A stretch of 64,000 bases of DNA, from the NCBI GenBank assembly GCA_026396115.1, contig JAPLXL010000002.1, positions 69,142 to 133,141 of the forward strand, in the 5' to 3' direction. Made by a program: the position numbers and the translations under genes. Numbering within the stretch: position 1 is the first letter of the stretch; each line of letters opens with the position of its first letter. Shown piece after piece: positions 1 through 64,000 of the stretch. Source of the DNA: Candidatus Nealsonbacteria bacterium. Its GTDB lineage: Bacteria; Patescibacteriota; Minisyncoccia; Minisyncoccales; RBG-13-42-11. The notes under the pieces are model-generated. The model did no database searches. It was not told where the DNA came from and saw only the letters and a list, made by a program, of their open reading frames with translations.

Positions 1-1
1 T

Positions 2-385
2 TTGGCTGCCATTTTAAATAAAGAAAAAGAAAAAAGATTTAAAGCCAAAGAAGAAAAAGATATTCAGTTAACCGATGAAGAAGTGATAGAAGTTATTTCT
101 TCTGAAGCGAAGAAAAGAAGAGAATCGATTTTTGAGTTTGGAAAAGGCAAAAGGCAGGACTTGGTTGAAAAAGAAAAAAAAGAATTAGAAATTTTGGAGA
201 AATATTTGCCAGAGCAATTACCGGAAGAAGAAATTAGAAAATTGATAAAAGATGCAATCGAAAAAACCGATGCCAAAGAAATAAAAGACATGGGAAAGGT
301 TATGGCAGAATTAATGCCAAAGATTAAGGGCAAGGCCGATGGCACTCTAGTTTCAAAAATCGTTAAAGAGCTATTAGAGACATAA
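2..385 (+). CDS. GatB/YqeY-domain protein (5' end cut by window edge)
   Basis: ORF is open to the window start. K/E-rich helical protein ending DMGKVMAELMPKIKGKADGTLVSKIVKELL, the pattern of YqeY/GatB C-terminal domain proteins. Confidence 0.65.
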   Translation: MAAILNKEKEKRFKAKEEKDIQLTDEEVIEVISSEAKKRRESIFEFGKGKRQDLVEKEKKELEILEKYLPEQLPEEEIRKLIKDAIEKTDAKEIKDMGKVMAELMPKIKGKADGTLVSKIVKELLET

Positions 386-441
386 AACATAAAATATATT
401 ACCTTTGAGCTCAATAAATTTTCAATTACCAGAATCGCAAT

Positions 442-472
442 GAAGGGTGAAGAAGAGATTTATCTCTTCGAC
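442..472 (+). repeat. palindromic repeat family, copy A (ybeY leader)
   Basis: gaagagat-tt-atctcttc hairpin at 452-469. The 21-mer at 450-470 is identical to 21355-21375. Confidence 0.8.
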
Positions 473-480
473 TTATTTCG

Positions 481-882
481 ATGATCGAAATCAATAATTT
501 AACCACCAATCAAATCGACAGGGAGTTTTTAGAAAAAGTTGCTAAAAAAGTTTTAATGGGAGAAAATAAAAAGAAGTTAGAATTATCAATTGTCTTGGTC
601 GGTCAGGCCAGAATAAGAAAATTAAATAAGAAATACCGCCAAAATTATCGGTCAACCGACGTTCTTTCTTTCTCATATGATGGCTCGGGAGATATAGTTA
701 TTTGTTTGGGAGAGGTTAAAAAAAATGCCAAAAGATATAATTCAACTTTTAGAAAAGAATTAGCCAAAGTTTTAATTCACGGCATCTTGCATCTTTTGGG
801 CTATGACCATGAGAAGTCAGAGAAAGCTGCCAAGGAGATGGAAGAAAAACAAGAACATTATTTAAGAAAAATTTATGGCTAA
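481..882 (+). CDS. ybeY: rRNA maturation endoribonuclease YbeY
   Basis: 133 aa with the zinc-binding motif HGILHLLGYDH (HxxxHxxxxxH). Size is typical of YbeY. Confidence 0.9.
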   Translation: MIEINNLTTNQIDREFLEKVAKKVLMGENKKKLELSIVLVGQARIRKLNKKYRQNYRSTDVLSFSYDGSGDIVICLGEVKKNAKRYNSTFRKELAKVLIHGILHLLGYDHEKSEKAAKEMEEKQEHYLRKIYG

Positions 883-2095
883 AACTAATATACTTGCCGG
901 TTTAGATATAGGATCAAGTACTATTAAAATTTTGATTGCGGTAAAAAGAAATGGTGAGCCGAATTTTGAGGTGCTCTTTCGGGGAGAAGAACCATCTTTA
1001 GGAGTAAGAAGGGGAGTTGTAATTGATGTTGATAAGGTTTCTAGGATTATTCAGATTCTTTTTGATAGGCTAAGAGCTGAAACTGGCCAAAAAATCAATT
1101 CAGTTTTTGTCAATATCGGAGGCAGCCATATTTCTTGCGTTTTGTCTCGGGGAATGGTTGCCGTTTCCCGGGCAGACAGAAGCGTTTCAAAAGAAGATAT
1201 AGATAGGGTTTTACAGGAAGCTGCCAGGGCTCTTTCTTTGCCTTCAAATAATGAAATTTTAGAAACTTTTCCCAAAGAATTTATTATTGATGGCGTGGGA
1301 GGGATAAAAACCGCCGAGGGTTTACAAGGAGGGAGATTAGAAACAGAAATTTTAATTTTAAGCAGTTTTTTACCTTATAAAAATAATTTAATCCAAGCGG
1401 TTTTGGATGCAGGCCTCCAAATTTCGGACATTGTTCCTTCTTCGATAGCCAGTTCATCTGTTGTTCTTTCTCAGAGACAAAAAGAATTAGGCGTGGCAAT
1501 TTTAGACATAGGAGCGGGCACTTCAGATTTGGCTGTTTTTGAGGAAGGAGATCTGGTTCATTTAGCTGTTTTCCCCATTGGCTCGGCCAATATAACTTCA
1601 GACATTGCTGTTGGTTTGAAAACAGATGTTGATATCGCCGAAGCAATAAAGATAAAACTGGGCAGTTGTCTTTTTAAGGGAAAAGACAAAAAAGAAAAAA
1701 CTGAAGTTGAAGGAGAAGAGCCTTTGATTTTTTCTCAAAAAATATTGACAGGAATTATTGAGGCGCGGGTTTCAGAAATTTTTGGAGAAGTTCAAAAAGA
1801 ATTAAAAAAGATTTCAAAACAAAATCTACTGCCCTCGGGCCTTGTTTTAGCGGGAGGAGGGGCAAGGTTGCCAAAAATTGTTGAGTTAGCTAAAAAAGAA
1901 TTAAAGCTTCCTTGTCGGCTCGGAAAAATTGCTTGTTTCCCGGAATTAGAAGAAGAACTAAGTTATGCTACTGTTTGCGGATTAGTTTTTGATGGCAGTA
2001 AATCAGAAGGCAGAGAGATTTGGCGGGAAAGCAGTTTTTCTTCCGGTAGTTTTGCTAATAAAATAAAGAAAATATTTAGAAATTTTTTACCATGA
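875..2095 (+). CDS. ftsA: cell division protein FtsA
   Basis: Actin-fold ATPase motifs GLDIGSSTIKILIA and LDIGAGTSDLAVF. C-terminal amphipathic segment FANKIKKIFRNFL. Overlaps the ftsZ start (ATGA). Confidence 0.9.
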   Translation: MAKTNILAGLDIGSSTIKILIAVKRNGEPNFEVLFRGEEPSLGVRRGVVIDVDKVSRIIQILFDRLRAETGQKINSVFVNIGGSHISCVLSRGMVAVSRADRSVSKEDIDRVLQEAARALSLPSNNEILETFPKEFIIDGVGGIKTAEGLQGGRLETEILILSSFLPYKNNLIQAVLDAGLQISDIVPSSIASSSVVLSQRQKELGVAILDIGAGTSDLAVFEEGDLVHLAVFPIGSANITSDIAVGLKTDVDIAEAIKIKLGSCLFKGKDKKEKTEVEGEEPLIFSQKILTGIIEARVSEIFGEVQKELKKISKQNLLPSGLVLAGGGARLPKIVELAKKELKLPCRLGKIACFPELEEELSYATVCGLVFDGSKSEGREIWRESSFSSGSFANKIKKIFRNFLP

Positions 2096-3021
2096 AAAAT
2101 ATGACAAAAATTAAAGTGATTGGAGTGGGTGGTTCGGGCTCAAATGCTATATCCAGGATGGCAAAATGCAAAATAAAAGGCGTTGAATTAATTGCCATTA
2201 ATACCGATGCCCAAGATTTATCCAGAACAAGGGCGGATGTAAAATTAGGGATTGGTAGAAAAACCACTCAAGGGTTGGGCACGGGAATGAATCCGGAAAT
2301 CGGTAGAAAATCAGCCCTAGAAAATCGTCAGGAGATTTTAGAGATTTTAAAAGGTTCTGATATGGTTTTTATTACTTGCGGACTTGGTGGGGGAACGGGA
2401 TCGGGAGCAGCTCCAGTGATTGCTCAAGTTACCAAAGAATTGGAAATTTTAACCTTGGCCGTAGTTACAAAACCTTTTTCCTTTGAGGGACAGGTTCGGT
2501 TAAAAATCGCTGAAGATGGCATTAGAAAATTAAAAGAAAATGTTGATACTTTAATTTCTATTTCCAACGATAAACTTCTTGCTACTTTAGATCCCAATAT
2601 CTCTCTTGTAAATGCTTTCTGGGCCTGCGATGATATTTTGCGTCAGGCAGTTCAGGGAATTTCCGATTTAATTTTGTTGCCTGGCATTATTAATGTTAAT
2701 TTTGCCGACGTTAAGACGATTATGAAAAATGCCGGTTCCGCACTTTTTGGAGTAGGCAAGGCTTGGGGTGAAGGAAGAGCAGAAAAAGCGGCCCTTTCTG
2801 CCATAAACTCTCCTTTATTGGATGTATCGGTAAAAGGAGCCAGAGGAGTTTTGTTTAATGTTTCTGGCGGAAAAGATATTAGTCTTTCAGAAATTGATGA
2901 AGTTGCCAGGTTTATTACCAAAGAGATTAACCCTGAAGCAAAAATAATTTTCGGCGCCGTTCAAAATGAAAATTTGAAACAAGGGGAGATAAAAGTAACG
3001 GTCATTGCTACCGGATTTTAA
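2092..3021 (+). CDS. ftsZ: cell division GTPase FtsZ (core domain only, no C-terminal linker or tail)
   Basis: IKVIGVGGSGSNAISRM and the tubulin signature GLGGGTGSGAAPVIA. Ends at KVTVIATGF immediately followed by a stop. Confidence 0.95.
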   Translation: MKNMTKIKVIGVGGSGSNAISRMAKCKIKGVELIAINTDAQDLSRTRADVKLGIGRKTTQGLGTGMNPEIGRKSALENRQEILEILKGSDMVFITCGLGGGTGSGAAPVIAQVTKELEILTLAVVTKPFSFEGQVRLKIAEDGIRKLKENVDTLISISNDKLLATLDPNISLVNAFWACDDILRQAVQGISDLILLPGIINVNFADVKTIMKNAGSALFGVGKAWGEGRAEKAALSAINSPLLDVSVKGARGVLFNVSGGKDISLSEIDEVARFITKEINPEAKIIFGAVQNENLKQGEIKVTVIATGF

Positions 3022-3029
3022 ATTGCTAA

Positions 3030-4502
3030 ATGTCTCAATCTCAAATTTTTTTATTCATCTGTCTCTCTTTTATCGGAGGCATTTTTTTAAATTCATTCTT
3101 GCCCGTTGGAGCCTTGGTAAAGACGGGTTTGGTTATCCTTGGAATATTGCTTATCTCAATTTTCTGGAGATATAAAAAAATAACTGTCCTTGGTTTTTGT
3201 ATTTTATTTTTGGTTTTGGGAATTTGGCGGCATCAGCTGACAGAGTTAAGAATTATGAATAATGAATTAAGAAAATACAATGACCAAGAAAAAATTATTA
3301 CTTTAGTAGGAGTGATCGCCAAAGAGCCAGATATTAGAGAAAAAAGTGTCAAACTGACAGTTCAACCAGAAAATATAAATGGAAAGGTTTTGGTAATTGC
3401 TAGTCGATACCCTGAATATCAATATGGAGATAAATTAAAAATTATTGGAAAATTAGAAACTCCTCTTGAATTTGAAGATTTCAATTACAAAGATTATTTG
3501 GCCAAAGACGGAATTTATTCGATCATGTATTATTCTAAAATTGAATTAGTCGGTCAAGGTTTTGGAAAACCGATTTATAAAATCCTTTTTTATTTCAAAA
3601 ATAAATTTGAAGAAACGGCCAGAAGCTTTATTTCTCCTCCCCAAGAAGGAATTTTGGAAGCTTTGGCTTTTGGCGATGAGGGAAATATCTCTAATGATTG
3701 GAAAGAAAAATTCAATATTACCGGCACCCGGCATATTGCTGCTGTTTCCGGGATGAACATTACAATTATTTCAGCCTTGCTTTTGAATATTCTTTTGCTA
3801 TTAGGATTCTGGCGGAATCAAGCTTTTTATCTATCCGTTATTTTGCTGGTTATTTATATTTTGATGATCGGGGCGCCGGCTTCAGCCGTTAGGGCGGGGA
3901 TTATGGGAATTATTTTTCTAACAGCCCAGCATTTTGGCAGATTGTCAGCTGCTTCCAGGGCCGTTGTTTTTTCCGCAGCTATTATACTGGCTTTGAACCC
4001 CTTGCTTTTGAAATTAGATGTCGGATTTCAATTGTCATTTTTGGCAATGATGGGAATAATTTATCTTCAGCCCGCCTTTCTAAATTTTTTTAAAAAGATG
4101 CCCGATTTTAAATTTTTTTCCTTAGGAACTACTCTTTCAACTACCCTTTCCGCCCAGATTTTTACCTTGCCAATTTTAATTTATAATTTTGGCTATATTC
4201 CTTTAATTTCTCCAATTACCAATATTTTAATTGTTCCATTTTTAGCCCCAATTACTATTTTGATTTTTGTTTTTGGCTTTTCGGCAATGCTTTTTTGGCC
4301 GTTGGGTTTTCTTTTTTCTTTGCCGGTTTGGTTTTTCTTAAGCTATATTACTTACCTGATTGACGGGTTCTCAAAACTTTCTTTTGTTTCTTTAAGCATA
4401 AAAAATATTCATTGGATTTGGCTGTTAATTTCTTATTTAATTTTAGGATTATTTATTTGGCGGTTTAAAGAAAAACAAAAACTAAAGTTTCTGAAATATT
4501 AA
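3030..4502 (+). CDS. comEC: ComEC/Rec2 DNA internalisation channel (N-terminal OB-like domain plus competence domain, no beta-lactamase domain)
   Basis: Polytopic membrane protein with ITGTRHIAAVSGMNI, the competence-domain signature. At 490 aa it is too short to carry the C-terminal metallo-beta-lactamase domain. Confidence 0.85.
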   Translation: MSQSQIFLFICLSFIGGIFLNSFLPVGALVKTGLVILGILLISIFWRYKKITVLGFCILFLVLGIWRHQLTELRIMNNELRKYNDQEKIITLVGVIAKEPDIREKSVKLTVQPENINGKVLVIASRYPEYQYGDKLKIIGKLETPLEFEDFNYKDYLAKDGIYSIMYYSKIELVGQGFGKPIYKILFYFKNKFEETARSFISPPQEGILEALAFGDEGNISNDWKEKFNITGTRHIAAVSGMNITIISALLLNILLLLGFWRNQAFYLSVILLVIYILMIGAPASAVRAGIMGIIFLTAQHFGRLSAASRAVVFSAAIILALNPLLLKLDVGFQLSFLAMMGIIYLQPAFLNFFKKMPDFKFFSLGTTLSTTLSAQIFTLPILIYNFGYIPLISPITNILIVPFLAPITILIFVFGFSAMLFWPLGFLFSLPVWFFLSYITYLIDGFSKLSFVSLSIKNIHWIWLLISYLILGLFIWRFKEKQKLKFLKY

Positions 4503-4557
4503 ACCTTTACACCAAAGTTTGGTGCGGCGGTAAAATTTTGGTAAAATAAGTAAATCT

Positions 4558-5880
4558 ATGGGAAAAATTTACCTAATCTCGGTTAATATGGGTTATGGTC
4601 ATCAAAGAGCCGCTTATCCTTTAAAAAATTTAGCTGTTGAAGAGGAAATTATTAATGTCAATGATTATCCGGGAATCTCCAAAAAAGATAGAAAAATTTG
4701 GGCAAAACTGCGAAAAGGTTACGAGCTTATATCAAAATTTAAGAAAATTCCTTTAATTGGTGAATTTGGATTTTTTATTTTTGATCAGTTTCAGAAAATT
4801 CTCAGTTTTTATCCCAAAAGAGACTTGTCAAAACCGAATTTTCAATTAAAACAAACATTCTCACTGATAAAAAAGGGCTGGGGAAAAGATCTCATTGAAA
4901 AACTTGCCCCGTACCGAAACGAAGTTTCTGGTGCGGGGTTAAAAAGAGAACCCCTTCCTTTAGTCAGCACTTTTTTCGCCCCGGCTTTTATGGCTGAATA
5001 TTTTAATTATCCCGGCCAAATTTTTTGCCTTATTTGCGATGCCGATATTTCCAGAACCTGGGCACCCCTTAATTCCAAAACAAGCAGAATTAAATATTTT
5101 GCTCCGACAGAAAGAGTTGCAGAAAGGCTAAAACTTTATGGAGTTAAAGAGGAAAACATTTTTTTAACCGGTTACCCCCTGCCTTTGGAAAATACGGGCA
5201 GCGAAAATTTGGAAATTTTAAAAAATGATTTAAAATACCGGCTTTTAAACCTTGATCCACAAAAGAGATTTTTCCAATATTACGAGCCCCTGACAAAAAA
5301 ATATTTGGGAAACTTGCCCCAAAAACCCAATCATCCTTTAACATTAATGTTTGCCGTTGGCGGAGCCGGGGCGCAGAAAGAAATCGGAATTAAAATTTTA
5401 AAACATTTGTTTCACGAACGGGCCACTGGAATTAAAATAATTTTGTCAGCTGGAATTAAAGAAAAAGTTAAAGAATATTTTCTTAAAAATATTAAAAATT
5501 TAGGTTTTAAAAATCATTTGGGAAAGGAAATTGAAATTCTTTTTGAAGAAGATATAGAAAGTTATTTTCGAAGTTTTAATCTGGCTTTAAGAAAAACCGA
5601 TATTTTATGGACAAAATCATCAGAACTTTCTTTTTATTCGGTTTTGGGAATTCCAATTATTATTGCTCCGTCAATCGGTTCTCAAGAAGAATTCAATAAA
5701 AGATGGCTTTTAAAATCTGGCTTCGGCCTTTTGCAGGAAAATCCAAATTATGTTCATCAATGGCTTTTTGATTGGCTGGAAAAAGGATATCTGGCTGAGG
5801 CTGCCATGCAGGGTTTTATTGAAGGAGAAAAATTAGGAACCTATAAAATTGAAAAAATAATTTCAAAATGTCTTGGTTAA
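4558..5880 (+). CDS. GT28-like (MGDG synthase/MurG-type) glycosyltransferase
   Basis: N-terminal NMGYGHQRAAYPL resembles the GxGHxxAA motif of MGDG synthase-type enzymes. C-terminal PIIIAPSIGSQEEFNKRWL resembles the GT28 C-terminal PGQE..N motif. Confidence 0.5.
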   Translation: MGKIYLISVNMGYGHQRAAYPLKNLAVEEEIINVNDYPGISKKDRKIWAKLRKGYELISKFKKIPLIGEFGFFIFDQFQKILSFYPKRDLSKPNFQLKQTFSLIKKGWGKDLIEKLAPYRNEVSGAGLKREPLPLVSTFFAPAFMAEYFNYPGQIFCLICDADISRTWAPLNSKTSRIKYFAPTERVAERLKLYGVKEENIFLTGYPLPLENTGSENLEILKNDLKYRLLNLDPQKRFFQYYEPLTKKYLGNLPQKPNHPLTLMFAVGGAGAQKEIGIKILKHLFHERATGIKIILSAGIKEKVKEYFLKNIKNLGFKNHLGKEIEILFEEDIESYFRSFNLALRKTDILWTKSSELSFYSVLGIPIIIAPSIGSQEEFNKRWLLKSGFGLLQENPNYVHQWLFDWLEKGYLAEAAMQGFIEGEKLGTYKIEKIISKCLG

Positions 5881-6782
5881 TAATTACAATTTCATTTTAT
5901 TTTATTTTAGCCATTGTTTTTTTAGTTGATAAATATCTTTTAACTAGTTCTATTCCAAATCCTAAAGTTTATACATTTTATGTCGGTGCTTTAGGAATTT
6001 TAGTTTTAGTTTTTGCACCTTTTGTAGGATTTTATATTCCAACAATTCCCCAAATTATTTTAGCTTTCTCGGCTGGAGCTATTTATATTTACGCTCTTTT
6101 TTGGTTTTACAAGTCCTTGCAACTTTTTGAGGCCTCGAGAGTAGTGCCGGCCATCGGCGGTTTAACTCCCTTGTTTACTTTTGCTTTGATATATCTTTTT
6201 TCCCGCGGAAGAGAAATTTTGTCTTTCTTGGAAATTATAGCTTTTATTTTTTTAATTTTAGGAAGCGTTTTGATAAATCTTAAAAAAGAAAAATTGATAA
6301 ATATAAAAAGTTTAAAATTTTCTGTCCTAACCGCTTTTCTTTTATCTTTATCATTTGTTTTAATAAAATATGTTTATTTGGTTCAACCCTTCTGGAATGG
6401 TTTTATTTGGAGAAGTGTAGGCGGTTTTTTAATGGCCATTTGTTTTTTTGTTTTTTTTCCGGAAATTAAGAAAGAAATTTTTATTAAGAGAAGAGAAAAA
6501 TTCCCGAAAAAAACAGCTATTATTTTTCTTACGAATCAAACAGCCGGCGCCGGAGCGGCTCTTTTGCAGAACTGGGCAATTTTTTTAGTGCCTTTAGCTT
6601 ATATGCCTTTTATCAATGCCCTTCAGGGAGTTCAATACGTTTTTCTTTTGATTTTTGCCATAATTTTGTCTTTTAAATTGCCTAAAATTTTGAAAGAAGA
6701 AATATCCCGGGAAATTATCTTTCAAAAAGTTGCTGCTATTTTATTAATCGGCGCAGGATTGATTTTAATAGCCTTAAAATAA
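5868..6782 (+). CDS. polytopic (about 10 TM) membrane protein, DMT/EamA-like
   Basis: 304 aa and hydrophobic throughout. Size and TM count fit the drug/metabolite transporter fold. Overlaps the upstream gene end. Confidence 0.4.
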   Translation: MSWLIITISFYFILAIVFLVDKYLLTSSIPNPKVYTFYVGALGILVLVFAPFVGFYIPTIPQIILAFSAGAIYIYALFWFYKSLQLFEASRVVPAIGGLTPLFTFALIYLFSRGREILSFLEIIAFIFLILGSVLINLKKEKLINIKSLKFSVLTAFLLSLSFVLIKYVYLVQPFWNGFIWRSVGGFLMAICFFVFFPEIKKEIFIKRREKFPKKTAIIFLTNQTAGAGAALLQNWAIFLVPLAYMPFINALQGVQYVFLLIFAIILSFKLPKILKEEISREIIFQKVAAILLIGAGLILIALK

Positions 6783-6807
6783 TCGGTCCACCGGGATGGC
6801 TTCCCTG

Positions 6808-6858
6808 GGCGAAGAAGATAAATCTTCTTCTTTACCCTTCGCTGCGGCTCGGGTGTGC
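6808..6858 (+). repeat. palindromic repeat family, copy B
   Basis: ggcgaagaagataaatcttcttctttacccttcgctgcggctcgggtgtgc. Confidence 0.85.
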
Positions 6859-6865
6859 AATAAAG

Positions 6866-7885
6866 ATGAAAAAAAATTTAAAGAAAATGATTTTTGCAAT
6901 ATTAATCTTTCTTTTTATTATTTTGGGTTTCTTTTTTCTTGGAAGCGCTCCCCAAGCGGAAGAAATTAAATGGGGAGTCAATTTTTCCCAAAAACACAGC
7001 CGGGACATGGGATTGGAATGGAAAGAAAATTATTTAGCTTTGCTTGATGATTTAAATGTAAAAGATTTAAAAGTTGCCGTTCATTGGGACTTAATTGAGC
7101 CGGAAAAAAATGAATATCGTTTTGAAGACCTGGATTGGCAGATAAATACGGCTGAAAAAAGAGGGGCTAAAATTCTTTTGGTAATTGGCATGAAAACGCC
7201 GAGATGGCCGGAATGCCATCTTCCTGGCTGGGCAAAGAATTTAACCAGAAAAGAACAAGAAGAAAAAATTTTAGAAATGCTTAAAAATATTGTTTTGCGT
7301 TACAAAGATTCAAAAACTATATATGCCTGGCAGGTAGAAAATGAACCTTTTTTCCCTTTTGGCGATTGTCCCTGGCTTCATGACAGAAAATTTCTTAAAG
7401 TAGAGATTGATTTGGTCAAGAGTCTTGATTTTCAAAACAGACCGGTGGTAATATCTGATAGTGGAGAGTGGTCTTTTTGGTTTAGAGCGGCTCGGATTGG
7501 CGACATTGTTGGCACAACAATGTATAGAAAAGTCTGGTTTCACCAGTTAGCAGTTTATGTTACTTATCCTATCCCCCCTGTTTTTTATTGGAGAAGGGCC
7601 CAACTTGTTGAAAAGTTTTTTGATAAAAAAGTAATTTGCGTTGAATTTCAAGCTGAGCCCTGGGGGCCAAAACTGCTTTATAATTTGCCTTTAGCAGAAC
7701 AGGAAAAAACAATGAACTTGGAACAATTCAGGAAAAATATTGAATATGCAAAAAAAACCGGCTTAAAAGAATTCTATTTATGGGGAGCTGAATGGTGGTA
7801 TTGGATGAAAGAGAAACAAAACCAGCCAGAAATTTGGAACGAAGCAAAAAAATTATTTATTGAAATCAAAGGTGAAACGAATTGA
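6866..7885 (+). CDS. membrane-anchored/secreted clan GH-A (TIM-barrel) glycoside hydrolase
   Basis: N-terminal hydrophobic anchor. WDLIEPEKNEYRFEDLDWQI and WQVENEPF (NEP acid/base motif) are typical of GH5/GH42-like hydrolases. Confidence 0.5.
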   Translation: MKKNLKKMIFAILIFLFIILGFFFLGSAPQAEEIKWGVNFSQKHSRDMGLEWKENYLALLDDLNVKDLKVAVHWDLIEPEKNEYRFEDLDWQINTAEKRGAKILLVIGMKTPRWPECHLPGWAKNLTRKEQEEKILEMLKNIVLRYKDSKTIYAWQVENEPFFPFGDCPWLHDRKFLKVEIDLVKSLDFQNRPVVISDSGEWSFWFRAARIGDIVGTTMYRKVWFHQLAVYVTYPIPPVFYWRRAQLVEKFFDKKVICVEFQAEPWGPKLLYNLPLAEQEKTMNLEQFRKNIEYAKKTGLKEFYLWGAEWWYWMKEKQNQPEIWNEAKKLFIEIKGETN

Positions 7886-7899
7886 AAATTCGTTGAACA

Positions 7900-8778
7900 T
7901 TGAAAATTATGCTTAGCATTATTATTCCCGCCCTGAATGAGGAAAAATATCTTCCCTTATTGCTTAATTTAATCAAGCAGCAGAACTTTGCTGGAGGCGA
8001 AGAGGATAAATCCTCTTCTTCACCTTCGCTTTCCCGAGCGATAGCGAAGGGGGAAGAAGAAAGTTTACTTTCTTCGCCCTCGCTAGGCGAAAGCTCGGCT
8101 TATGAAGTGATTGTGGCTGATGCCGACTCTATTGATAAAACAGTTGAGATTGCCAAAAGTTTTGGCTGTCAAGTTATTAGAGGCGGCCTGCCGGCCAGAG
8201 GAAGAAATGAGGGAGCAAAAATTGCCAAAGGAGAGATTTTTTTGTTTATGGACGCTGATAATGTTTTTTTGCCAGAGAACTTTCTAGAAAACCTTTTGGC
8301 AGAATTTGAAAAAAAGAAATTGGGAGTAGCTTCTTTTCCGATCTATCCCAGGGGTAAAAAAATAGATAAAATTCTTTACGGAATTTACAATAATTTTGTT
8401 AATTTGACTAAAATTCCCTGTGCCACAAATTCGGTTTTGGTTAAAAAAGAAATTTTTGAAAAAGTTGGCGGATTTGACGAAGAAATAAAAATAGGTGAAG
8501 ATCATTGTTTTGTCAAGCAAGCGGCAAAATTTGGCAAATTCGGATTTATAAAAACCGAATCCGTTTTGACATCTCCCAGAAGGTTTGAGCATGAAGGCAG
8601 ATTGAGAACTTATTTGAAATATATTTTAGCCGGGATTTATATGCTTTTTTTCGGCCCGATAAAAAAACCTATTTTTAAGTATAATTTTGGTCATTGGTCA
8701 GCGAGCGAGGCAGAGCCGAGCGAAGGTGGAAAAGAGCGTAAAGTGCTCTTTGACTATTTGAAAAAGAAAAAAAATTGA
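7900..8778 (+). CDS. family 2 glycosyltransferase carrying an in-frame 37-codon repeat-derived insert
   Basis: LSIIIPALNEEKYL ... YEVIVADADSIDKT ... FMDADN is a GT2 signature. It is interrupted at 7990-8100 by repeat-element sequence. Confidence 0.8.
   Translation: MKIMLSIIIPALNEEKYLPLLLNLIKQQNFAGGEEDKSSSSPSLSRAIAKGEEESLLSSPSLGESSAYEVIVADADSIDKTVEIAKSFGCQVIRGGLPARGRNEGAKIAKGEIFLFMDADNVFLPENFLENLLAEFEKKKLGVASFPIYPRGKKIDKILYGIYNNFVNLTKIPCATNSVLVKKEIFEKVGGFDEEIKIGEDHCFVKQAAKFGKFGFIKTESVLTSPRRFEHEGRLRTYLKYILAGIYMLFFGPIKKPIFKYNFGHWSASEAEPSEGGKERKVLFDYLKKKKN
7996..8100 (+). repeat. palindromic repeat family, two tandem copies inside the GT2 CDS
   Basis: ggcgaagaggataaatcctcttcttcaccttcgct..., then ...gaagaaagtttactttcttcgccctcgctaggcgaaagctcggct. 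The 25-mer at 7998-8022 is identical to 21298-21322. Confidence 0.85.
8701..8751 (-). repeat. palindromic repeat family, reverse-orientation copy forming the GT2 C-terminal tail
   Basis: The reverse complement reads aaagagcactttacgctcttttccaccttcgctcggctctgcctcgctcgc. Confidence 0.7.
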
Positions 8779-8800
8779 GATAAAATTAAGTATTACCACC

Positions 8801-10120
8801 ATGTCTATTTACGAACTGCCAAAATTTAAGATGCCGAAAATAAAACTGCCAAAATTTAACTTTCCTAAGTTTTTAAGGAACAGAATTTTTTGGCTGGCAG
8901 TTTTAATTATTTTTTTGTCTTCTTCTTTTGGTTTTTTAGCCGGAATTGTTTCTGGCAGTATTTTCTATTTGCAAATAAAAGATTATCTTTCCGGCTTAAA
9001 TATTAAACTTCCGGAAATTCAAAAATTGATTGAGAAAGAATATGTTTCTCAAACTACTCAAGAAGAAACAACAATAAATGTGGTAAAGAGCGCTTCTCCG
9101 GCAGTAGTCAGTATCGTTATCACCAAAGACGTTCCAATTATTGAAGAATATTACTACAACCCTTTTCCAGAATTTGGTCAGCAATTTCAAATTCCTCAAT
9201 ACCGGCAAAAAGGAACCCAAAAGCAGGAAGTTGGTGGAGGAACGGGCTTTATTGTTTCTGATGACGGAATGATTTTAACCAATAAACATGTGGTTTTAGA
9301 TACTGAAGCTGATTACACTGTTTTAACCAATGATGGGAAGAGTTATCCTGCCAAAGTTTTAGCTCGCGACCCTGTTCAGGATTTGGCAGTAATTAAGATT
9401 GACCAAGAAAAAATTGTGAATAGCCCGGGGAATTTCACTTTAACAAAGTTTCCAGTAGTAAGACTGGGTGATTCGGATGCTCTCCAAATCGGCCAGACCG
9501 TAATTGCCATCGGCAATGCCTTGGGAGAATTTCGAAATACGGTTTCAGTGGGTGTAGTTTCAGGTCTAGGGAGAAGCATTACTGCTTCAGGTGGCGGTTT
9601 ATCTGAAACTATTGAAGATGTTATCCAAACCGATACCGCTATTAATCAAGGGAATTCCGGTGGGCCGCTTCTTAACCTAAAAGGAGAGGTTGTTGGGATA
9701 GATACAGCTATGGTTCAGGGAGCCCAAAATATTGGTTTTGCTATTCCTATTAATAAAGCCAAAAAAGACATTGAGCAGATTAAAACCCTGGGGAAAATTG
9801 TTTACCCATATTTGGGGGTTAGATACGTTTTAATCACAGAAAAGATTCAGGAAGACAATAACTTGCTGGTTTCTTACGGTGCTTGGATTATTAAAGGATA
9901 CCAGGGAGAGTCAGCCGTTGCTTCTGGTTCAGCTGCTGAAAAAGCCGGCCTTAAAGAAAAAGACATAATTTTAGAGTTTAATGAAGAAAGGATTACTGTT
10001 GAAAATTCTTTAGCTAAAATTATTATGAAATATAACCCGGGAGACAGAGTTGTTTTGAAAATTTTGAGAAACGGCAAGGAAGAAATCATCCAGGCAACCC
10101 TGGACGAAATAAGCGAATAA
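8801..10120 (+). CDS. htrA: HtrA/DegP-family serine protease with PDZ domain
   Basis: Intact catalytic triad contexts TNKHVV, DLAVIKI and GNSGGPL. N-terminal TM anchor and C-terminal PDZ-like region. Confidence 0.9.
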   Translation: MSIYELPKFKMPKIKLPKFNFPKFLRNRIFWLAVLIIFLSSSFGFLAGIVSGSIFYLQIKDYLSGLNIKLPEIQKLIEKEYVSQTTQEETTINVVKSASPAVVSIVITKDVPIIEEYYYNPFPEFGQQFQIPQYRQKGTQKQEVGGGTGFIVSDDGMILTNKHVVLDTEADYTVLTNDGKSYPAKVLARDPVQDLAVIKIDQEKIVNSPGNFTLTKFPVVRLGDSDALQIGQTVIAIGNALGEFRNTVSVGVVSGLGRSITASGGGLSETIEDVIQTDTAINQGNSGGPLLNLKGEVVGIDTAMVQGAQNIGFAIPINKAKKDIEQIKTLGKIVYPYLGVRYVLITEKIQEDNNLLVSYGAWIIKGYQGESAVASGSAAEKAGLKEKDIILEFNEERITVENSLAKIIMKYNPGDRVVLKILRNGKEEIIQATLDEISE

Positions 10121-10157
10121 GAACAGTGTAATAAAAAAGGAAAGGAGGAAAAAACAC

Positions 10158-10340
10158 ATGGGCTTACATGGGACTGAGTCTAACCTGATAGAAAGGATGG
10201 ACGCCTATCAAAGAGAAGCAAGAGCAATAAAAAGAAAACTGGAAAACGGCGTTCCGGAAGAGAAAAGAGATAAGATTGAATCTCGCTTGAAAGACCTCAA
10301 AGGAAGATTAATTCCCGATCTTGTCCGAAAAATTTTTTAA
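10158..10340 (+). CDS. small helical hypothetical protein
   Basis: 60-aa ORF with an unusually strong SD (aaggagg, 8 nt before the ATG), followed by a rho-independent terminator. Confidence 0.4.
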   Translation: MGLHGTESNLIERMDAYQREARAIKRKLENGVPEEKRDKIESRLKDLKGRLIPDLVRKIF

Positions 10341-10375
10341 GGGTTTTTATGCTTCTACTCGGAGCACAAAAGTCA

Positions 10376-10425
10376 GGGGGATACAAGATGCGTAAACAGC
10401 GGATTGTATCCCCTTTTTTTATTTT
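10376..10425 (+). terminator. rho-independent terminator
   Basis: gggggatacaa (10376-10386) pairs with ttgtatcccc (10404-10413), followed by a T run. Confidence 0.7.
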
Positions 10426-10451
10426 TGAGGTTTTATTTTTTTTAAATTGTA

Positions 10452-10460
10452 TGCTATAAA
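10452..10460 (+). promoter_or_regulatory. extended -10 promoter candidate for clpB
   Basis: tgcTATAAA (TGn plus -10). It would place the transcription start just 5' of the repeat element that fills the clpB leader. Confidence 0.35.
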
Positions 10461-10470
10461 GAAAATGAAA

Positions 10471-10531
10471 GGCGAAGAGGACTTCGTCCTCTTCTTTACC
10501 TTCGCTTTTATAAATAAAAGCTTGGTGTATG
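10471..10531 (+). repeat. palindromic repeat family, two-hairpin variant abutting the clpB ATG
   Basis: ggcgaagaggac-ttcg-gtcctcttc tttaccttcgc; second hairpin gcttttat..ataaaagc; then ttggtgtATG. Confidence 0.85.
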
Positions 10532-13219
10532 AACGGTAATTTCACCCACAAATCTCAAGAGGTAATACTCCAGGCGCAGAATGCGGCCCAGGAAAGAGGC
10601 CAGCAGCAGATTGATGCTCTGCACCTCTTATACGCCCTGCTTTCTCAGGAAGAAAGCGTGGTTTTGAATTTGCTTGAAAGATTAGGAGCTGATATTGAGG
10701 ATTTAAAGAAGAAAACAAAGGCTGCCTTGGATAAAATTCCGGTAATTGCCACCACTCAAGTTTTTGGTCAATTGTATTTGACCCAGGATATGGCCAGGGT
10801 TTTAGAGAGAGCCAGACAGGAAGCCGCTAAAATGGGTGATGAATATATTTCGGTTGAACATTTATTTTTAGCTTTGTTAGATACTTCAACCAAAGCAAAA
10901 GAAATTTTAGACAAAACTAATTTTTTACAGCCGGGCGGCGGCGTCACTTCTTTGGAAATTGGCAAATTGGACTATGAAACAGTTTTGAAAACTTTAGCTC
11001 AGATTCGCGGAGGCCAAAGAATCACGGATCCCGAACCCGAATCAAAATATCAAGTTATTGAAAAATATGCCAGAAATTTAACTCAGTTGGCCCGTCAAGG
11101 GAAGTTGGATCCGGTAATTGGCAGGGAAAATGAAATCAGAAGATTAATGCAGGTTTTGTCGCGAAGAACAAAAAACAACCCGGTTTTAATTGGCGAAGCC
11201 GGGGTTGGCAAAACCGCCGTGGCCGAGGGCTTGGCTCAGAAAATTGTTTCCGGAAAAATTCCGGAATCCTTAAAAGATAAAGAAATTATTGCTTTGGATT
11301 TGGGAGCTTTGGTTGCCGGAACAAAATATCGGGGAGAATTTGAAGATAGAGTAAAAGCTCTTTTAAAAGAACTTAGTCGGTCAGGCGGCAGATATCTTCT
11401 GTTTATTGATGAACTGCATACCTTGGTTGGGGCCGGCGCGGCCGAAGGAGCGATTGATGCTTCTAATTTGTTAAAGCCGGCTTTGGGCCGGGGAGAATTA
11501 AGAGCAATTGGCGCCACCACCCTGAAAGAATATCAAAAATATATTGAAAAAGACCCGGCTTTAGAAAGAAGATTCCAGCCAATTTATGTTCAAGAGCCCA
11601 CAATTGAAGACACGGTGGATATTTTAAGAGGAATCAAAGAAAAATACGAACTTCATCACGGAGTAAAAATTAAGGATTCTGCCCTGGTGGCAGCTGCCGA
11701 GTTGGCTGCCCGTTATATTACCGACAGATTTTTGCCGGACAAAGCCGTAGATCTAATGGATGAAGCAATGAGCTCTTTAAGATTAGAAATTGAATCAGAA
11801 CCCTTAGAGCTTGAACAATTAAAAAATGAAATCCAAAAACTAGAAGTTGAAAAACGAGCCTTAAAGAAAAATAAAAAAAGACAAAAAGCAATTTCTCGCC
11901 AACTGGCTGATTTAAAAGAGAAAGCAAAAGAAATTGAAGCTCAATGGCAGGCAGAGAGAGAAGTTATTACTAAGATTAAAAACCTTAAAAAAGAAATAGA
12001 AAGTACTCGTTTTGAAGTAGAAAGAGCCCAGACCCAGGCCGATCTCCAAAAAGTGGCTGAATTAAAATACGGAAAAATTCCCAACCTTTTAAAAGAATTG
12101 AAGTCGGTTGAAAGAAAATTAGTTAGATTCCAAAAATCAAGACCAATTTTAAAAGAAGAAGTTTCAGAGGAAGAATTGGCCAGGGTTGTTTCTCTCTGGA
12201 CCGGCATTCCGGTTACTCGGCTTTTGGAAGAAGAAGTTAAAAAATTAGAAAAAATGGAAAATCTTCTTCAAAAAAGAGTCGTTGGCCAAAAAGAAGCAAT
12301 TTTGGCAATTTCTAATGCAATTCGAAGGGCAAGAGCTGGAATTTCAGAAGAAAACAGGCCTGTGGGCTCTTTTATGTTTTTAGGACCAACCGGTGTCGGC
12401 AAGACCGAAACTGCTAAAGCTTTGGCTGAATTTCTTTTTAACGACGAAAACGCTTTGATCAGGTTGGATATGTCAGAATATATGGAAAAGCACACTGTGT
12501 CGCGAATGATTGGTTCTCCTCCGGGCTATGTTGGTTACGAAGAAGGAGGTCAATTGACCGACAAAATCAGAAGAAGGCCTTATAGCGTAATTTTGATGGA
12601 CGAAATTGAAAAAGCCCATCCCGATGTTTTTAATATCCTTCTTCAGATTTTAGAAGACGGCAGATTGACCGACGCCAAAGGCAGAACAGCTTCTTTTAAA
12701 AACGCTATTTTGATTATGACTTCAAACGTTGGTTCAGACATTATCGCCAAAGAAGCGTCACTTGGTTTTATTGGTGGTGACGAAGCAATGGAAGCCAGGG
12801 AAAATTTAAAAGAAAAAGTAATGTCAGCTTTAAAGGAAAACTTCCGGCCCGAATTCCTGAATAGAATTGATGAAATTATTATTTTTAACTATCTCGGCAA
12901 AATGGAAATTAAAAAGATAGTTGATTTGCAATTGGCCATTGTTAGCGAACGCCTTAAACAAAAGAAAATTGAAATTAAGGTTACAGAACAAGCCAAAGAA
13001 TTTTTAGCCGAACGTGGTTTTGACCAGAACCTGGGAGCCAGGCCCTTAAAAAGAGTGATTCAGAAAATGGTTTTAGATCCTCTGGCTTTGAAAATAGTTT
13101 CCGGCGAGTTGAAAGAGAAAGACAATATAGTTGTTGATTTGCAGAATAACGAAATTGTTTTTAGAACTTTTGAAGATTTAGTAAAAAATGTTTCCAAAGA
13201 GAAACTTTTGGTTAAATAA
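10529..13219 (+). CDS. clpB: ATP-dependent disaggregase ClpB
   Basis: Two AAA+ modules (GEAGVGKT and GPTGVGKT Walker A motifs) with a long coiled-coil middle domain and a Clp N-domain. 896 aa. Confidence 0.95.
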
Positions 13220-13935
13220 TGTTAAAAAACATTCTTAAAATTATTACCATTTTTATTATTGGAATGGTTGGTGGGATTTTCGCCAATCAGATTTTATGGC
13301 CTTATTTTGTTGAAAGGCCGCTTTTTTATCAATACGGCTTGGAGGAGAGCCCGACTTATATAACAGAAACAAAGGAAATAATTATTCAGGAAAATATCGC
13401 CCTTAAAGACGCGCTTGAGAAAGTAAAAAAAACAGTAGCCGGAGTGAGAACTCAAACCAAAACAGGTAAGGTTTTGGAGGGTTCCGGTTTTATCGTTACT
13501 TCCGACGGTTTAATGGTTACCCTGGCTGAACTCGTGCCCCAGGGCTCAGATTTCACCTTTTTTATAGATAACGAGTCGGTCTCTTTCCAAATTTTAAAAA
13601 GAGATTTAAAAGAAAATTTAGCTTTAATAAAAATTTCAGATTCTGTCTTTACCACGGTCAGCTTTGCCAGATTGGAGAAATTGAAAATGGGGGAGAGGGT
13701 TTTTTTGATCGGAGTTACCTTTGAAAATGAAATTCCTTCAAAACTGGTGAATGAAGGAATTGTTAAAACTTTTGACGAAAACTTTATTCAAACCAACATC
13801 CTTGAAAGCAGTCTTTTTGCCGGCAGCCCTCTTTTTAACATTGAAGGAGAAGTTCTGGGAATAAACACGATTGATTCTAAAGGGAGGGTCATTGCCATTC
13901 CCATTTCCAAAATCAGAGAATTCGTCGGATTGTAA
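13219..13935 (+). CDS. membrane-anchored HtrA-like trypsin-fold protein with all three catalytic residues substituted (pseudoprotease)
   Basis: Aligns to the htrA protease core in this window. TNKHVV becomes TLAELV, DLAVIKI becomes NLALIKI, and GNSGGPL becomes LFAGSPL. Its start overlaps the clpB stop (TAATG). Confidence 0.6.
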   Translation: MLKNILKIITIFIIGMVGGIFANQILWPYFVERPLFYQYGLEESPTYITETKEIIIQENIALKDALEKVKKTVAGVRTQTKTGKVLEGSGFIVTSDGLMVTLAELVPQGSDFTFFIDNESVSFQILKRDLKENLALIKISDSVFTTVSFARLEKLKMGERVFLIGVTFENEIPSKLVNEGIVKTFDENFIQTNILESSLFAGSPLFNIEGEVLGINTIDSKGRVIAIPISKIREFVGL

Positions 13936-13941
13936 AAATAT

Positions 13942-13985
13942 AAAAAGCTCACCAGATTAACTCTGTGTGAGCTTTTTGTTTTTTA
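13942..13985. terminator. bidirectional rho-independent terminator
   Basis: aaaaagctcac (13942-13952) pairs with gtgagcttttt (13967-13977), flanked by A and T runs. Lies between convergent genes. Confidence 0.7.
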
Positions 13986-13989
13986 TTAT

Positions 13990-14289
13990 CTATTTATTGG
14001 TATATTTTCCAATATTTTTTACCCGTCCCATATCTACTTCTTTTTCTTTTATCTCTCCTTCATTTATTTTCGGGTTTTTCATGATCCAAATCAAGAATTT
14101 CGAGCCCAAACAAGCAATAGATATTAGGCCTATTGTCTGTGCTATCAAGACACTATTAATTTGAAGGTAATAAATCTTGGCAATAAGATGTGCCTCAATA
14201 ATGACCTTACGGCAAAACCATATTGTTGATATTACCGTAACAAGACCTGTCACTACTTGCGCCACAAGTATTCTAAATCTTTCCATCAT
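13990..14289 (-). CDS. small membrane protein, unknown function
   Basis: Minus-strand ORF with 2-3 hydrophobic helices. I prefer the ATG at 14289, preceded by GAGGTG, over the GTG at 14301 used in the ORF track. Confidence 0.4.
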   Translation of the reverse strand: MMERFRILVAQVVTGLVTVISTIWFCRKVIIEAHLIAKIYYLQINSVLIAQTIGLISIACLGSKFLIWIMKNPKINEGEIKEKEVDMGRVKNIGKYTNK

Positions 14290-14611
14290 TTCTATTTTCA
14301 CCTCTCTTTCTTTCCATATTTATATTTTTAAAAAAAGAAAAATTTCTTTTTAACTAACTATACCTTAACATATTTAAAATAAAAAGTCAAGCCAGAAAGC
14401 ACTTTTTGAAATAAGTTATCCACAGGGGCGGGTTGTTTTTTTGTTTTTGGATTTGTTATGATAGGAAAATATGGCAAATTTTAAAAAATTTTTGAATAAA
14501 AAATTTCTTTTTGTTTTTGTATTTGTTTTAATCCTCGCTGTCGGAGGATTATTTTTTTGGTGGCAGAGATAATTATTAAAATCTCGAATAAGATATAGTT
14601 TAAGTGAAAGA

Positions 14612-14644
14612 AAGCCCATCGCTGGCGGCGGGCTTTATGTTTTC
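14612..14644 (+). terminator. terminator-like hairpin containing the left copy of the 15-bp direct repeat
   Basis: aagccc (14612-14617) pairs with gggctt (14630-14635), then tatgtttt. Confidence 0.4.
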
Positions 14645-14674
14645 CGCCAGATAAAATTTGATAAACGCCTTATT

Positions 14675-15022
14675 ATGAGATATTTATTTCTTGTGTTAAC
14701 GAGAGGACTTGCGACCTTTATTGTGCTTTTACTTAGCGTAATTTTTATTTTCTTATTTTTTCATAAAGTCCTTGATGGTTCTTTAGAGCTTATTATTTTT
14801 GCCCTGCTTGGATATATTACTGGAGCTATAATTCAGCCGAGCCACGAGTTTTTATTGCGTTTAAGGGCTCATAAAAGCAACTCTGAGATTGATTATGAAC
14901 TTGAGGCGCTTGAGACAATGGCACCACTATTAATTCGTTTTCGTAAGAGGACAGCCGATATTGTTTTTGATATTACTTTATTGGCGGGTATTATAGCTTT
15001 CTTTTTTGTCATTTTCTTTTAA
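14675..15022 (+). CDS. small 3-TM membrane protein, unknown function
   Basis: 115-aa ORF with hydrophobic helices at both ends and a charged central segment. Confidence 0.45.
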   Translation: MRYLFLVLTRGLATFIVLLLSVIFIFLFFHKVLDGSLELIIFALLGYITGAIIQPSHEFLLRLRAHKSNSEIDYELEALETMAPLLIRFRKRTADIVFDITLLAGIIAFFFVIFF

Positions 15023-15038
15023 TATAGGAGAATAATCT

Positions 15039-15440
15039 ATGGAAACGGAAAGAATAAAACAATTTTCATTTTGGAAGGCCCTTTTAGTAGTTTTTGTAAT
15101 AATCTTAGCTACATCAGGAATAACTTTTGGGTTTTTAGGTTTATACGACGAGGGTTTTATTGAGGGATTTAGTGGTCTTCTGATAATTGCTTTTATATTG
15201 GCACCAATCTTTACCTTTTTTATTAAGTGGCGGAGAGATTATAGGTTAACTGGTAAGCTATTCACTTTAAATTACAAAGAAATTAAGAGCTGGCAATTTC
15301 TATTTGCAGTTTTATTTTTTATATTTTCAATTTTTACAGTAGCAAGCACCTTCTTTCCGTCTGATTATAAAAATTTTAATTCTTTGCCACCAATCCAAAT
15401 AAATCCCGATGATTGGAACCCTTATGGTTATTATGGGTAA
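15039..15440 (+). CDS. small 3-TM membrane protein, unknown function
   Basis: 133-aa ORF with an SD-like aggag upstream, followed by a terminator. Confidence 0.5.
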   Translation: METERIKQFSFWKALLVVFVIILATSGITFGFLGLYDEGFIEGFSGLLIIAFILAPIFTFFIKWRRDYRLTGKLFTLNYKEIKSWQFLFAVLFFIFSIFTVASTFFPSDYKNFNSLPPIQINPDDWNPYGYYG

Positions 15441-15454
15441 CAAAAAGTCAAATT

Positions 15455-15480
15455 AAAGCCCCTCAAGCGGGGCTTTTTTT
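15455..15480. terminator. rho-independent terminator between convergent genes
   Basis: agcccc (15457-15462) pairs with ggggct (15469-15474), then a T run. Confidence 0.7.
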
Positions 15481-15563
15481 GATATAAAATGTCTATTAAG
15501 AGAAAAATCTTTTAAAAGGGGGCTTTTATTTTTCAGTTGAAACTCTGGCTAAGATTATAGCTT

Positions 15564-18500
15564 TCATAGTTTCTGAGTATTTACCAATTTATAATAAGGA
15601 TTTTTAGAGCATTTTGCCTTGATTTTTTCTGCCTTATTTAACCCTAAACCTTCTAACCCAATGTTGAAATATAGCGCAAAAACTAAATCATCAATATAGT
15701 TTTTCAGCTCTTGTTGTTTATCATAATCAATAATTGGTAAGGTTTTTAATTCAGATAAACTAATTATTGATTTTTCTAATTTTAATCCCTTACTATTATA
15801 TTTCTCGTCAATTGTTTTCTTAACTAAATTTTTACCACCTTTTATATGAATTTTAATTTTTTCTTTATCTTTTTCTAAAATTAGATTATTGCTTTCTACT
15901 GAAACGTTATCAAATTTTTGGAGCATTACTTTTGAAAAATCAACAAAGTGGGATAGCGTTTCCTCCCCTAACTTTAACATTTTTTCCACGCTATTTATGA
16001 TTTCATTTTTTATTTTTTGATTACCATCTGTAATTTTAGGTATTCGCACGAATTCTTTGATAGCCCTCAGCGGTATAAAATAATCTTTTTCATTTTCTTG
16101 TCTGAGATTTTCTTCAAGAATCAATTTGGTAATAGGAGAATTAAGTAAGGAAAAATAAAATAATAATTCGTTTTTTGAGTTAGAACTAACAGTCAACGAT
16201 TGGTTATTGATTAGGAGAATATTTCTATCTGTGAATTGGAAACGATTAGCAAATCTCGTTCGCCAGATGATTTTAAATTTTTTATGGAAGGTAGCTATTC
16301 CTTGACTTCCAGAAGGAAATTCAAAAGAACCATTGATAGGATAATATTTCTCGCTTTTACTTATCGTATATGCATCCCAATCGTTAGTTTTATAGTCAAA
16401 AATTTCAAAACAGTCATCATTAGCTCGGTTTTTAATTGAATCTTCGTTTATTATAACCCCTCCATCAAAAGAAAAGTCATCGTTGGGAGTTAATTTAACT
16501 CTAAAAGATGAGATATCAATCGTATTTTTCTTATATTCTTCGTGGAAATTTAAAAATTTCTTCTCTTGTTTAATAAAATTCCAGTTTGCGACATTCTGTA
16601 ATAATTCTTCTTGCGGGATTTCTTTCTCGGAAATTTTCTCTCCCTTAAGAATATTCTGTAAAGTTTCTTCTATGTTGTCATCAGGATTTTTATAATTTAT
16701 TACCTTAACCTTATTTGTTGCCAAAGGTATTTTTCTGCTAAGAACGAAAATCAAACTTGAAGTAGGTACTGGTTTATCTTGTTTCAACCCCCTACCTATA
16801 AACATTTTCCCACTGAAAATTATGATTTTTTCAAGGGTTGTAAATTTAGCCAAATGATAACGAAGGACATCAAGGTCGCCAGCGTTTAATAATGTTTGAG
16901 GAATAATATAGCATAGTTTTCCGTTGTCTTTCAATAATGCAATTCCTAAAGCAATAAAAAAGGCATAGAGGTTGGGCTTTGGAGAGTATGGTTTAATCCT
17001 ATTAGGCACGGTATTTAAATTTACGCCATAAATATCACTCATCTGAACTTTTTTATCCTGTATAAGCTTTACTATTAAAACGCCCTGTTTAGAAGATTCG
17101 TTATATCCAATATACGGTGGATTGCCGATTACATAATCAAATCTTTTTCTTGGCGGACGCATACTTTTTTTCGTATTTTCTAAATCACCTTTTTCTCTCA
17201 TATAACTATCAAATTCAAATTCTAATTTCTTAATATTAAAAAGTGGTCGTTGCCCTCCGCCAATGCCCATAAGGTCGTTTTCAGTATTGTTTATCTCTGA
17301 AAAAATAAACTCTGATATTGAATCTTTTGTCCAGAAAACTTTAATTTTTTTATCAATTGGATTGTTGTATTTTTCGTTAATAATCAACGGCAACATTCTC
17401 ATCACAATGTTCATCTCAGCCAGATATAGTGGAAATTCCGCTATATCTAAACCAAAAACATTTTCATTAACCAGTTCTTCTACCTCTTTTGAAGAATTTT
17501 CTGAGCCGTTCGGCACGGCGTTGATAATTTGATTAACAGCACTATATAAAAAAGTTCCACTACCGCAAGATGGGTCAATAATAGAAATATAATTTTCTTC
17601 AGGGTTATTATCTAACCTCTTTTTAATATTTTCTGGGTTATAACCAATCTGTTTAAGCATAAAGTTGACCACATCTGGGTCTGTGAAATATTGTCCCTTT
17701 TGTTCTTCTTTGTAGAGTTCCTTTAAGTAGTTTTCGTAGATATAACCAAATATTTCATTTCGGACATTGGCGAAGTTATATTTTTTAATAAATACAAAAA
17801 TGTCTAACCACGGGGAGACATCGTGCAGTTCGTTTTTAGGTTTACGCAAAAGCTCTATGAGTTTATTTGTAATAAATTCTTGTTCTTTAGCGAATGGACG
17901 ATAAATATTTTTAGATATTTCATTAGAAATACCATCAATAATACCTAAAATTTTGCCGTATTGCTTTACCTTTAAGCACTCGTAAATACCATTTTGAATA
18001 TCTGTAAACTCTTTTTTAAAAGAACTAAAATCGTTATCTACTAATGTTTTATAGAGTATAAATTGGATAATATAAGCATAAGTAATCTCAATAGCAATTT
18101 TTCCTTTTTGTTTTTTATCGGTAGTCTCTAAATATCCTTCAATCTCTAGCTTATTTTTAAAATCTCTTATTAAGGTTGTTATGTCCCTAAAAAAGTCTTG
18201 TCTTTTTTTATCTATCGAAATATCCTCTGGAATAATCTTTAATTGTCCTTTTTCCTCAAAAAATGATAAATAATAAAATTCTGGCTTGATATACTCCTCC
18301 CAATATTCCCTAAATAATTCAGGATTTTCAAAAATTTGCTTCAAATTAAATTCTTTTAGTAAATAAGCATTATTATAAAATTGCCAAGTATAACCATCTG
18401 TCAAAATCCCATATTTTTTATCTAAATCAAGTTGATATTGAAGTAATTGGCTAAGGCCGTTTTCAATGTTTCCGTATTGCTCCACCTCAAGAGGAATATT

Positions 18501-18740
18501 TATTTCGGGATTTATATAAATAATAATATCAGCCAAACGTCTAGCTTTTGTTTTAGTTTCTTCTGTGAATTCGTTATTTCTTCTTTCTAATGGAGTAGAG
18601 CTCAGCCCTTCTTTTAAATTAAAAATATCCTCAGATTTAAGAAAATCTTTAACAAATTTCTGAACGCCAGAGCCAACTTCTCGGGTTTTATAATCCTCTT
18701 TTTCTTTATTCCATTTGGTTTTTAGTTCCCTTATATTCAT
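15564..18740 (-). CDS. type IIG/IIL single-polypeptide restriction-modification enzyme (N-terminal nuclease-like region, gamma-class N6-adenine methyltransferase, C-terminal target-recognition region)
   Basis: 1058 aa. SAM motif I (IIDPSCGSGTFLY) lies upstream of catalytic motif IV (VIGNPPYIGY), the gamma-class order seen in Eco57I/MmeI-type enzymes. The N-terminal segment ADIIIYINPEINIPLEVEQ is PD-(D/E)xK-like. Confidence 0.8.
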   Translation of the reverse strand: MNIRELKTKWNKEKEDYKTREVGSGVQKFVKDFLKSEDIFNLKEGLSSTPLERRNNEFTEETKTKARRLADIIIYINPEINIPLEVEQYGNIENGLSQLLQYQLDLDKKYGILTDGYTWQFYNNAYLLKEFNLKQIFENPELFREYWEEYIKPEFYYLSFFEEKGQLKIIPEDISIDKKRQDFFRDITTLIRDFKNKLEIEGYLETTDKKQKGKIAIEITYAYIIQFILYKTLVDNDFSSFKKEFTDIQNGIYECLKVKQYGKILGIIDGISNEISKNIYRPFAKEQEFITNKLIELLRKPKNELHDVSPWLDIFVFIKKYNFANVRNEIFGYIYENYLKELYKEEQKGQYFTDPDVVNFMLKQIGYNPENIKKRLDNNPEENYISIIDPSCGSGTFLYSAVNQIINAVPNGSENSSKEVEELVNENVFGLDIAEFPLYLAEMNIVMRMLPLIINEKYNNPIDKKIKVFWTKDSISEFIFSEINNTENDLMGIGGGQRPLFNIKKLEFEFDSYMREKGDLENTKKSMRPPRKRFDYVIGNPPYIGYNESSKQGVLIVKLIQDKKVQMSDIYGVNLNTVPNRIKPYSPKPNLYAFFIALGIALLKDNGKLCYIIPQTLLNAGDLDVLRYHLAKFTTLEKIIIFSGKMFIGRGLKQDKPVPTSSLIFVLSRKIPLATNKVKVINYKNPDDNIEETLQNILKGEKISEKEIPQEELLQNVANWNFIKQEKKFLNFHEEYKKNTIDISSFRVKLTPNDDFSFDGGVIINEDSIKNRANDDCFEIFDYKTNDWDAYTISKSEKYYPINGSFEFPSGSQGIATFHKKFKIIWRTRFANRFQFTDRNILLINNQSLTVSSNSKNELLFYFSLLNSPITKLILEENLRQENEKDYFIPLRAIKEFVRIPKITDGNQKIKNEIINSVEKMLKLGEETLSHFVDFSKVMLQKFDNVSVESNNLILEKDKEKIKIHIKGGKNLVKKTIDEKYNSKGLKLEKSIISLSELKTLPIIDYDKQQELKNYIDDLVFALYFNIGLEGLGLNKAEKIKAKCSKNPYYKLVNTQKL

Positions 18741-18744
18741 AAAT

Positions 18745-18921
18745 CTATTTCGTTTTTACTTTATTTAAAAACTTATTAAATTCTTCTTTATCAATTCTAA
18801 ACTCTTTGCCTATTTTATAGGCTTTCAACTTCCCCCTTTTGATATAGCGGTAAATAGTCATAATATTTACCCTTAATTTGTTTGCTAATTCTTGAGTTGT
18901 ATAAAAATCATTCTCTTTCAT
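18745..18921 (-). CDS. excisionase/MerR-type helix-turn-helix DNA-binding protein (58 aa; below the ORF-track cutoff)
   Basis: My own minus-strand translation is MKENDFYTTQELANKLRVNIMTIYRYIKRGKLKAYKIGKEFRIDKEEFNKFLNKVKTK. This is the classic excisionase-family HTH pattern (T..E.A..L.V...T.YR.I..G.L.A.K.G...RI). Its stop lies 4 nt before the RM gene ATG. Confidence 0.7.
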   Translation of the reverse strand: MKENDFYTTQELANKLRVNIMTIYRYIKRGKLKAYKIGKEFRIDKEEFNKFLNKVKTK

Positions 18922-18929
18922 ACACTTTC

Positions 18930-18958
18930 ATTATACTTTACAATTCTTTACAAGCCAA
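18930..18958 (-). promoter_or_regulatory. sigma70-type promoter for the HTH-RM operon, with tandem TTGTAAAG boxes in the spacer; predicts a leaderless mRNA
   Basis: On the minus strand, TTGGCT (18958-18953), a 17-nt spacer, then TATAAT (18935-18930), with the ATG 8 nt downstream. The spacer holds TTGTAAAG twice at 10-bp spacing (plus-strand 18936-18943 and 18946-18953). Confidence 0.5.
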
Positions 18959-18988
18959 GTGGATAACTTTATCATTGTAAAAACAAAA

Positions 18989-19018
18989 AGCCCATCGCTG
19001 GGCTATTTTTTATTTTTT
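18989..19018. terminator. orphan rho-independent terminator (right copy of the 15-bp direct repeat)
   Basis: agccca (18989-18994) pairs with tgggct (18999-19004), followed by T runs. No convergent gene ends here. Confidence 0.55.
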
Positions 19019-19126
19019 GCTTAGGAGGCGTTCTTTATTTGGACACTTGACAAGTATTCTGAAAGGATTATGATGGACAATGAAAGGTCGAAGTAAGACA
19101 TAGATTGACATTAATCAATAAAATAT

Positions 19127-19516
19127 ATGGAAATTCAAGGATACAACTTTGAAGAATTTACATCTTTTAGAGGAAAGTTTTCTTCTAAAATTAGCTTAGG
19201 TAAGATAGGTGGATTTGGTTTTAGCACCGGTTTTTTTCACAGAAATAATTTAAAAGGGTCGGTTGGATTAAAGCTTTTTTACGACAAGGACAAAAAAGCG
19301 GTAGGATTCAAGTTTCTTGACTCGCCAGAAGAAGGTATGGTAAAATTAAAACCAAGACAGACAGGAGGATATATCTCTGCTATTTCGTTTCTCGGAAAAT
19401 ATGATATTGACCCCAAAAAATATACCGGCAGATATGACCCTAAGGAAATTATGGATGAGAAACTCGGAAAGATATTTATTATTGAATTAAAAGAGCAGAA
19501 AGATGATAAAAATTAA
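19127..19516 (+). CDS. hypothetical protein
   Basis: 129-aa ORF. No motif recognised. Confidence 0.45.
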   Translation: MEIQGYNFEEFTSFRGKFSSKISLGKIGGFGFSTGFFHRNNLKGSVGLKLFYDKDKKAVGFKFLDSPEEGMVKLKPRQTGGYISAISFLGKYDIDPKKYTGRYDPKEIMDEKLGKIFIIELKEQKDDKN

Positions 19517-19666
19517 ATACAAAACGCTGGAAGCAAGTAAAGTACTCCAGCGTCTTGTAGATTACAAATCGTGGAGACCAGCGTCCCTAATAGGATTAAA
19601 AGTCGCGCTGGTTTTCCACAGCCTCTTCAGCTATTTTCATTATAGCTTGAAAAGGTTAACAAGTAA

Positions 19667-20140
19667 ATGTTAATTTCAATGTTACAAACAACGAAAGCAA
19701 AGCCAAATCCTTCCGGAAAAGATCGTTCCAGATTTTTTACACCACAACAACAACTAGCAGGAGAGTGGATTGATATTCAGAATACTGGTTCATTACCAAT
19801 ATCTTTAAACAACCTAGAGGTTTATCATTTAGCTTATAAAATGACTGGAACGGAATGGGAGAAAGTTATTGTTTTATCAGGCATGTTACCAGCGGGGAAA
19901 ATAGTAAGAATTCATTCGGGAAGAGAGATCCCATTACTACAGTTATTAGAAATAGATAGAATCGGTGCGGAGTATCATATCTTTACGGGAAAGAACTATG
20001 TTTGGAATAATGACCAAGTAGATAAACCCAGCATTTTTAACTCACAACTAAAAAAATGGGAAGATCAGACCTGGTATGACAAATATCCACCCGAAGGGAT
20101 TGTGCTGAAAAGGGACAATGGCAAACTAGTACCATTATAG
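19667..20140 (+). CDS. lamin-tail-domain (LTD)-like protein
   Basis: NPSGKDRSRFFTPQQQLAGEWIDIQNTGSLPISLNNLEVYHL resembles the LTD pattern NPxGxD...EWIELxNxGxxxVxLxGW. No signal peptide is seen. Confidence 0.5.
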   Translation: MLISMLQTTKAKPNPSGKDRSRFFTPQQQLAGEWIDIQNTGSLPISLNNLEVYHLAYKMTGTEWEKVIVLSGMLPAGKIVRIHSGREIPLLQLLEIDRIGAEYHIFTGKNYVWNNDQVDKPSIFNSQLKKWEDQTWYDKYPPEGIVLKRDNGKLVPL

Positions 20141-20213
20141 CCCTAGGAGAAGTGCGAGGGTCGTTGTTTTCTAGAGACAACTTCCCTCGTCCTTTCATCA
20201 AATTGTAAAGTAA

Positions 20214-20906
20214 TCTTTAAAAAATAATTCTGGCAAGAATAATAAGTTAAATGGCATTTATCTTTTAGGTTCAGCTACCGAAAATTGGACGCTTTATCGA
20301 AATAATGATTTTCCTTATGTCATTTTACAACTTGAAATAGTTTCCAGTTCCACTTTGATCATTAATCCAGGTGTGGTAGTAAAATTTGAACCTTATAAAC
20401 CCTGGTCGGGTAATGACGATAATTTGATCGTAAAAGGAAAGATTGAAGCCATAGGTTCTCCAACCGAAAAAATTGTTTTTACTTCGATTGATGATGATGA
20501 GTACGGTGGCGATACTAAAAATGATGGAATCACAACCTCAATTAGCTATTGGAACAGGATTCATTTCACTCCCGAAGCTGCTACTTCTACTTTTCAAAAT
20601 GTAATCATTAGTTATGGAGGACTAACTGGACTTGGTTGGTATCCTTATCTTGGTGTGGTATATGTAGAAAAAAATAGTGTAATTTTTGAAGATGTTTACT
20701 TCAAAAATAACGGACCCAGTGCGTATACTCTTTATTTAGAGAACTCAACTTCTACGGTTAGAAATTCCATTTTTGAAAATAGTTGGATAGCAATTAATAT
20801 TGTCGGTCAAGATCAGAATGTCTTTGAGAATAATGCTTTCCAAAATTGCAATTGCTATGTCATGAAGGATAATCAGTGTATTTCGCCTATTTCGTCCTTG
20901 CCTTAA
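20214..20906 (+). pseudogene. 5'-truncated remnant of a large right-handed beta-helix surface protein
   Basis: The frame is open from 20214 with no ATG until a TTG at 20355. The upstream in-frame peptide LNGIYLLGSATENWTLYRNNDFPYVILQLEIVSSSTLIINPGVVVKF continues the domain. Downstream NSIFENSWIAINIVGQDQNVFENNAF repeats are beta-helix-like. There is no signal peptide or N-terminus. Confidence 0.45.
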
Positions 20907-20962
20907 TGCCCAACAAATAGGTTTTTATGTATGATTTTCAAGTCGTTAGGGCTTGATTTTTT

Positions 20963-20991
20963 TTGACCCAGTTTTTAATTTCTGATATATT
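20963..20991 (+). promoter_or_regulatory. sigma70-type promoter
   Basis: TTGACC (20963-20968), a 17-nt spacer, then TATATT (20986-20991). The ORF-track TTG start at 20963 is the -35 box itself. Confidence 0.5.
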
Positions 20992-21004
20992 AAAAGAACG
21001 TTCT

Positions 21005-21637
21005 ATGAACAGAGAGTTTTTAATTCAACTGACAAATAATCTTTATCGCTTAACCTTGCTTTTTCCGAAAAAAGAGCCCTTAAGGTATAAAATGCGAGAA
21101 AAGGCTGATGATATTTTGGCCAAACCCAATGAAAAAGATTTGGAGGTTTTGGACAGTTTTTTTGAAGTGGCTTTGGTTCAAAACTGGGTAAGTCCTTCTG
21201 ACATATTGGCAATTAAGAAAGAATATGATAATCTAGGGGAGATATTAAAAAAATACAAGCCGGAAAAAGAAAAAAAGAAAGATAATCTTGCTGTTGTCGA
21301 AGAGGATAAATCCTCTTCTTCAGCCATCGAGCGAGGCGAAGCCGAGCGAAGATCAAGAAGAGATTTATCTCTTCGCCCCGCTGCGGCTCTGGTTGTTGAA
21401 GCTTATCCCAAAGAAACGCCAATTCCGCTGGGTCATAATTTGAACAGGCAAGAAAAGATACTGGAGTTTTTAAAAGAAAAGGGCAGGGCCCAGGTTTGGC
21501 AGATAAAGCAAGTTCTGCCCGAAGTTACCAAAAGAACCTTAAGACGAGATTTTGAGCATATGTTAGAACAGGGCTTAATTGAGAGAATGGGCGAGAAAAA
21601 CGACACTTTTTACCAAATTAGAAATATTCAATCCTAA
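21005..21637 (+). CDS. winged-helix (DeoR-type HTH) DNA-binding protein with repeat-derived linker
   Basis: C-terminal NRQEKILEFLKEKGRAQVWQIKQVLPEVTKRTLRRDFEHMLEQGLIER is a DeoR-like wHTH. ATG at 21005 is preferred as the start. The linker at 21298-21396 is repeat-element DNA. Confidence 0.55.
   Translation: MNREFLIQLTNNLYRLTLLFPKKEPLRYKMREKADDILAKPNEKDLEVLDSFFEVALVQNWVSPSDILAIKKEYDNLGEILKKYKPEKEKKKDNLAVVEEDKSSSSAIERGEAERRSRRDLSLRPAAALVVEAYPKETPIPLGHNLNRQEKILEFLKEKGRAQVWQIKQVLPEVTKRTLRRDFEHMLEQGLIERMGEKNDTFYQIRNIQS
21298..21396 (+). repeat. palindromic repeat family, two tandem copies inside the wHTH CDS
   Basis: cgaagaggataaatcctcttcttca..., then ...aagaagagatttatctcttcgccccgctgcggctctggttgt. 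Confidence 0.85.
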
Positions 21638-21696
21638 ATGAGGTATACATATATAGGGTAGGACACGCTGTCCTACCTTGTCTGGCTTAATTTATC

Positions 21697-22212
21697 ATGG
21701 CAAATAAACGAAAAGAATTCAGTAAAATCTACGACCGGTGTATTAATAAAATATATCGTTTTATATTCTTAAAGGTGAATTCTGAGGAAATTGCCCAGGA
21801 TTTGTGTTCCGAGACCTTTTTAAAGGGCTGGGAATCATACAAGAACAATCCCAATATTGAAAATCCTTCAGCTTTTTTGTATCGGATTGCCCGTAATCTA
21901 ACAACCGATTACTATCGGGAAAAGGGTAGGACAAATTTTGTTTCGCCAGAAATAGTGCCGATTGTTGATCCAAAGCCGGGTATAGAAGAAAAAGTAGTTT
22001 TTAACTCAGATTTGGACCAAGTTAAGCTAGTTTTAGCTGATTTAAAGGAAGATTACCAAAACGTGATTATCTGGCATTATTTGGACGATCTACCTATTCC
22101 AAAAGTAGCGAAAATGCTTGATAAATCGGAAGGAGCCACCCGGGTGACTCTCCATCGTGCTCTAAAATCCATTAAAAATGAGATTAACAGACGGGAGGTA
22201 AAGGAAGGATAA
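21697..22212 (+). CDS. ECF-type RNA polymerase sigma factor
   Basis: 171 aa. Region 2 (YRIARNLTTDYYR) and region 4 HTH (IPKVAKMLDKSEGATRVTLHRALKSIK). Confidence 0.85.
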   Translation: MANKRKEFSKIYDRCINKIYRFIFLKVNSEEIAQDLCSETFLKGWESYKNNPNIENPSAFLYRIARNLTTDYYREKGRTNFVSPEIVPIVDPKPGIEEKVVFNSDLDQVKLVLADLKEDYQNVIIWHYLDDLPIPKVAKMLDKSEGATRVTLHRALKSIKNEINRREVKEG

Positions 22213-22214
22213 CT

Positions 22215-22275
22215 GGCGAAGAGAACTTCGTTCTCTTTTTTATCTTCGCTTTCACTACGTGAAAGCTTGGTGTGT
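22215..22275 (+). repeat. palindromic repeat family, two-hairpin variant between the sigma and DUF5667 genes
   Basis: ggcgaagagaac-ttcg-ttctctt ttttatcttcgc; second hairpin gctttcac-tac-gtgaaagc; then ttggtgtgt. Confidence 0.85.
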
Positions 22276-22307
22276 AACAAATTCGTGTCTAATTCGTCGT
22301 AATTACA

Positions 22308-23165
22308 ATGAAGATGACTGACAGAGACCTCATCAAAAAACTGCAAATCCTCAAAGACATTAAACCCAGAAAGGACTGGGTTGTTTTGATTAAAACACAG
22401 ATTTTAGGCGAAGAACGAGAACAGTTCTCGTTGATAGAAAGTTTGAGATTGTTTTTTCAGTTTAAGTTGGCTAAACCGGCTTTTGCCAGTTTAATTGCTG
22501 TTTTTCTTCTATTCGGGCTTTTTGCTTTTGCTCAAAACTCTTTACCCGGCGACTTTTTATACCCGATAAAGAAGATTGCAGAAAGAGGCCAGGCAGTTTT
22601 TGTTTCAAAAATTGATAAGCCGCAAGCCAGCCTTAATTTAGCCAATAAAAGATTGGAAGAATTGACTAAAATCGCAGAAACCAATCAGGTGAAAAAATTA
22701 GCTCCGGCCATCAATGAATTCCAGGCAAGCGTCTCCGAAGCAGCTAAGAATTTATCAAGAATGGAGGCAACCAGTTCAGACCCCGCAGCAATTAAAAAAA
22801 TGGTTGAGGGAACCAAAGAATTAGGAGGAAAAATACAAGAAGTTAAATCATTGGGCGTGGTTATCGGAGAAGAAGAATTTGATGAATTGCAGGGGGTTTC
22901 AGATAAATTAGAGGTTGAGCTTTTGATTTCAGATTTGGAAGAAAGAACTTTATGGACCGAAGAGCAAAAAGAGATTTTAAATCAAATGAAAGAATTAGTC
23001 GAAGAAGGGAAATATTCAGAGGCGTTGGTTATGTTTAACGCAGAATTTAATAAGCCGGCCAGCCCGGAACCGATGGAAGAGCCGATAGATGAATCGGAAG
23101 AGCAAATAGAAGAACCAATAGAAAAAGAGCTGATAGAAGAAGTGACAGAAGAACCGACAGAATAA
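22308..23165 (+). CDS. single-pass membrane protein, DUF5667-like (putative anti-sigma partner)
   Basis: Directly downstream of the ECF sigma gene. One TM helix, then PGDFLYPIKKIAE, which I recall as characteristic of DUF5667 proteins. Acidic C-terminal tail. Confidence 0.5.
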   Translation: MKMTDRDLIKKLQILKDIKPRKDWVVLIKTQILGEEREQFSLIESLRLFFQFKLAKPAFASLIAVFLLFGLFAFAQNSLPGDFLYPIKKIAERGQAVFVSKIDKPQASLNLANKRLEELTKIAETNQVKKLAPAINEFQASVSEAAKNLSRMEATSSDPAAIKKMVEGTKELGGKIQEVKSLGVVIGEEEFDELQGVSDKLEVELLISDLEERTLWTEEQKEILNQMKELVEEGKYSEALVMFNAEFNKPASPEPMEEPIDESEEQIEEPIEKELIEEVTEEPTE

Positions 23166-23215
23166 AGTTTCCACAATTTTGATGGTTGGAGTTGTTATTT
23201 ATTATGTTAAAAAAT

Positions 23216-23315
23216 GGAGATTCGCGAACCCCGCACCAATCTTGCTTTCGGCGAGATGATACGGGGTAATTCTCGTGACTAATACGTAAGGTCGCGAAGA
23301 AAAGGTCGACGCGAT
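23216..23315 (+). ncRNA. GC-rich structured 5' leader (candidate cis-regulatory RNA, class unassigned)
   Basis: Nested helices: 23221-23227 with 23292-23298, 23228-23233 with 23262-23267, and 23041-offset-free inner hairpin 23241-23245 with 23251-23255. Mutually exclusive alternative pairings also exist (23271-23275 with 23252-23256, and 23292-23296 with 23310-23314). This is a GC island in AT-rich spacer. Confidence 0.35.
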
Positions 23316-23350
23316 GATGTAAATAATTAATAAAAAAATAAAAAACTAAA

Positions 23351-25225
23351 ATGAATAGATTAAAAAAGATTATAGCAGTTTTAGCGATTGCTGGTTTATT
23401 CGGAGCCGTAGCTCCTGCTCAAGCATTAACCGCAGAAGAGCTTTTGGCTTCAATTCAAAGCCTTCAGGCCGAATTGAATCAATTGATGACTGAATATCAG
23501 ACATTGACCGGAGCTCCTGCAGCTCCTGCAGCCAGTGTGCCTGCAGCTTGTGCCGGAGTCACTTTTGACCGCAATTTATCCCAGACTATGACGGGTACAG
23601 ATGTAAAATGCCTACAGGCAATTTTAAATCTGACCGTCGACACACAAGTAGCAGCCAGCAGTTTCGGTTCTCTGGGAAATGAAACGACTTATTTTGGTTC
23701 TTTGACCAAAGCAGCCGTTATCAATTTCCAGGAGAAATACGCCACTACGATTTTGGCTCCACTTGGATTGACTGCCGGAACCGGTTTTGTCGGTGCTGCA
23801 ACAAGAACTAAATTAAACGCGATGTTGACAGGAGGAATTCCAGTAGTTCCAGTCGTTCCAGTAGTGCCGGTAGTTCCAGTAGAGGAACAAATTGAAGGAG
23901 ATTTAACAGCAAGATGGCTTCCATCTCCAACAGGTGTTGAAGTTAATTGGGGAGCTACCAATGTAGCAGTAGCCGCTTTAGAACTTAGTGCAGAAGATTC
24001 AAGTATCAGAGTCGACAGAATTGACATTACCTTTAGTGCAGATATTTGGAAAAAGATAGATTATCTTGCTCTTTATGACGGAGACAGTGCTGTAAAGGGA
24101 ACTGACATTGATAGTTCAGTTGGTGACAGATTAAGATTAACAGGATTGGGCATTAATGTTCCCAAAGACGGAACAAAGACCATTACTGTTAAAGTTAATG
24201 TGCCTGTTATGCCTCGTGTCCCTGGATCAATGACTCTTACTATTGTAGGCGATGGAATAAGAGGAATAGACACTGCAGGAATTACTCAATATGCGACTGT
24301 AAGTGGTAGTAAAATATTTACCGTAGCAGCCGCTGGCGTAGGAGCAAGAGTTGAGACTAAAGTAAATGCAAGCAATCCTGCTGAAGGTATTGCCTTGATT
24401 GATGCAGATGTGGCAACAGAGCATGAGGTTTTAAGGTTTGACCTTAAAGTAACAAAAGACACCGCTCAGGTAGGAACTATTGTAGTTACTCTTTCCACCG
24501 CAACAAACATTAATTCTGTAAAGCTTTATGATGGGACTGAAGTTATTGGCAGTGAAGATGCATCTACCACAGTAACATTTGATGATCTTGAAGTAGATAT
24601 TGCTAAAGATACTACCAAGACTCTAAGTGTTAAGGTGGAATATGCTGCAACAACCACTGCAGGCAGTGTTTTAGTATCAATAGCTAATACTACCCCAGAG
24701 GGAACTGTAGTCGCAGTAAGTGAAAATGATGAAACTGTTACTTACACCGGCTCGGCAACAGGAAACACAATTTACTTTTATTCCGTGTCACCGGTTGTGA
24801 CTTTTGTTTCCCAAGCGATAACAGAAACCGAAGACCCAGTAACCTCAACCTTGACTGAATGGTTTGATGGTACGATTACCTTCAAATTGACAGCACAAGG
24901 AGAAGATATAGTGATTCCTACTACTACTGCTGGAATTGTAATTTCAGGATGGAGTGTGACTGATGCTACATCTACCGGCGTTACTACTACCTCTCAATTG
25001 ATAACGATTGATGGTAAAATATTAAGTAGCGCTTCAGTAGCAGAGAGAACTATTGCAGCTGGCACGTACAGAACCATTGTGGCAAAGGCAAGAATTACTG
25101 ACGTTGATGATACCGGTGAATATTATAACTTCAAGATTACCAAAGTAGGATGGGATACTGCCCATGTATTGGCAGATGCTTTGATTGTGATACTTAAGAC
25201 AGACGCTCTGATATTTGTTAAGTAG
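23351..25225 (+). CDS. secreted protein: signal peptide, coiled coil, PG_binding_1-like domain, (PVV)n linker, large beta-rich T/V/A-rich region
   Basis: Signal peptide ending APAQA. GTDVKCLQAILN...LTKAAVINFQEKY...ILAPLGLTAGTGFVGAATRTKLN is a peptidoglycan-binding domain pattern. Confidence 0.6.
   Translation: MNRLKKIIAVLAIAGLFGAVAPAQALTAEELLASIQSLQAELNQLMTEYQTLTGAPAAPAASVPAACAGVTFDRNLSQTMTGTDVKCLQAILNLTVDTQVAASSFGSLGNETTYFGSLTKAAVINFQEKYATTILAPLGLTAGTGFVGAATRTKLNAMLTGGIPVVPVVPVVPVVPVEEQIEGDLTARWLPSPTGVEVNWGATNVAVAALELSAEDSSIRVDRIDITFSADIWKKIDYLALYDGDSAVKGTDIDSSVGDRLRLTGLGINVPKDGTKTITVKVNVPVMPRVPGSMTLTIVGDGIRGIDTAGITQYATVSGSKIFTVAAAGVGARVETKVNASNPAEGIALIDADVATEHEVLRFDLKVTKDTAQVGTIVVTLSTATNINSVKLYDGTEVIGSEDASTTVTFDDLEVDIAKDTTKTLSVKVEYAATTTAGSVLVSIANTTPEGTVVAVSENDETVTYTGSATGNTIYFYSVSPVVTFVSQAITETEDPVTSTLTEWFDGTITFKLTAQGEDIVIPTTTAGIVISGWSVTDATSTGVTTTSQLITIDGKILSSASVAERTIAAGTYRTIVAKARITDVDDTGEYYNFKITKVGWDTAHVLADALIVILKTDALIFVK
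23840..23881 (+). repeat. 9-bp tandem repeat (cca gta gtt, 4.7 units) encoding a PVV linker
   Basis: Units at 23840, 23849, 23858 and 23867, plus a partial unit at 23876. In frame with the CDS. Confidence 0.9.
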
Positions 25226-25271
25226 AACTAAGTAAGATTTATTTTTTTTGCCTTTCCTTGTGGGGCAACCA

Positions 25272-25304
25272 AAAAGTCCACCCTCTCGGGTGGCTTTTTG
25301 TTTT
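25272..25304 (+). terminator. rho-independent terminator
   Basis: ccaccc (25278-25283) pairs with gggtgg (25288-25293), then ctttttgtttt. Confidence 0.7.
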
Positions 25305-25365
25305 ACTGATTATCACTGATAATTTACTGATTTATGCTGATATGATAAAATAAAGAAATATCCAT

Positions 25366-27078
25366 ATGCAGAAAACAAAAATAATTTTCATTGGAATAAT
25401 ATTATTAGTTGTCCCTTTGTTTGCTAACGCCGATACTCTCGGGCAAGAGGTCAATTTTAACATTGATTCTTCTTATGATTTATACGGTAGAAAAGAGGCT
25501 TTGGCTCTTTTGCAAAAAATTACCAATCAAATCTATTTTTATGTTGACAAAGAATGGTGGGAGGGATTGGATTATTCAAAAAAACAGAGTTTGGATGTGG
25601 AAATTTATAATTTAAGCGTTGAGTTTGAAAGAAATATTTATTCAAAACTAACTTCAACTTTCGGTTCAGAACCAAAGCCCGGGATTGACGGCGATGAAAC
25701 AATTACGGTTTTAATTCATCCGATGATTAAAGATGCCGGCGGCTATTTTAATTCGGGTGATGTCTATTCCAAACTTCAATATCCAAAATCAAATGAAAGA
25801 GAAATGCTTTATTTAAACAGCCAGTATATTGACAAATCTGAAGCCAAAAGTTTTTTAGTCCATGAATTTTTGCATTTAATTACGGTCAATCAGAAAGATC
25901 TATTAAGGAATGTAACTGAAGAAACTTGGCTTAATGAAGCCAGAGCAGAGTACGCTTCAACTTTGCTGGGTTATGATGATATTTACAAAGGAAGCAATCT
26001 TGAAAGAAGGGTTAGAGATTTTTTAACAAAACCATCCGATTCTTTAACCGAATGGCTTAATAAAAAAGAAGATTACGGAGTCGTTAATTTATTTACCCAG
26101 TATTTAGTTGACCATTACGGAGTAAAGGTTTTGGTTGATTCTCTGCAATTTTCAAAAACCGGAATTGATTCCATAAATTACGCTTTGGAGAAAAATGGTT
26201 TAAAAAAAGATTTTTCTCAGATTTTTAGCGATTGGCTAATCACAGTTTTGGTTAATGACTGCCAATTAGGAGAGAGATATTGTTATTTGAATAAATATCT
26301 CAAAGATATTAGAATCACCCCTACTTTTTATTATCTTCCAAGAACAGAAACCATTTTGTCTACTTATCACGATACTACTTATTGGAGTGCCAACTGGCAC
26401 AGATTTATAGGCGGATTGAGCAATCTTATTTTGGAATTTGAGGGAGCCGGTTCTGCCGAATTTGAAATTCCCTATTTGCTTTGCGATTTAAAAGATAATT
26501 GCTCTGTTGAGTTTTTTCCTTTAGATCCTGCCGAGCAAACAGGAAAAATCACTTTTCCTGAATTTAACACAAAATACAGTTCTTTAACTATTATTCCTTT
26601 TATTAAAAACAAAACCTCCGGGTTTGACGGGAGGGAAGATTCTTTTTCTTTTTCCTGGAAGGTTACCGTTCAGGAAAAATCAGAAGAGAAAAAAGAAGCC
26701 GAATTAATCAGCCGGCTTTTGGCCGAGATCGAAGAATTAAAAAGACAGATTGCTGAAGTTCGAGCAAAGATAAACGCCATTTTGATTGAAGGAGGCCAAA
26801 TTTCCTGCCAGAGATTTGAAAAAGATCTTTTTTTTGGAATAAGGAATGATTTTGAAGTTAGCTGCCTTCAGGAGTTCTTAAAATCTCAGGGCCAGGATGT
26901 ATATCCTGAAGGATTGGTTACCGGCAACTTTCTTTCTTTAACCCAGCAGGCCGTAATCCGTTTTCAGGAAAGATACGCTGCGGAGATTTTGGCACCCTTA
27001 GGCTTGAAAAGGGGAACCGGATATGTCGGGCAGATGACAAGAACAAAATTGAATGAAATTCTGATTAGCGGAGAATAA
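25366..27078 (+). CDS. secreted putative zinc metallopeptidase (HEXXH) with C-terminal coiled coil and PG_binding_1-like domain
   Basis: Signal peptide ending FANADT. VHEFLHLI is an HExxH motif with a downstream E (NEARAEY). C-terminal LQEFLKSQG...LTQQAVIRFQERYAAEILAPLGLKRGTGYVGQMTRTKLN. Confidence 0.5.
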   Translation: MQKTKIIFIGIILLVVPLFANADTLGQEVNFNIDSSYDLYGRKEALALLQKITNQIYFYVDKEWWEGLDYSKKQSLDVEIYNLSVEFERNIYSKLTSTFGSEPKPGIDGDETITVLIHPMIKDAGGYFNSGDVYSKLQYPKSNEREMLYLNSQYIDKSEAKSFLVHEFLHLITVNQKDLLRNVTEETWLNEARAEYASTLLGYDDIYKGSNLERRVRDFLTKPSDSLTEWLNKKEDYGVVNLFTQYLVDHYGVKVLVDSLQFSKTGIDSINYALEKNGLKKDFSQIFSDWLITVLVNDCQLGERYCYLNKYLKDIRITPTFYYLPRTETILSTYHDTTYWSANWHRFIGGLSNLILEFEGAGSAEFEIPYLLCDLKDNCSVEFFPLDPAEQTGKITFPEFNTKYSSLTIIPFIKNKTSGFDGREDSFSFSWKVTVQEKSEEKKEAELISRLLAEIEELKRQIAEVRAKINAILIEGGQISCQRFEKDLFFGIRNDFEVSCLQEFLKSQGQDVYPEGLVTGNFLSLTQQAVIRFQERYAAEILAPLGLKRGTGYVGQMTRTKLNEILISGE

Positions 27079-27095
27079 TACCGGCGGTTTTTACC

Positions 27096-28127
27096 CTAAG
27101 TTTGCCTCTTTAGTTCTTCAATCTCTTCTTTTAATTTTTTTATCTCTCGGTTCAATTCCGCCACTCTTAAATCCCTTCCCATATTTATTTGTTGGTATTC
27201 TTCAAGTTCTTCTAATCTTTCTAAGAGCTCTTTCGTTCTTTCTTTGACTCTTTCATCTAATGTCTGGTTTAATTCCGCCAGTTCTCTAGTTCGAGCTTTT
27301 ACTTTTACCTCCAAGACATTTCTTGCTTCTTCTACTTGTTGCCCCGATTCCTTCAATCTTTCTATCATCAGATTAAATTCCTCTGCCAATGACTCAATTT
27401 CATCTCCGGTTTTTATTTTAATTTTTTCTCCTAACTCACCTTCGGAGATTTTTTTAACTCCTTTCTGGAATTCTTTGATTGGAGATACAACTACTTTATT
27501 TACACCTCTTCCCATTAAATAGATGGTCAGTATTAAAGCACCGATACTAAAAATTATTATTTGAATTCTTATTTTTCTTATATCATTCTCCACTCTCTCG
27601 TAAGAGATAAAATATCTCACATTGTATGAATATTTTCCCCAATCATCGGAATAGGGATAGAGAATCTCGGATATCAGCTCTTTTTTCTGGGGATGGGGAA
27701 CAAAATATTCTTGGGATGACTGTAAGTTTTTCTTTAGGGTCTCTGGTATTTGCTCTTCTTCCGGCTCATATTTCTGCCAGACGTCAGCTTTTTTTAGGGA
27801 CTCTGTGTCTGCTAAAATATTTCCTTCGGTATCTACAATTTGAATCCTTGAAATGTCCGAATTAAGCTCCAGTGTTTTTAACGTCAACTCTCTGAATTTA
27901 AGATAGCCGGAATCAAAGTATAGTTCGTAGCTTTCTATAATGGGCCCGACAGAAAGCTGAGAAAAACTCTTGGCCTGGGATATTAATCTTTCAGTAAGGG
28001 ATTTTTTGTTGTTGTCGATCAAAATAGAAGCTGTTCCAATAAAAATAACAATTAGAAAAAATCCAATTAAAATATTCAATTTCGTCTCAATGCTGCCTGA
28101 AATTTTCTTTTTTAAAATACTTTTCAT
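27096..28127 (-). CDS. two-TM sensor-like protein with HAMP domain and coiled-coil tail but no output domain
   Basis: TM1, an extracytoplasmic region of about 160 aa, TM2, then HAMP (PIKEFQKGVKKISEGELGEKIKIKTGDEIESLAEEFNLMIERL). Two S-helix-like LExxVxxRTxEL repeats follow, then the protein ends. Confidence 0.65.
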   Translation of the reverse strand: MKSILKKKISGSIETKLNILIGFFLIVIFIGTASILIDNNKKSLTERLISQAKSFSQLSVGPIIESYELYFDSGYLKFRELTLKTLELNSDISRIQIVDTEGNILADTESLKKADVWQKYEPEEEQIPETLKKNLQSSQEYFVPHPQKKELISEILYPYSDDWGKYSYNVRYFISYERVENDIRKIRIQIIIFSIGALILTIYLMGRGVNKVVVSPIKEFQKGVKKISEGELGEKIKIKTGDEIESLAEEFNLMIERLKESGQQVEEARNVLEVKVKARTRELAELNQTLDERVKERTKELLERLEELEEYQQINMGRDLRVAELNREIKKLKEEIEELKRQT

Positions 28128-28244
28128 TTTTTTGACTAAATTTCAAAAACAGCAACTCTTCCCGGAGAAAAAGAATTCTTTTTTCCTCCGAGAAAGTGCC
28201 TGAATCGTTCAGGACAATCTAATGTTTTTTCTTTACAATTTCTT

Positions 28245-29918
28245 TTACAATCCGAAGATTACCGCCCAGGTGCTTTTTTTCTCTTCTATAGCCTGATATT
28301 CAATTTCCTTTTTGGCTATCTCGTAAGCTCTGATGTCATCATCCGGTCTTGGGTCAAATAAGATGTTCGGATTTACGGCATAACCCCACTCAGAAGTAAA
28401 CAAAGGAATAGCCGCTACGTCTTCGTGAACCATTTTTAGCGCCTGCTGCATGTAAACTAATCTTTCTTTTGGGTTCATCGTTACGTTGGCTTTGTCAATA
28501 AGTTCGTCTAATTCCGGGTTGCTGTATCGGCCGACATTATACATTCCAAGAGTTCGCATAGTATAGTCATCAGCGTCAGGAGTATGGAAAAAGTCAACTA
28601 ATACCTGAATAGCGTCTCCAATATCGGTGTTAATCCAAAAGGTATATAAAGATGTATCCCCATTGCTCCATTTATCATAATCTTCATAGTCAGGTTCGTC
28701 TTCTGTTCCGCCTCTGAATATCGCATTTACTTTTAACCCTGTTTTTTCCAGTGATTTGGCAATCGATTCAATAATATTCATATCGTAAACAGTGGCGTCA
28801 ATGTCTACCTCAAATCCGTTTGGGTAACCAGCTTCTTGGAGTAATTTTTTAGACGCTTCAGGGTCATAAGGATATCTTTTTATTTCTGGATTATAGCCAA
28901 AAATATCCTTAGTTACTACTTCATCTTGAACTTCGGCCAGTCCTCCATAAACCTCCTCCATAACCTGATTAACGTCTATACCTTGATAAATAGCTTTTCT
29001 TACCCTGATATCCTTTAAAGGATTGGTGTTGAGACCGTGAACGTAAGGTGATATCTCGTTGGCAACGTCAAACCCGATGAAGAAGATATAGATCTCTGGG
29101 TTTGTAACTATGTCAACTTTTCCATTTTCTTTCCCTTTGTCTATGGATTCTCCACCTGATACAGATATAAAAGCAATATCTGCTTCTCCGTCTTCTACTG
29201 CTTTTAATCTTTCTTCATCGGTATCAAAATGCTTCCAAGTAACCTTCTTTACTTTAGCCACATCTCCCCAGTAGTTTTCATTGCTGACCAAAATCGCATA
29301 TAAATCGTTTTCATCCCACTCTTCCAATTCATATGGTCCCGTACCGATACTGACTATTGTTCCATCTTCTTTAAGGTAATTCTCATTGAATATCCAGACA
29401 AAAGATAACTTGTTGGCTAAAAGGGGGTCTGGTCCTTTGGTTTTTATTTCTATGGTGTAATCATCTATAACCTTTACGCTGTCTAAGGTTGATAGAAAAC
29501 TTTGGCCATAAAAACTCTTTTTAATGGTTTCATCTATGGTGAATTTGACGTCATTAGCAGTAAACTTGCTGCCGTCGTGGAAAGTAACCCCTTCTCTCAG
29601 ATGAAACCGCCAGGTGAGTTCATCCGGGTTATCCCAACTTTTAGCTAACTTCGGCTCCAATTTGAAGTTTTTATCAAGATTAGTTAATCCTTCAAAGACC
29701 TGAGTATTGATAGATCTGGTGGGTATGTTTATATCGTCTGCAGGATATCGTTGGGTATAACGAATGGCGAGGGCAGCAACAGTAATTTCATCAATATCAG
29801 CTGCCTTAACAATCGGTTCATAAGTGATAATTGGTTCGTAAGTAATAACCCTTATCGCAGAAAAAACTCCAAAAGCTATTAAGATGAAAATAAGGAACAA
29901 CCAAATTTTCTTTTTCAT
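28245..29918 (-). CDS. family-5 (OppA/DppA-type) ABC substrate-binding protein, TM-anchored, copy 1
   Basis: 557 aa. LAKSWDNPDELTWRFHLREGVTFHDGSKFTANDVKF and GTGPYELEEW are the SBP_bac_5 signature. N-terminal anchor without a lipobox Cys. Confidence 0.8.
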   Translation of the reverse strand: MKKKIWLFLIFILIAFGVFSAIRVITYEPIITYEPIVKAADIDEITVAALAIRYTQRYPADDINIPTRSINTQVFEGLTNLDKNFKLEPKLAKSWDNPDELTWRFHLREGVTFHDGSKFTANDVKFTIDETIKKSFYGQSFLSTLDSVKVIDDYTIEIKTKGPDPLLANKLSFVWIFNENYLKEDGTIVSIGTGPYELEEWDENDLYAILVSNENYWGDVAKVKKVTWKHFDTDEERLKAVEDGEADIAFISVSGGESIDKGKENGKVDIVTNPEIYIFFIGFDVANEISPYVHGLNTNPLKDIRVRKAIYQGIDVNQVMEEVYGGLAEVQDEVVTKDIFGYNPEIKRYPYDPEASKKLLQEAGYPNGFEVDIDATVYDMNIIESIAKSLEKTGLKVNAIFRGGTEDEPDYEDYDKWSNGDTSLYTFWINTDIGDAIQVLVDFFHTPDADDYTMRTLGMYNVGRYSNPELDELIDKANVTMNPKERLVYMQQALKMVHEDVAAIPLFTSEWGYAVNPNILFDPRPDDDIRAYEIAKKEIEYQAIEEKKSTWAVIFGL

Positions 29919-29966
29919 TTTATTTATTAGTATTTATTAATTTTTTTCGACCTTTTTTGTTTTTCT

Positions 29967-31640
29967 TTACAATCCGAAAATTATCGCCCAGGTGCTTTTT
30001 TTCTCTTCTATAGCTTGATATTCAATTTCCTTTTTGGCTATTTCGTAAGCCCTGATATCATCATCCGGTCTTGGCTCAAATAAAATGTTCGGATTTACGG
30101 CATAACCAAAGTCAGAAGCAAACAAAGGAATGGCTGCTACGTCTTCGTGAACCATTCTTAGCGCCTGCTGAATATAAACTAATCTTTCTCCGGGGTTCAT
30201 CGTTACGTTAGCTTTATCAATAAGTTTGTCTAATTCCGGGTTACTGTATCGACCGATATTATACATACCAAAAGTTCTCATAGTATAATCATCAGCGTCA
30301 GGAGTATGGAAAAAGTCAACTAATACTTGAATGGCGTCTCCAAGAAAACTGCCAGTCCAAGTGGTACATAAAGATGTATCTCCATTGCTCCATTTATCAT
30401 AGTCTTCATAGTCAGGTTCGTCTTCTGTCCCGCCTCTGAATATCGTATTTACTTTTAGCCCTGTTTTTTCCAGTGATTTGGCAATCGATTCAATAATATT
30501 CATCTCGTAAATATTGGCGTCAATGTCTACCTCAAATCCGTCCGGATAACCAGCTTCTTGGAGTAATTTTTTAGACGCTTCAGGGTCATAGGGATATCTT
30601 TTTATTTCTGGATTATAGCCAAACATATCCCTAGTTACTACTTCATCTTGAACCTTGGCCAGTCCTCCATAAACCTCCTCTATAACCTGATTAACGTCTA
30701 TACCTTGATAAATGGCTTTTCTTACCCTGATATCCTTAAAAGGATTAGTGTTGAGACCGTGAACGTAAGGCGATATCTCGTTGGCAACGTCAAATCCTAC
30801 GAAGAAGATATAGATCTCGGAGTTTGTAAGTATGTTAACTTTTCCATTTTCCCTCCCTTTGTCTATGGATTCTCCACCTGCTGCAGATATAAAAGCAATA
30901 TCTGCTTCTCCGTCTTCTACTGCCTTTAATCTTTCTTCGTCGGTATCAAAACTCTTCCAGATAACTTTCTTTACTTTAGCCACATCTCCCCAGTAGTTTT
31001 CATTGCTGACCAAAATCGCATATAAATCGTTTTCATCCCACTCTTCCAATTCATATGGTCCCGTACCGATACTGACTATTGTTCCATCTTCTTTAAGATA
31101 ATTCTTGTTGAATATCCAGACAAAAGCTAATTTATTAGCTAAAATAGGGTCTGGCTCTTTGGTTTTTATTTCTATAGTGTAATCATCTATAACCTTTACG
31201 CTGTCTAAGGTTGGTAGAAAACTTTGGCCATAGAAGCCCTTTTTAATGGTTTCATCTATGGTGAATTTGACATCGTTAGCAGTAAACTTACTGCCGTCGT
31301 GAAAAGTAACCCCTTCCCTCAGATAAAACCGCCAGGTGAGTTCATCCGGATTATCCCAGCTTTTAGCCAAGCTCGGCCCCAATTTGAAGTTTTTATCAAG
31401 AACAGTTAATCCTTCAAAGACCTGAGTATTGATAGATTTGGTAGTTATATTTATATCGTCTGCAGGATATCGTTGGGTATAACGAATGGCGAGGGCAGCA
31501 ACAGTAATTTCATCAATATCAGCCGCCTTAACAACCGGTTCATAGGTGATAATCGGTTCGTAAGTAATAATCCTTACGGCAGAAAAAACTCCAAAAGCTA
31601 TTAAGATGAAAATAAGTAACAACCAAATTTTCTTTCTCAT
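29967..31640 (-). CDS. family-5 (OppA/DppA-type) ABC substrate-binding protein, TM-anchored, copy 2
   Basis: Same length and motifs as copy 1. Offset by exactly 1722 bp. Confidence 0.8.
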   Translation of the reverse strand: MRKKIWLLLIFILIAFGVFSAVRIITYEPIITYEPVVKAADIDEITVAALAIRYTQRYPADDINITTKSINTQVFEGLTVLDKNFKLGPSLAKSWDNPDELTWRFYLREGVTFHDGSKFTANDVKFTIDETIKKGFYGQSFLPTLDSVKVIDDYTIEIKTKEPDPILANKLAFVWIFNKNYLKEDGTIVSIGTGPYELEEWDENDLYAILVSNENYWGDVAKVKKVIWKSFDTDEERLKAVEDGEADIAFISAAGGESIDKGRENGKVNILTNSEIYIFFVGFDVANEISPYVHGLNTNPFKDIRVRKAIYQGIDVNQVIEEVYGGLAKVQDEVVTRDMFGYNPEIKRYPYDPEASKKLLQEAGYPDGFEVDIDANIYEMNIIESIAKSLEKTGLKVNTIFRGGTEDEPDYEDYDKWSNGDTSLCTTWTGSFLGDAIQVLVDFFHTPDADDYTMRTFGMYNIGRYSNPELDKLIDKANVTMNPGERLVYIQQALRMVHEDVAAIPLFASDFGYAVNPNILFEPRPDDDIRAYEIAKKEIEYQAIEEKKSTWAIIFGL

Positions 31641-31737
31641 TTTTTTATTGAAATTTATTTTTTTTCGACCTTTAACTTTGCTTCTTTTATTTTATCATAA
31701 GTTTTACATTCCAGCCAGTTTTCCCCATGTTGGATTT

Positions 31738-31748
31738 TGTGGTATAAT
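31738..31748 (+). promoter_or_regulatory. extended -10 promoter (TGgTATAAT) predicting a leaderless mRNA
   Basis: tgtggtataat, with TATAAT at 31743-31748 and the ATG at 31755, 6 nt downstream. Confidence 0.4.
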
Positions 31749-31754
31749 TTTAAT

Positions 31755-32069
31755 ATGTTTACATTCTTTCTTGCCGGTTTTTTAGGCGGCGCAATAAGAG
31801 GCGTAATCGGCATTATAAAATACGCCCTTTCTTACAAGGGTGTTAAAATGCAGTGGCTCTATTTTGGAACAGTTACAACTGTTTCTGGTTTAATCGGATT
31901 GACTTCTGCCTGGATAGTTCAGGGATTAGGAGTTGGTTTTGAGGAGATTGGGGCTTTATCTCCGGCCATCGCCCTTATTGTTGGCTACGCCGGAGGCGAT
32001 TTCCTGGAAAACATTTTCAAGGTTTTAATGAAGAAACCAATCCTTTTTGAGCAGGAGAAGGAGAGTTAA
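31755..32069 (+). CDS. small glycine-rich 3-TM membrane protein
   Basis: MFTFFLAGFLGGAIRGVIG... The ATG at 31755 is preferred over the TTG at 31737, which lies inside the promoter element. Confidence 0.45.
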   Translation: MFTFFLAGFLGGAIRGVIGIIKYALSYKGVKMQWLYFGTVTTVSGLIGLTSAWIVQGLGVGFEEIGALSPAIALIVGYAGGDFLENIFKVLMKKPILFEQEKES

Positions 32070-32091
32070 TTCACTGACTATTTTAAAAACT

Positions 32092-33012
32092 ATGAAGATT
32101 TTAGTTAGCGGCGGAGCCGGATTTATCGGTTCCAACCTTGTAGATAAATTAATCAAAGATGGCCACCAAGTGGTTGTTATTGATAATCTATTTACCGGCA
32201 AAAAGGAAAACTTAAACCCTAAAGCCAAATTTTACAAAATTGATATTCAAAGCCCAAAAATCTCTCAAATTTTCAAAAAAGAAAAACCGGAAATTGTTTT
32301 TCATTTTGCCGCCCAAGTTGACGTCAGAAAATCAGTTGAAAACCCAATCGAAAGCGCTAAAGTTAATATTTTAGGAAGTTTGAATATTTTAGAAAATTGC
32401 AAAAAATTCAAAATCAAAAAAATAATTTTTTCCTCAACCGGCGGAGCAATATATGGCGAAGCCAAAATCATTCCCACTCCGGAAGATTATCCAGCTAACC
32501 CTCTTTCACCCTACGGCATTGAAAAATTAACAATTGAAAAATATTTAGATTATTACTGGAAAATTTTTAAAATCCCTTATATTTCTTTGAGATTAGCCAA
32601 TGTTTACGGGCCCCGCCAAAATTCAAAAGGCGAGGCAGGGGTAATAGCTATATTTTGCGATAAAATGCTTTGCGGGAAACAACCAATCATCTATGGTTTA
32701 GGTTGCCAAACCAGAGACTTTGTTTTTGTTGACGATGTAGCGGAAGCTAATATTTTGACAATGAAAAGCAAAAGAGTAGGGATTTTCAATATTGGCACAG
32801 GAAAAGAGACAGACATTGACACCATTTTTGAAAAAATCAAGAAACTGATAGGCGTAAAGTGTAAAAAAATTCACGCTTCGGCCCAACTCGGCGAACAAAA
32901 AAGAAGTTGTTTAGATTACACCAAAGCCAAGAAAGAACTCGGCTGGCAACCAAAATACAGTTTAGAAAATGGATTAAGAGAAACTATAAATTATTTTAAA
33001 AATGGAAATTAG
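32092..33012 (+). CDS. NAD-dependent nucleotide-sugar 4-epimerase (GalE-like)
   Basis: MKILVSGGAGFIGSNL Rossmann start and the SPYGIEK (YxxxK) catalytic motif. The ATG at 32092 is preferred. Confidence 0.8.
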   Translation: MKILVSGGAGFIGSNLVDKLIKDGHQVVVIDNLFTGKKENLNPKAKFYKIDIQSPKISQIFKKEKPEIVFHFAAQVDVRKSVENPIESAKVNILGSLNILENCKKFKIKKIIFSSTGGAIYGEAKIIPTPEDYPANPLSPYGIEKLTIEKYLDYYWKIFKIPYISLRLANVYGPRQNSKGEAGVIAIFCDKMLCGKQPIIYGLGCQTRDFVFVDDVAEANILTMKSKRVGIFNIGTGKETDIDTIFEKIKKLIGVKCKKIHASAQLGEQKRSCLDYTKAKKELGWQPKYSLENGLRETINYFKNGN

Positions 33013-34501
33013 AAACATAATCAGAAGCATTTATTTAAACCCGAGAAATTTTTTTCTTGAAAATTTAGGGGTAAGACAAACCATTTTTAAAAACACTTTT
33101 TGGTTGGCAGTAGCAGAGGGCATAGGCAGGTTTTTAAAATTAATTTTAATTATTTATGTTGCCCGAATTTTAGGGGCTACGGAATACGGAAAATTCACTT
33201 TTGCTTTGGCTTTTGTTGGTTTGTTCGCTATTTTTTCCGACCTTGGCATTTCCTCAATTTGCACCCGTGAAATTGCTCGGGAAAAGGAAAAAGAAAAAGA
33301 ATTCCCGGCTGTTCTTTCCTTAAAACTTCTTCTAAGCATAGGAACCTTGATTTTAATTTGTTTGGGTTCTTTTTTTATTACTCTTGACCCAATAATCCGG
33401 GGAATGATCTGGATTTTGGGAATTTATATTATAGTAAGTAGTTTTTCGCAGGTTATCTATGCTTTCTTTCAAGCCCGCCAGAAAATGGAATATGAAGCCT
33501 GGGCTAAAATTTTACAGGCGGCGGCTGTGACCGGAGCCGGGTTTTTTGTCCTTTTTAATTTTCCTTCGGTCCAAAATTTAAGCTTGAGTTATTTATTTGC
33601 CAGCTTAATTGCTTTGCTTTTTATTTTATTCTTTTTTCATTTTAAGGTTTATCGACTGAAAATATACTTCAACAGCATTATTTGGCGAAATATTTTGGCA
33701 ATGTCTTGGCCTTTGGCTTTATCGGGCATGATGGGTTCAATTTGCGCTGATACTGATTCAATAATGATGGGCTATTGGGGCCAGATTATCCAAACCGGCT
33801 GGTATAATGCCGCTCAAAGAATTATGGTAGTTGCTTTAATTCCCACCGGCCTGATTGGGGCAAGTTTTTTTCCGGTCTTGAGCAAGTTTTTCGGCCAATC
33901 AAAAGAAAAACTTCAGAAAGGCTGGAATTATTTTATGGAGGTGATGATTTTTATTGCCGTTCCTTTAGTCATCGGCGGTATTGTTTTGGCCTCCAAAATT
34001 ATTGATTTTGTTTACGACCCGACCTTTTTTCCTTCCATTTTGGTATTTCAAATTTTAATAGTAACCGGCGGAATTGCTATTATAACCGGTCCGTTCATTC
34101 ATGCCTTAATTGTTTCAAATCAGCAGAAAAAAACCTTTTGGATTGTTCTTTTTGGGGCACTTACCAATGTAATTTTGAATTTTATTCTGATTCCTGAATA
34201 TTCTCTTTATGGCGCAGCTTTTACCACTTTAGTAGCCAGTTTTTTAATGCTCTTTTTAAGTTTTAAATCTACTTTGAAATTTACAGAGATTAAGCCCATA
34301 AATTTAAAATTGGTTTTGACTTTTTTTGCAGTTGCTCTTTCTACCATCCCAATGTGTTTTGTGATTACCCGGCCTCAAATTTATAATCTTTATATTATTT
34401 GGATAATTTTAATCGGAGCAGTAATATATACTATTTCCCTTGTTATTTTAAAAGGATTAATAAGTTATTTCTCTTTATTCTCTAAAATTTCGAGAAGATA
34501 A
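33002..34501 (+). CDS. MOP-superfamily polysaccharide flippase (Wzx-like)
   Basis: 499 aa with about 14 TM helices. The N-terminal pattern (NTFWLAVAEGIGRFLKLILIIYVARILG) is typical of polysaccharide biosynthesis/export proteins. Confidence 0.75.
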   Translation: MEIRNIIRSIYLNPRNFFLENLGVRQTIFKNTFWLAVAEGIGRFLKLILIIYVARILGATEYGKFTFALAFVGLFAIFSDLGISSICTREIAREKEKEKEFPAVLSLKLLLSIGTLILICLGSFFITLDPIIRGMIWILGIYIIVSSFSQVIYAFFQARQKMEYEAWAKILQAAAVTGAGFFVLFNFPSVQNLSLSYLFASLIALLFILFFFHFKVYRLKIYFNSIIWRNILAMSWPLALSGMMGSICADTDSIMMGYWGQIIQTGWYNAAQRIMVVALIPTGLIGASFFPVLSKFFGQSKEKLQKGWNYFMEVMIFIAVPLVIGGIVLASKIIDFVYDPTFFPSILVFQILIVTGGIAIITGPFIHALIVSNQQKKTFWIVLFGALTNVILNFILIPEYSLYGAAFTTLVASFLMLFLSFKSTLKFTEIKPINLKLVLTFFAVALSTIPMCFVITRPQIYNLYIIWIILIGAVIYTISLVILKGLISYFSLFSKISRR

Positions 34502-34515
34502 AAAGAAGCTTCGGT

Positions 34516-35208
34516 ATGCAAATAGTTATTTTATGCGGAGGAAAAGCAACTCGGCTTTATCCCCTAACCAAAAAAATTCCCAAGTCAATGATAAAGATTG
34601 AGAGGAAGCCCTTTTTGGAGCATCAATTAGATTTGTTAAAAAAGAACAGAATAAAGAACATATTATTGTGTGTCGGATATAAAGGAGAACAAATCAAAGA
34701 TTATTTTGAAGATGGCAAAAAATTCGGCGTAGATATTAAATATAGCCAAGAAAAAAAGAAACTGCTTGGCACAGCCGGAGCCTTAAAGAATGCGGAAAAA
34801 TTATTGGCAGACAAATTTTTAATGATCTGGGGCGATTCTTATTTACCTTTTGATTTTCAAAAAGCAGTAAAATTTTTTAACAAATTTAACAAGCTTGGAT
34901 TGATGACGATTTATAAAAATTGCAACAGATACGAACCGAGCAATGTTGAAGTTAAAGGGAATTTAGTAAAGGTTTACAGCAAAAAAAGAAAAACCAAAAA
35001 AATGAAATACATTGATTACGGAGTGAGTATTTTCAGAAAAGAAGTTTTAAAATATATTCCCAAAAATCAGGTCTACGATATATCAGGACTAAATCAGTTA
35101 TTAATTAAAAAAAAACAACTTTTAGCTTTTCCGGTCAGAAAAAGATTTTATCAAATAGGCACTTTTTCCGGCATAGAGGAATTTCGAGAATATCTTAAAA
35201 ATAATTGA
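34516..35208 (+). CDS. hddC: sugar-1-phosphate nucleotidyltransferase (D-glycero-D-manno-heptose 1-phosphate guanylyltransferase-like)
   Basis: IVILCGGKATRLYPLTKKIPKSMI is an NTP-transferase motif. Sits adjacent to hddA, gmhA and gmhB. Confidence 0.6.
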   Translation: MQIVILCGGKATRLYPLTKKIPKSMIKIERKPFLEHQLDLLKKNRIKNILLCVGYKGEQIKDYFEDGKKFGVDIKYSQEKKKLLGTAGALKNAEKLLADKFLMIWGDSYLPFDFQKAVKFFNKFNKLGLMTIYKNCNRYEPSNVEVKGNLVKVYSKKRKTKKMKYIDYGVSIFRKEVLKYIPKNQVYDISGLNQLLIKKKQLLAFPVRKRFYQIGTFSGIEEFREYLKNN

Positions 35209-35255
35209 CAAAAAGTAGATATTGATTAAGAATAAGATATATTTAGCAAAAAAAT

Positions 35256-36263
35256 ATGATTATTGTTCGGGCACCAATGAGAATATCAATTGGGGGAGGA
35301 GGTACGGATTTACCTTCTTATTACTCAAAATTCGGCGGTGAATGGACTTCAGCCGCTATTGATAAATATGTTTATATCACAGTCCATAAAAGATTTGATG
35401 ATACTATTCGGGTATGTTATTCGAAAACAGAAAACGTGAACAAACCGGAAGAAATTCAGCATCCAATAGTCAGAGAGGCCTTAAAATTATTAGGAATAGA
35501 CGGGGGAATAGAAATTTTTTCTGCCGCTGATATTCCCTCCAATACTGGATTAGGATCTTCGGGAAGTTTTACTGTTGCCTTGCTTACTGCCTTGCATACC
35601 TATTTACAAGATGTAAAAAAAGAAGATTCTCGGACCAAGACTGAAATTGCCGAACAAGCCTTTCATATTGCTATAGATTTATTAAAGGAACCTTCGGGTA
35701 AACAGGACGAATATATTGCTGCCCATGGCGGACTAACTTCATTTTCAGTTTCTCCGGAGGGAAAAGTAAAAGTTGAACCCCTTTATATAAATAAAATCTC
35801 TCCCGAAGTCATGAGCGAACTAGAACATAATCTTTTAATGTTTTATACCGGTATCAGGAGAGAATCCTCTCAGGTTTTAAGGAATCAAGCTAAAGCTACT
35901 GAACAAGGAGAAAAAGATATGATTGAAAATCTTAACCGGGTTAAGGAAATCGGGAGAGAAATCAAAGAAGCATTGGAAAAAGGTAATTTAACCAGGTTTG
36001 GAGAGTTGTTGGATATTCACTGGCAGGAGAAAATAAAAAGAAAGGGAACTTCTGATCCCAGAATTAACGGGTGGTATGAAACAGCTAAGGAAGCAGGAGC
36101 GATTGGTGGAAAACTGATGGGAGCCGGGGGAGGAGGATTTTTCTTGTTTTATTGTGAAAATCAAAAAGAAAAATTAAGAAAAGCAATGGCTTCTCAGGGT
36201 CTGAGAGAAACAGCATTTCGATTTGATCTTGAAGGCACAAAGGTCGTAGCAAATTTTATATAA
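35256..36263 (+). CDS. hddA: GHMP kinase, D-glycero-D-manno-heptose 7-phosphate kinase-like
   Basis: VRAPMRISIGGGGTDLPSYY start and the GHMP motif PSNTGLGSSGSFTVAL. Confidence 0.7.
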   Translation: MIIVRAPMRISIGGGGTDLPSYYSKFGGEWTSAAIDKYVYITVHKRFDDTIRVCYSKTENVNKPEEIQHPIVREALKLLGIDGGIEIFSAADIPSNTGLGSSGSFTVALLTALHTYLQDVKKEDSRTKTEIAEQAFHIAIDLLKEPSGKQDEYIAAHGGLTSFSVSPEGKVKVEPLYINKISPEVMSELEHNLLMFYTGIRRESSQVLRNQAKATEQGEKDMIENLNRVKEIGREIKEALEKGNLTRFGELLDIHWQEKIKRKGTSDPRINGWYETAKEAGAIGGKLMGAGGGGFFLFYCENQKEKLRKAMASQGLRETAFRFDLEGTKVVANFI

Positions 36264-36274
36264 TATTTAAATCA

Positions 36275-36862
36275 ATGAAAATATCTGAATATATTCAAAA
36301 TTATCTTTCTGAAACAGCAGAAATTGCAAAAAATATAGATAAAGAAACGATTGAGAAAACTATAAAGACTTTATTGAAGGTAAAATCACAAAAGGGGAGA
36401 ATCTTTTTCTTAGGAGTAGGCGGAGGAGCAGGAACCGGCTCTCACGCTGCCAATGATTTTAATAAAATTGCCAAAATTTCCAGTATTTGTTTAAGTGATA
36501 ATCCAGCTTTATTGACCGCCCTGGTCAATGATGAAGGTTGGGAATCTATTTTTAAAAGACAATTAGAAATGCACCAATTGACTGCTAATGATTGTCTTTT
36601 TATTTTTTCCGTAGGCGGAGGAACAGAAACAACCTCCAAGAATTTGGTGGAAGCTATTAATTATGCCAAAGAGATCGGAGCTAAAATTATTGGTGTGGTG
36701 GGAAAAGACACCGGAGTTACTGCTCAAGAAGCTGATGCTTGTATAATTACTCCTTGCCCTGAGCCATCAAGGAGAACAGCTCATACTGAAGATTTTCAGA
36801 TGATTATGGACCATCTTCTGGCGAATCTTTTAGCCGAATTGGAAAATCAAGATGAAGAATAA
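36275..36862 (+). CDS. gmhA: SIS-domain sedoheptulose 7-phosphate isomerase
   Basis: The SIS phosphosugar-binding pattern IFFLGVGGGAGTGSHAANDF. Size and context fit. Confidence 0.65.
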   Translation: MKISEYIQNYLSETAEIAKNIDKETIEKTIKTLLKVKSQKGRIFFLGVGGGAGTGSHAANDFNKIAKISSICLSDNPALLTALVNDEGWESIFKRQLEMHQLTANDCLFIFSVGGGTETTSKNLVEAINYAKEIGAKIIGVVGKDTGVTAQEADACIITPCPEPSRRTAHTEDFQMIMDHLLANLLAELENQDEE

Positions 36863-37388
36863 AGCTATCTTTATAGATCGCGACGGTGTGATAAATAAGA
36901 TAATTATGCGGAATGAAAAGCCGTCTTCACCTTGGAACTTAAAAGAATTTGAGATTCTCTCTGATGTTAAAGAGTGTTTAGGAGCATTTAAAGAAATGGG
37001 ATTTCTGAATATAGTTTTTACCAGTCAGCCGGATATAAGCAGAGATAATTTAAAAATAGAAGATTTGGAAAAAATGCATAAGCTTATATCAGAAACATTG
37101 CCGGTAGATGAAATTAAATTTTGTCCCCATGATGATAAAGATAATTGTCAGTGCCGAAAGCCAAAACCGGGATTGATACTTGAAGCAGTTAAAAAATGGT
37201 CTATTGATTTAGAGAAATCTTATGTAATTGGAGATAGCTGGAAGGATATTGAGGCCGGCAAAGCGGCTGGCTGTAAAACATTTTTACTTAGGAGAGAGTA
37301 TAATAAGGATTTTCAAAAAGATTATGATTTTGAAGTCGATAATCTTAAAAAATCGGTCGAAATTATAAAAAAATTAGATAAAAAATAA
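36852..37388 (+). CDS. gmhB: D,D-heptose 1,7-bisphosphate phosphatase (HAD-IIIA)
   Basis: IFIDRDGVIN (DxDG), CPHDDKDNCQCRKPKPGL (zinc-finger/CRKP motif) and GDSWKDIEAG. Confidence 0.8.
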   Translation: MKNKAIFIDRDGVINKIIMRNEKPSSPWNLKEFEILSDVKECLGAFKEMGFLNIVFTSQPDISRDNLKIEDLEKMHKLISETLPVDEIKFCPHDDKDNCQCRKPKPGLILEAVKKWSIDLEKSYVIGDSWKDIEAGKAAGCKTFLLRREYNKDFQKDYDFEVDNLKKSVEIIKKLDKK

Positions 37389-37394
37389 AAATAT

Positions 37395-38126
37395 ATGAAA
37401 ATATTTGTTGATTCAGCTGACACGGAAGAGGTTAAAAAATATCTTTCCTGGGGTCTTTGCGACGGGGTAACCACTAACCCCACTGTTTGTTTAAAATGCG
37501 GAGTTACCGGTGGCATGGAAGGGATTAAAAAGCGTTCTTTGGAAATTGCCAAATTAATTACTCCTCGGACGCTTAGTGTTGAAGTTACCAGTGAAAATCC
37601 GGAAGAGATTCTTGAACAAGCGAGAGATTATGCTAAATTAGCCGAAAATATTGCTGTTAAGGTAACTATTACTGATAGAGAGGGAAATAGTTTCTTGCCG
37701 GTCATCCGTCAATTAGTTAGTGAAGGAATAAGAGTTAATGTCACAGCGATGACTACTTTCAACCAGGCAATCTTCGCTGCTAAAGCAATTAGGGCAGGAA
37801 TGGAAGCAAATCCTGAAAAAGCCAAAATTTCTCATTTTATCAGTGTTTTTGGCGGAAGAATATCTGAGGAACAAGGAGTGGAGCGGACTTTCCAGGTTCT
37901 GAAAGATCTTCGAAATTGGCTTGATTTCCACCGGTTTAAAGGAATTGAAATTATTGTTGGTTCGGTAAGGACCCCGGAGAATGTTGAGTATTGGTCAAGA
38001 ACAGGTGCTCATATTTTGACCATTCCCCCCGAAGTAATTGCTAAATCTTTGCTCGGAGCAAGAACGAAGGAAACAGTGGCTCAATTTATAGAAGATGCCA
38101 AAAAATCAATGGAGGAATTGGGGTAG
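37395..38126 (+). CDS. transaldolase / fructose-6-phosphate aldolase family (short type)
   Basis: MKIFVDSADTEEVKKY...CDGVTTNPT and the IAVKVT Schiff-base lysine context. Confidence 0.8.
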   Translation: MKIFVDSADTEEVKKYLSWGLCDGVTTNPTVCLKCGVTGGMEGIKKRSLEIAKLITPRTLSVEVTSENPEEILEQARDYAKLAENIAVKVTITDREGNSFLPVIRQLVSEGIRVNVTAMTTFNQAIFAAKAIRAGMEANPEKAKISHFISVFGGRISEEQGVERTFQVLKDLRNWLDFHRFKGIEIIVGSVRTPENVEYWSRTGAHILTIPPEVIAKSLLGARTKETVAQFIEDAKKSMEELG

Positions 38127-38165
38127 ACAGTATTTTCTGGGGCGTTTTAGTTAATTTAGACATTT

Positions 38166-38744
38166 ATGCCAAAGATCATTCTTTCTAAGAAGGGAAAAAT
38201 TTTAGAGTTTTCAATTGCCCTGTTTTTAATTTTGATAGGAGTTAGCCTAAGATTTCTTCCTCATCCTCCGAATTTCAGCCCTGTTATTGCTATTTCTTTA
38301 TTTGGAGGGGTTTATTTTTCAAAGAGGATAGCCTTTATTTTGCCGATTTTGATAATGTTAATCAGTGATATTTTTATTGGTTACTATGAAATTGGCTTGA
38401 TGGCTTCGGTTTATGGAAGTTTTGTCTTATGTGTATTTTTAGGCTCTTGGTTAAAAGAACATAAAAAATGGCAGACAATTTTGGGAAGCTCTATTTTATC
38501 CGCTCTTATATTTTTCATTTTGACAAATTTTGCTGTTTGGGCTTTTACTCCCTGGTATGCTAAAACTTTCTCTGGAATAATTCAGTGTTATCTAATGGCT
38601 TTGCCATTTTTCAAAAATACTCTGTTGGGAAATTTCTTTTACGTAGCTGTCCTATTTGGGACTTATGAAATAGCAGAAATTTGGATAAGAAAAAAGTTTA
38701 GAATAATTGAATCGTTACCTGCTTTTGTAAATGCAAAGATATGA
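38166..38744 (+). CDS. six-TM membrane protein (DUF6580-like); possible small-molecule or vitamin uptake component
   Basis: 192 aa. RFLPHPPNFSPVIAISLFGG resembles the PHxPNFxP..A..LFGG signature I recall for the DUF6580 putative-transport family. Its stop overlaps the start of the B12-binding radical SAM gene. Confidence 0.35.
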   Translation: MPKIILSKKGKILEFSIALFLILIGVSLRFLPHPPNFSPVIAISLFGGVYFSKRIAFILPILIMLISDIFIGYYEIGLMASVYGSFVLCVFLGSWLKEHKKWQTILGSSILSALIFFILTNFAVWAFTPWYAKTFSGIIQCYLMALPFFKNTLLGNFFYVAVLFGTYEIAEIWIRKKFRIIESLPAFVNAKI

Positions 38745-40339
38745 AAATTACTTTTATCTCGCTGATAGAAGATGTTTCTATACCGGGTTTACGTTTTTTG
38801 TCGGCTTTCATCAAACAGAAAGGCCATGAATCGGAGATTATTATGCTTCCAAGGTCTTATTCTGAGGGACTGAATGACTCTGTCTCTTTTTTATATCCTT
38901 ATCCTGATATTGTTCTTAAACAACTTGTGGAAAAATGCAGTCAGTCCGATTTGATTGGTATTTCCTTGATGTCTTGTCATTTTGATAACGCTGTTTATAT
39001 CACCCGTTATTTACGTAAACGGCTATCCTGTCCAATAATTTGGGGAGGAATTCATCCCACTATACGACCGTTGGAGTGCTTAGATCATGCCGATATGGTC
39101 TGTGTGGGAGAGTCCGAGTTGAGTCTCGACATGTTAATGGAAAGAATGTCTAATGGAGAATCTTGGAAGTCAATTTCTGTCCAAGGGATACTTAGACAAG
39201 GAGAAAAAAATGACCAATTTCTCCCAGGACCTATTTTGGAAGATTTAGAGAAATTGCCTCTGCCGGATTATGATTTAGAAGACCAGTTTCTTTTATATGA
39301 AAAAAACCGAATAGTTCAACTAGATAAAAATCTTTTAGTCCGCTGTCTTTATGGCTCCTATGTAACAACTCTTTCACGGGGCTGTCCCTATGCTTGTACT
39401 TATTGTTGCAATAACGCTTTGAATAAAATATACAAAAGAAAACTGCCTATCAGACACCGACTTGTTAAAGACATAATAGAGGAATTAGAAATGGCAAAAA
39501 GGTCCATACTAGGGTTGAGAGAGATAATTATAACAGATGATGCCTTTTTTGCTCAAACTCAAGAGAGAATAGAAGAGTTTTCTGAAGAATATAAGAGAAA
39601 AGTAGACCTGCCCCTTAAAGTTCTTACTACCCCTGTTACTTTTACATTATCTAAGGCAAGAGCATTAGTAAAAGCAGGGTTGTGTGCCACGGCAGTAGGC
39701 ATCCAGTCAGCCAGTTTACGAATCAGAGCCCTGTATAATCGGTCTGACACATTAGAGCAAGTATTAGCGGTTGGAGATGTCGTTAGCCAAGTGGCCGAAG
39801 AAACTAAAAAGAAAATAGATATTCGTTATGACTTTATTTTGGATAATCCTTGGGAGAATGAAGAAGACCTCAAAGATAGCATTCGTTTTGTTTTAAAACT
39901 AAAAAAACCCTTCAGTTTAATGTTGTTTTCATTAACATTTTATCCGGAAACAGTTCTTTATAAAAAAGCTCGTCAAGAAGGAATTATTTGGGATGACTTG
40001 AATCAGGTTTATAGAAAAAGTCAATTAGCTCCTAATCGCAGTTATTTCAATGCCCTATTGGCACTGGCCGGTTTAGGAATGTCAAAATTTCTAGTCGAAA
40101 GGTTGTTAAATACACATATCTCTAAAAAGCACTTAGTCGGTTCCTTATATTTTTTAGTTAGTTTATATACATTAAAGAAAGAGTTAAGAAGCGTTATAGT
40201 TAAAGGTTTTTTGCGCGGGGACTTTCAATGGGTATATACCGCATTTTTGATATTTCTTGGAAGAATAAAGCAAAAGTTCGTTTCAATGAGACATACCGAA
40301 CTGGTAAGATTTAAAGGAAAAGCAGGGGAAATTCAATAA
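38741..40339 (+). CDS. B12-binding-domain radical SAM enzyme (class B)
   Basis: N-terminal B12-binding-like region (IGISLMSCHF...PIIWGGIHPT), then the radical SAM cluster motif CPYACTYCC. Confidence 0.8.
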   Translation: MKITFISLIEDVSIPGLRFLSAFIKQKGHESEIIMLPRSYSEGLNDSVSFLYPYPDIVLKQLVEKCSQSDLIGISLMSCHFDNAVYITRYLRKRLSCPIIWGGIHPTIRPLECLDHADMVCVGESELSLDMLMERMSNGESWKSISVQGILRQGEKNDQFLPGPILEDLEKLPLPDYDLEDQFLLYEKNRIVQLDKNLLVRCLYGSYVTTLSRGCPYACTYCCNNALNKIYKRKLPIRHRLVKDIIEELEMAKRSILGLREIIITDDAFFAQTQERIEEFSEEYKRKVDLPLKVLTTPVTFTLSKARALVKAGLCATAVGIQSASLRIRALYNRSDTLEQVLAVGDVVSQVAEETKKKIDIRYDFILDNPWENEEDLKDSIRFVLKLKKPFSLMLFSLTFYPETVLYKKARQEGIIWDDLNQVYRKSQLAPNRSYFNALLALAGLGMSKFLVERLLNTHISKKHLVGSLYFLVSLYTLKKELRSVIVKGFLRGDFQWVYTAFLIFLGRIKQKFVSMRHTELVRFKGKAGEIQ

Positions 40340-40347
40340 AATATAAA

Positions 40348-41271
40348 ATGAGATTATTAGATAAAATTAAAGGGCGATTGGAATTATATACAGGCCTAAT
40401 TAAACATAGGAAGGAAATAAAAGAACTATATCGTTCTTTTGACGAGATAACGAAGAAAGATTTTCTCTCGATATTAAAACTTAACTTAATCAGATCCTTG
40501 AAGCCGTATTTTTTATTTGAAGGAGAGAAAAAAGATTACAATTTTTACAGCTCTGAAGATAAAGCTCTTATCTTTGATAGTTACATTTTTAAACCAGCCG
40601 AAATAAAACAAAATTTCCAAAAGAATTCTTTTTTAGAAATAATTCGAGGGTATTCTGTTCTTGTTGAGGAAATTTTAATCACTAAGGCCTATGAAGATGA
40701 AGAAGTAAAGATTGAATCAAAAGATATTGTTTTGGATTGCGGTGCTAATATTGGCATATTTTCAATTTATGCGTCTAAAAAAGCAGAAATGGTTTATGCA
40801 TTTGAGCCGGGCAGGAATGAAATCACCTCATTACATGAGAATAAAACACTTAACAACTGTAATAATATAAAAATTATTCCTAAAGCAATATTAGATAATA
40901 GCAAAGGCGCAAGATTAGTTTTATGGGGGGTTGTAAGTAGTTATTTGGTCAGTAAAGAAAAAAAAGAAAATAAGGAAGAAACCGATGAAGAAGATGTCTT
41001 AGACATAGAAACTATTTCTATTGATGAGTTTGTTAAAAAAGAAGGTTTAGAGAAAGTAGATTTTATAAAAATGGATATTGAAGGTTCAGAAAGAAAAGCT
41101 CTTCTTGGTGCTAAAGAAACTTTAAAAAAGTTTAAACCAAAATTAGCATTATCTATTTACCATAAATTTAGTGATTTTTATAAACTTCCTCTTTTGATAA
41201 AAAGATTAAACCCGGATTATAAAATAAGGGTAAAAAATAAAAAGGGGACATTAATGACTTATGCTTATTAA
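40348..41271 (+). CDS. FkbM-family methyltransferase
   Basis: VLDCGANIGIFSIYAS ... FEP ... FIKMDIEGSE. Confidence 0.8.
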   Translation: MRLLDKIKGRLELYTGLIKHRKEIKELYRSFDEITKKDFLSILKLNLIRSLKPYFLFEGEKKDYNFYSSEDKALIFDSYIFKPAEIKQNFQKNSFLEIIRGYSVLVEEILITKAYEDEEVKIESKDIVLDCGANIGIFSIYASKKAEMVYAFEPGRNEITSLHENKTLNNCNNIKIIPKAILDNSKGARLVLWGVVSSYLVSKEKKENKEETDEEDVLDIETISIDEFVKKEGLEKVDFIKMDIEGSERKALLGAKETLKKFKPKLALSIYHKFSDFYKLPLLIKRLNPDYKIRVKNKKGTLMTYAY

Positions 41272-41304
41272 AAATTGGCGGTGTTGGAAAGATTAATAAT
41301 TATT

Positions 41305-42189
41305 ATGGACCAAAAACTAAATATAATTCCACCTTCAGTGAAAGCCGGAGAAAAAAACTGGTTGAAGAGGTGGATAAAAAATAACAAAAGTTTATATCCT
41401 CTCTTTTATAGGTTGTTACGGTGTAATCGTGATGTCTTTATATTGAGAAATTTTTGGATAAATACAGATACTCTCTTTAGCTCAGTTGAGATAGAAACTT
41501 GCTCTATTTGTAATAGAAAATGCCCTTTCTGTCCGGTTGCTTATGATAACAGCCAAAAAGTGATAATGTCCGATGAAATTTTTAATAAAATAATAACTGA
41601 ATTAAAAGAATTAAACTTCAAGGGTGAGATTGCTTTTGCCGGTTACGGTGAGCCATTACTAGATAAAAGATTAGAAGAATTTGTAAAGAGAATAAAAAAA
41701 GAATTAGGTTCTTCTGTTGAAATTGTTACAAACGGTGATTTTTTGACTTACGAAAGATTTAAACAGCTTATTTCTGCAGGTGCGGATACTTTTCGCTTAA
41801 GCCAGCACGATAAGGAACCTTCAGAACAAATTAAAGAATTTTTTAGTAATGTTCAAAAAAATGAACTAAAATATATAATATTTCAAACAGCAACCGAAGG
41901 TTCAATAACATTCACTAATCGTGGTGGATCAGTGAAGATGAAAACTTTACATCCCTTTTATTGTGCTCCTATGCATTTAATTATTAGAGCTGACGGGAGT
42001 GTTCCACTTTGTTGTAATGATTATTACGAAGAAGTGAAATTGGGAAACGTAACCAAGCAAAGAATAATTGATATCTGGAACAAACCCTTTTATAGAGAAA
42101 TTAGGAATGAAATAAAAAGAGGCATTTTCAACCTTGAAATTTGTAAAAAATGCTTAGACCTTAAACCGTTTGAAGATAGAAATATTTAG
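41305..42189 (+). CDS. radical SAM / SPASM-domain enzyme
   Basis: CNRKCPFC (CxxxCxxC). C-terminal Cys-rich region CAPMHLIIRADGSVPLCCNDY ... CKKC. The ATG at 41305 is preferred; the ORF-track TTG is at 41275. Confidence 0.75.
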   Translation: MDQKLNIIPPSVKAGEKNWLKRWIKNNKSLYPLFYRLLRCNRDVFILRNFWINTDTLFSSVEIETCSICNRKCPFCPVAYDNSQKVIMSDEIFNKIITELKELNFKGEIAFAGYGEPLLDKRLEEFVKRIKKELGSSVEIVTNGDFLTYERFKQLISAGADTFRLSQHDKEPSEQIKEFFSNVQKNELKYIIFQTATEGSITFTNRGGSVKMKTLHPFYCAPMHLIIRADGSVPLCCNDYYEEVKLGNVTKQRIIDIWNKPFYREIRNEIKRGIFNLEICKKCLDLKPFEDRNI

Positions 42190-42245
42190 TAGTTTAGAGA
42201 TAAAATTAGTAATTTTTATAATTTATAAATTTATTAAAATAAAAA

Positions 42246-43118
42246 ATGGATATTTACAAAAAACTACTTAAAAATCGTTTTGGTGATATAAAATATTTTT
42301 TTTGGTTATTTAAAAATTGGTATAATCTAAAAAGAGATAACTATTCTTTAACGTCATTTTTAAAGTATTGGATTCTATATTTTTTCCCTCGTTTTTTTTA
42401 TGGTAGAAGCAAATCCATTGATATCTCTAAAAATATTATTTCGCGTTTTAAAAATAATAATCTTATAATTCCCTTACCAATTAAAAATAAACCATATTAT
42501 TATATAGGACTTAGAGATGCAGGTGACTTTTATATGTTTCGTGAAGTTTGCGTAGATGATGATTATAATGTATCTCAAATAAAAGTAGGGATGGTTATTG
42601 TAGATGCCGGAGCTCATATTGGGACATTCACTCTCTTGGCGAGTAAAATGGTTGGTGAACAAGGAAAAGTTATTGCCATTGAACCTGAACAAGATAGTTT
42701 TCTGCAATTAACTAAAAATTTAGAAATAAATAAAATAAAAAATGTAATCCCTATAAACATTGGTTTAAGTGATTTCAATGGTAATAAAGATTTTTTTGTC
42801 GATAAAGAATCAGCTTGTAGTTCTTTTATTTTAAATTCTGATCGGCAGATTATAAGTAAACCCAGTATTAAGGTAAAAACCCTAGATAGTGTTCTTCAAG
42901 AAATAAATATTGATAAAGTCGATTTTCTTAAAATTGATACAGAGGGCGCGGAACTGGAAATTTTAAAAGGAGCAAAGCAAACTATAATTGAGAATCCTGA
43001 AATAAAAATGGTAATTGCATCTTATCATTATCCGAAAGAGAAAGAAGAAGTATTTCAATATTTAAAAAGTTTGAAATTCTCTCCAAAAATTTTAGGAGAC
43101 TTAATAATAATACAATAA
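42246..43118 (+). CDS. FkbM-family methyltransferase
   Basis: IVDAGAHIGTFTLLAS ... IEPE ... FLKIDTEGAE. Confidence 0.8.
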   Translation: MDIYKKLLKNRFGDIKYFFWLFKNWYNLKRDNYSLTSFLKYWILYFFPRFFYGRSKSIDISKNIISRFKNNNLIIPLPIKNKPYYYIGLRDAGDFYMFREVCVDDDYNVSQIKVGMVIVDAGAHIGTFTLLASKMVGEQGKVIAIEPEQDSFLQLTKNLEINKIKNVIPINIGLSDFNGNKDFFVDKESACSSFILNSDRQIISKPSIKVKTLDSVLQEINIDKVDFLKIDTEGAELEILKGAKQTIIENPEIKMVIASYHYPKEKEEVFQYLKSLKFSPKILGDLIIIQ

Positions 43119-43134
43119 TAATGATCAGTAAGAC

Positions 43135-44073
43135 ATGAGAGAGCATATGAATAAATTATTGCCGGAAATTAGTATAATTATTCCTACCTATAAACGTTCT
43201 CATTTAATAGGACGAGCTATTCAAAGTGTTTTAAATCAAACTTACCAAAATTTTGAAATTGTAATAATTGATGACAGTCCAAATGATGATACCGAAAAAA
43301 CTATAAAAAAGTTTAATGATAAAAGGATAAAATATGTCAGAAATAAAATTAGAAGAGGATTTATTGGTGCAAAAAATCAAGGGGTTAAAGAGTCTAATCC
43401 GAGTTCAAAATACATTGCTTTTCTTGACGATGATGATGAGTGGCTGCCACAATTTTTAGAAAAAACAATAAGAGTACTGGAAGAAAAAAAAGATATTGCA
43501 ACTGTTAGTAGCTATGCTGAATTGAGGAGTCAAGACGGGAAATTTATCAGAAAAATGACTGGTGAGAGTAATGAGTTTTGGAAAGTAAGGGTCGGAAATG
43601 GCTCTGTTATAAGAAAAGAGATATTTGAAAAGGAAAATATCTGGTTTGATGAAAAAATACTATTTGAAGATTTGGATTTCGGAATTAGAATGGCCAAAAA
43701 CCATAAATGGGAATGTATACCGGAGGCATTACGGATATATTATGGTTATCCGGCAGTGATAGGAGAATCACATTCAACATCTTTCACACAAGAAACACCG
43801 TCGGAAGAATTAGAATATTTTTATAAGAAAAACTACGAGATTTATAAAAAAGCTGGGAAAAAGGCATTAGCATGGATTCATTTTATTATTGGAAAAACTT
43901 TTTGTAGAGCAGGAAAAATAAAAGAAGGAAGGACTCATCTCTTAAAAGCTCTTAAGATTTATCCACGACCAGAATATCTTTTTTATTATCTTCTAGCTCT
44001 GTTTTTTCCAAAAGCTTTTAAAAACCTTTCTTTGATAATTTTAAAACAAAAAATTTTTCGGGGGAAACTTTAA
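43135..44073 (+). CDS. family 2 glycosyltransferase
   Basis: ISIIIPTYKRSHLIGRAIQSVLNQTYQNFEIVIIDDSPNDDT ... FLDDDDEW. Confidence 0.8.
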   Translation: MREHMNKLLPEISIIIPTYKRSHLIGRAIQSVLNQTYQNFEIVIIDDSPNDDTEKTIKKFNDKRIKYVRNKIRRGFIGAKNQGVKESNPSSKYIAFLDDDDEWLPQFLEKTIRVLEEKKDIATVSSYAELRSQDGKFIRKMTGESNEFWKVRVGNGSVIRKEIFEKENIWFDEKILFEDLDFGIRMAKNHKWECIPEALRIYYGYPAVIGESHSTSFTQETPSEELEYFYKKNYEIYKKAGKKALAWIHFIIGKTFCRAGKIKEGRTHLLKALKIYPRPEYLFYYLLALFFPKAFKNLSLIILKQKIFRGKL

Positions 44074-44092
44074 TTTTAAAAAGTTTTTTATA

Positions 44093-44845
44093 ATGATTCA
44101 AAAAAGTGATAACAAACAGTATTTTTTAGAAACTCAACGATTTTACAACCGCTTATTTGAAGATGACGACCATTATGGAATTAAGGAGTACTGGCACGGC
44201 TGGGCCGGTAATTTGCATAGATATAAAGTTAAATTATTAAGAGATATTTTTATTAATACCCTGAAATGTCAAAAGAATACTCAGATATTAGACATTGGTT
44301 CCGGTATTTCACCATTCAGAGAAATCTTTAGGCCAGAAGAATGTCCTCAAATAACAGCCTTTGATATCTCAACTGTCCTTATCCAGAAAGCAAAGAAAAT
44401 TTGCCCTTATATAAAATCAATAGTAGATGATGCTCAGAATCCAAAAATTGAGGGGAAATGGGATATATTATTTGCTGGTGAAATAATTGAACATTTACCG
44501 CGCCCCAAGGAAGCTCTTCTAAAATGGAATGATTTGGTAAAAAAAGGAGGTTGGTTGGTAATCTCCACACCAAATCGCCACTTTAGCCGAAAAACCAAAG
44601 AGCATATTTCTCTTCTAACCATAAGCGAAATGAAAAAGATGCTTGGTCAGTTAAATTTTAAGATAGTAGAGATAATTGGTGTTGATGTATTTATTCCTTT
44701 CTTGGACCGTTTTTTACATAAACTTGCCAAATATCTGCCGAAGATTTCACCAGTATCTGATAGAATATTCCAAATAAAAATAGGGTTAACTTTTCGATTA
44801 CCTTGGTTAGCCCGTGACATAGTCTATATTGCAAAAAAACGTTGA
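44093..44845 (+). CDS. class I SAM-dependent methyltransferase
   Basis: ILDIGSGISPF (motif I) ... DILFAGEIIEHL. Confidence 0.7.
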   Translation: MIQKSDNKQYFLETQRFYNRLFEDDDHYGIKEYWHGWAGNLHRYKVKLLRDIFINTLKCQKNTQILDIGSGISPFREIFRPEECPQITAFDISTVLIQKAKKICPYIKSIVDDAQNPKIEGKWDILFAGEIIEHLPRPKEALLKWNDLVKKGGWLVISTPNRHFSRKTKEHISLLTISEMKKMLGQLNFKIVEIIGVDVFIPFLDRFLHKLAKYLPKISPVSDRIFQIKIGLTFRLPWLARDIVYIAKKR

Positions 44846-44890
44846 GACCTGAAAAATACCAATAAATAAATTATAAAGTAAACAACGCTT

Positions 44891-45802
44891 ATGTATAACC
44901 AAAAAAATAATTTTATTAGACCCCATAAGAAGGCAAAGAGCATGCGAAAAATATTGTTTTCAATGTATAAAAAAATTTTTAATCTCCTTCGTGGGCATAA
45001 ACTCAAATTATTTTATCCCGTTAGAATTGTTAATAATTTTATATTCTCTCTCTTGAAACCAGATTTTACCAATGTTCAAGGACATAAAATGTTTTTAGAT
45101 TCAAAAGATTCTCTTGAGCTTTCTGTTAAAGAAGTTTATGAGTCACTTCAAACAGAATTAGCCAAAAAAGAAATTAAAAAGGGAGATGTCGTTTTAGATA
45201 TTGGAGCAAATATTGGATATTTTACCTTAATTTTCGCAAAACTTGTTGGCGAAAATGGTAAAGTTTTTGCTTTTGAGCCAGATCCAGGCAATTTTTCATT
45301 ACTTGAAAAGAATGTAAAAATAAATAACTATCAAAACGTGACTTTAATTCAAAAAGCAGTTTCAAATAAAACTGGAAAAGCTAAATTGTATATATGGAAA
45401 AACACTCTAGGCCCTAAAATATACGATTCACCCGATAGCCATCAATATATCGAAATTGAATCTATAAGGTTAGATGATTATTTCAAGAATTATAATGGAA
45501 AGATCGATTTTATCAAAATGGATATAGAGGGAGCTGAAGGGGGAGCGACACAAGGAATGACCTCACTTTTACAGCAAAATAAAAACATAAAAATTATTTC
45601 AGAATTTTGGCCTGCTGGACTCGAAGAATTTGGTGTGGGACCTGAAGAATATCTAAAATTACTCATTGGGCAAGGTTTCAAATTGTATAACCTCAATCAG
45701 CAAAAAAAGAAAATAGAACAGGTTAATATTACTGAATTATTAGAGATATGTCCTAAAAAAGAAAAAGCTACAAATCTATTCTTGACAAAAAATAATAAAT
45801 AA
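44891..45802 (+). CDS. FkbM-family methyltransferase
   Basis: VLDIGANIGYFTLIFA ... FEPDP ... FIKMDIEGAE. Confidence 0.8.
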   Translation: MYNQKNNFIRPHKKAKSMRKILFSMYKKIFNLLRGHKLKLFYPVRIVNNFIFSLLKPDFTNVQGHKMFLDSKDSLELSVKEVYESLQTELAKKEIKKGDVVLDIGANIGYFTLIFAKLVGENGKVFAFEPDPGNFSLLEKNVKINNYQNVTLIQKAVSNKTGKAKLYIWKNTLGPKIYDSPDSHQYIEIESIRLDDYFKNYNGKIDFIKMDIEGAEGGATQGMTSLLQQNKNIKIISEFWPAGLEEFGVGPEEYLKLLIGQGFKLYNLNQQKKKIEQVNITELLEICPKKEKATNLFLTKNNK

Positions 45803-45811
45803 TAAAAAGAC

Positions 45812-46906
45812 ATGGTAGAAAATTTAAATCAATCAGAAATCAAATTAGGAGCCCATTATTACCTCTGGTATGGAAGACCCACCTTTCCTCTTTTAGGCGG
45901 GGGAGTATGGAAATCAGGTTATAAGCATCAGCCACTTTTGGGTGAATATAACAGTCGAGACCCCCAAGTAATCAACCAGCATATTAATTGGGCAGAGGAG
46001 GCAGGAATTGATTTTTTCGTTATCAGCTGGAACGATTCTGGTAGCTGGGACGATATTACTTTAAAAGATTATTATCTAAAGCAGTCGCAGGCCTCGGAAA
46101 TAAAATTCTGTCTTCACTATGACAGTTCTTTAGCCCTGAACGTCTTTAGAAATCCGGTTTCTTACGATTTTAATGATAAATACTCTCCCTTTAAAACTAA
46201 GGGAGAAAAATTTCTGGAGGATTTTGAATATCTTGCCGAGACCTATTTTAATCACTCCCAGTACTTAAAAATAAACAATCGCCCCTTGGTGATAATTTAC
46301 AATACTTCTCTCTTTAAAAATGTTTCCCATTACTTTGATAAATTGCAGGCTAATATGGAAAAAAGAGGAATTTCACTCTTTTTGGTTGCCGATGTAGTTC
46401 ATTGGGCTGGTGTTAAATTAACTAAAAAAAACCTGTCGTATCTTTGGGAAATGCCGCCAAAGGAGGTAATAAAAATTTTTTTTCGAGTAATGCACCGTTT
46501 TTCTTTAAATAATTTAGAAGAGGATGTTTTTTTGAGTAAATACTTTGATGGTATTACTGGATATAATATGTATTCAATCAATCGGACAGTAAATTTTCTT
46601 GAAGATGTAGATGAGGTATATCAAAAATTTTTTAGTTATACGCGTTCTCATAAGCTCTGCTTTATTCCTACCGTTATACCGGGTTATGATGATAGAAATC
46701 TCAGCGGGTTAAATCGTCCGATTTTGGAAAGAGAAGAAGGTAAATTTTATGAGGATTTTTGGGCGATAGCAAAAAAATACCTTGATCCTTCCCTTAAAAT
46801 GGTCTTAATCACCACTTTTAACGAGTGGCATGAGGGGACAGAAATTGAACCTTCTAAGGAATATAGTAATAGGTATCTTGAAATTACTAGGTTGTTAAAA
46901 AATTAA
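45812..46906 (+). CDS. GH99-like / WbsX-like glycan-processing protein
   Basis: GAHYYLWYG ... PLLGEYNSRDPQVINQHINWAEEAGIDFFVISW ... TTFNEWHEGTEIEP resembles the GH99/WbsX fold signature. No signal peptide. Confidence 0.45.
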   Translation: MVENLNQSEIKLGAHYYLWYGRPTFPLLGGGVWKSGYKHQPLLGEYNSRDPQVINQHINWAEEAGIDFFVISWNDSGSWDDITLKDYYLKQSQASEIKFCLHYDSSLALNVFRNPVSYDFNDKYSPFKTKGEKFLEDFEYLAETYFNHSQYLKINNRPLVIIYNTSLFKNVSHYFDKLQANMEKRGISLFLVADVVHWAGVKLTKKNLSYLWEMPPKEVIKIFFRVMHRFSLNNLEEDVFLSKYFDGITGYNMYSINRTVNFLEDVDEVYQKFFSYTRSHKLCFIPTVIPGYDDRNLSGLNRPILEREEGKFYEDFWAIAKKYLDPSLKMVLITTFNEWHEGTEIEPSKEYSNRYLEITRLLKN

Positions 46907-46958
46907 AGGTTAAATAAGCCAGTTGAAATACTGGTTAAATCATAATATCATTTGAAAT

Positions 46959-47957
46959 ATGGCTAATATTTTTTCTAAAGTTAAAAGGGCAACAATGATG
47001 CACGTCAACCCAGAACTTTGTCGGCCCAAAGCGGCTCGTTTAATCATTACTACTAATTGTCAGTTTCGCTGTCAAATTTGTACTTTTTGGCGTGAAAAAC
47101 CTCTAGATGCAAGTTTGGAAACCATAAAATACTGGATTAAAGAACTAGCCGATTTCGGAATCAAAGAAATTGATTTGGGCGGCGGAGAACCGCTTTTAAG
47201 GAAAGATTTGCCAGAGATTATTGAAGAAGTTAAATCCTACGGAATAAAATGCGGTCTGACGACTAATGGTTGGTTAGTGAGCCAGATTCCTTTTCCATCC
47301 CTTGATTATATTGATATTTCAATTGATGGGGCTAAACCAGAAACCCACGATAAGATTCGGGGGGTAAAAGGTGCTTGGGAAAGAGCAATCAAAGCGGCAG
47401 AAATTGCCAAAAAACACTGTCCCACCCGTTTGAATTTTGTTTTACAGACAGATAATTATCTTGAATTGGTTGATTTTTGCCACTTGGCAAGGAAATTGGG
47501 AGTAAGCGTTGGTGTGATACCGGTTAGTTTGAAGCTGGCTGCCCAACCTTGGATTTCAAATCATTTGAGTCAATACGATATTCCTCTTTTGAAGCGTCAG
47601 ATCACTCAAGCCTTGGAAACAGGAGTTATTGTAAATAATAAAGAATTTTTAAAAATATTCCTGACTAAAGTAGAAAAAGGGCCTTTTCCTCAAAAATGTC
47701 TGGCTCCTTTTTACTGCGTATTGATTTTTACCAACGGCGATGTTTATCCCTGTGGGAATTTCGATGTACCGGTTGGCAATCTTTCAATAGGAAAGAGTTT
47801 TGAAGATATTTATCAAAATTACGAAAATATGCGAAAAGAAATTCAATCGGGTTCTCACCAGTTTTGTAACCAGTGTGTTTACTCTGACATTGCTACCCGG
47901 GGAACGATTCGTTCAAACATTATTCCTTTCCTCAAAAAAAGTCTGAAGAAAAAGTAG
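46959..47957 (+). CDS. radical SAM / SPASM-domain enzyme
   Basis: CQFRCQIC (CxxxCxxC). CLAPFYCVLIFTNGDVYPCG ... CNQC auxiliary-cluster cysteines. Confidence 0.8.
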   Translation: MANIFSKVKRATMMHVNPELCRPKAARLIITTNCQFRCQICTFWREKPLDASLETIKYWIKELADFGIKEIDLGGGEPLLRKDLPEIIEEVKSYGIKCGLTTNGWLVSQIPFPSLDYIDISIDGAKPETHDKIRGVKGAWERAIKAAEIAKKHCPTRLNFVLQTDNYLELVDFCHLARKLGVSVGVIPVSLKLAAQPWISNHLSQYDIPLLKRQITQALETGVIVNNKEFLKIFLTKVEKGPFPQKCLAPFYCVLIFTNGDVYPCGNFDVPVGNLSIGKSFEDIYQNYENMRKEIQSGSHQFCNQCVYSDIATRGTIRSNIIPFLKKSLKKK

Positions 47958-48015
47958 TTATATATTTTAATAATTTTCCCCCGGAGATATAAAAGTCAAT
48001 TTGGTATTTTAAGTA

Positions 48016-48837
48016 ATGAAATTTATGGCTAAAAATCAGATAAAAATTGGATTAATCGGTGGAACCGGTTTTTATGAATTTTTTAAAGGGAAAACCAAAG
48101 AGGTTGAGGTAAGAACAAAGTTTGGTTCACCTAGCGACAAAATAACTATTGGGAATTTATTTGGAAAAAGGGTGGCTTTTTTGCCGAGGCATGGCAAGAA
48201 ACATCAATTTCCTCCCCATCTTGTTCCCTATAAAGCCAATATTGCCGCTCTAAAAAAACTTGGCGTTGAAAGAATTATTGCCACAACCGCTGTTGGTTCT
48301 TTAAGGAAAAACATAAAACCAGGGGATTTTGTAATCTGTGATCAATTTGTTGACAGAACCCTCAGAGGAAAAGAAAGTACCTTTTTTAATGGGCCGCAAG
48401 TAGCCCATATAGAAATGGCTTATCCTTATTGTTCAGAATTGAGAAAAATTGCCATTGCTCAGGCTCAGAAATTAAAGATTAGAACTCATCCCAAGGGAAT
48501 TGTAGTGGTAATTGAAGGACCAAGATTCTCAACATTAGCCGAAAGTCTTTGGTTTTCTAAAAGTGGCTGGGATTTAGTAAATATGACTCAATATCCAGAG
48601 ATAGTTCTGGCTTCAGAGCTTGGTATATGTTATTTAAATATTTCTTTAGTTACAGATTATGACGTTGGAATATATTCAAAGAAGAATATAAAACCGGTTT
48701 CAATTGAAGAAGTTTTGAAAAATTTTAAAAATAATACAGAAAAATTAAAGAAAATAGTTTTAGCTATTATAAAAAATATATCAGAAAAAAGGGAATGCGA
48801 ATGTGAATCGAAAGCTAAACGAGCTATTTTAAGTTGA
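48016..48837 (+). CDS. mtnP: S-methyl-5'-thioadenosine phosphorylase
   Basis: IGLIGGTGFY ... FLPRHGKKHQFPPHLVPYKANIAALKKLGVERIIATTAVGSL ... VNMTQYPE is an MTAP signature. Confidence 0.85.
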   Translation: MKFMAKNQIKIGLIGGTGFYEFFKGKTKEVEVRTKFGSPSDKITIGNLFGKRVAFLPRHGKKHQFPPHLVPYKANIAALKKLGVERIIATTAVGSLRKNIKPGDFVICDQFVDRTLRGKESTFFNGPQVAHIEMAYPYCSELRKIAIAQAQKLKIRTHPKGIVVVIEGPRFSTLAESLWFSKSGWDLVNMTQYPEIVLASELGICYLNISLVTDYDVGIYSKKNIKPVSIEEVLKNFKNNTEKLKKIVLAIIKNISEKRECECESKAKRAILS

Positions 48838-48855
48838 TTTTTCCTAAAAAATAAA

Positions 48856-50049
48856 ATGATTAAAACTATAAAAAAATATTTGGAGTTTCTAAAAAATTTG
48901 ACCATAATTCCTTGGAAATATAAAAAATCTATTTGGCACCTATTGAGAAAAAAAGGCTTAAAGAGTGTTGGAAATTTTCTTTTTGTAAAATATTTTGTTG
49001 CCGACGAAGGCGGGGAAGCGGCAGTTTTAAACAATTTAATTACGGCAACAAAATTATCCTCTTTGGCCCCTTATCCATTTAAGATTGAGGTAGAACATAC
49101 CACCATTTGTAATAAAAAATGTATTATTTGCGAAAGAAGCTACTGGGGAGAAAAATCAGAAAGATTAACTTTTGAGCAATTTAAAAAAATAATTGACCAA
49201 TTTCCTAAATTGAAATGGATTAATGTTACCGGTGAAGGAACCGGTTTTCTTAACCCTGATTTTCTGAAAATAATTGAATACTTGAGGTCAAAAGATATTT
49301 CGGTTAATTTTGTTGATGAGTTTGATTTTATTGATGAAGCTAAAGCCAGAAAACTGATAGAATTGGGAGTAAACTGTATTTGGATTTCAATGGATGGAGC
49401 GACAAAAGAAATCTACGAAAAAATAAAGGTTGGCTGTAATTTTGAGAAAGCAGTAAATAACATAAAAATGCTACTGAATTTAAAAAAACAGCTCCATTCG
49501 CCGTTTCCTATGCTCTGTTTCCGATTTGTTGTTAATAAATTAAATTACAAAGAAATGCCAAAAATGGTAGAGCTTATTCATTCATTGGGGGATTTAGGCG
49601 AGGGAAGCAAATTAGAATTTGTAGGACTTCTTACTTTTAAAGAAATAGAAAAATATTATTTGCCGGAAATCCCAAAAGAAATTTTAGAAGAAACAGTTGA
49701 AACAGGTAGAAAATTAGGAATAAGAGTCAAATTTTCTCATATCAGCGAAAGTAAACTTTCTGCAATTGAGAAATGTGCCGCCTGGACCGAGCCCTATATA
49801 ATGATAGGAGGCTATGTTTTACCATGCTGTGCGGTATTGATGTCCAACAAACGAGATTTTTTGAGAAAATATGCTTTCGGCAACTTCTACCAGCAACTAT
49901 TTAAAGAGATATGGTATTCGGAAAGATATAAGAAGTTTCGGAAAATGGTCTTAAAAAATAATGAAAAAGTTCCTATTCTTTGCGTCGGTTGCCGAGCTTA
50001 TAATACAACCGAGAGAGAAAAAAGATACGGCTGTTCAAGTTCAATTTAA
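48856..50049 (+). CDS. radical SAM / SPASM-domain enzyme
   Basis: CNKKCIIC (CxxxCxxC). CAAWTEPYIMIGGYVLPCC ... CVGC auxiliary-cluster cysteines. Confidence 0.8.
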   Translation: MIKTIKKYLEFLKNLTIIPWKYKKSIWHLLRKKGLKSVGNFLFVKYFVADEGGEAAVLNNLITATKLSSLAPYPFKIEVEHTTICNKKCIICERSYWGEKSERLTFEQFKKIIDQFPKLKWINVTGEGTGFLNPDFLKIIEYLRSKDISVNFVDEFDFIDEAKARKLIELGVNCIWISMDGATKEIYEKIKVGCNFEKAVNNIKMLLNLKKQLHSPFPMLCFRFVVNKLNYKEMPKMVELIHSLGDLGEGSKLEFVGLLTFKEIEKYYLPEIPKEILEETVETGRKLGIRVKFSHISESKLSAIEKCAAWTEPYIMIGGYVLPCCAVLMSNKRDFLRKYAFGNFYQQLFKEIWYSERYKKFRKMVLKNNEKVPILCVGCRAYNTTEREKRYGCSSSI

Positions 50050-50064
50050 AGAGCAGAGAGAAAC

Positions 50065-50856
50065 ATGTTGCCAATTATTAAAAAATTTATTATTAAAATT
50101 GAAAGACAAATAGTGAAAATTCTTTTGTCTTTTCGGAAAGATGTGGTTTCTTTTGACCCGCCGCCAAGCGGAATGAATAAAGAAACTGTCTTAAAAAAAG
50201 TTGCCGAGGTTCCATTTTGGTGGCACTCCATAGATTTTGGTTACGGGATAGTGACCCCAGGCCATCAGGGGGGGATCAAGCATCCAACCGGGACAAAGAA
50301 TCTTTTGGGCAATCTTCAGCTTCCAGATGATCTAAGGGGTAAGAGTGTTTTGGATATTGGAGCCTGGGATGGTTTTTTCAGTTTTGAAGCAGAAAAAAGA
50401 GGAGCTTCAAGAGTTTTAGCCATTGATAATTTTTATCGGGATAAATTAGAACATACCGGGAGCCAAGGATTTGAAATAGCCAAGGAAATTTTAAAATCTA
50501 ACGTTGAATTTAAAAAAGCCAGCGTTTATGATTTATCTCCAGAGAAATTTGGCATGTTTGATATTGTTTTATTTTTAGGTGTTTTTTATCATCTCCGGCA
50601 CCCCCTGCTGGCTTTAGAGAAAGTTTTTTCGGTAACCAAGGAAATGCTGATTATGGAGACCCATTACGACCCCTATCACGATAGTAAAACTCCTTTGGCT
50701 GTATTTTATGAAAACGCCGAAATAAACAACGATCCTACTACTTTTTGGGGTTTTAATAAATCGTGTCTTCTGGCAGTTCTGCGTTCAGTTGGATTTAAAA
50801 ATCCAGAGGTTATTTACCGCTATGCTGACCGCATTATTCTTAAGGCATATAAGTAA
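50065..50856 (+). CDS. class I SAM-dependent methyltransferase (DUF1698/CmoB-like)
   Basis: WWHSIDFGYGIVTPG, then VLDIGAWDGFFSFEA. Confidence 0.65.
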   Translation: MLPIIKKFIIKIERQIVKILLSFRKDVVSFDPPPSGMNKETVLKKVAEVPFWWHSIDFGYGIVTPGHQGGIKHPTGTKNLLGNLQLPDDLRGKSVLDIGAWDGFFSFEAEKRGASRVLAIDNFYRDKLEHTGSQGFEIAKEILKSNVEFKKASVYDLSPEKFGMFDIVLFLGVFYHLRHPLLALEKVFSVTKEMLIMETHYDPYHDSKTPLAVFYENAEINNDPTTFWGFNKSCLLAVLRSVGFKNPEVIYRYADRIILKAYK

Positions 50857-50858
50857 AG

Positions 50859-52547
50859 ATGATTGAAAAAAGAGAAATTATTCAACAGTGGCAGTATCTT
50901 GGTAGAGTCCATCCGGAATTACTGGAAGATAAAGTTTTTGAACACTGCCAAAAATCTGGCATTACTAGTTTACAATCTTATCTTTATTGGGCCGAAATTG
51001 AAAAAGAGCCGGAGAAAATTGACTTTTCAAGCTATGATATTTTAGTTGAGAAGTTAAAAGAACATAATTTAAAATGGGTTCCTTTTTTTATCTTAGGACC
51101 CGATTACGCCACGCCTGATTGGTTTAAAAAAACAAATGAATCGGTTTACGCTCAATGTCTTGAACATAAAAAAGAATCAAAGATTCAATCAATCTGGAAT
51201 CCTTTTTTGCCGGAATGGGTGGATAGATTTTTAAGGATTGTATCCGAACATTATCAAGATAAAAGTGTTTTAGAGAGTATTTGTTTGGGTATCAGCGGAA
51301 ATTGGGGAGAATCTATTTATCCTGTTGAAGGGGGTTTTCATAAAAATTTTCACAGCCATCAAGGTTGGTGGTGCGAAGATAAATATGCGGTTCAAGATTT
51401 TAAGAAATATATTATTAGAAAGTATGATTCTCTTAGTGAACTTAATAATGCCTGGAAAACGAATTTTTCAAGTTTTGAATTAATAAATTTCCCAAATTTA
51501 AGATACTCTTATCCTTTGAGCCGTGAAATTTATAAATTCATACCGTTTTTTCTAAGGCCCGGCGTGAAATTTATTTATAATCTTGTAAAAAATAATTTTA
51601 AAAAAGAGATTAAAGATATCACAGGTCAGCAGCAATGGCTGGATTTCACTGAATGGTATATGGCTTCTATGACTAATTGGGCGGAATTCTGGTTTGAGAC
51701 AGCGCGGAAATATTTTCCAGATAGTGAAATATATTTAGTGACCGGCGGAAATGGTAATCCTATGCTGGGTGCCGATTTTTCCGCTCAAACAAAAATAGCG
51801 GCAAAATATAAGGGAGGGATTAGAATTACTAACCAAACAGATGATTATTCTTACAGTTTTGCCTTTGCTCGGCTAATTTCTTCAGCAAGTAAATTTTACG
51901 GGTCTTATTTTACCACCGAGGAAGTTTGGATTAACAAGCCAGAGAGAGTGATGATGCGGATATTTGATGTCATAACCTCAGGAGCTAAAGGGTTTTATTG
52001 TAAGAATATTATTGGCACAGGCAGAGATTATTGCACTAAGAAAGATTTTTCTGCAGGGGAACCAACTAAAGGAGCAGAAATTTTATCCAAAAACCTCCAT
52101 TATTTTCAATTATCTAAGCCGATTGTCAAGGCGGCTATTTTTTTCCCAAATACCTCTATTGCCTTTGAGCCTTTAATTTTAGACCTTTTGTATAAACAAT
52201 GCGCAAAACTCCGTGATGTGTTAGATTTTGATTTATTAGATGAAAATATGATAAGAGACGGTGCTTTGGAGAAATATCAATATCTTTTAGTTTTAAAAGG
52301 AAAAATACCGGAAGGTGAGATCTCAGAAAGAATTAAAAATTGGATCAAGAAAGGTGGCATTCTTAGTTCTGATCCCAAGATAATTGCCAGCGATATTGAT
52401 AATGAATATGACCGAGTTTATGCCACTCGATTTGCTGATAAAATTATGTATTACAATGCCAATGATTTTGAAGTGAGAAAAAAAGTTGGCTCAAAATTTA
52501 TAAAAATTGAAGGGAATTCAATAAAAATAGAGCAAAATAAATTATGA
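50859..52547 (+). CDS. cytoplasmic TIM-barrel glycoside-hydrolase-like protein (GH42/GH14-like)
   Basis: SLQSYLYWAEIEKEPEKIDFSSYDILVEKLKEHNLKWVPFF resembles the N-terminal strands of clan GH-A enzymes. Assignment is weak. Confidence 0.35.
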   Translation: MIEKREIIQQWQYLGRVHPELLEDKVFEHCQKSGITSLQSYLYWAEIEKEPEKIDFSSYDILVEKLKEHNLKWVPFFILGPDYATPDWFKKTNESVYAQCLEHKKESKIQSIWNPFLPEWVDRFLRIVSEHYQDKSVLESICLGISGNWGESIYPVEGGFHKNFHSHQGWWCEDKYAVQDFKKYIIRKYDSLSELNNAWKTNFSSFELINFPNLRYSYPLSREIYKFIPFFLRPGVKFIYNLVKNNFKKEIKDITGQQQWLDFTEWYMASMTNWAEFWFETARKYFPDSEIYLVTGGNGNPMLGADFSAQTKIAAKYKGGIRITNQTDDYSYSFAFARLISSASKFYGSYFTTEEVWINKPERVMMRIFDVITSGAKGFYCKNIIGTGRDYCTKKDFSAGEPTKGAEILSKNLHYFQLSKPIVKAAIFFPNTSIAFEPLILDLLYKQCAKLRDVLDFDLLDENMIRDGALEKYQYLLVLKGKIPEGEISERIKNWIKKGGILSSDPKIIASDIDNEYDRVYATRFADKIMYYNANDFEVRKKVGSKFIKIEGNSIKIEQNKL

Positions 52548-53677
52548 GAGTTTTAATTGTTTACCCTAAATTTTATATATACGGTGGAGCAGAATTAGTA
52601 GTAGTAAGATTAGCCAATTATTTATCGAGGAAAGGCATCCAAAATGCTATTTTGACGACTGCTATGCTGCCGGAAATAGAAAAAGATCTAGATAAAACAA
52701 AGGTGATTATTCAGAAAGAATCTAAAATTCCTTTTAATTTCTTGGGACTTAGAGAGATTTTAGCTTTGCATAAAGGAATCCGCGATAATTTGGACAACTT
52801 TGATGTAATAAATATACACAATTATCCAGCAGAGATTTCATTTTTCCCTTTTCAAAAGCCCGCTGTTTGGATGTGCAATGAGCCGCCAGAAATTGTTCTG
52901 CGCCTTGATTCGGAACAATCTCTGTTCTCAAGATTGGTAAAGAAGACAATTTTGAAGTTTGATAAATTCGTAGTCAGGCGTTATATAAAAAATGCAGTTG
53001 TGGCTGACGAATTTAATGCCGAAAGATTTGAAAAAATATACGGATTAAAGCCAGAAATAATAAATTATGGTATTGATTATAATTTTTTCTCCTCCGGTTA
53101 TCCGGAAGAAACAAAGAAAAAATACAATTTAACCAATAATTTTGTTATTCTTCAAGTAGGGATGTTAACCCCTTTAAAAAATCAATTAGAAAGCGTTAAA
53201 ACCATTAAAAAATTGAAAGATAAGATTCCTCATTTGAAGCTGATACTTGCAGGATTGGCAGAAGATGAGTATAAATTAAGTTTGGAAAAGTATATAAAAG
53301 AAGAACATCTTGAGGATTACATAATTTTTACCGGTCAATTAAACAGAAAAGAGTTGAGAGATTTATACCATGCTTGCGATGTTTTATTGCATCCGATAAA
53401 GCCTCAAGGAGGATGGCTGTCTCCCTTTGAAGCGCTCTGCGCGAAAAAATTAATTGTTGTCTCTCCGGAGATGAGTGCTTCTAGCATAATTAAAAAAGAA
53501 AAAATAGGCATTGTAACTGATAATTATGCAGAAACAATCATAGAAGTATACAGAAATGCGGATAAATATGTTAGAATGAAAGAAAAAGGGAGCGAATGGG
53601 TGAAAAATAATTTGAATTGGGATATTTTTTGCCAAAGGAATTTAGATGTATTTCAAAGAGCATTAAAATCAAAATAA
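52544..53677 (+). CDS. family 4 (GT-B) glycosyltransferase
   Basis: MRVLIVYPKFYIYGGAE ... typical GT4 C-terminal half (FTGQLNRKELRDLYHACDVLLHP ... SPFEALCAKKLIVV). Confidence 0.7.
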   Translation: MRVLIVYPKFYIYGGAELVVVRLANYLSRKGIQNAILTTAMLPEIEKDLDKTKVIIQKESKIPFNFLGLREILALHKGIRDNLDNFDVINIHNYPAEISFFPFQKPAVWMCNEPPEIVLRLDSEQSLFSRLVKKTILKFDKFVVRRYIKNAVVADEFNAERFEKIYGLKPEIINYGIDYNFFSSGYPEETKKKYNLTNNFVILQVGMLTPLKNQLESVKTIKKLKDKIPHLKLILAGLAEDEYKLSLEKYIKEEHLEDYIIFTGQLNRKELRDLYHACDVLLHPIKPQGGWLSPFEALCAKKLIVVSPEMSASSIIKKEKIGIVTDNYAETIIEVYRNADKYVRMKEKGSEWVKNNLNWDIFCQRNLDVFQRALKSK

Positions 53678-53682
53678 AATCT

Positions 53683-54711
53683 ATGAAAGTATTAGTAACA
53701 GGCGGTTGTGGATTCATCGGTTCTCATACCTGCGAGTATTATATCAAAAAAGGTGACGAGGTTATCTCTTTTGATAATATGACTAAACATGAATTGATGA
53801 GGACCGGTTATGGCACTGATACTGCCAGAGATTACAACTGGAATTTTCTTAAAAAATTAGGAGTCAATTTAATAAAAGGAGATATCCGAGATTATGAGAA
53901 GTTGAAAGAAGCAGCTAAAGGGTGTGATTTTATTATCCATACTGCTGCCCAGCCGGCAATGACCATCAGCGTAGAGGATCCAGACCTTGATTTTTCAACC
54001 AATGTTTTAGGAACATTTAATGTTCTAAAAGTAGCCCGTGATTATAAAATTCCAATGGTCTCCTGTGCCACTATTCATGTTTACGGAAATAAAATAAACG
54101 AAGAATTAAAAGAAGGGGAGACCCGGTATCTTCGGGAACCTCCGGAAATAGATGAGAAATATCCTACCATGGGAGGAACTCTGACTCCACTCCATGTTTC
54201 AAAAAGAGCAGCCGAACTTTATGTTCAGACTTTTATAGATACCTATGGTTTAGAAGCTGCCAGTTTTCGTTTGACAGGATTATATGGACCCAACCAATTT
54301 GGAGGAGAAGATCACGGTTGGGTTGCCAATTTCGCGATTAAAACTGTTCTGGGTGAGCCAATTAATATATACGGGACGGGAAAACAGGTGAGAGATATTT
54401 TATATGCCCGAGATGCCGTTTTGGCTTTTGATGCTTTTTGGAAAAATAGAAAGCCCGGTATTTATAATATTGGAGGAGGAATGAAAACTTCGATATCATT
54501 AGTTGAATGTATTGAACTTTTAAAAGAAATTACTGGCAAAGAAATAAAAGTAAATTTCTACCCCGATAGATTAGGAGATTTACGCTATTTTGTTTGTAAT
54601 ACTTCTAAAGCTAAACAAAATCTTAATTGGCAAGCAGAAATTCTGCCAAAAGAAGGGATAATCAGGTTAGTAAATTGGATTAAAGAGAACATTAATTTAT
54701 TTAAAAAATAA
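53683..54711 (+). CDS. NAD-dependent nucleotide-sugar epimerase (CDP-paratose 2-epimerase-like)
   Basis: MKVLVTGGCGFIGSH start. Extended-SDR layout with VSKRAAE (YxxxK-type position). The ATG at 53683 is preferred. Confidence 0.7.
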   Translation: MKVLVTGGCGFIGSHTCEYYIKKGDEVISFDNMTKHELMRTGYGTDTARDYNWNFLKKLGVNLIKGDIRDYEKLKEAAKGCDFIIHTAAQPAMTISVEDPDLDFSTNVLGTFNVLKVARDYKIPMVSCATIHVYGNKINEELKEGETRYLREPPEIDEKYPTMGGTLTPLHVSKRAAELYVQTFIDTYGLEAASFRLTGLYGPNQFGGEDHGWVANFAIKTVLGEPINIYGTGKQVRDILYARDAVLAFDAFWKNRKPGIYNIGGGMKTSISLVECIELLKEITGKEIKVNFYPDRLGDLRYFVCNTSKAKQNLNWQAEILPKEGIIRLVNWIKENINLFKK

Positions 54712-54715
54712 ATTT

Positions 54716-55441
54716 ATGAAAGCACTAATTTTAGCCGGAGGCAGAGGGAAGCGTCTAGCTGAAATTTCTAAGGATAAAAATAAATGCATGGTTGAAGTGA
54801 AAGGAAAGCCTCTTATTGAATATAGTTTAGATTGCGCAAGCCAAACCAATATTTCTGAAATAGTGATTGTAGTTGGATATAAAGCCGAAGAGATAACAAA
54901 CACTTATGGAAATAGATATAAGGGAAAGCCAATAAAATACGCACTTCAACCAGAACAGAGAGGACTAGTCCATGCAATTGAGTATGCCAAAAAGGCGATA
55001 GGAGGAGAGGATTTTATGTTAATGTTAGGAGACGAACTTATGATAAAATCAAAACACACAGAGATGATTAAAAAGTATCGCGATGAAAATCTTTTTGCTC
55101 TCTGTGGAGTCGTCAATGTAAAAGATAGAAATTTAATTAAAAAAACTTACGCTGTTATTCAAGGTGAAGATAATAGAATTTTTAGATTAATAGAAAAACC
55201 TTCCAGCCCAATGAATAATGTTATGGGTACAGGAAATTGCATATTCAAAAATGAAATCTTTTCTTATATTCCTCAGACTCCTATTAATCAAAAAAGAGGA
55301 GAAAAAGAACTTCCTGATCTTATTCAGTGTGCTATTGACGATGGGAAGGTAGTAAAGTCATTTGCTGTTTGCGATGAATATTTTAATTTAAATTTTAAAG
55401 AAGATATTAAAGACGCAGAATCTTATTTTAGCCATTTTTAA
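54716..55441 (+). CDS. sugar-phosphate nucleotidyltransferase
   Basis: MKALILAGGRGKRL ... MLGDEL. Confidence 0.75.
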   Translation: MKALILAGGRGKRLAEISKDKNKCMVEVKGKPLIEYSLDCASQTNISEIVIVVGYKAEEITNTYGNRYKGKPIKYALQPEQRGLVHAIEYAKKAIGGEDFMLMLGDELMIKSKHTEMIKKYRDENLFALCGVVNVKDRNLIKKTYAVIQGEDNRIFRLIEKPSSPMNNVMGTGNCIFKNEIFSYIPQTPINQKRGEKELPDLIQCAIDDGKVVKSFAVCDEYFNLNFKEDIKDAESYFSHF

Positions 55442-55458
55442 AAATATAGAACTTTCAG

Positions 55459-56229
55459 ATGAATATGGAGAATATAAAAAAATATCCAGAGATTAAAACA
55501 GCAATTATTCTTGCCGGAGGCAGTGGACGAAGAATGGTTAGTTTTTCAGTATTGCCGGACGAGTTAAAAAAACAAGACTTTAATCCGGAGACAATGCACA
55601 AATCCATGATTCCCGTCGGAGGAAAGCCTCTCTTGGAACATACTATTTTGTGGTTTAAAAGGTGGGGAATTAAAAAAGTAGTTATCGGAGTAGGATATCA
55701 AAAAGGAAGTATTATCAGTTATTTTAAAGATGGGAAGCAGTGGGATATAGAAATTATTTATGCCGAACATAATCCGGAGAGAGGAACTGCTGATGCCTTG
55801 AAAGAAGATATAGAAAAGTCGGGAATAAATGATAATTATTTTTTTGTCGTAAATTCAGACCAGTTGACTTCGTTCCCTTTAGAAAAATTAATTGAAGTTT
55901 GTTTTTCAGATGAAAATTTACCAATTGCCACTATTGGACTTGTTTATCCTACTTTTCCTTTTGGGAAGGTAGAATGTAATCTTGAGACGCATAAAGTGGT
56001 TAATTTTCAAGAGAAGCCAATTGTGAAAATACCAACAAGTGCTGGCATTTATCTTTTTTCCAAAGAAATTAAATCTTACCTTAAAGATGATTTAGAAAAA
56101 TATACCTTCCCAATTTTAGTTGAGAAAGGCAAAATCAAAGGATGTCTTTATGAAGGATTTTGGGACACTATTAATACAATAAAAGATTGGGAACGTATAA
56201 ATAATCAATTTAAAACATATGATAAATAA
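55459..56229 (+). CDS. sugar-phosphate nucleotidyltransferase
   Basis: AIILAGGSGRRM ... KSMIPVGGKPLLEH ... GTADAL. Confidence 0.7.
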   Translation: MNMENIKKYPEIKTAIILAGGSGRRMVSFSVLPDELKKQDFNPETMHKSMIPVGGKPLLEHTILWFKRWGIKKVVIGVGYQKGSIISYFKDGKQWDIEIIYAEHNPERGTADALKEDIEKSGINDNYFFVVNSDQLTSFPLEKLIEVCFSDENLPIATIGLVYPTFPFGKVECNLETHKVVNFQEKPIVKIPTSAGIYLFSKEIKSYLKDDLEKYTFPILVEKGKIKGCLYEGFWDTINTIKDWERINNQFKTYDK

Positions 56230-57205
56230 CAAAAAAACTCTTCTTATCACAGGTTCAACTGGTTTTATCGGTTCGCATTTAGTTGAGAAACTGGTTGATA
56301 AATATCAAGTAGTAGCTCTTGTTCCGTCCAGCGACATAGGGATGAGGCTTCTTCCTAAAGATGTTCGCGTTGAATACGCGGGGCTTGAGGATTTTGATTT
56401 GGTTAAAAAAATTATATTCAATAATGAGCCAAAAATAGTTGTCCATCTTGGAGCAATCACGCCTGTTCGCTACTCTTTTGAAAATCCCGATATTTATCAA
56501 AAAGTTAATTATTTAGCCACGATTAATCTTGCAGAGTTAGCTATTAAAGTTAAAGATTTTGAGAAATTTATTTTTGCTTCCACTATGGAAACCTACGGTT
56601 GGCAGCCGGTTAAAAAACCATTTACGGAAGATTTATCTTTTAATCCCGACAGTCCTTATGCTGTATCAAAAGTAGCTGCTGAAAAATATATCCAGATGCT
56701 AAGTAGAGCGCTTAACTTCCCGTCGATTATTCTAAAAGCATGTAATACTTTTGGCCGAAAAAATGAGAAAGGTTACATTGTAGAATATATTATTACCGAA
56801 ATGTTAAAGGGAAAGAGTCCTCAGCTTGGAACCCCGGAAGCGGTAAGAGACTTAATGTATGTTAATGACCACGTAAATGGTTATTTAAAAGCAATTGAAT
56901 TTGAATTACCTGAGCCAAAAGAAAGAAAGAAAATTTTAGAGAAAAATCCGATAGCTTTTACTTTTAATATTGGAAATGGTTATGAATTTACAATGAAAGA
57001 AATTGCCCGGAAGATAGGAGAAATAATTGGATTTGAAGGAGAGATTAAAACTGGTTTTCCAAAAGATTATCCCTGGCGTCCTTCAGTTGCTCCTTATCTT
57101 AGTTTGAATGCTAGTTATGCTCAGAAAATACTTAAATGGAAACCGGAATTTTCTTTAGAGAAAGGGCTACAAAAAACTATTGAGTTTTGGAAAGGAAATT
57201 TATGA
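56219..57205 (+). CDS. NAD-dependent nucleotide-sugar epimerase/dehydratase
   Basis: LLITGSTGFIGSHL ... SPYAVSK (YxxxK). Confidence 0.75.
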   Translation: MINNKKTLLITGSTGFIGSHLVEKLVDKYQVVALVPSSDIGMRLLPKDVRVEYAGLEDFDLVKKIIFNNEPKIVVHLGAITPVRYSFENPDIYQKVNYLATINLAELAIKVKDFEKFIFASTMETYGWQPVKKPFTEDLSFNPDSPYAVSKVAAEKYIQMLSRALNFPSIILKACNTFGRKNEKGYIVEYIITEMLKGKSPQLGTPEAVRDLMYVNDHVNGYLKAIEFELPEPKERKKILEKNPIAFTFNIGNGYEFTMKEIARKIGEIIGFEGEIKTGFPKDYPWRPSVAPYLSLNASYAQKILKWKPEFSLEKGLQKTIEFWKGNL

Positions 57206-58383
57206 GAAAACTTAAAATAGCTGTTTATCATAATCTTCCGGATGGAGGGGCGAAAAAAGTAATTGAAAATATTATATCTGGTCTAAAAAACCGAGGTCAT
57301 GAGATAGACATATATACCGGGGAAGGTTTTCATTCTTCAAAATTAAGTAAAAAATATAGTTTTAACAAGATTCTATTACCTTTTAACCTTTGGCGCTATA
57401 GAAGATTTTGCCGGAAATTAGCTTCAGAAATCAATAGAGAGGACTATGACGTTGGGATAATTACAAACTCAAAGATACTTCAACACCCTTATGTATTAAA
57501 ATACATAAAATTCCCTAAACTTTTAATATCCCAAGAACCTTTGAGAAGTATCTATGAAAGAAATTTCCAGAAAAATTATGTTTATAAAAGATATTACAAG
57601 GGATTGGCTGGAAGACTTGTTTCTTTATATTCTCTTTTAGATAATTTTGTGAGGGAAAGACCTGATAGAGAAAATCTGAAAAATGCGGATGAATTAATTG
57701 TAAATTCTTATTTCAGCAAAGAAAACTTTTTATCTGACTACGGAATTCTTGGAAAAGTAGTCTATCCCGGAGTGGATACAAAAATATTTAAGCCACCTTT
57801 GGAGAATAAAAGGGAAAACTATATTTTAAGCATCGGTATCTATCATTTAGTTAAAGCTCACGATTTAGTTATCAAAGCTCTTAGTTTTATTCCCGAAAAT
57901 AAACGGCCTTTACTCAAAATACTTGGTTTTGGGAATCTTGATACATCTAAAAAAGAACTCCAGTATCTTAAAAATCTTAGGGACAGTTTAGGTTTAGAGG
58001 AAAATGTAAAATTTGAGAAAGATTTTTTAGGAAATAATATAATAAATTATTACCAAAATGCTTATTTAACAATAGCAACCCATTTTTTAGAACCTTTTGG
58101 TTTTGCTCCTATTGAATCTATGGCTTGTGGAACACCCGTGGTTGCTGTAAAAGAAGGAGGTTTTCGGGAAACAGTAAAGCATGGAGAAACGGGTCTGTTG
58201 GTAGAAAGAGATCCAAAAGAGCTTGCAAATGCTATTTTATGTCTGATAGAAAACAAAGAAATTTGGAAAAGATTTTCTGAAAACGGACTTAATTGGGTAA
58301 AATCTAATTTCTCTTGGGAATCAGCGGTAATTAAAATAGAGAAAGAACTTCTTACTCTTACAAAAAATGAGAATAGGTATTGA
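57202..58383 (+). CDS. family 4 glycosyltransferase
   Basis: EPFGFAPIESMACGTPVVAV (Ex7E motif). The ATG at 57202 overlaps the upstream stop (ATGA). Confidence 0.8.
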   Translation: MRKLKIAVYHNLPDGGAKKVIENIISGLKNRGHEIDIYTGEGFHSSKLSKKYSFNKILLPFNLWRYRRFCRKLASEINREDYDVGIITNSKILQHPYVLKYIKFPKLLISQEPLRSIYERNFQKNYVYKRYYKGLAGRLVSLYSLLDNFVRERPDRENLKNADELIVNSYFSKENFLSDYGILGKVVYPGVDTKIFKPPLENKRENYILSIGIYHLVKAHDLVIKALSFIPENKRPLLKILGFGNLDTSKKELQYLKNLRDSLGLEENVKFEKDFLGNNIINYYQNAYLTIATHFLEPFGFAPIESMACGTPVVAVKEGGFRETVKHGETGLLVERDPKELANAILCLIENKEIWKRFSENGLNWVKSNFSWESAVIKIEKELLTLTKNENRY

Positions 58384-59512
58384 TGCAAGATTATTAGAGA
58401 GAGAAATGACGGGTATCGGTCGAGTCGTTGCGGGTATTTTAAACTGCATTCGTTCATTAGATAAAGATAACGAATATTTTTTATTTTCTTTTGGTAACCT
58501 AGAAAATTATAGAAAGAAAGGCTTCACGATTATACCAACGGGCCGAAATAAAGTAATCCCTTCTGAAGTTTATTCTCCAATTTGGCTGAATTTTATCTTG
58601 CCTCGTTATATTAAAAAAAATAATATAGATTTGTTCTTTTTTCCAAGCTCCCTAATTCCGACGGTTAATCTTAGATGCAAGAAAGTAATTCTTCTTTGCG
58701 ATGTTTTTCATAAAGTAAATAAAAATTATCACCCCTTTTTCTATAGGAAATATCTGGATTTGTTTCTGAATTTTTCAATTAAAAAAAGTAATTTAGTTTT
58801 AACAATTTCTGAAAATTCAAAGGAAGATATTATAAATTTTTACAAAGTTCCCGGAGGGAAAATAAAAATGGTATATTTAGCCGCAGGAGAAGAATTTAGG
58901 CCTCGTTTATTAACACCGGAAGAGAAAGAATATCTGATAAAAAAATATAATCTACCTCCTAATTTTATTCTTTATATCGGTATTATAGATTTCAGAAAAA
59001 ATATTAATGCTATAATAGAAACAGCCGATATCTTGGTAAATAGAGAGAAGAAAGATGTCTATTTTGTTTTAATTGGCAGACCGGCTTTGGATTATAAAAA
59101 TATAATTAAAAAAAGCCAAAAAATTAGAGAAGGACATATTATCTTTTTGGATGCAGAGAGTAAAGATATTCCTTTTATCTATAATCTCGCAAATGTGTTT
59201 TTCTTTCCCTCTTTTTATGAAGGATTTGGCTTGAGTCCGTTAGAAGCAATGCAGTCGGGTACGCCGGTTGTTGCTTCTAATGCTTCTTCTTTACCCGAGG
59301 TTATCGGAGAAGAAGGAGGAGGAGGAGGATTGATGAGAGAGCCAAATGATTATCAGGGATTTGCCAATGATATTCTGAAGTTGTCAGAAGATAAAAATTT
59401 TTATCAGGAAATAAGAGAAAAGGGGGTTGAGCAAGCAAAAAATTTTAGCTGGAGAAAAACTACCGAGGAAATTATAGAAGTTTTTAATCAAATTTATGAA
59501 ACCGAAAAATAA
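58367..59512 (+). CDS. family 4 glycosyltransferase
   Basis: [20 protein letters not shown] (Ex7E motif). Confidence 0.8.
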
Positions 59513-60797
59513 AATATGCGTAATTGGTTTATGGCATCTTGGATGCGTTGTTTCGTCTTGTCTGGCTAATGCAGGATACAAAGTCTGCGGGGTAGATTTT
59601 ACTCCCGAAATTATCAATAATCTGAAAAAAGGGAAACCGCCGTTATATGAACTGGGTTTGGAAGAGTTATTGGTTAAAAATTTAAAAAGCAAGAGAATTA
59701 GTTTCACCGATTCTTTCAAGGATGCGCTTGATAAAGCAAGTTTTATTTTTTTAGCTTTTGACACGCCTGTTGATGAAAAAGACAGGTCAGATTTATCGAT
59801 TATCTATAACGCTTGTAAAAAAATAGCTGAGTTTGCGCCAGAGAAATTTACATTGGTGATTATGAGCCAGATACCGGTCGGTACATCAAAAATTCTCAAA
59901 GAGTTTATCTTAAAGAAAAATAAAGCTCTCTTATTTGAAGTAGTTTATAACCCAGAAAATTTGAGACTTGGGCAAGCGTTAGAGGGATTTATGAAACCAG
60001 ATAGGTTAATTATCGGTTTAGAGAATGGAATTATAAAGAAAAAAATAGAAAAACTATATTCTTTTATTAAAGCCCCTAAGATATATATGGATTTAAGCAG
60101 CGCTGAAATGACAAAGCATGCAATCAATTCTTATTTGGCAGGCTCTATTAGTTTTATAAATGAGATAGCGGGTTTATGTGAAGTAACAGGTGCTGATGCC
60201 AGGAAAGTTGCAGAGGGGATGAAAAGCGACAAGCGGATTGGCCAATATGCATTTTTGAATCCGGGTTTGGGATTTTCTGGCGGTACGCTTGCCAGAGACC
60301 TTCAAGTTTTAAGGAAAATTGGGAAACGTAAAAAAATAAAAACACGAATGCTAAATGCTATTATAGAAGTGAATCAGGAGCAAAACAAAAAAATTATAAA
60401 AAAAATAAAAAGTATATTTGGTTCAATTTCCAAATTGAACGTTACAATATTAGGCCTCACTTATAAGCCGGGAACTAGTACTTTACGGCGTTCGGCAGCT
60501 TTAAAAATAGCTCAAAAATTAATTTTTTATAAGGCTAACGTTAAGGCATTTGATCCTATGGTTAATACCCAAAAGATAATAACAGGATTGAAAGTTTTTA
60601 AGAGTCCATATGATGCTGTAAGAAACTCCGACCTTATTCTTTTAATTACCGAGTGGCCGGAATTTAAAAATTTAAATTTTTCTAAAATTAAAAGATTAAT
60701 GAGAAAGCCGATAATAATAGATTGTAAAAATTTTCTAGATTCAGAAGTTGTCAAAAATATAGGTTTTGATTATTATGGTGTTGGTATTAAAAATTAA
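59496..60797 (+). CDS. UDP-glucose/GDP-mannose 6-dehydrogenase-family protein with non-canonical active site
   Basis: Family architecture is clear (YNPENLRLG, LTYKPGTSTLRRSAA). However, the nucleophile position reads GFSGGTLARD instead of GFGGSCLPKD, and the NAD motif is GLWHLG instead of GxGYVG. Confidence 0.7.
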   Translation: MKPKNKICVIGLWHLGCVVSSCLANAGYKVCGVDFTPEIINNLKKGKPPLYELGLEELLVKNLKSKRISFTDSFKDALDKASFIFLAFDTPVDEKDRSDLSIIYNACKKIAEFAPEKFTLVIMSQIPVGTSKILKEFILKKNKALLFEVVYNPENLRLGQALEGFMKPDRLIIGLENGIIKKKIEKLYSFIKAPKIYMDLSSAEMTKHAINSYLAGSISFINEIAGLCEVTGADARKVAEGMKSDKRIGQYAFLNPGLGFSGGTLARDLQVLRKIGKRKKIKTRMLNAIIEVNQEQNKKIIKKIKSIFGSISKLNVTILGLTYKPGTSTLRRSAALKIAQKLIFYKANVKAFDPMVNTQKIITGLKVFKSPYDAVRNSDLILLITEWPEFKNLNFSKIKRLMRKPIIIDCKNFLDSEVVKNIGFDYYGVGIKN

Positions 60798-60808
60798 AAT
60801 ACAAAAAT

Positions 60809-61639
60809 ATGTTATTGAAAAATAAAATAGCAATAATTACCGGAGCTGCCGGAGGTATAGGGAGTGTTATCGCCCAAACATTTATCAAAGAAGGATGTAA
60901 TGTGGTTTTGGCTGACCGCATAAAACCGGATTTAGATAAAATTTCTAAAATAGTAAAGAAATATAATCCTAAACTTTTATCTGCGGTAGTAGATGTTACT
61001 AATGCAAAAGAGGTAAAGCGCGTAGTAGACCTTGCGCAAAAAAAATTTTCTAAAATAGATATTTTAGTAAATGCTGCCGGCATTCAAGGGCCGATAGGAA
61101 GTTTTATAGAAAATGATATAAAAAAATGGATGAAGACAATAGATGTGAATCTTTTTGGCACCATATTGTTTATAAAATCTGTTCTGCCGATTATGATAAA
61201 GCAGGGTTACGGAAAGATTATAAATTTTTCAGGCGGAGGAGCTTTTAATCCACGGCCAAATTTCTCGGCTTATGCTACCTCAAAAGCAGCGGTTGTCCGT
61301 CTTACCGAAACTTTAGCCGAAGAAACAAAAAGATATAATATTCAAATTAATGCAATCTCTCCGGGAGCGGTGAACACTAAGATGTTGGAGCAAGTGCTTA
61401 AGTCAGGAGCGGAGGCCGCCGGAGCTGAGTTCTATGAAAAATCGAAAAAGCAAAAAAAAGAAGGTGGAGACTCGCCCCAGTTAGCAGCCGATCTGATATT
61501 ATTTTTGTCTTCAGAAAAATCTTATAATTTAAGCGGCAAAATAATAAGCGCTAAATGGGATAATTGGAGGGACTGGAATAAGGAAGAAATTTCAAAGATT
61601 ATGTCATCCGATATCTATACTTTAAGAAGAATAATATGA
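60809..61639 (+). CDS. short-chain dehydrogenase/reductase
   Basis: ITGAAGGIGSVIA (TGxxxGIG) and YATSKAAV (YxxxK). Confidence 0.85.
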   Translation: MLLKNKIAIITGAAGGIGSVIAQTFIKEGCNVVLADRIKPDLDKISKIVKKYNPKLLSAVVDVTNAKEVKRVVDLAQKKFSKIDILVNAAGIQGPIGSFIENDIKKWMKTIDVNLFGTILFIKSVLPIMIKQGYGKIINFSGGGAFNPRPNFSAYATSKAAVVRLTETLAEETKRYNIQINAISPGAVNTKMLEQVLKSGAEAAGAEFYEKSKKQKKEGGDSPQLAADLILFLSSEKSYNLSGKIISAKWDNWRDWNKEEISKIMSSDIYTLRRII

Positions 61640-62640
61640 GGGTAGGAATTATTGGGCTTGGCCGTCAGGGTTGGCGCCGAGCTGAGGCAATAAAAAAAAC
61701 GAGCGATAAAATAATTATAGGAGCTACCGATAAAATAAATGAGAATTCGAAACTCTTCTCTGAAAGTTTTGGTTGTGAAATCACTGATAATTGGAAAGAT
61801 TTAGTTAAAAGGAAAGATGTTGATATTGTGGTGATTTGTACTCCACCAAACCTGCATAGTAATATGGCGGTTACTGCCCTAAGAGCTAAAAAACATGTTT
61901 TGTGCGAAAAACCCTTAGCTTTGAATGTTAAAGAGGCAAAGATAATATTAAAAGAAGTAAAAAAAAGTGGTTGTAAGCTGAAATGTGGGTTTAATCTTCG
62001 TTATCATCCGGCGATATCTTTAGCAAAGAAATGGGTAGATAGGGGATTAATTGGAGAACTAATTTTTATTCGCTGTCGTTATGGAATTGTCGGAAGAGAA
62101 GGATATGAAAAAGATTGGCGAGCCAAAAAAGAAATCAGTGGCGGAGGACAATTGATGGATCAGGGAATGCATGTTTTAGATTTGTCTCGTTGGTTTTTGG
62201 GTGAATTCAAAGAGGTTTTTGGAAGTCTCTCAACTAATTTTTGGAAAATTTCTCCTTTAGAGGATAATGTTTTTGCCATTCTTGAGACCAAAGAAAAACA
62301 GACAGCTTTTTGCCATATCAGCTGGACTCAATGGAAAAATTTATTTTCTTTTGAAGTTTATGGAAAAGACGGCTATCTTACATCTGAAGGTTTAGGCGGA
62401 AGTTATGGATTGGAGAAACTTATTTTTGGAAAGAGAGATTTTAAAAAACCTTTTGATCAGAAAATAATTAAATTTGGGAAGAAAGATTCTTCTTGGCTTG
62501 AAGAATGGAAAGAGTTTACCTTAGCGATAAAAAAAGACCGGCAGCCCCTAGGTTCTGATTATGACGGTTTTATGGCGCTTAAACTGGCTGAAGCTCTTTA
62601 TAAATCGGCCAGAACAAAGAAAATAGTAAAATTAAATTAA
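61636..62640 (+). CDS. Gfo/Idh/MocA-family oxidoreductase
   Basis: MRVGIIGLGRQGWRR Rossmann start and VLCEKPLA (EKP motif). Confidence 0.85.
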   Translation: MRVGIIGLGRQGWRRAEAIKKTSDKIIIGATDKINENSKLFSESFGCEITDNWKDLVKRKDVDIVVICTPPNLHSNMAVTALRAKKHVLCEKPLALNVKEAKIILKEVKKSGCKLKCGFNLRYHPAISLAKKWVDRGLIGELIFIRCRYGIVGREGYEKDWRAKKEISGGGQLMDQGMHVLDLSRWFLGEFKEVFGSLSTNFWKISPLEDNVFAILETKEKQTAFCHISWTQWKNLFSFEVYGKDGYLTSEGLGGSYGLEKLIFGKRDFKKPFDQKIIKFGKKDSSWLEEWKEFTLAIKKDRQPLGSDYDGFMALKLAEALYKSARTKKIVKLN

Positions 62641-63575
62641 GGTTTAAGATAATCTTTTATCCCTTGCTCAAGATTATATTTTGGCTCCCAATTTAAATAT
62701 TTTTTTGTCGTAGTAATATCGGCTTCGGTATAATATTGATAAGAATCTTTAAATGGATTTTCTTGATATTCCGGCTTTAGATTTGTTCCTAAGAACTTAT
62801 TTAGTGTATCTACGGTTTCGTTAACGCTAATAGCTTTTCCGGTACCGATATTGAATAATTCGTTAACTTTCGAATTTAAAGAAAGTAAATTAGCTCTGAC
62901 AACATCTTTAACATAAATGAAATCTCTTTTTTGTTTTCCGTCACCGAAAACGATAGGGCTTTTTCCTTTTTTCATTTGGGAATACAATTTCCAGATTAAG
63001 CTTCCTTTTTTTTCCGTGACTTTATAATATTCTTTTGGTCCGTAGACAACAAAATATCTTAGACCAACCAACTTCAGATTTTTTTTCTCAAATAAATCAA
63101 AATATTCTCTGGCAATATTATCTTGAATTAACTTTGAAAAAGCGTAAGCGTTAACTGGATATTCTCCTTCTCCTACTTTCATTGGAGGAGCGGAGTTTCC
63201 GTAGACACCGCTTGACGAAGCATAAACGAGGTGAGTGTTATGGGACAAGGCATAATTTAAGAGGTTTCTGAAACTCTCAATATTTTCATAAATTACTTTT
63301 TGCTCTTCATCTCTGGAGATAATAGTATCGGTGATTGCCGCCTGATGAAAAATAATGTCTAATTTTGGAAAAAATTTATCCAGATCTACGTTTAAAACGT
63401 TATTTGCTATAACATCTCCTTTAAATCCTGACAGGTTTTGGAAATGACCTGATGAAAAATTATCTATTACAAAAATTTCGGCTTCCGGATATTTTTCCTG
63501 AATTTCCAATACCAAATTTGCACCGATAAACCCGGCTCCTCCGGTTATTAAAATTTTCTTTTTATTTAAATCCAT
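62637..63575 (-). CDS. nucleotide-heptose 6-epimerase-like extended SDR (HldD/RfaD-like)
   Basis: ILITGGAGFIGANL ... LVYASSSGVYG ... NAYAFSKLIQD ... VGLRYFVVYGPKE ... QKRDFIYVKDV ... NIGTGKA runs colinear with the E. coli HldD sequence as I recall it. Confidence 0.65.
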   Translation of the reverse strand: MDLNKKKILITGGAGFIGANLVLEIQEKYPEAEIFVIDNFSSGHFQNLSGFKGDVIANNVLNVDLDKFFPKLDIIFHQAAITDTIISRDEEQKVIYENIESFRNLLNYALSHNTHLVYASSSGVYGNSAPPMKVGEGEYPVNAYAFSKLIQDNIAREYFDLFEKKNLKLVGLRYFVVYGPKEYYKVTEKKGSLIWKLYSQMKKGKSPIVFGDGKQKRDFIYVKDVVRANLLSLNSKVNELFNIGTGKAISVNETVDTLNKFLGTNLKPEYQENPFKDSYQYYTEADITTTKKYLNWEPKYNLEQGIKDYLKP

Positions 63576-63624
63576 ACTAAGATGATTAAATAATCGATTT
63601 TATTTTAAGATATTCTAAGAATTT

Positions 63625-64000
63625 ATGCAAATTATTTTTTGGCTTTCTATAATTTTTATCCTTTATTGCTATTTCGGTTATCCCATGATTTTGGTGATTT
63701 TGGGCTTATTCTTTAAAAAGAAAACAAAAAGAGCAGAAATTAGCCCCTTGGTTTCTCTGTTGATCGTCGTCTATAATGAAGAGAAAATAATTGAGAGAAA
63801 AATCGAAAATAGTTTAGCTTTAGATTATCCGAAAAACAAATTGGAGATTGTAGTTGCTTCAGAATCTGATGATAAAACAGATGAAATTGTGAAGAGATAC
63901 AGGGAGAAAGGAGTAAAACTTTTTACTTATCCCGGGAGAGGAGGGAAGCCATATAGTATTTATCGAACTTTGCCAAAGTGTCAGGGGGAGATTATTGTCT
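63625..64000 (+). CDS. family 2 glycosyltransferase (3' end cut by window edge; not in ORF track)
   Basis: My own translation is MQIIFWLSIIFILYCYFGYPMILVILGLFFKKKTKRAEISPLVSLLIVVYNEEKIIERKIENSLALDYPKNKLEIVVASESDDKTDEIV... This shows a TM anchor plus the GT2 signature of membrane-bound processive-type GT2 enzymes. Confidence 0.7.
   Translation, partial: MQIIFWLSIIFILYCYFGYPMILVILGLFFKKKTKRAEISPLVSLLIVVYNEEKIIERKIENSLALDYPKNKLEIVVASESDDKTDEIVKRYREKGVKLFTYPGRGGKPYSIYRTLPKCQGEIIV

What the first reader, a model, noticed from the sequence alone, without database searches (positions are those of the whole stretch)
442..22275. Dispersed nested-palindrome repeat family (at least 9 copies) occupying both gene leaders and coding sequence
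Copies lie at 442-472, 6808-6858, 7996-8040, 8041-8100, 8701-8751 (reverse orientation), 10471-10531, 21298-21350, 21351-21396 and 22215-22275. The common plan is GGCGAAG, then a hairpin GAAGAGnn-loop-nnCTCTTC, then (T)TTACCTTCGC, then a GC-rich tail. The tail is either CTGCGGCTCGGGTGTG-like or a second hairpin plus GCTTGGTGTGT. The exact 25-mer cgaagaggataaatcctcttcttca is shared by 7998-8022 and 21298-21322. The exact 21-mer aagaagagatttatctcttcg is shared by 450-470 and 21355-21375. Hairpin arms differ between copies but always with compensating changes (GAGGA/TCCTC, GAAGA/TCTTC, GAGAT/ATCTC, GAGGAC/GTCCTC, GAGAAC/GTTCTC, GAAAGT/ACTTTC). So the palindrome rather than the sequence is preserved. 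The copies are markedly more GC-rich than their surroundings. I did not spot any copy in the 32-64 kb glycan cluster. The behaviour resembles REP/MITE-like elements, and especially Rickettsia palindromic elements, which are known to sit in frame inside ORFs.
Basis: seen in the sequence. Interest (0 to 1): 0.7.

Follow-up and report, generated by a model that had tools for sequence, protein, structure and literature searches.

The report
Mobile hairpin repeats in CPR genome
A family of roughly 48-65-base hairpin-forming DNA repeats has spread through this tiny Patescibacteria (Nealsonbacteria-like) genome and its relatives, landing between genes and, in frame, inside conserved protein genes, much as REP and Rickettsia palindromic elements do in other bacteria.

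Summary
A covariance model built from the copies finds exactly nine strong matches in the window (49-69 bits), all in the first 22.3 kb and none in the rest.

The unit has a head (T/A)AG-G[C/T]CGAAG, a 7-9 bp hairpin, a spacer TTCACC(C)TTCGC, and a tail. The tail is either TGCGGCTCGGG or a second hairpin followed by CTCGGT.

A syntenic relative (90-96% identical) and outgroups show three lineage-specific gains: two in the window and one in the relative. Every indel inside a coding sequence is a multiple of 3.

Sixty model-confirmed copies were found in 22 stretches of DNA (the window plus 21 fetched contigs). Every confirmed copy lay in a contig labelled as Patescibacteria or as an unclassified bacterium. 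Both hairpins covary strongly. All 10 adjacent pairs are inverted doublets, as in REPINs. Copies sit in frame in a GT2 glycosyltransferase, ClpC, GatB and a DeoR-type regulator.

Best reading: a non-autonomous, selfish palindromic element, built like a REP/REPIN and behaving like an RPE. The mobilising enzyme was not found. The Y1 transposase of relatives is absent from the window and is flanked by a different hairpin. I found no published description. I rate it a new member of a known kind, of moderate to high interest.

The parts
416..476 (-). Single-hairpin copy between the yqeY-like and ybeY genes. Hairpin GAAGAGAT/ATCTCTTC lies at 452-469.
   Evidence: R1 scores 50.8 bits. The copy is conserved in the syntenic relative L001 at 754-814 with 97% identity.
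6804..6862 (+). Single-hairpin copy with tail TGCGGCTCGGG, ending 4 nt before the ATG of the glycoside-hydrolase-like gene. It is a gain specific to the window lineage.
   Evidence: R1 scores 59.9 bits. The insert of about 85 nt is absent from L001, L201, L202 and L203 at the orthologous gene junction.
7992..8100 (+). Two-hairpin copy inside the GT2 glycosyltransferase ORF (7909-8778). It is split by the nested reverse copy. Together they add 34 residues (102 nt) to the protein relative to the empty allele in L002.
   Evidence: R1 scores 62.2 bits. The protein alignment A1 and DNA alignments A4 and A7 show empty, single and double states in orthologues. The composite folds into a long hairpin of -28 kcal/mol, z -3.8.
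8031..8078 (-). A 48-nt reverse copy nested in hairpin 2 of the forward copy. It is specific to the window lineage and encodes SRAIAKGEEESLLSSP.
   Evidence: R1 scores 62 bits. It is an exact 48-nt insertion relative to L001, with a 2-nt ambiguity at the junction. It is 81% complementary to 6807-6853. The same 16-residue unit is repeated three times in tandem in the unrelated protein P0241.
8702..8758 (-). Reverse copy that forms the C-terminal extension of the GT2 protein.
   Evidence: R1 scores 49.4 bits. It is shared with L001 (10746-10802) and L002 (917-973). The same site is occupied in L203, L204 and L205. Orthologues without it end about 17 residues earlier.
10467..10529 (+). Two-hairpin copy that fills the leader of clpC. 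Its 3' end, GCTTGGTGT, abuts the ATG at 10529.
   Evidence: R1 scores 68.8 bits. DNA fold is -12.9 kcal/mol, z -4.7. It is shared with L001 and L002 but absent upstream of clpC in L202, L204 and L205.
21292..21381 (.). Tail-to-tail inverted doublet, 21292-21345(+) and 21328-21381(-). It lies in frame in the linker of a four-helix/HTH_DeoR protein (ORF 20963-21637).
   Evidence: R1 scores 49.4 and 50.5 bits. Pfam finds HTH_DeoR. The orthologue in L205 carries one copy in the same linker. The hairpin centres are 57 nt apart, as in the GT2 doublet.
22211..22274 (+). Two-hairpin copy that starts right after the stop codon of the sigma-70 family gene and ends 34 nt before the DUF5667 gene.
   Evidence: R1 scores 62.4 bits. 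DNA fold is -12.7 kcal/mol, z -4.6.

Best explanation
This is a family of short, non-autonomous, selfish palindromic DNA elements that has recently been active in a Nealsonbacteria-like (Patescibacteria/CPR) lineage.

The basic unit is about 48 nt. It has a head (T/A)AG-G[C/T]CGAAG, a 7-9 bp hairpin (GAAGAGnn...nnCTCTTC), a spacer TTCACC(C)TTCGC and a tail TGCGGCTCGGG. A longer form of about 62 nt carries a second hairpin before CTCGGT.

Shown here:
- Copies are gained at new sites in close relatives.
- They land in intergenic leaders and inside genes in either orientation.
- They often land next to or inside another copy, giving inverted doublets.
- Copies inside genes survive only as multiples of three bases without stop codons, so they are translated as short Ser/Glu-rich, probably disordered, loop or tail segments.
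- Both hairpins are kept by compensatory substitutions.

Inferred:
- The hairpin with its asymmetric flanks is the recognition structure for a trans-acting enzyme. The most likely candidate is an HUH/Y1 (IS200- or RAYT-type) transposase acting on single-stranded DNA, as for REP/REPIN elements (about 0.3 for this step).
- Gene conversion among copies probably helps keep them alike.
- Some leader copies may secondarily act as 5' or intercistronic mRNA hairpins.
For: The family is real and tightly defined. There are nine window copies at 49-69 bits and a clear gap to background.

Gains are polarised by outgroups. The 6804 copy occurs only in the window and is absent from L001, L201, L202 and L203. 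The 48-nt nested copy occurs only in the window. A 57-nt copy at the C-terminus of ClpC occurs only in L001 and is absent from the window, L202, L204 and L205. The surrounding DNA is 90-96% identical.

Indels inside coding sequences are 48, 51 and 57 nt.

Distribution is narrow. Copies were confirmed only in contigs labelled as Patescibacteria or as unclassified bacteria. The other contigs that matched the pattern all failed the model. None was found in viral contigs. Only 5 copies occur in 596 kb of more distant CPR loci, against 9 in 64 kb here and 11 in 5.7 kb of L047.

Covariation is strong. 92% of cells pair, against 78% in shuffles (0 of 500 shuffles reach the observed value) and 46-58% in the slid controls. 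Twelve of 17 pairs change on both sides, and all 8 pairs of hairpin 2 do so.

All 10 adjacent pairs are inverted and none is direct.

Host proteins are unrelated to one another: GT2, ClpC, GatB, an HTH_DeoR protein, a radical-SAM activase and others.

The architecture matches published REP descriptions: a head, a palindrome kept by complementary mutations, a 3' flank, and doublets or clusters (PMC2817692, PMC3337134). In-frame insertion matches RPE behaviour (PMC10969869).
Against: No transposase lies in the 64-kb window. The 25-64 kb part was checked only by tblastn with one Y1 query.

The Y1_Tnp gene of relatives (L204, L205, L126) is flanked by quite different palindromes, not by this element.

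The canonical REP GT[AG]G head is present in only a minority of copies.

No consistent target-site duplication or clean excision footprint was seen. The empty GT2 allele of L002 differs from the filled allele by a 7-nt versus 58-nt replacement, not a seamless indel.

The GT2 insert is more conserved (87-96%) than the coding flanks (68-76%) across distant orthologues. A purely neutral parasite would not show this unless gene conversion or re-insertion is frequent.

Orientation is unbiased (5 forward, 4 reverse) although GC skew is uniform across the window. That is not the pattern expected for lagging-strand-targeted IS200/IS605 elements, though nine copies are too few to decide.
Confidence: 0.72

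Rival explanations
1. The element is a host-functional structured RNA module. It would act as a 5'-leader or intercistronic hairpin that stabilises mRNA, attenuates transcription or tunes translation initiation. Its conservation would then reflect selection on RNA function rather than on mobility.
For: Two-hairpin copies fold very stably, with z about -4.7. Three copies end exactly at the ATG of a long ORF, in the form CT[CT]GGTNTATG: window clpC, the L075 signal peptidase and the L006 PLP enzyme. Several others end 4-34 nt upstream of a start codon. A ClpB/ClpC-type gene follows a copy in two distant genomes, the window and L032. An extended -10-like TGCTATAAA sits about 10 nt upstream of the clpC copy (read). 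Hairpin 1 passes a lenient terminator scan at 10474, 22218 and 21374. The GT2 insert is better conserved than its flanks, and both hairpins covary.
Against: Copies occur in both orientations relative to transcription: 5 forward and 4 reverse in the window, with sense and antisense mixed in other loci. Many lie inside ORFs, where a terminator or leader function makes no sense. The clpC leader copy is missing from the orthologous leaders of L202, L204 and L205. The downstream genes are functionally unrelated. No Rfam family is matched. Intergenic regions here are so short that closeness to a start codon is expected anyway.
Confidence: 0.13
2. The element is a classical MITE. That is, a deletion derivative of an insertion sequence with terminal inverted repeats, moved by a DDE transposase and leaving a short target-site duplication such as TA.
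For: Many copies outside the window are bounded by TA on both sides, in the form TA|G[GT]C[GA]AAG ... CTCGG(G)|TA. The nested 48-nt insertion has a 2-nt junction ambiguity. The size and non-coding nature fit small MITEs (PMC10969869).
Against: The termini are at best 5 of 9 complementary, so there is no convincing terminal inverted repeat (read). The one clean recent insertion duplicates GA/TC, not TA. The other empty/filled pairs show no duplication. No parent insertion sequence or DDE transposase was seen in any fetched locus.
Confidence: 0.08
3. The copies are not mobile. They are ancient, vertically inherited insertions or locally generated palindromes, and the differences between relatives arise only by deletion and homologous recombination.
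For: The two GT2 sites and the HTH-linker site are occupied across distant orthologues. On the NJ tree the GT2 N-site pattern needs either at least 4 losses or several gains. The L002 empty allele looks like an allelic replacement rather than an excision.
Against: Three insertions are each unique to one lineage and absent from three or four outgroups. Identical 21-25-mers are shared by copies in unrelated genes. The same 16-residue unit is found in unrelated proteins from other assemblies. Copy density differs more than tenfold between related lineages.
Confidence: 0.07

Closest known systems
REP / REPIN elements with RAYT transposases (Gammaproteobacteria; Nunvar 2010 PMC2817692; Bertels & Rainey 2011 PMC3337134, PMC3116915)
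   Same: Both are short imperfect palindromes with a conserved 5' head and a distinct 3' flank. In both, palindromes are kept by complementary mutations. Both have many dispersed copies and cluster as inverted doublets: here 10 of 10 adjacent pairs, with composite units of about 84 nt against 89 bp for the P. fluorescens REPIN. In both, copy number is lineage-specific. There is no coding capacity for a transposase.
   Different: More than half of the window copies lie inside ORFs, whereas REPs are extragenic by definition. The head is (T/A)AG-G rather than GT[AG]G in most copies. A second, modular hairpin is often present. The host is Patescibacteria. No RAYT flanked by the element was found, and the Y1 transposase of relatives carries other palindromes.
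Rickettsia palindromic elements (RPE; Ogata et al. 2000, summarised in PMC10969869)
   Same: Both are palindromic repeats in a small, reduced genome. Both insert in frame into unrelated, often essential, protein genes and are translated as extra peptide segments. Both also occur in intergenic DNA. No associated transposase is known for either.
   Different: RPEs are about 100-150 bp, in ten families, and are specific to Rickettsia. This unit is 48-65 nt with a different sequence, forms REPIN-like doublets and occurs in free-living or episymbiotic CPR bacteria. Sequence similarity to RPEs was not tested.
Classical bacterial MITEs (Correia/NEMIS, ERIC, Nezha, Chunjie; PMC10969869)
   Same: Both are small, non-autonomous and dispersed. 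Both are sometimes intragenic with in-frame fusions, and both can form stable RNA or DNA hairpins.
   Different: No convincing terminal inverted repeats, no consistent target-site duplication and no parent insertion sequence were seen here.

Membership tests
REP/REPIN-RAYT | A short imperfect palindrome with a conserved 5' head and a different 3' flank, dispersed in many copies | tested here: met
   Alignments A6 and A8 and the 5'-flank counts show G at -1 in 52 of 58 copies and A at -2 in 42 of 58. Sixty copies were confirmed.
REP/REPIN-RAYT | A GT[AG]G head directly 5' of the palindrome | tested here: inconclusive
   A literal GTAG precedes only about 6 of 58 copies. TAG, AAG or GAG precede most of the rest.
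REP/REPIN-RAYT | Predominantly extragenic location | tested here: not met
   Five of the 9 window copies lie inside ORFs. About 15 of 52 non-redundant copies lie well inside long stop-free frames.
REP/REPIN-RAYT | Inverted doublets (REPINs) or clusters (BIMEs) | tested here: met
   All 10 adjacent pairs are inverted: 6 tail-to-tail and 4 head-to-head. The window doublets have identical 57-nt spacing. The doublet folds as one long hairpin.
REP/REPIN-RAYT | Palindrome kept by compensatory substitutions | tested here: met
   92% of cells pair, 12 of 17 pairs change on both sides, and the structure beats both the shuffled and the slid controls.
REP/REPIN-RAYT | A single-copy RAYT gene flanked by the same REPs in inverted orientation | tested here: not met
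   tblastn finds no Y1 gene in the window. The Y1_Tnp genes of L204, L205 and L126 are flanked by other palindromes. Their best NCBIfam match, REP_Tyr_transpos, scores 42.5 bits against a cut-off of 80. Whole genomes could not be read, so a second, cognate gene is not excluded.
Rickettsia palindromic elements | In-frame insertion in unrelated ORFs, translated as extra peptide | tested here: met
   Copies lie in GT2, ClpC, the HTH_DeoR protein and GatB. Indels are 48, 51 and 57 nt.
Rickettsia palindromic elements | Element length of about 100-150 bp and membership of RPE sequence families | tested here: not met
   The units are 48-65 nt. RPE sizes are taken from PMC10969869. Sequence comparison with RPE consensus sequences was not done.
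Classical MITE | Terminal inverted repeats and a target-site duplication of fixed length | tested here: not met
   The termini are at most 5 of 9 complementary. The only clean recent insertion shows a 2-nt GA/TC ambiguity, and the others show none.
Known cis-regulatory or other RNA families (Rfam 15) | A match to a curated covariance model | tested here: not met
   No match reaches a gathering score in the whole window. Only chance-level matches appear at E up to 1 in 300-22500.

The most novel reading that the evidence does not exclude
The hairpins may be more than parasites. Inside coding sequence they are kept by selection on nucleic-acid structure over long evolutionary distances. The orthologous GT2 insert is 87-96% identical while its coding flanks are 68-76% identical. 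In L204 both stems are rebuilt by compensatory changes. This would mean the CPR host, or a domesticated enzyme that co-evolves with the element, uses these modules. Possible uses include mRNA end protection, translational pausing, or a recombination or replication signal. It would be a REPIN-RAYT-like long-term symbiosis that operates within protein-coding genes of ultra-small genomes.
Probability: 0.2. Interest if true: 0.8.

Novelty: new member of a known kind. Interest (0 to 1): 0.6.

Why it matters
CPR/Patescibacteria genomes are among the smallest and most streamlined known, and they are usually described as poor in repeats and mobile DNA. An actively spreading palindromic element in such genomes is therefore notable. 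It reaches about one copy per 0.5-7 kb in some lineages and sits in frame in genes such as clpC, gatB and a cell-envelope glycosyltransferase.

It matters for four reasons.
- It shows that REP- and RPE-type elements are not confined to Proteobacteria.
- It explains lineage-specific length differences and low-complexity Ser/Glu-rich inserts in CPR proteins. Such inserts can mislead gene calling (for example artificial N-terminal extensions, as in L047), alignment and structure prediction.
- It offers strain-level markers for CPR populations.
- It gives a tractable case for asking how hairpin repeats move when no obvious transposase is present.

Tried and rejected
- **Genome-collection scan.** It gives only a sample of the taxonomic range, not copy numbers per genome.
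- **Metagenome scan with the GT2 alignment.** It returned mostly distant orthologues without inserts. That was useful as a density control but not for defining insertion sites.
- **Y1 (RAYT-like) transposase lead.** I followed the gene found in L204. It belongs to a very large CPR family and sits at a syntenic position next to the Trypsin_2 gene in L204 and in the complete genome CP179888.1. It is absent from the window and is flanked by unrelated palindromes.
- **Peptide search.** A 40-residue insert peptide searched against 1.84 billion representatives gave only 4 hits, because the query is short and of low complexity. Three of the four carried the element's peptide.
- **AlphaFold model of the GT2 protein.** The model from a 23-row alignment is poor (mean pLDDT 42). 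It only weakly supports the view that the insert is an unstructured loop between helix 15-24 and strand 65-69.
- **Extending beyond the window.** Look-ups of window proteins to reach its own contig found nothing on record.
- **Gene flanked by inverted copies.** I looked for one in L041 and found only an ORF that looks like a mistranslated tRNA gene (not confirmed) and a protease.
- **Other readings considered and rejected:** CRISPR repeats (no arrays), introns or inteins (indels are multiples of 3 and are translated), uptake sequences or operators (the arms vary with compensation), and assembly artefact (the same sites occur in independent JGI, NCBI and ENA assemblies).

Full report
**1. Is it there?**

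Reading the stated coordinates shows a G+C-rich nested palindrome at each site. I aligned 12 copies from the window and from a syntenic relative (A6). From that alignment I built covariance model R1.

With filters off, R1 finds nine matches in the window at 49-69 bits (E 1e-14 to 1e-21). They are 416-476(-), 6804-6862(+), 7992-8049(+), 8020-8082(-), 8702-8758(-), 10467-10529(+), 21292-21345(+), 21328-21381(-) and 22211-22274(+). The next best matches score 23 bits or less and are sub-matches of the same hairpins. Nothing is found between 23 and 64 kb.

A strict sequence pattern gives 4 matches against 0 in 100 shuffles. Six of the seven copy blocks are 42-53% G+C against 32-39% in their flanks. 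The copy at 416-476 is not enriched. Nine copies all falling in the first 22.3 of 64 kb has a probability of about 8e-5 if placement were uniform.

Three copies (442, 8041, 21351) are actually in the reverse orientation.

**2. Anatomy**

The unit reads as follows:
- a head, (T/A)AG-G[C/T]CGAAG;
- hairpin 1, 7-9 bp, mostly GAAGAGnn/nnCTCTTC, with a GATGAnn subfamily in other genomes;
- a spacer, TTCACC(C)TTCGC;
- a tail, which is either TGCGGCTCGGG (short form, about 48 nt) or a second hairpin (GCTTnnnn...nnnnAAGC) followed by CT[CT]GGT (long form, about 62 nt).

GCGAAG in the head can alternatively pair with CTTCGC in the spacer.

On 21 long-form copies from many genomes, 92% of cells form standard pairs. 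Column shuffles give 78% (0 of 500 reach the observed value) and the slid controls give 46-58%. Twelve of 17 pairs change on both sides, and all eight pairs of hairpin 2 covary.

Long-form copies fold far better than shuffles (z about -4.7). Short forms fold only modestly better (z -0.8 to -2.3). The composite at 7994-8100 folds into one long hairpin of -28 kcal/mol, z -3.8.

**3. Context in the window**

Four copies are intergenic:
- between the yqeY-like and ybeY genes;
- 4 nt before the start of a glycoside-hydrolase-like gene;
- the whole clpC leader, abutting the ATG;
- directly after the stop codon of a sigma-70 family gene.

Five copies are inside ORFs:
- three in a GT2 glycosyltransferase, as an N-terminal nested pair and a C-terminal copy;
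- a doublet in the linker of a four-helix/HTH_DeoR protein.

These assignments rest. Orientation relative to transcription is 5 forward and 4 reverse. Copies inside genes are read in different frames: EEDKSSSSPSL, AKGEEESLLSSP and RRSRRDLSLRP.

**4. Relatives**

GT2 homologues show striking length polymorphism. Most are 230-240 residues. The window protein has 289, its closest relative P0001 has 273, and P0002 has 256.

The contig carrying P0001 (L001, 291 kb) is syntenic with window 1-14.5 kb at 90-96% identity. Comparing the two, and using L201-L205 as outgroups, gives three polarised gains:
- The 6804 copy is in the window only.
- The 48-nt nested reverse copy is in the window only. It is an exact insertion with a 2-nt junction ambiguity.
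- A 57-nt reverse copy adds 19 residues near the C-terminus of ClpC in L001 only.

L002 has an empty GT2 N-site. Its flanks are identical to L001 for 80 nt on each side, and 7 nt stand in place of 58 nt. All indels inside coding sequences (48, 51, 57 nt) are multiples of three.

**5. Wider distribution**

R1 confirmed copies only in these contigs:
- Candidatus Paceibacter normanii;
- a complete Candidatus Nealsonbacteria genome, CP179888.1;
- contigs labelled "Patescibacteria group";
- several MAGs labelled Saccharibacteria (labels not verified);
- two unclassified MAGs.

None of the 10 viral pattern hits is a real copy.

Eighty more distant CPR loci, 596 kb in all, hold only 5 copies. The window has 9 in 64 kb, L001 has 6 in 20.8 kb, and L047 has 11 in 5.7 kb. 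In L047, copies sit inside gatB and in the leaders or N-termini of folD and deoC. The family is thus a lineage-specific expansion within Patescibacteria.

I collected 60 confirmed copies. All 10 adjacent pairs are inverted (6 tail-to-tail, 4 head-to-head) and none is direct. Both window doublets have the same 57-nt spacing between hairpin centres.

The 16-residue unit encoded by the nested copy recurs in other proteins. It appears three times in tandem in an unrelated secreted protein, and together with the forward peptide in two other proteins.

**6. Conservation at orthologous sites**

The GT2 N-site insert is present in most clades of the orthologue tree. It is absent from five lineages, which requires several losses or several gains.

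Among L001, L201, L202 and L203 the insert is 87-96% identical while the flanking coding DNA is 68-76% identical. In L204 it is 63-71% identical, but both stems are rebuilt by compensatory changes. The other GT2 copy in L204 belongs to the same GATGAAG subtype.

This points to within-genome homogenisation, or to co-evolution with a trans-acting factor, rather than neutral decay.

**7. How does it move?**

The architecture matches published REP/REPIN descriptions: a head, a palindrome kept by complementary mutations, a distinct 3' flank, inverted doublets and no coding capacity (PMC2817692, PMC3337134, PMC5581495).

I therefore looked for a Y1 (RAYT-type) transposase. One is encoded in L204, L126 and the complete Nealsonbacteria genome (L205). 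It is next to the Trypsin_2 gene in L204 and L205, at a position syntenic with window 13.95-14.4 kb. It belongs to a family of more than 5,000 CPR proteins. Its best NCBIfam match is the REP-associated tyrosine transposase model, but below the cut-off.

However:
- The window lacks the gene.
- The L205 copy is truncated at its N-terminus.
- In each case the gene is flanked by a different palindrome: ATTGATTT-CGT-AAATCAAT in L204 and L205, and CTACGCGGCCGGGTCGCGTAG in L126. Neither palindrome is dispersed in the DNA I hold.

No DDE transposase or parent insertion sequence was seen either. Terminal inverted repeats are unconvincing and no consistent target-site duplication exists. The mobilising activity therefore remains inferred.

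**8. Rivals**

A sense-strand RNA function is suggested by several observations. Three copies end exactly at a start codon. A clp gene follows a copy in two distant genomes. A plausible extended -10 sits just upstream of the clpC copy.

It cannot explain the family as a whole. Both orientations occur, many copies lie inside genes, and the orthologous clpC leaders of L202, L204 and L205 lack the copy. The downstream genes are also unrelated, and there is no Rfam match. Secondary co-option of individual leader copies remains possible.

A purely static, vertically inherited origin is contradicted by the three polarised gains and by identical k-mers shared between copies in unrelated genes.

**9. 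Verdict**

This is a genuine dispersed palindromic repeat family that has been mobile recently. It is built like a REP/REPIN and behaves like a Rickettsia palindromic element (PMC10969869), and it occurs in Patescibacteria.

It does not pass strict membership tests for the REP family: it is not extragenic, and no cognate RAYT was found. It does not pass them for the RPE family either, because the size is wrong and the sequence relationship was not tested.

Full-text searches found no description of such elements in CPR bacteria. I rate it a new member of a known kind, with moderate to high interest.

Noticed in passing
L204:8448-9143(-); L205:10001-10570(+); L126:7943-8587; syntenic gap in window 13950-14400: A Y1 (IS200/RAYT-like) transposase gene sits next to the Trypsin_2 gene in L204 and L205 (and also occurs in L126) but is missing at the same place in the window and in L001. 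The gene contains an internal copy of its own flanking palindrome (ATTGATTTCGTAAATCAAT, which encodes IDFVNQ). The L205 copy appears truncated exactly at that internal palindrome.
   Followed up: partly
window 15564-18740 (-): A 1058-residue ORF matches the Eco57I and MmeI methyltransferase domains. It is probably a type IIG restriction-modification enzyme. It lies in the non-syntenic stretch between the Trypsin_2 gene and the HTH_DeoR gene.
   Followed up: no
window 14416-14424; L204 about 9190-9200: A perfect DnaA-box consensus, TTATCCACA, followed by a G-rich stretch, is conserved between the window and L204. It lies just upstream of a small membrane-protein ORF (14471-14572). Only one box was seen.
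   Followed up: no
window 28245-29918 and 29967-31640 (-): Two adjacent 557-residue ORFs are paralogues. They share a 300-nt stretch at 91% identity and further near-identical segments (repeat families D1 and D5).
   Followed up: no
window 21657-21677: A perfect 9-bp hairpin, GGTAGGACA-CGC-TGTCCTACC, of unrelated sequence lies 20 nt upstream of the sigma-70 family gene.
   Followed up: no
window 22407-22440: GGCGAAGAACGAGAACAGTTCTCGTTGATAG inside the DUF5667 gene has the family's head and a hairpin but lacks the spacer and tail. It falls below the model threshold. It may be a decayed copy or a chance match.
   Followed up: no
window 10158-10430: A small ORF of 59-60 residues is conserved in L001 and L002. 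It is followed by a long hairpin and a run of T that looks like a terminator, just upstream of the clpC promoter-like site and the leader copy.
   Followed up: no
L047:1-5700: Eleven copies lie in 5.7 kb. Because the copies lack stop codons they create artificial N-terminal extensions of folD and deoC in mechanical ORF calls. Two lie inside gatB.
   Followed up: partly
P0076 (GT2 orthologue), C-terminus; P0241: Element-derived peptide units occur as tandem arrays. The unit VGAANEVGDEGQTPKEANLIDN is repeated at the C-terminus of P0076. The unit SRATAKGEEESLLSSP occurs three times in P0241. This suggests local amplification after insertion.
   Followed up: no
L204:9268-9302: A G+C-rich block, GGCCCGAGGCGAGCGAAGCGAGCCGAGGGC, lies beside the Y1 transposase gene. 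It resembles the GAGCGAGGCGAAGCCGAGCGAAG tail variant seen at window 8701-8725 and 21329-21350, and it is absent from the window at the orthologous place.
   Followed up: no

What the first reader, a model, noticed from the sequence alone, without database searches (positions are those of the whole stretch)
14611..19001. Restriction-modification island bracketed by an exact 15-bp direct repeat, one copy being an orphan terminator
aaagcccatcgctgg occurs at 14611-14625 and 18987-19001, a GC-rich 15-mer in AT-rich DNA. The right copy forms a perfect terminator (AGCCCA-tcgc-TGGGCT plus T runs). However, no gene on either strand ends there: the HTH gene starts just to its left and the next gene starts to its right. 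The left copy follows a 33-codon TM-peptide ORF (14471-14572, MANFKKFLNKKFLFVFVFVLILAVGGLFFWWQR) and has a different 3' half. The simplest reading is a 4.4-kb insertion into a terminator hairpin, duplicating the target. Its cargo would be two small membrane proteins, a type IIG RM enzyme and an excisionase-type HTH. The RM gene looks visibly more AT-rich than the flanks. No integrase or transposase is present, so the mobilisation mechanism is unknown. The wider region to 20.9 kb also contains a truncated gene, consistent with a hotspot.
Basis: partly seen in the sequence, partly recalled or inferred. Interest (0 to 1): 0.6.

Follow-up and report, generated by a model that had tools for sequence, protein, structure and literature searches.

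The report
Decayed restriction-modification island in a hotspot
A restriction-modification gene in an uncultured Nealsonbacteria-type genome is the stranded leftover of a mobile element that lost its recombinase, lying in a fast-changing stretch of chromosome; the 15-base repeat around it is real, but it is not shown to be the scar of one clean insertion.

Summary
The 15-mer AAAGCCCATCGCTGG occurs exactly twice (14611 and 18987). The right copy is a good two-way terminator between diverging genes. A GC-rich repeat like this within 6 kb arises in about 0.7% of simulated windows.

The bracketed 4.4 kb is a mosaic, not one clean insert:
- The HTH-RM pair keeps the first 13 codons of a large serine recombinase gene (15567-15526). 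In five intact relatives, HTH-RM-recombinase elements sit at a tRNA-Asn gene next to rpoD-dnaG and have no long flanking repeats.
- The window has no tRNA, and the two membrane-protein genes are absent from those elements.
- The "33-codon peptide" is the truncated start of a conserved 228-aa gene.
- The ORF ending at 20906 is the tail of a 1290-aa gene. About 3.8 kb of ancestral DNA is missing.

The closest relative has a different type II RM cassette, with its own terminator, at the same place. Window-specific DNA runs 14566-19043, and the repeat copies lie 45 and 42 nt inside its ends. Two relatives have a single look-alike hairpin about 0.7-0.9 kb after the protease gene, so a split resident terminator remains plausible but unproven.

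Verdict: an ordinary decayed defence island in a hotspot; the origin of the repeat is unresolved.

The parts
14471..14572 (+). p33: truncated 5' end (32 codons, then R and a stop) of a conserved 228-aa gene. Homology to relatives stops at 14565/14566.
   Evidence: 84% identity to residues 1-32 of P0146/P0147. DNA is 87-88% identical to L059/L065 over 14414-14565 and ends there. The full-length gene lies between the NYN gene and the 1290-aa gene in L059-L064.
14611..14625 (+). Left copy of the 15-mer AAAGCCCATCGCTGG. It lies in window-specific DNA, 45 nt right of the p33 breakpoint and 676 nt after the protease gene's end.
14622..14650 (+). Hairpin CTGGCGG-N15-CCGCCAG, the preferred fold around the left copy. 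It has no U-tract and is not a convincing terminator.
   Evidence: Fold -16.6 kcal/mol, z = -1.4.
14675..15022 (+). TM115, a small predicted membrane protein of unknown origin.
   Evidence: No Pfam, PADLOC or homolog hits. Singleton at the 90% cluster level. Absent from all RM-family loci.
15039..15440 (+). TM133, a small predicted membrane protein of unknown origin.
   Evidence: Same as TM115.
15455..15476 (.). Two-way terminator hairpin AAAGCCCCtcaagcGGGGCTTT between the converging TM133 and RM genes.
15526..15567 (-). Remnant of a large serine recombinase gene, MKAIILARVSTEK followed by a stop. Its ATG overlaps the RM stop codon, as in intact relatives. Homology ends near 15531-15536.
   Evidence: tblastn match to LSR residues 1-11, alignment A1, translation.
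15564..18740 (-). Full-length 1058-aa fused methyltransferase with a putative nuclease domain (type IIG-like RM enzyme).
   Evidence: Pfam Eco57I 69 bits and MmeI_Mtase 33 bits. PADLOC REase_MTase_IIG 53 bits. D71/E85/E87 invariant in 119 homologs. Relatives at 84-85% (L050/L066) and 79% (L051) identity.
18745..18921 (-). 58-aa excisionase-family HTH (HTH_17), conserved directly upstream of the RM gene in the recombinase elements.
   Evidence: Pfam HTH_17 55 bits. TIGR01764 55 bits. 71-78% identity to the HTH in L051, L052, L067, L068, L090 and L092.
18930..18958 (-). Promoter-like site (TTGGCT-17-TATAAT) for the HTH-RM operon, in DNA not shared with the recombinase elements.
   Evidence: alignment A2.
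18979..19016 (.). Right terminator, comprising an A-run, the AGCCCA-tcgc-TGGGCT hairpin and a T-run. It includes the right 15-mer copy (18987-19001) and is orphaned between diverging promoters.
19044..19516 (+). p129 promoter (TTGACA 19047 to TATGAT 19074) and the p129 gene. DNA shared with the close relative L054 starts exactly at 19044.
   Evidence: Alignment A3. 88% DNA identity to the right of 19044 and no similarity to the left (p = 0.31). P0121 is 95% identical at protein level.
20217..20906 (+). C-terminal remnant (residues about 1068-1289) of a 1290-aa HHH/LTD/beta-helix surface protein gene.
   Evidence: tblastn 50.6% identity over 231 aligned positions; Beta_helix domain.

Best explanation
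Window 14566-19043 is a composite accessory segment in a recombination hotspot of a Nealsonbacteria/Paceibacterales chromosome. The hotspot lies between the ClpB-protease genes and a sigma-factor operon.

The right two-thirds of the segment (15.53-18.92 kb) is an ectopic fragment of an integrative element of roughly 5-10 kb. Intact copies of that element carry an excisionase-type HTH, a fused type IIG-like RM enzyme and a large serine recombinase. They sit at the 3' end of a tRNA-Asn gene. In the window the recombinase gene is cut to 13 codons and there is no tRNA, so the RM gene is stranded and can no longer move by its own recombinase. It presumably still works as an HTH-regulated restriction/methylation defence gene, expressed from a newly acquired promoter (inferred).

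The left third of the segment is an unrelated two-gene membrane-protein module.

Assembling this mosaic destroyed resident genes: p228 was cut at codon 32, and about 1067 codons of the 1290-aa gene were lost.

The right 15-mer copy is an intact two-way intrinsic terminator left without a gene to terminate by cassette turnover. In the closest relative, a different RM operon reading toward p129 ends in its own terminator at the same spot. The left copy is a 15-nt partial copy of that terminator. It is most likely a junction footprint made when DNA was inserted into, or recombined at, a resident terminator about 0.7 kb downstream of the protease gene (inferred, roughly 45% on its own). It is not the attachment-site signature of the RM element's own recombinase.
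For: Recombinase remnant and element family:
- tblastn and alignment show the recombinase remnant, with DNA homology to L051/L052 running only from 15536 to about 18893.
- The HTH-RM-recombinase operon is intact in L051, L052/L070, L090 and L092. L067 has an independent internal deletion of the recombinase gene.
- In all five, the recombinase 3' end abuts or overlaps a tRNA gene 3' end next to rpoD-dnaG; ARAGORN calls it tRNA-Asn(GTT) in four, and L052/L070 is ambiguous.
- None has a repeat of 14 nt or more at those junctions.
- The window has no tRNA and no Rfam hit.
- TM115 and TM133 are absent from 30 RM-family loci.

Damage to resident genes:
- p33 is the p228 N-terminus, and the ORF ending at 20906 is the p1290 C-terminus.

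Hotspot behaviour:
- The hotspot gap varies from 1.6 to 9 kb among relatives.
- L054 has a type II RM cassette with its own terminator ending at the same boundary, 19043/19044.
- L066 carries an 85%-identical RM gene in the same hotspot in the opposite orientation.

The repeat:
- Look-alike single hairpins lie at +686 and +860 nt after the protease gene. They are the only two hits in 1.04 Mb searched on both strands.
- The repeat statistics are given.
Against: - No empty site or intermediate was found, so the order and number of events is inferred.
- The look-alike hairpins in L066 and L008 follow non-homologous genes, so orthology with the window's terminator is unproven.
- The 15-mer pair could be chance (5% at any distance).
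- The origin of 14566-15535 and of 18922-19043 is unknown.
- RM activity, the role of the HTH and terminator function are untested.
- The nuclease domain is inferred only from an invariant D...ExE pattern and a sub-threshold HSDR_N_2 hit.
Confidence: 0.6

Rival explanations
1. One 4.4-kb block (TM115, TM133, RM, HTH) was inserted in a single event into a resident terminator hairpin, duplicating 15 bp of the target, by a mechanism that needs no element-encoded recombinase or that acts in trans.
For: - The repeat is exact and sharp-edged, with unrelated flanks.
- The hypothetical empty site (left flank + 15-mer + right flank) folds into the best terminator of all variants (-16.2 kcal/mol, z = -3.7, 0 of 200 shuffles).
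- Single look-alike hairpins occur at about the same distance from the protease gene in L066 and L008.
- Direct repeats flanking RM units are a described phenomenon (PMC2853133).
Against: - The block is a mosaic of two unrelated modules joined at a truncated recombinase gene, so at least one earlier rearrangement is needed.
- There are no terminal inverted repeats and no transposase.
- 15 bp is outside the more-than-30-bp class of long target duplications.
- Breakpoints against relatives lie 42-45 nt outside the repeats.
- No empty site was found.
Confidence: 0.25
2. The two copies are unrelated or convergent terminator halves. The AAAGCCC start is common to terminators in this AT-rich genome, and the remaining 8 nt match by chance. 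The repeat then says nothing about how the island arrived.
For: - A GC-rich 15-mer repeat arises in 5% of simulated windows.
- Other exact 15-17-nt repeats of 40-47% GC exist in the window.
- AAAGCCC starts another terminator at 15455.
- The breakpoints do not coincide with the repeats.
Against: - Only 0.7% of simulations give such a repeat within 6 kb.
- Both copies sit in intergenic DNA, 45 and 42 nt inside the two ends of the window-specific segment.
- In the left copy, the part shared beyond AAAGCCC is not constrained by stem pairing.
Confidence: 0.12
3. The repeats are attL/attR of a site-specific integration by the element's own serine recombinase. A circular element carrying TM115-TM133-recombinase-RM-HTH integrated into the terminator through a 15-bp common core, and the recombinase gene was later deleted internally.
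For: - A recombinase remnant is present.
- The reconstructed circle junction AAAACAAAAAGCCC...GGGCTTTATGTTTT is an imperfect palindrome that folds well (-18.1 kcal/mol).
- Some serine recombinases of the Ccr type, to which this one is distantly similar, are known from my own knowledge to leave about 15-bp repeats.
Against: - All five intact relatives target a tRNA 3' end, with the recombinase gene's 3' end lying on the junction, and show no repeats of 14 nt or more.
- The TM genes are absent from them.
- An intact 1.48-kb recombinase gene would not fit between RM and TM133, and its 3' end would not lie at the repeat.
Confidence: 0.04

Closest known systems
RM genes linked to an integrase and integrated into a tRNA gene, one of the mobile forms of RM systems in Furuta, Abe and Kobayashi 2010 (PMC2853133)
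   Same: The intact relatives (L051, L052, L067, L090, L092) are RM-carrying integrative units at a tRNA gene 3' end. The window's HTH-RM is 70-79% identical to theirs and keeps the start of the recombinase gene.
   Different: - The recombinase here is a large serine recombinase, and no long flanking repeats were seen within 10 kb.
- The window copy lacks both the recombinase and the tRNA, so it is a dead, ectopic fragment.
Allelic substitution of RM systems at one chromosomal locus, also called a defence-island hotspot (PMC2853133; the E. coli hsd locus is cited there)
   Same: - The close relative L054 has a different type II RM cassette (N6_N4 methyltransferase + IceA-family endonuclease) ending at the same boundary, 19043/19044.
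- L066 has a related RM gene in the same hotspot in the opposite orientation.
- The hotspot gap varies from 1.6 to 9 kb.
   Different: Only one boundary is shared with L054, which is a 1.7-kb contig. The flanking genes here are partly destroyed rather than conserved.
Insertion of RM units with a long target duplication (Nobusato 2000, as cited in PMC2853133)
   Same: An RM-containing segment under 20 kb, bracketed by direct repeats, with no intact mobility gene.
   Different: - The repeat is 15 bp, below the class's criterion of more than 30 bp.
- No empty site is available.
- The bracketed DNA is composite.
Cassette-chromosome elements moved by Ccr-type large serine recombinases
   Same: The relatives' recombinase scores best, though below threshold, against CcrB, XisF and CcrA. 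These are small, site-specific cargo islands.
   Different: - All scores are far below the equivalog cut-offs (79.7 against 900 bits for CcrB).
- The target is a tRNA gene, not rlmH.
- That Ccr elements leave about 15-bp repeats is my own recollection, not tested here.

Membership tests
tRNA-Asn-targeting serine-recombinase element (HTH_17-RM-LSR) seen in L051, L052, L067, L090 and L092 | HTH_17 gene directly upstream of a homologous RM gene | tested here: met
   HTH 71-78% and RM 69-79% identical, with the same 4-nt spacing.
tRNA-Asn-targeting serine-recombinase element (HTH_17-RM-LSR) seen in L051, L052, L067, L090 and L092 | Intact large serine recombinase gene downstream of the RM gene | tested here: not met
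   Only 13 codons remain (15567-15526). No other recombinase similarity in the window at E up to 10.
tRNA-Asn-targeting serine-recombinase element (HTH_17-RM-LSR) seen in L051, L052, L067, L090 and L092 | Recombinase end abuts the 3' end of a tRNA-Asn gene next to rpoD-dnaG | tested here: not met
   No tRNA gene or Rfam hit in the 64-kb window. The neighbours are ClpB-protease and p129.
Transposon-type insertion with target-site duplication | Terminal inverted repeats just inside the direct repeats | tested here: not met
   The ends CGGCGGGCTTTATG... and ...CATTGTAAAAACAA show no inverted similarity.
Transposon-type insertion with target-site duplication | Transposase gene in the element | tested here: not met
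   Pfam scans of all cargo ORFs and 10 further ORFs found none.
Transposon-type insertion with target-site duplication | Empty site with one repeat copy in a related genome | tested here: inconclusive
   No relative is close enough. The nearest (L054, 88% DNA identity) carries another cassette. L066 and L008 have single look-alike hairpins, but in non-homologous contexts.
Insertion with long target duplication (PMC2853133 criteria) | Target duplication longer than 30 bp | tested here: not met
   The identity is exactly 15 bp, and the flanks are unrelated.
Insertion with long target duplication (PMC2853133 criteria) | Insert under 20 kb containing both R and M functions | tested here: inconclusive
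   The insert is 4.4 kb. The methyltransferase domain is above threshold, but the nuclease is only inferred.
Type IIG restriction-modification enzyme | Gamma-class N6-adenine methyltransferase domain of the Eco57I family | tested here: met
   PF07669 at 69.4 bits (cut-off 25.3) and PF20473 at 33.1 bits (cut-off 27). Match to TaqI methylase in PDB.
Type IIG restriction-modification enzyme | Fused PD-(D/E)XK-type nuclease domain | tested here: inconclusive
   HSDR_N_2 scores 17.5 bits, below its cut-off of 25. D71, E85 and E87 are invariant in 119 homologs.
Type IIG restriction-modification enzyme | Sequence-specific cleavage and methylation activity | not testable with these tools
   Needs methylome data or biochemistry.
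Intrinsic (rho-independent) terminator | GC-rich hairpin followed by a U-tract | tested here: met
   Met for the right copy on both strands. The left copy fails: it has an alternative fold, no U-tract, and z = -1.4.
Intrinsic (rho-independent) terminator | Lies at the 3' end of a transcription unit | tested here: not met
   The right copy lies between diverging promoters (18958-18930 on the minus strand, 19047-19074 on the plus strand). Only two unsupported tiny ORFs end nearby.
MADS (methylation-associated defence system) | mad1 HTH and mad2 methyltransferase above family thresholds, plus further mad genes | tested here: not met
   MAD1 scores 31.9 bits (cut-off 80) and MAD2 48.6 bits (cut-off 720). 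The PADLOC mad1 hit is 46.5 bits. No other mad genes are adjacent.

The most novel reading that the evidence does not exclude
The terminator-like hairpin (A-run, CCCAYCGCYGGG, T-run) recurs about 0.7-0.9 kb downstream of the protease gene in three Paceibacterales genomes despite non-homologous neighbouring genes. It might be a hairpin-directed cassette insertion site, loosely comparable to an integron attC or attI site. At such a site, defence and other cassettes would be inserted by a trans-acting or host function, with a 15-bp duplication. That would explain both the repeat and the RM turnover at this locus.
Probability: 0.1. Interest if true: 0.65.

Novelty: new member of a known kind. Interest (0 to 1): 0.3.

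Why it matters
Mobile elements and defence-gene turnover in candidate-phyla-radiation bacteria are poorly charted. This locus gives a worked example of an RM gene outliving the element that carried it.

The analysis also exposes a family of small integrative elements moved by a serine recombinase. They target tRNA-Asn genes, some of which contain group I introns.

For the finding itself the message is cautionary. An exact short repeat around an island does not show a single insertion unless an empty site is found.

Tried and rejected
1. Exact-protein look-ups of the protease gene and p129 returned only one other contig, with the identical arrangement.
2. A species-genome scan with the protease gene found relatives of at most 68% identity, too distant to show an empty site.
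3. I concatenated four small proteins into one homology query. It worked badly and did not even return self-hits, but it did reveal that p33 is the start of p228.
4. The idea that the left copy is p228's own terminator was rejected. Nothing similar lies downstream of full-length p228.
5. The idea that similarity extends beyond the 15-mer with indels was rejected by shuffle tests.
6. The idea that L054's terminator is a diverged copy of the window's was rejected (p = 0.31).
7. I searched for a repeat of the tRNA junction at the far end of intact elements and found none of 14 nt or more.
8. Homology between the small membrane proteins of L066/L008 and TM115/TM133 was tested and not found.
9. A viral-contig scan with the RM protein found nothing.
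10. Composition as evidence of foreign origin turned out to be weak.
11. The 15-mer as a common terminator motif was rejected. No copy with 1 mismatch or fewer exists in 1.04 Mb of related DNA.
Full report
**1. The observation**

The 15-mer AAAGCCCATCGCTGG is exact at 14611-14625 and 18987-19001. It has no other copy in the window, even allowing two mismatches. The identity has sharp edges, and the 60-nt flanks on each side are no more alike than shuffled sequence (p = 0.72 and 0.26).

I simulated the window with a second-order Markov model to allow for the look-elsewhere effect. A direct 15-mer repeat of at least 60% GC turns up somewhere in 5% of simulations, and within 6 kb in 0.7%. The repeat is therefore more than chance would usually give, but only moderately so.

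The right copy is a clean hairpin (AGCCCA-tcgc-TGGGCT) with an A-run before it and a T-run after it. It folds significantly better than shuffles on both strands. It lies between two promoter-like sites that point away from each other: 18958-18930 for the HTH-RM operon and 19047-19074 for p129. It therefore terminates nothing obvious. Two 32-33-codon ORFs end beside it, but they have no support.

The left copy is different. Its preferred fold is another hairpin (CTGGCGG...CCGCCAG), with no U-tract and z = -1.4.

**2. The organism and the locus**

The protease gene's relatives identify a Patescibacteria genome of the Paceibacterales/Nealsonbacteria type.

Across 26 related loci the gene frame is conserved: HtrA-like protease, ClpB, protease, then a gap, then a DeoR-like gene, a sigma factor, a DUF5667 gene and large proteins. 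The gap varies from 1.6 to 9 kb. No relative has any of the genes between 13.99 and 20.1 kb. This is a hotspot.

**3. The RM part is a fragment of a recombinase-borne element**

The nearest relatives of the 1058-aa enzyme were placed in their genomic context. In L051 (79% identity), L052/L070 (70%), L090 (69%) and L092 (69%), the order is HTH_17, RM, sometimes a Bro-N gene, and then a 493-494-aa large serine recombinase. The recombinase start codon overlaps the RM stop codon or follows it closely.

In all of them, and in L067, the 3' end of the recombinase gene abuts or overlaps the 3' end of a tRNA gene next to rpoD-dnaG. ARAGORN calls this tRNA Asn(GTT) in L051, L067, L090 and L092; the call in L052/L070 is ambiguous. 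Three of these tRNA genes are interrupted by an intron. The one in L051 is confirmed as a group I intron by Rfam at 84.5 bits. No direct repeat of 14 nt or more links that junction to the 8-10 kb upstream.

In the window, the 13 codons after the RM stop codon read MKAIILARVSTEK followed by a stop. They match the recombinase start, including the serine-containing ARVST motif, and then homology ends. L067 shows an independent decay, an internal deletion of about 375 codons.

The window has no tRNA gene and no Rfam hit. No other recombinase was found among the ORFs scanned.

So HTH-RM at 15.53-18.92 kb is an ectopic, immobilised fragment of this element family. DNA upstream of the HTH gene, including its promoter-like site and the right terminator, is not shared with the elements.

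**4. The rest of the bracketed DNA and the flanks**

TM115 and TM133 have no homologs in any of the RM-family loci. They are singletons at the 90% cluster level.

The "33-codon peptide" is 84% identical to the first 32 residues of a 228-aa protein of other Nealsonbacteria. DNA homology, at 87-88%, stops at 14565, which is codon 32.

In those relatives the order is protease, NYN gene, p228, a 1290-aa HHH/LTD/beta-helix protein, and then the DeoR-like gene. The window's ORF ending at 20906 matches residues 1068-1289 of the 1290-aa protein. About 3.8 kb of resident genes is therefore missing, so the region was rebuilt rather than merely interrupted.

**5. The right boundary**

A 1.7-kb contig (L054) from a closer relative is 95% identical in the p129 protein and 88% identical at the DNA level. 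Its match to the window starts exactly at 19044, at the promoter's -35 box. To the left it carries a partial N6_N4 methyltransferase gene and an IceA-family endonuclease gene on the plus strand, ending in a different terminator. Nothing left of 19044 is similar (p = 0.31).

Different RM cassettes therefore occupy the same place in related strains. This also explains why a terminator stands there: a cassette transcribed toward p129 needs one.

The window-specific DNA runs from 14566 to 19043. The two 15-mer copies lie 45 and 42 nt inside its ends.

**6. Is the repeat an insertion scar?**

For:
- In 1.04 Mb of related DNA searched on both strands, the only two sequences within 5 mismatches of the 25-nt right terminator are single hairpins. 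One is in L066 (+686 nt after the protease gene) and one is in L008 (+860 nt). The window's left copy lies at +676.
- The hypothetical unsplit site folds best of all variants.

Against:
- The genes between the protease gene and the hairpin are unrelated in the three genomes.
- L066 also carries the closest RM gene (85%) on the far side of its hairpin, so the hairpin could travel with RM cassettes instead.
- The bracketed DNA is composite.
- No empty site exists in any collection reached.
- The repeat could equally bracket the 1-kb TM module, with the RM fragment added later.

I put an insertion or recombination footprint at a resident terminator at roughly 45%, chance at about 12%, and the element's own recombinase at about 4%.

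**7. Function**

The enzyme is full length. It has an Eco57I-family methyltransferase core above threshold. Its N-terminus carries invariant D71, E85 and E87 (a D...ExE pattern, known as a nuclease-motif variant from my own knowledge) in 119 homologs. A type IIG enzyme is likely but not demonstrated.

The HTH is excisionase-family (TIGR01764) and always precedes the RM gene in this family. It could be a controller of RM expression or a directionality factor for the recombinase; this was not tested.

Composition is only mildly deviant.

**8. Comparison with what is known**

Furuta, Abe and Kobayashi (PMC2853133) describe the relevant forms:
- RM units with an integrase in a tRNA gene.
- Allelic substitution of RM systems at one locus.
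- Three origins for repeats flanking RM genes: site-specific recombination, target duplications longer than 30 bp, and chance insertion between repeats.

The window fits the first two forms, as a decayed member and as a hotspot allele. Its 15-bp repeat falls outside the long-duplication class.

**Verdict**

This is an ordinary decayed defence island in a hotspot. The origin of the repeat remains open.

Noticed in passing
window 452-469, 7999-8018, 10474-10494, 21299-21318, 21357-21374, 22218-22237: A palindrome family, GAAGAG-N3-11-CTCTT(C), occurs at six sites (12 strand matches against 0.45 expected; 0 of 100 shuffles reach that). Two sites lie just upstream of ClpB and of the DUF5667 gene after the sigma factor. 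It may be an operator for a stress regulon. Only 1 of 18 relatives (L009) keeps it upstream of ClpB.
   Followed up: partly
L051 5331-5632; L090 15545-15810; L052 14680-15285: tRNA genes of Paceibacterales next to rpoD-dnaG, called Asn(GTT) in L051 and L090 and ambiguous in L052, are interrupted by introns of 193-532 nt. The L051 intron matches Rfam RF00028 (group I) at 84.5 bits. Default ARAGORN misses these genes. The L052 intron contains a 105-aa ORF with no Pfam hit.
   Followed up: partly
L090 about 5600-15560; L052 about 6966-14691; L092; L051; L067: A family of integrative elements of up to about 10 kb, found in five independent contigs. They carry unknown genes (a conserved 376-aa protein, Bro-N or FtsK_gamma proteins), HTH_17, a type IIG-like RM gene and a large serine recombinase. 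The recombinase stop codon lies inside, or at the 3' end of, the tRNA gene. The far boundary was not determined.
   Followed up: partly
L066 1-6677 joined with L050 (99.9% overlap): An RM gene 85% identical to the window's sits in the same ClpB-protease hotspot of a different lineage (protease 64% identical). It is in the opposite orientation and is preceded by a diverging XRE-HTH and IrrE/M78 peptidase pair instead of HTH_17. DNA homology to the window is confined to the RM ORF.
   Followed up: partly
window 14529-14551 (and L059 2044-2066): A terminator-like hairpin with a T-run lies inside the coding sequence of the p33/p228 membrane anchor. It is conserved in the full-length gene of relatives.
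   Followed up: no
window 28245-29918 and 29967-31640 (minus strand): Two tandem 557-aa SBP_bac_5 solute-binding paralogs share long identical stretches. They account for most of the repeated 15-mers in the window.
   Followed up: no
window 18745-18921 and 15564-18740: The HTH hits the PADLOC mad1 model (46.5 bits), and the RM enzyme weakly hits NCBIfam MAD2 (48.6 bits, cut-off 720). This is a sub-threshold resemblance to the first two genes of methylation-associated defence systems.
   Followed up: partly
window 19127-19516: p129 has about 25 homologs (51-95% identity) scattered over different candidate-phyla-radiation lineages. In another lineage its neighbours include HNH and PD-(D/E)XK nuclease genes (L055-L058), so it may itself be an accessory or mobile-associated gene.
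   Followed up: no

Follow-up and report, generated by a model that had tools for sequence, protein, structure and literature searches.

The window, a stretch of 64,000 nt, comes from a metagenome-assembled genome of Candidatus Nealsonbacteria (CPR). We have found that it probably contains most of a locus of about 36 kb for a surface glycan of the Wzx/Wzy_C type, which would be built on a polyprenyl-phosphate lipid carrier. The evidence lies in the families, order and motifs of the genes, in folds and in the conservation of synteny in relatives. The locus is unusual: heptose genes lie beside four radical SAM enzymes, five methyltransferases and a likely B12 importer, and no characterised pathway matches this combination. 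Three features emerged from the present analysis: a radical SAM enzyme homologous to BtrN, a B12-radical SAM enzyme which resembles MgmA, TsrM, AprD4 and OxsB, and a DUF6580 membrane protein with a BtuM/ECF-like fold. A first-pass annotation had predicted a methylated, radical-tailored surface glycan with heptose. Families and synteny support that prediction; the chemistry of the glycan is what we infer from them.

Organization of the locus

From position 32047/32092 to 64000 there are 33 genes, according to the ORF listing and a translation of the window tail. As had been claimed, 32 of them are on the plus strand: 31 complete genes and a partial GT2 gene at 63625–64000. The only minus-strand gene is found at 62637–63575. 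Neighbouring genes overlap by up to 61 nt or are separated by at most 58 nt, and coding sequence fills about 99% of the region; the very short gaps and overlaps noticed at first reading (38741/38744, 52544/47, 58367/83, 59496/512 and 61636/39) are all present. Such a co-directional array, with no gap above 58 nt, is not random and lies far beyond chance. A scan of the region gave no excess of promoter-like or terminator-like sites over shuffled sequence. These scans are uninformative, so that co-transcription as a single operon stays inferred. A related Nealsonbacteria record has a length of 694,748 bp, in agreement with the reduced genome which had been guessed; the locus would therefore take roughly 5% of such a genome.

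Two membrane genes were absent from the initial list, the DUF6580 gene (38166) and a small co-directional ORF at 31752–32069 (plus strand, about 105 aa, hydrophobic). The latter has TGGTATAAT a few nt upstream of its ATG. It gave no Pfam or NCBIfam match and has no homologue in any related locus compared. The array may start with this ORF, but its membership in the cluster is uncertain.

Families were assigned with Pfam gathering scores as threshold, named functions with NCBIfam equivalog cutoffs. No protein of the locus reaches the equivalog cutoff of a named O-antigen, capsule, EPS or teichuronic-acid protein, and no characterised locus of comparable kind was found in the literature searched; the lack of a characterised counterpart had been correctly anticipated. 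The locus is a mosaic: its arms are conserved and its centre is variable. All genes described below are on the plus strand, except where indicated.

Sugar and export genes in the two arms

The left arm starts with an extended SDR at 32092–33012 (Pfam Epimerase, 200 bits), an NDP-sugar epimerase/dehydratase of the GalE/RmlB-like type; its top NCBIfam matches, GalE (194 bits) and RmlB (181 bits), are both under cutoff. It is followed by the Wzx-type MOP flippase at 33002–34501, which was recognised from the start. It matches Polysacc_synt with 135 bits, has 12 hydrophobic segments and is 68% identical to its counterpart in the related locus L006.

The heptose module comes next, with a transaldolase-family gene behind it. 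Its first gene, at 34516–35208, encodes a sugar-1-phosphate nucleotidyltransferase (NTP_transferase, 96.7 bits) and candidate HddC: the HddC model gives 104.6 bits (cutoff 300) without being the top match, while its PDB matches include Yersinia HddC (6jq8/5xhw). The GHMP sugar kinase at 35256–36263 is a candidate heptose-7-phosphate kinase of the HddA type. Its best NCBIfam match, over the full length, is HddA (144 bits, cutoff 600), and in the PDB it comes nearest to the heptose kinases 4usm/4usk, 3k85 and 4n3o (E 6e-37 to 2e-30). The SIS-domain isomerase at 36275–36862 (Pfam SIS_2) has gmhA as best NCBIfam match (57.7 bits, cutoff 209). The HAD-IIIA phosphatase at 36852–37388 passes the domain models TIGR01662 and TIGR01656; GmhB is its best match, with 121.8 bits against the equivalog cutoff of 178. 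We consider them GmhA and GmhB candidates. After these comes a short enzyme of the transaldolase/FSA family at 37395–38126 (Pfam TAL_FSA, 120 bits), which also sits with heptose genes in L005, L006, L007, L011 and L008. A complete route to GDP-D-glycero-D-manno-heptose had been claimed. The enzyme families are indeed present; all four pathway enzymes miss their equivalog cutoffs, and the nucleotide may be GDP or another one. At this family level the left arm would convert sedoheptulose-7-phosphate, presumably supplied by the transaldolase, into NDP-D-glycero-manno-heptose: the transaldolase would be followed by the GmhA-like isomerase, the HddA-like kinase, the GmhB-like phosphatase and the HddC-like nucleotidyltransferase.

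The right arm contains three GT4 glycosyltransferases, at 52544–53677 (Glycos_transf_1, 85 bits; 76% identity in L019), 57202–58383 and 58367–59512. Between them there are an extended SDR nearest to NDP-hexose 4,6-dehydratases at 53683–54711 (Epimerase, 152.6 bits; RmlB model, 154.8 bits against 365), two sugar-1-phosphate nucleotidyltransferases (NTP_transferase) at 54716–55441, AglF/RmlA-long-like, and 55459–56229, and a LegB/RmlB-like dehydratase/epimerase, also an extended SDR, at 56219–57205. The total of NTP_transferase proteins is three (34516, 54716 and 55459), thus two in addition to the heptose one instead of the three which had been counted. An NDP-sugar 6-dehydrogenase of the UGDH family is found at 59496–60797. 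It passes TIGR03026 (357 bits against 190); against TuaD it gives 349.7 bits with a cutoff of 700. Three redox or epimerase enzymes follow: a classical SDR at 60809–61639 (adh_short, 188.6 bits), a Gfo/Idh/MocA oxidoreductase at 61636–62640, a candidate sugar 3-dehydrogenase, and the minus-strand gene at 62637–63575, an SDR of the HldD-like heptose 6-epimerase family. The first two are each 52% identical to neighbouring genes of the archaeal-type locus L008; the Gfo/Idh/MocA protein is 81–99% identical in L016–L020. The HldD-like protein falls just below its cutoff (TIGR02197, 266.1 bits against 274.6) and its best PDB match is HldD of H. pylori (3sxp, E 1e-62). The last gene is the membrane-anchored GT2 at 63625–64000. 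Only its N-terminal 125 aa precede the window edge; relatives have 377 aa, and identity to the full-length genes of L016–L020 and L096 is 67–100%.

The UGDH-family, Gfo/Idh/MocA, GT4 and GH-like proteins and the five SDR-type enzymes (four extended ones and adh_short) were thus rightly listed by the first-pass annotation, since all exceed Pfam gathering scores; for GT2 we have found one complete gene (43135) and a partial one, not two and a partial. The right arm would supply a uronic acid through the UGDH-family enzyme and one or two further NDP-(deoxy)hexoses through its two nucleotidyltransferases and two dehydratase-like SDRs, with adh_short, Gfo/Idh/MocA and the HldD-like SDR as redox and epimerase enzymes.

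It is unlikely that the two arms belong to independent loci which happen to be adjacent, namely an island with heptose, methylation and radical SAM genes and a teichuronic-acid-like wall-polymer operon (nucleotidyltransferase-SDR-GT4-UGDH-...-GT2-PGT-Wzy_C), each with its own product. Tua proteins are among the best matches of several backbone proteins, and GC falls to 0.28–0.30 at 40–44 kb. The centre also varies in relatives: in L007 the methyltransferases are followed by a GT4, a radical SAM/SPASM gene, two GT2 genes and then UGDH, without the WbsX-like gene of the window, whereas L005 has additional PAPS-reductase-like, sulfatase and radical SAM genes. However, every Tua match is far under its equivalog cutoff, no gap exceeds 58 nt and the strand is constant until 62.6 kb. 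The whole array has a single flippase, a single priming transferase and a single Wzy_C are present in relatives, and the arms are found together in L005/L096 and partly in L007 and L008. We therefore keep the reading of a single glycan locus.

The central block and its proposed role in tailoring

All four radical SAM proteins have the CxxxCxxC motif and exceed the Pfam cutoff of 29.5 bits (58.8, 54.9, 84.5 and 53.2); one has in addition a B12-binding domain and the other three a SPASM domain. Cysteines of the twitch domain are present as well. The three FkbM proteins (Methyltransf_21) pass TIGR01444 with 103–115 bits against 37.7. Both calls, made at first from the translations, thus survive profile-HMM testing; those of two class I methyltransferases and an MTA phosphorylase were likewise confirmed by Pfam and NCBIfam.

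The DUF6580 gene at 38166–38744 (179 bits), which encodes a membrane protein, overlaps with its stop by 4 nt the start of the B12-radical SAM gene. The AF2 model of the protein (pLDDT 86.6) has an ECF S-component/BtuM-like fold. A Foldseek search of the PDB places hydroxycobalamin-bound BtuM (8ovv) first and ECF S components next; with E 0.014 and TM about 0.5–0.6 these matches are too weak to assign a substrate. DUF6580 also adjoins B12-radical SAM genes in the CPR glycan loci L011, L097 and L098, which makes four independent loci in all. It is likely a vitamin B12 importer: it would bring in corrinoid for the translationally coupled enzyme, in an organism which we assume cannot make it.

The B12-radical SAM enzyme itself (38741–40339, class B type, cluster cysteines C215/C219/C222) has no sequence homologue in the PDB. 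Its model (pLDDT 90.6) finds MgmA, TsrM, AprD4 and OxsB as top folds. It shares 100% identity with a protein of Candidatus Nealsonbacteria and travels with heptose and FkbM genes in CPR bacteria and archaeal-type contigs, once beside AglB. It may modify a sugar carbon, most likely by C-methylation of an unactivated position; however, the fold fits equally well AprD4, a non-methylating, cobalamin-free dehydratase, and AprD4-like chemistry is the alternative.

The FkbM-family methyltransferases are found at 40348–41271 (PF05050 71.6 bits; TIGR01444 102.9 against 37.7), 42246–43118 (83 and 109.9 bits), which is RfbT-like (V_cholerae_RfbT, 31.8 bits), and 44891–45802 (75.5 and 114.5 bits). The class I enzymes are at 44093–44845 (Methyltransf_23, 60.6 bits) and 50065–50856 (TIGR04290-like, 122.8 bits against 300). 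These five would O-methylate the sugars or the lipid-linked unit, on which the whole block is predicted to act.

The second radical SAM protein, at 41275–42189 (Pfam Radical_SAM and SPASM), is a twitch enzyme homologous over nearly its full length to BtrN, a carbohydrate dehydrogenase (4m7t, E 5e-28, residues 64–296 of 304). Its cysteines are C79/83/86, C230, C246/247, C290 and C293. It is a candidate sugar secondary-alcohol dehydrogenase or epimerase, and this homology lends weight to a role of the radical SAM genes in carbohydrate chemistry. Two more SPASM/twitch enzymes would take part in tailoring. The one at 46959–47957 (Radical_SAM 84.5, SPASM 28.5 bits; C34/38/41) matches PqqE, BlsE, SkfB and MoaA of the PDB in the core only. 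The one at 48856–50049 (53.2 and 43.8 bits) gives 138.7 bits with TIGR04317 (cutoff 380), its C-terminal domain matches BtrN (E 4e-7), and with the radical SAM gene adjoining DUF6580 in L098 it shares 40% identity. Between them lies the MTA phosphorylase MtnP at 48016–48837 (TIGR01694, 289.3 bits against 274.85; NF005876, 320.3 against 306). MtnP cleaves 5'-deoxyadenosine, which inhibits radical SAM enzymes (PMC8102628). Here it would clear the 5'-deoxyadenosine which these enzymes release.

The block also contains the complete GT2 at 43135–44073 (PF00535, 120 bits; best NCBIfam match TuaG, 100 bits against 400) and two GH-like proteins. The WbsX/GH99-like one at 45812–46906 (Glyco_hydro_99 88.8, Glyco_tran_WbsX 79.2 bits) has neither signal peptide nor TM segment; L005 and L012 have counterparts of about 70% identity. 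The other, a TIM-barrel protein of 562 aa at 50859–52547, has weak GH14/GH42 matches, no NCBIfam match and no TM segment.

Peptide maturation is a frequent role of SPASM radical SAM enzymes, and peptide-maturase families appear among the weak NCBIfam matches; for two enzymes the closest relatives of known structure, BtrN and AprD4, belong to aminoglycoside pathways. It is nevertheless very improbable that the product of the radical SAM, methyltransferase and glycosyltransferase genes is a modified peptide (RiPP) or a glycosylated, diffusible small molecule of aminoglycoside or cyclitol-like type. The gaps are too small for a precursor peptide gene, and 2-deoxy-scyllo-inosose synthase, aminotransferase, NRPS/PKS and protease are all absent; Wzx is the sole exporter. 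The block is set between nucleotide-sugar genes and glycosyltransferases, and relatives bound it with a polyprenyl-phosphate transferase and Wzy_C.

Related loci and the probable end of the cluster

Synteny with related CPR contigs extends over the whole cluster. L005 and L096 are the two ends of a 34.5-kb contig, in which the B12-radical SAM protein is 89% identical and the gene order is kept from the GHMP kinase to the GT2, followed by Bac_transf and a Wzy_C fragment. The heptose module, transaldolase, B12-radical SAM and FkbM genes also occur together in L005, L006/7, L011/12 and L008. Bac_transf comes after the terminal GT2 in L018 and L019 as well. In L019 it passes TIGR03025 and precedes Wzy_C+TPR and the housekeeping genes MurB and SecA, which mark the locus boundary. 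No initiating transferase or Wzy is visible in the window, as had been noted at first reading. Three relatives with synteny, the only loci where they were seen, have the phosphoglycosyltransferase and Wzy_C behind the terminal GT2, and here both probably lie immediately beyond the edge of the window. Neither the window nor the L019 extension showed a chain-length regulator or an LCP-type ligase.

The product might be a protein-linked oligosaccharide, with Wzy_C as a PglL/WsaB-type O-oligosaccharyltransferase acting on S-layer protein or pilins; we regard this as possible, though the less favoured reading. The Wzy_C family includes such enzymes, no Wzz-type regulator appears in the L019 extension, and Nealsonbacteria have an apparent S-layer. 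There is also a parallel with archaeal relatives, where the module stands beside the N-oligosaccharyltransferase AglB: L008 has the heptose module (32–57% identical), adh_short and Gfo (52% each), FkbM genes, a pair of B12-radical SAM genes and Wzx right beside an STT3/AglB gene. On the other hand, Pfam alone is unable to separate polymerase, ligase and oligosaccharyltransferase within Wzy_C, the 701-aa Wzy_C protein of L019 has no NCBIfam match and the Wzy_C gene is outside the window. In the Wzx/Wzy_C reading that we prefer, the phosphoglycosyltransferase would prime the carrier, five to six glycosyltransferases would build the oligosaccharide unit and Wzx would flip it; the Wzy_C-family protein would then polymerise it or hand it to an acceptor, which may be S-layer, pilin or wall.

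Organization and boundaries of the gene array

Between about 32.0 kb and the window edge at 64,000 the plus strand contains 31 complete genes and one partial gene, the minus strand only one (62637–63575), according to the ORF listing and the translation of the tail. Neighbouring genes are spaced by −61 to +58 nt, and coding sequence makes up about 99% of the region. The first-pass annotation had described an unbroken co-directional array: the listing and the translation agree, with all genes but one on the plus strand, and the gene overlaps quoted there are present. We consider it probable that this array directs the synthesis of a surface glycan which would be linked to polyprenyl phosphate, exported by a Wzx flippase, built with heptose and uronic acid and tailored by up to five SAM methyltransferases and four radical SAM enzymes. 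We infer this chemistry throughout, be it the heptose, the uronic acid or the methyl and radical tailoring.

The genes of the cluster were compared with Pfam gathering scores and with NCBIfam equivalog and domain cutoffs. The assignments which carried the earlier case pass this comparison. The Wzx flippase (33002–34501) reaches 135 bits with Polysacc_synt, with a cutoff of 28, and has 12 hydrophobic segments. The three FkbM methyltransferases (TIGR01444/PF05050) have TIGR01444 scores of 102.9, 109.9 and 114.5 bits versus 37.7. The two class I methyltransferases are found again, as are the Gfo/Idh/MocA oxidoreductase, adh_short, four extended SDRs, three GT4 and two GH-like proteins; UGDH passes TIGR03026. 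All four radical SAM proteins exceed the Pfam gathering score and contain the CxxxCxxC motif: one has an N-terminal B12-binding domain, the other three a SPASM/twitch domain. Two of the earlier counts were too high: there are three NTP_transferases in all instead of four, and one complete and one partial GT2 instead of two and a partial one. The gene of a membrane protein, DUF6580 (38166–38744, plus strand), was missing from the earlier list.

The left boundary is sharp, at about 31.7–32.0 kb, because the 32 kb upstream have an ordinary housekeeping content: FtsA, FtsZ, ComEC, HtrA, ClpB and a restriction-modification enzyme of Eco57I type, with two SBP_bac_5 genes on the opposite strand. The interval from the divergent SBP gene to the first SDR holds a small hydrophobic ORF (31752–32069, plus strand) of about 105 aa. 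It contains three hydrophobic stretches, matches no Pfam or NCBIfam family and lacks homologues in the comparison loci which we fetched from relatives. The short sequence TGGTATAAT is placed directly 5' of this ORF, only about 6 nt from its ATG. The ORF may therefore be the true first gene of the array, and its transcript may be leaderless. Promoter and terminator scans of the window gave the same counts as shuffled sequence and thus teach nothing about operon structure. In tRNA and Rfam scans of the whole window we found no RNA genes, which includes cobalamin riboswitches and tRNA integration sites.

The upstream region has some features of its own. Outside the cluster, among cell-division and housekeeping genes, there is a second, separate pair of a GT2 and a GH-like protein (6866–8778, plus strand); the latter is of TIM-barrel type and matches GH42/GH10 weakly. 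The GC content falls to 0.30–0.31 (vs. about 0.36) at 14000–20000, a stretch which includes a 1058-aa fused restriction-modification enzyme of the Eco57I/MmeI type (15564–18740, minus strand) and may have been acquired as a small island. Positions 22308–31640 contain a DUF5667 protein, a HAMP-domain protein and a pair of large proteins which match PG_binding_1 weakly (23351–27078); at the end two tandem SBP_bac_5 paralogues of 557 aa (minus strand) directly abut the cluster.

The putative heptose module and its nearest known relatives

A block of nucleotidyltransferase, GHMP kinase, SIS, HAD and transaldolase genes is found at 34516–38126. HddA, GmhA and GmhB are the best NCBIfam matches of their respective genes, with all scores below the equivalog cutoffs: 57.7 vs. 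209 bits for gmhA, 144 vs. 600 for HddA, 121.8 vs. 178 for GmhB and 104.6 vs. 300 for HddC. The best solved relatives of the GHMP kinase in a PDB search are heptose kinases (4usm/4usk, 3k85, 4n3o). For the nucleotidyltransferase, HddC is only the third-best NCBIfam model, and the top PDB match is a UTP-glucose-1-P uridylyltransferase, followed by HddC. Since every score is below its equivalog cutoff and HddC is not the top match, we grade heptose synthesis at family level only; at that level it is well supported that the block would encode NDP-D-glycero-manno-heptose synthesis. The first-pass annotation had proposed a GDP-heptose route: the heptose part holds at family level, but the GDP carrier is an assumption.

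The GDP-heptose route (GmhA/HddA/GmhB/HddC) is found in the S-layer glycan locus of Aneurinibacillus thermoaerophilus and in capsule loci of Campylobacter, Burkholderia and Yersinia. The window shares with them the same four enzyme families in one block inside a surface-glycan locus, and a kinase of the GHMP/HddA type related to solved heptose kinases. It differs by the low scores of all four proteins, by the transaldolase fused into the module, by the accompanying radical SAM enzymes and by its epimerase, which is not a GDP-heptose modifier of the Campylobacter type. This is the minus-strand SDR: it has 266 bits with TIGR02197 (cutoff 274.6) and matches HldD of H. pylori with E 1e-62. It is clearly HldD-like, which points to C6 epimerisation by this putative enzyme.

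The HldD-like epimerase (62637–63575, minus strand) is thus paired in one locus with an HddA-type GHMP kinase (35256–36263, plus strand). HldD is typical of the ADP-L-glycero-beta-D-manno-heptose route and HddA-type kinases of the GDP-alpha-heptose route, so that the pairing is odd: the kinase belongs to an alpha-anomer route and the epimerase to a beta one. We know of no characterised pathway with this hybrid.

Together with S-layer and capsule loci which have the GDP-heptose route, the nearest named relative is the tua operon (tuaA-H) of Bacillus subtilis. This operon and the Wzx/Wzy loci for EPS and O-antigen have in common with our locus and its relatives Bac_transf, a MOP flippase, GT2 and GT4, UGDH and a Wzy_C-type protein. 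B. subtilis also has a monoderm envelope, and TuaG, TuaD, TuaB and TuaC are among the best NCBIfam matches of the window. However none reaches its cutoff (TuaB 37 vs. 580 bits, TuaG 100 vs. 400, TuaD 350 vs. 700, TuaC 25–44 vs. 550). The window locus is about three times larger and shows no chain-length regulator; four radical SAM enzymes, five methyltransferases, the MTA phosphorylase and the heptose route are present only in it. The earlier failure to match a characterised locus is borne out: the architecture is of Wzx/Wzy type and no equivalog cutoff of the tua set or of the heptose route is attained.

Radical SAM enzymes and their putative support genes

Radical SAM enzymes are well known in the tailoring of antibiotic sugars; to our knowledge they are essentially uncharacterised in pathways for envelope polysaccharides or protein glycans. 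Those which act on carbohydrates in aminoglycoside pathways are BtrN, a 2-deoxy-scyllo-inosamine dehydrogenase with a twitch domain, AprD4, and the GenK-type B12 C-methyltransferases. The window protein at 41275–42189 (plus strand) aligns with BtrN (4m7t) with E 5e-28: residues 64–296 correspond to 21–258, almost the full length, and cysteines 230, 246/247, 290 and 293 are as expected for the auxiliary cluster of a twitch domain. The extent of this match and its cysteines are direct evidence that at least one of the four enzymes belongs to a carbohydrate-modifying lineage, not to that of peptide maturases. The protein at 48856–50049 shares the C-terminal domain of BtrN type. The one at 46959–47957 matches only generic cores (PqqE, BlsE, SkfB, MoaA).

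The enzyme with a B12-binding domain (B12-radical SAM, 38741–40339, plus strand) scores 42.3 bits with PF02310 (cutoff 32.1) and 58.8 with PF04055 (cutoff 29.5), with cysteines C215/C219/C222. A PDB sequence search gave no homologue, a difference from the aminoglycoside enzymes. Its predicted structure (pLDDT 90.6) superposes best on MgmA, TsrM, OxsB and the diol dehydratase AprD4; for the first three the probability is 1.0 and E about 5e-18 to 1e-15. As modelled, it is a class B-type (cobalamin) radical SAM enzyme. The fold fits both C-methylation and an AprD4-like dehydration without telling them apart; AprD4 has a similar fold and uses no cobalamin. The adjoining BtuM-like gene, DUF6580, would be circumstantial support for the use of cobalamin. 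The four enzymes (B12-radical SAM, BtrN-like and two SPASM enzymes) are a candidate set for new sugar chemistry, and a plausible substrate, NDP-heptose, can be made enzymatically.

The context differs from that of BtrN, AprD4 and GenK-type enzymes, since it is a lipid-carrier surface-glycan locus and not an antibiotic cluster. We know of no characterised system with four radical SAM enzymes, one of them cobalamin-type, inside an envelope-glycan locus, and of no such locus with its own 5'-deoxyadenosine scavenger and probable corrinoid importer. In the literature which we searched, radical SAM tailoring of glycans is nowhere connected with Nealsonbacteria, CPR or AglB clusters; the sole related mention is that of unstudied radical SAM genes in the capsule region of Campylobacter jejuni HS:19 (PMC8743553).

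The MTA phosphorylase (MtnP) of the first-pass annotation is confirmed at equivalog level (TIGR01694 289.3 bits vs. 274.85; NF005876 320.3 vs. 306), and its gene has a radical SAM gene on either side. In Synechococcus it is MtnP that cleaves 5'-deoxyadenosine, and this compound inhibits radical SAM enzymes (PMC8102628). Removal of the by-product would thus be a sensible role for the in-cluster enzyme, and we infer that it may have this role.

The stop codon of the DUF6580 gene overlaps the start of the B12-radical SAM gene. Its product, which matches locus tag NT012_00910, has about 190 aa and is a membrane protein; the model (pLDDT 86.6) has as top Foldseek match BtuM with hydroxycobalamin (8ovv), followed by the S components FolT, RibU and ThiT, with probability 0.9–1.0 and modest fold scores (best E 0.014, TM 0.47–0.68). 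Thus its resemblance to BtuM and the ECF S components lies in the fold and in the genomic tie to B12-dependent enzymes. It differs from them in sequence, as the PDB search gave non-significant matches only (E 0.11), and in its neighbourhood, where there are no ECF A/T genes and no cobalamin riboswitch. We found no mention of DUF6580 in the literature which we searched. The family is widespread across Parcubacteria, 65–77% conserved, with H33 invariant and C141 near-invariant. A DUF4430 gene usually precedes it in other CPR genomes. The DUF4430 protein had no matches in a PDB sequence search; by its InterPro annotation the family may be tied to transcobalamin-like B12-binding domains. In two CPR glycan loci (L097, 5563–8208, and L098, 4197–7687) the DUF4430-DUF6580 pair adjoins B12-radical SAM genes which are 22–28% identical to that of the window. 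In another relative, L011, DUF6580 has the same slot (3564–5149), and in L005 a DUF4430 remnant is found there. Its presence beside diverse B12 enzymes fits cofactor supply and not a pathway-specific role. These models and neighbourhoods suggest that DUF6580 is a probable corrinoid importer and that DUF4430 and DUF6580 may form a corrinoid-uptake pair of CPR bacteria; the link bears on how these bacteria acquire cobalamin.

Related loci in Bacteria and Archaea

The first-pass annotation had noted that no initiating transferase, Wzy polymerase or ligase was visible. There is none in the window, but in syntenic relatives Bac_transf and Wzy_C follow. One 34.5-kb contig, of which L005 and L096 are the ends, has a B12-radical SAM 89% identical to that of the window. 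Together L005 and L096 repeat the window order from the GHMP kinase onward and continue with two nucleotidyltransferases, SDR, two GT4, UGDH, adh_short, Gfo, SDR (opposite strand) and GT2, then Bac_transf (opposite strand); the contig ends in a Wzy_C fragment. In L019 there is synteny with window positions 52.5–64 kb, at 74–87% identity, and the order continues with GT2 (377 aa), Bac_transf (438 aa; 358 bits with TIGR03025, cutoff 296), Wzy_C+TPR (701 aa), MurB, a ribosome hibernation factor, a PKD protein and SecA. Among the best 120 matches of the L019 Bac_transf, none is a protein of the source contig. The Wzy_C fragment of L096 is 40% identical to the 701-aa protein, and L018 has the same junction of GT2 with Bac_transf. 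Most likely the source locus of our window includes an initiating transferase and a Wzy_C gene, which we would place about 0.8–4.5 kb past its edge. The housekeeping genes from MurB to SecA mark the right boundary, and the synteny beyond GT2 gives a complete locus of about 36 kb. Chain-length regulators (Wzz/PCP) are absent from the 33 window genes and from the 9.6-kb extension in L019; no LCP ligase was seen in the window or in the L019 extension.

The B12-radical SAM protein of the window is 100% identical to one from a metagenome-assembled Candidatus Nealsonbacteria genome, and the match of DUF6580 is on the same contig; Nealsonbacteria belong to the CPR/Patescibacteria. CPR bacteria of this kind are attached to host cells (reportedly Methanothrix in one studied Nealsonbacteria culture), so that their surface is the interface with the host. 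Their genomes are well under 1 Mb. A related Nealsonbacteria record has 694,748 bp; the earlier remark, which had been made conditional on a reduced genome, was correct in this. About 36 kb, around 5% of the genome, is therefore a large commitment to one glycan.

In metagenomes, large glycan loci without an explanation are frequent. The array might also be read as independent adjacent loci instead of one system. We think this unlikely: there is a single flippase, the genes are tightly packed, and in relatives the priming transferase and Wzy_C bound the array. The same three features speak against a small-molecule or RiPP product, as does the lack of room for a precursor-peptide gene, and such a product appears very improbable. 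A surface glycan remains our preferred reading, and the Wzy_C protein would either polymerise its repeat units or transfer an oligosaccharide to a protein such as S-layer or pilin.

The arms of the locus are conserved and its centre is variable, a familiar pattern of serotype-like glycan loci. The left arm is formed by Wzx, the heptose module, transaldolase and B12-radical SAM, the right arm by UGDH, adh_short, Gfo, HldD, GT2 and the phosphoglycosyltransferase. In the centre L007 has methyltransferases, GT4, a radical SAM/SPASM gene and two GT2, followed by UGDH. In the window the GC content has its minimum (0.28–0.30) at 40–44 kb, in the block of FkbM, BtrN-like radical SAM, FkbM and GT2, which agrees with a separate acquisition of the tailoring centre. 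L005, the locus of the closest relative, has an insert at 6445–9417, between the first FkbM gene and the next one, with PAPS-reductase-like and sulfatase-family genes and an extra radical SAM/SPASM. The insert shows the centre to be hypervariable, and it hints at a different glycan variant, which might be sulfated or phospho-substituted.

Relatives at least 50% identical to the B12-radical SAM are always accompanied by FkbM methyltransferases, glycosyltransferases and a Wzx flippase, and in five of six distinct contexts by the heptose/transaldolase module. Homologues at 46–47% identity (L009, L010) are found in non-glycan contexts; inference from context is therefore limited to the closer group. 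Some of the latter are on archaeal-type contigs, at 50–70% identity. L001–L003 look archaeal by their PCNA and a beta-CASP gene of the RNase J/aCPSF type; they have a B12-radical SAM at 10001–11671 which is 70% identical to that of the window, three B12-radical SAM genes altogether, DegT aminotransferase, methyltransferases, FkbM and Wzx. L008 (1–21590), also archaeal-looking, has the heptose module at 32–57% identity, transaldolase, adh_short and Gfo at 52% each, four to five FkbM genes and Wzx, directly beside STT3/AglB. Its SDR after Gfo was considered as an HldD orthologue and rejected, as it is only 24% identical, so that the HldD link does not extend to both domains.

Thus the archaeal-type contigs share with the window the B12-radical SAM family, FkbM and other methyltransferases, glycosyltransferases and Wzx, and in L008 the heptose module adjoins AglB. 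The window organism is nevertheless bacterial, no STT3/AglB was seen in the window, and relatives encode Bac_transf and Wzy_C. This archaeal context favours protein glycosylation, in which the oligosaccharide would be placed on S-layer or pilin instead of forming a polymer. We regard it as a serious alternative, although on the whole not the expected one. For the glycan itself, in whichever form, the comparison suggests that a mobile module has been exchanged between CPR bacteria and archaea and that it would serve N-glycosylation in the archaea. Its occurrence in both groups has a bearing on gene flow between domains among co-resident ultra-small microbes.

We put forward a wider reading only tentatively, as a whole which is doubtful in our own estimate. 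A conserved, horizontally mobile module, shared by ultra-small CPR bacteria and archaea, might make carbon-modified heptoses for surface glycans. It would consist of NDP-heptose synthesis, including a transaldolase of its own, together with FkbM methyltransferases and a radical SAM enzyme which depends on cobalamin; the heptoses could be C-methylated or have their chain extended to an octose-type sugar. The archaea would be DPANN-like and would use the module for AglB N-glycosylation; in CPR bacteria it would be serviced by DUF4430 and DUF6580, a B12 uptake pair not recognised before, and by the in-cluster 5'-deoxyadenosine scavenger. Were all this true, radical SAM chemistry would be routine in the diversification of envelope glycans of episymbiotic microbes, and the missing corrinoid importer of CPR bacteria would be DUF6580. 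In any case the locus yields concrete hypotheses for enzymology and transport.

L097 belongs to another glycan locus of Nealsonbacteria: at positions 1–5560 it has an FdtA-type isomerase, a DegT aminotransferase, a TylC3-type NDP-sugar C-methyltransferase (Methyltransf_13/14) and a B12-radical SAM. Glycan loci with radical SAM genes thus seem to be frequent and varied in this lineage.
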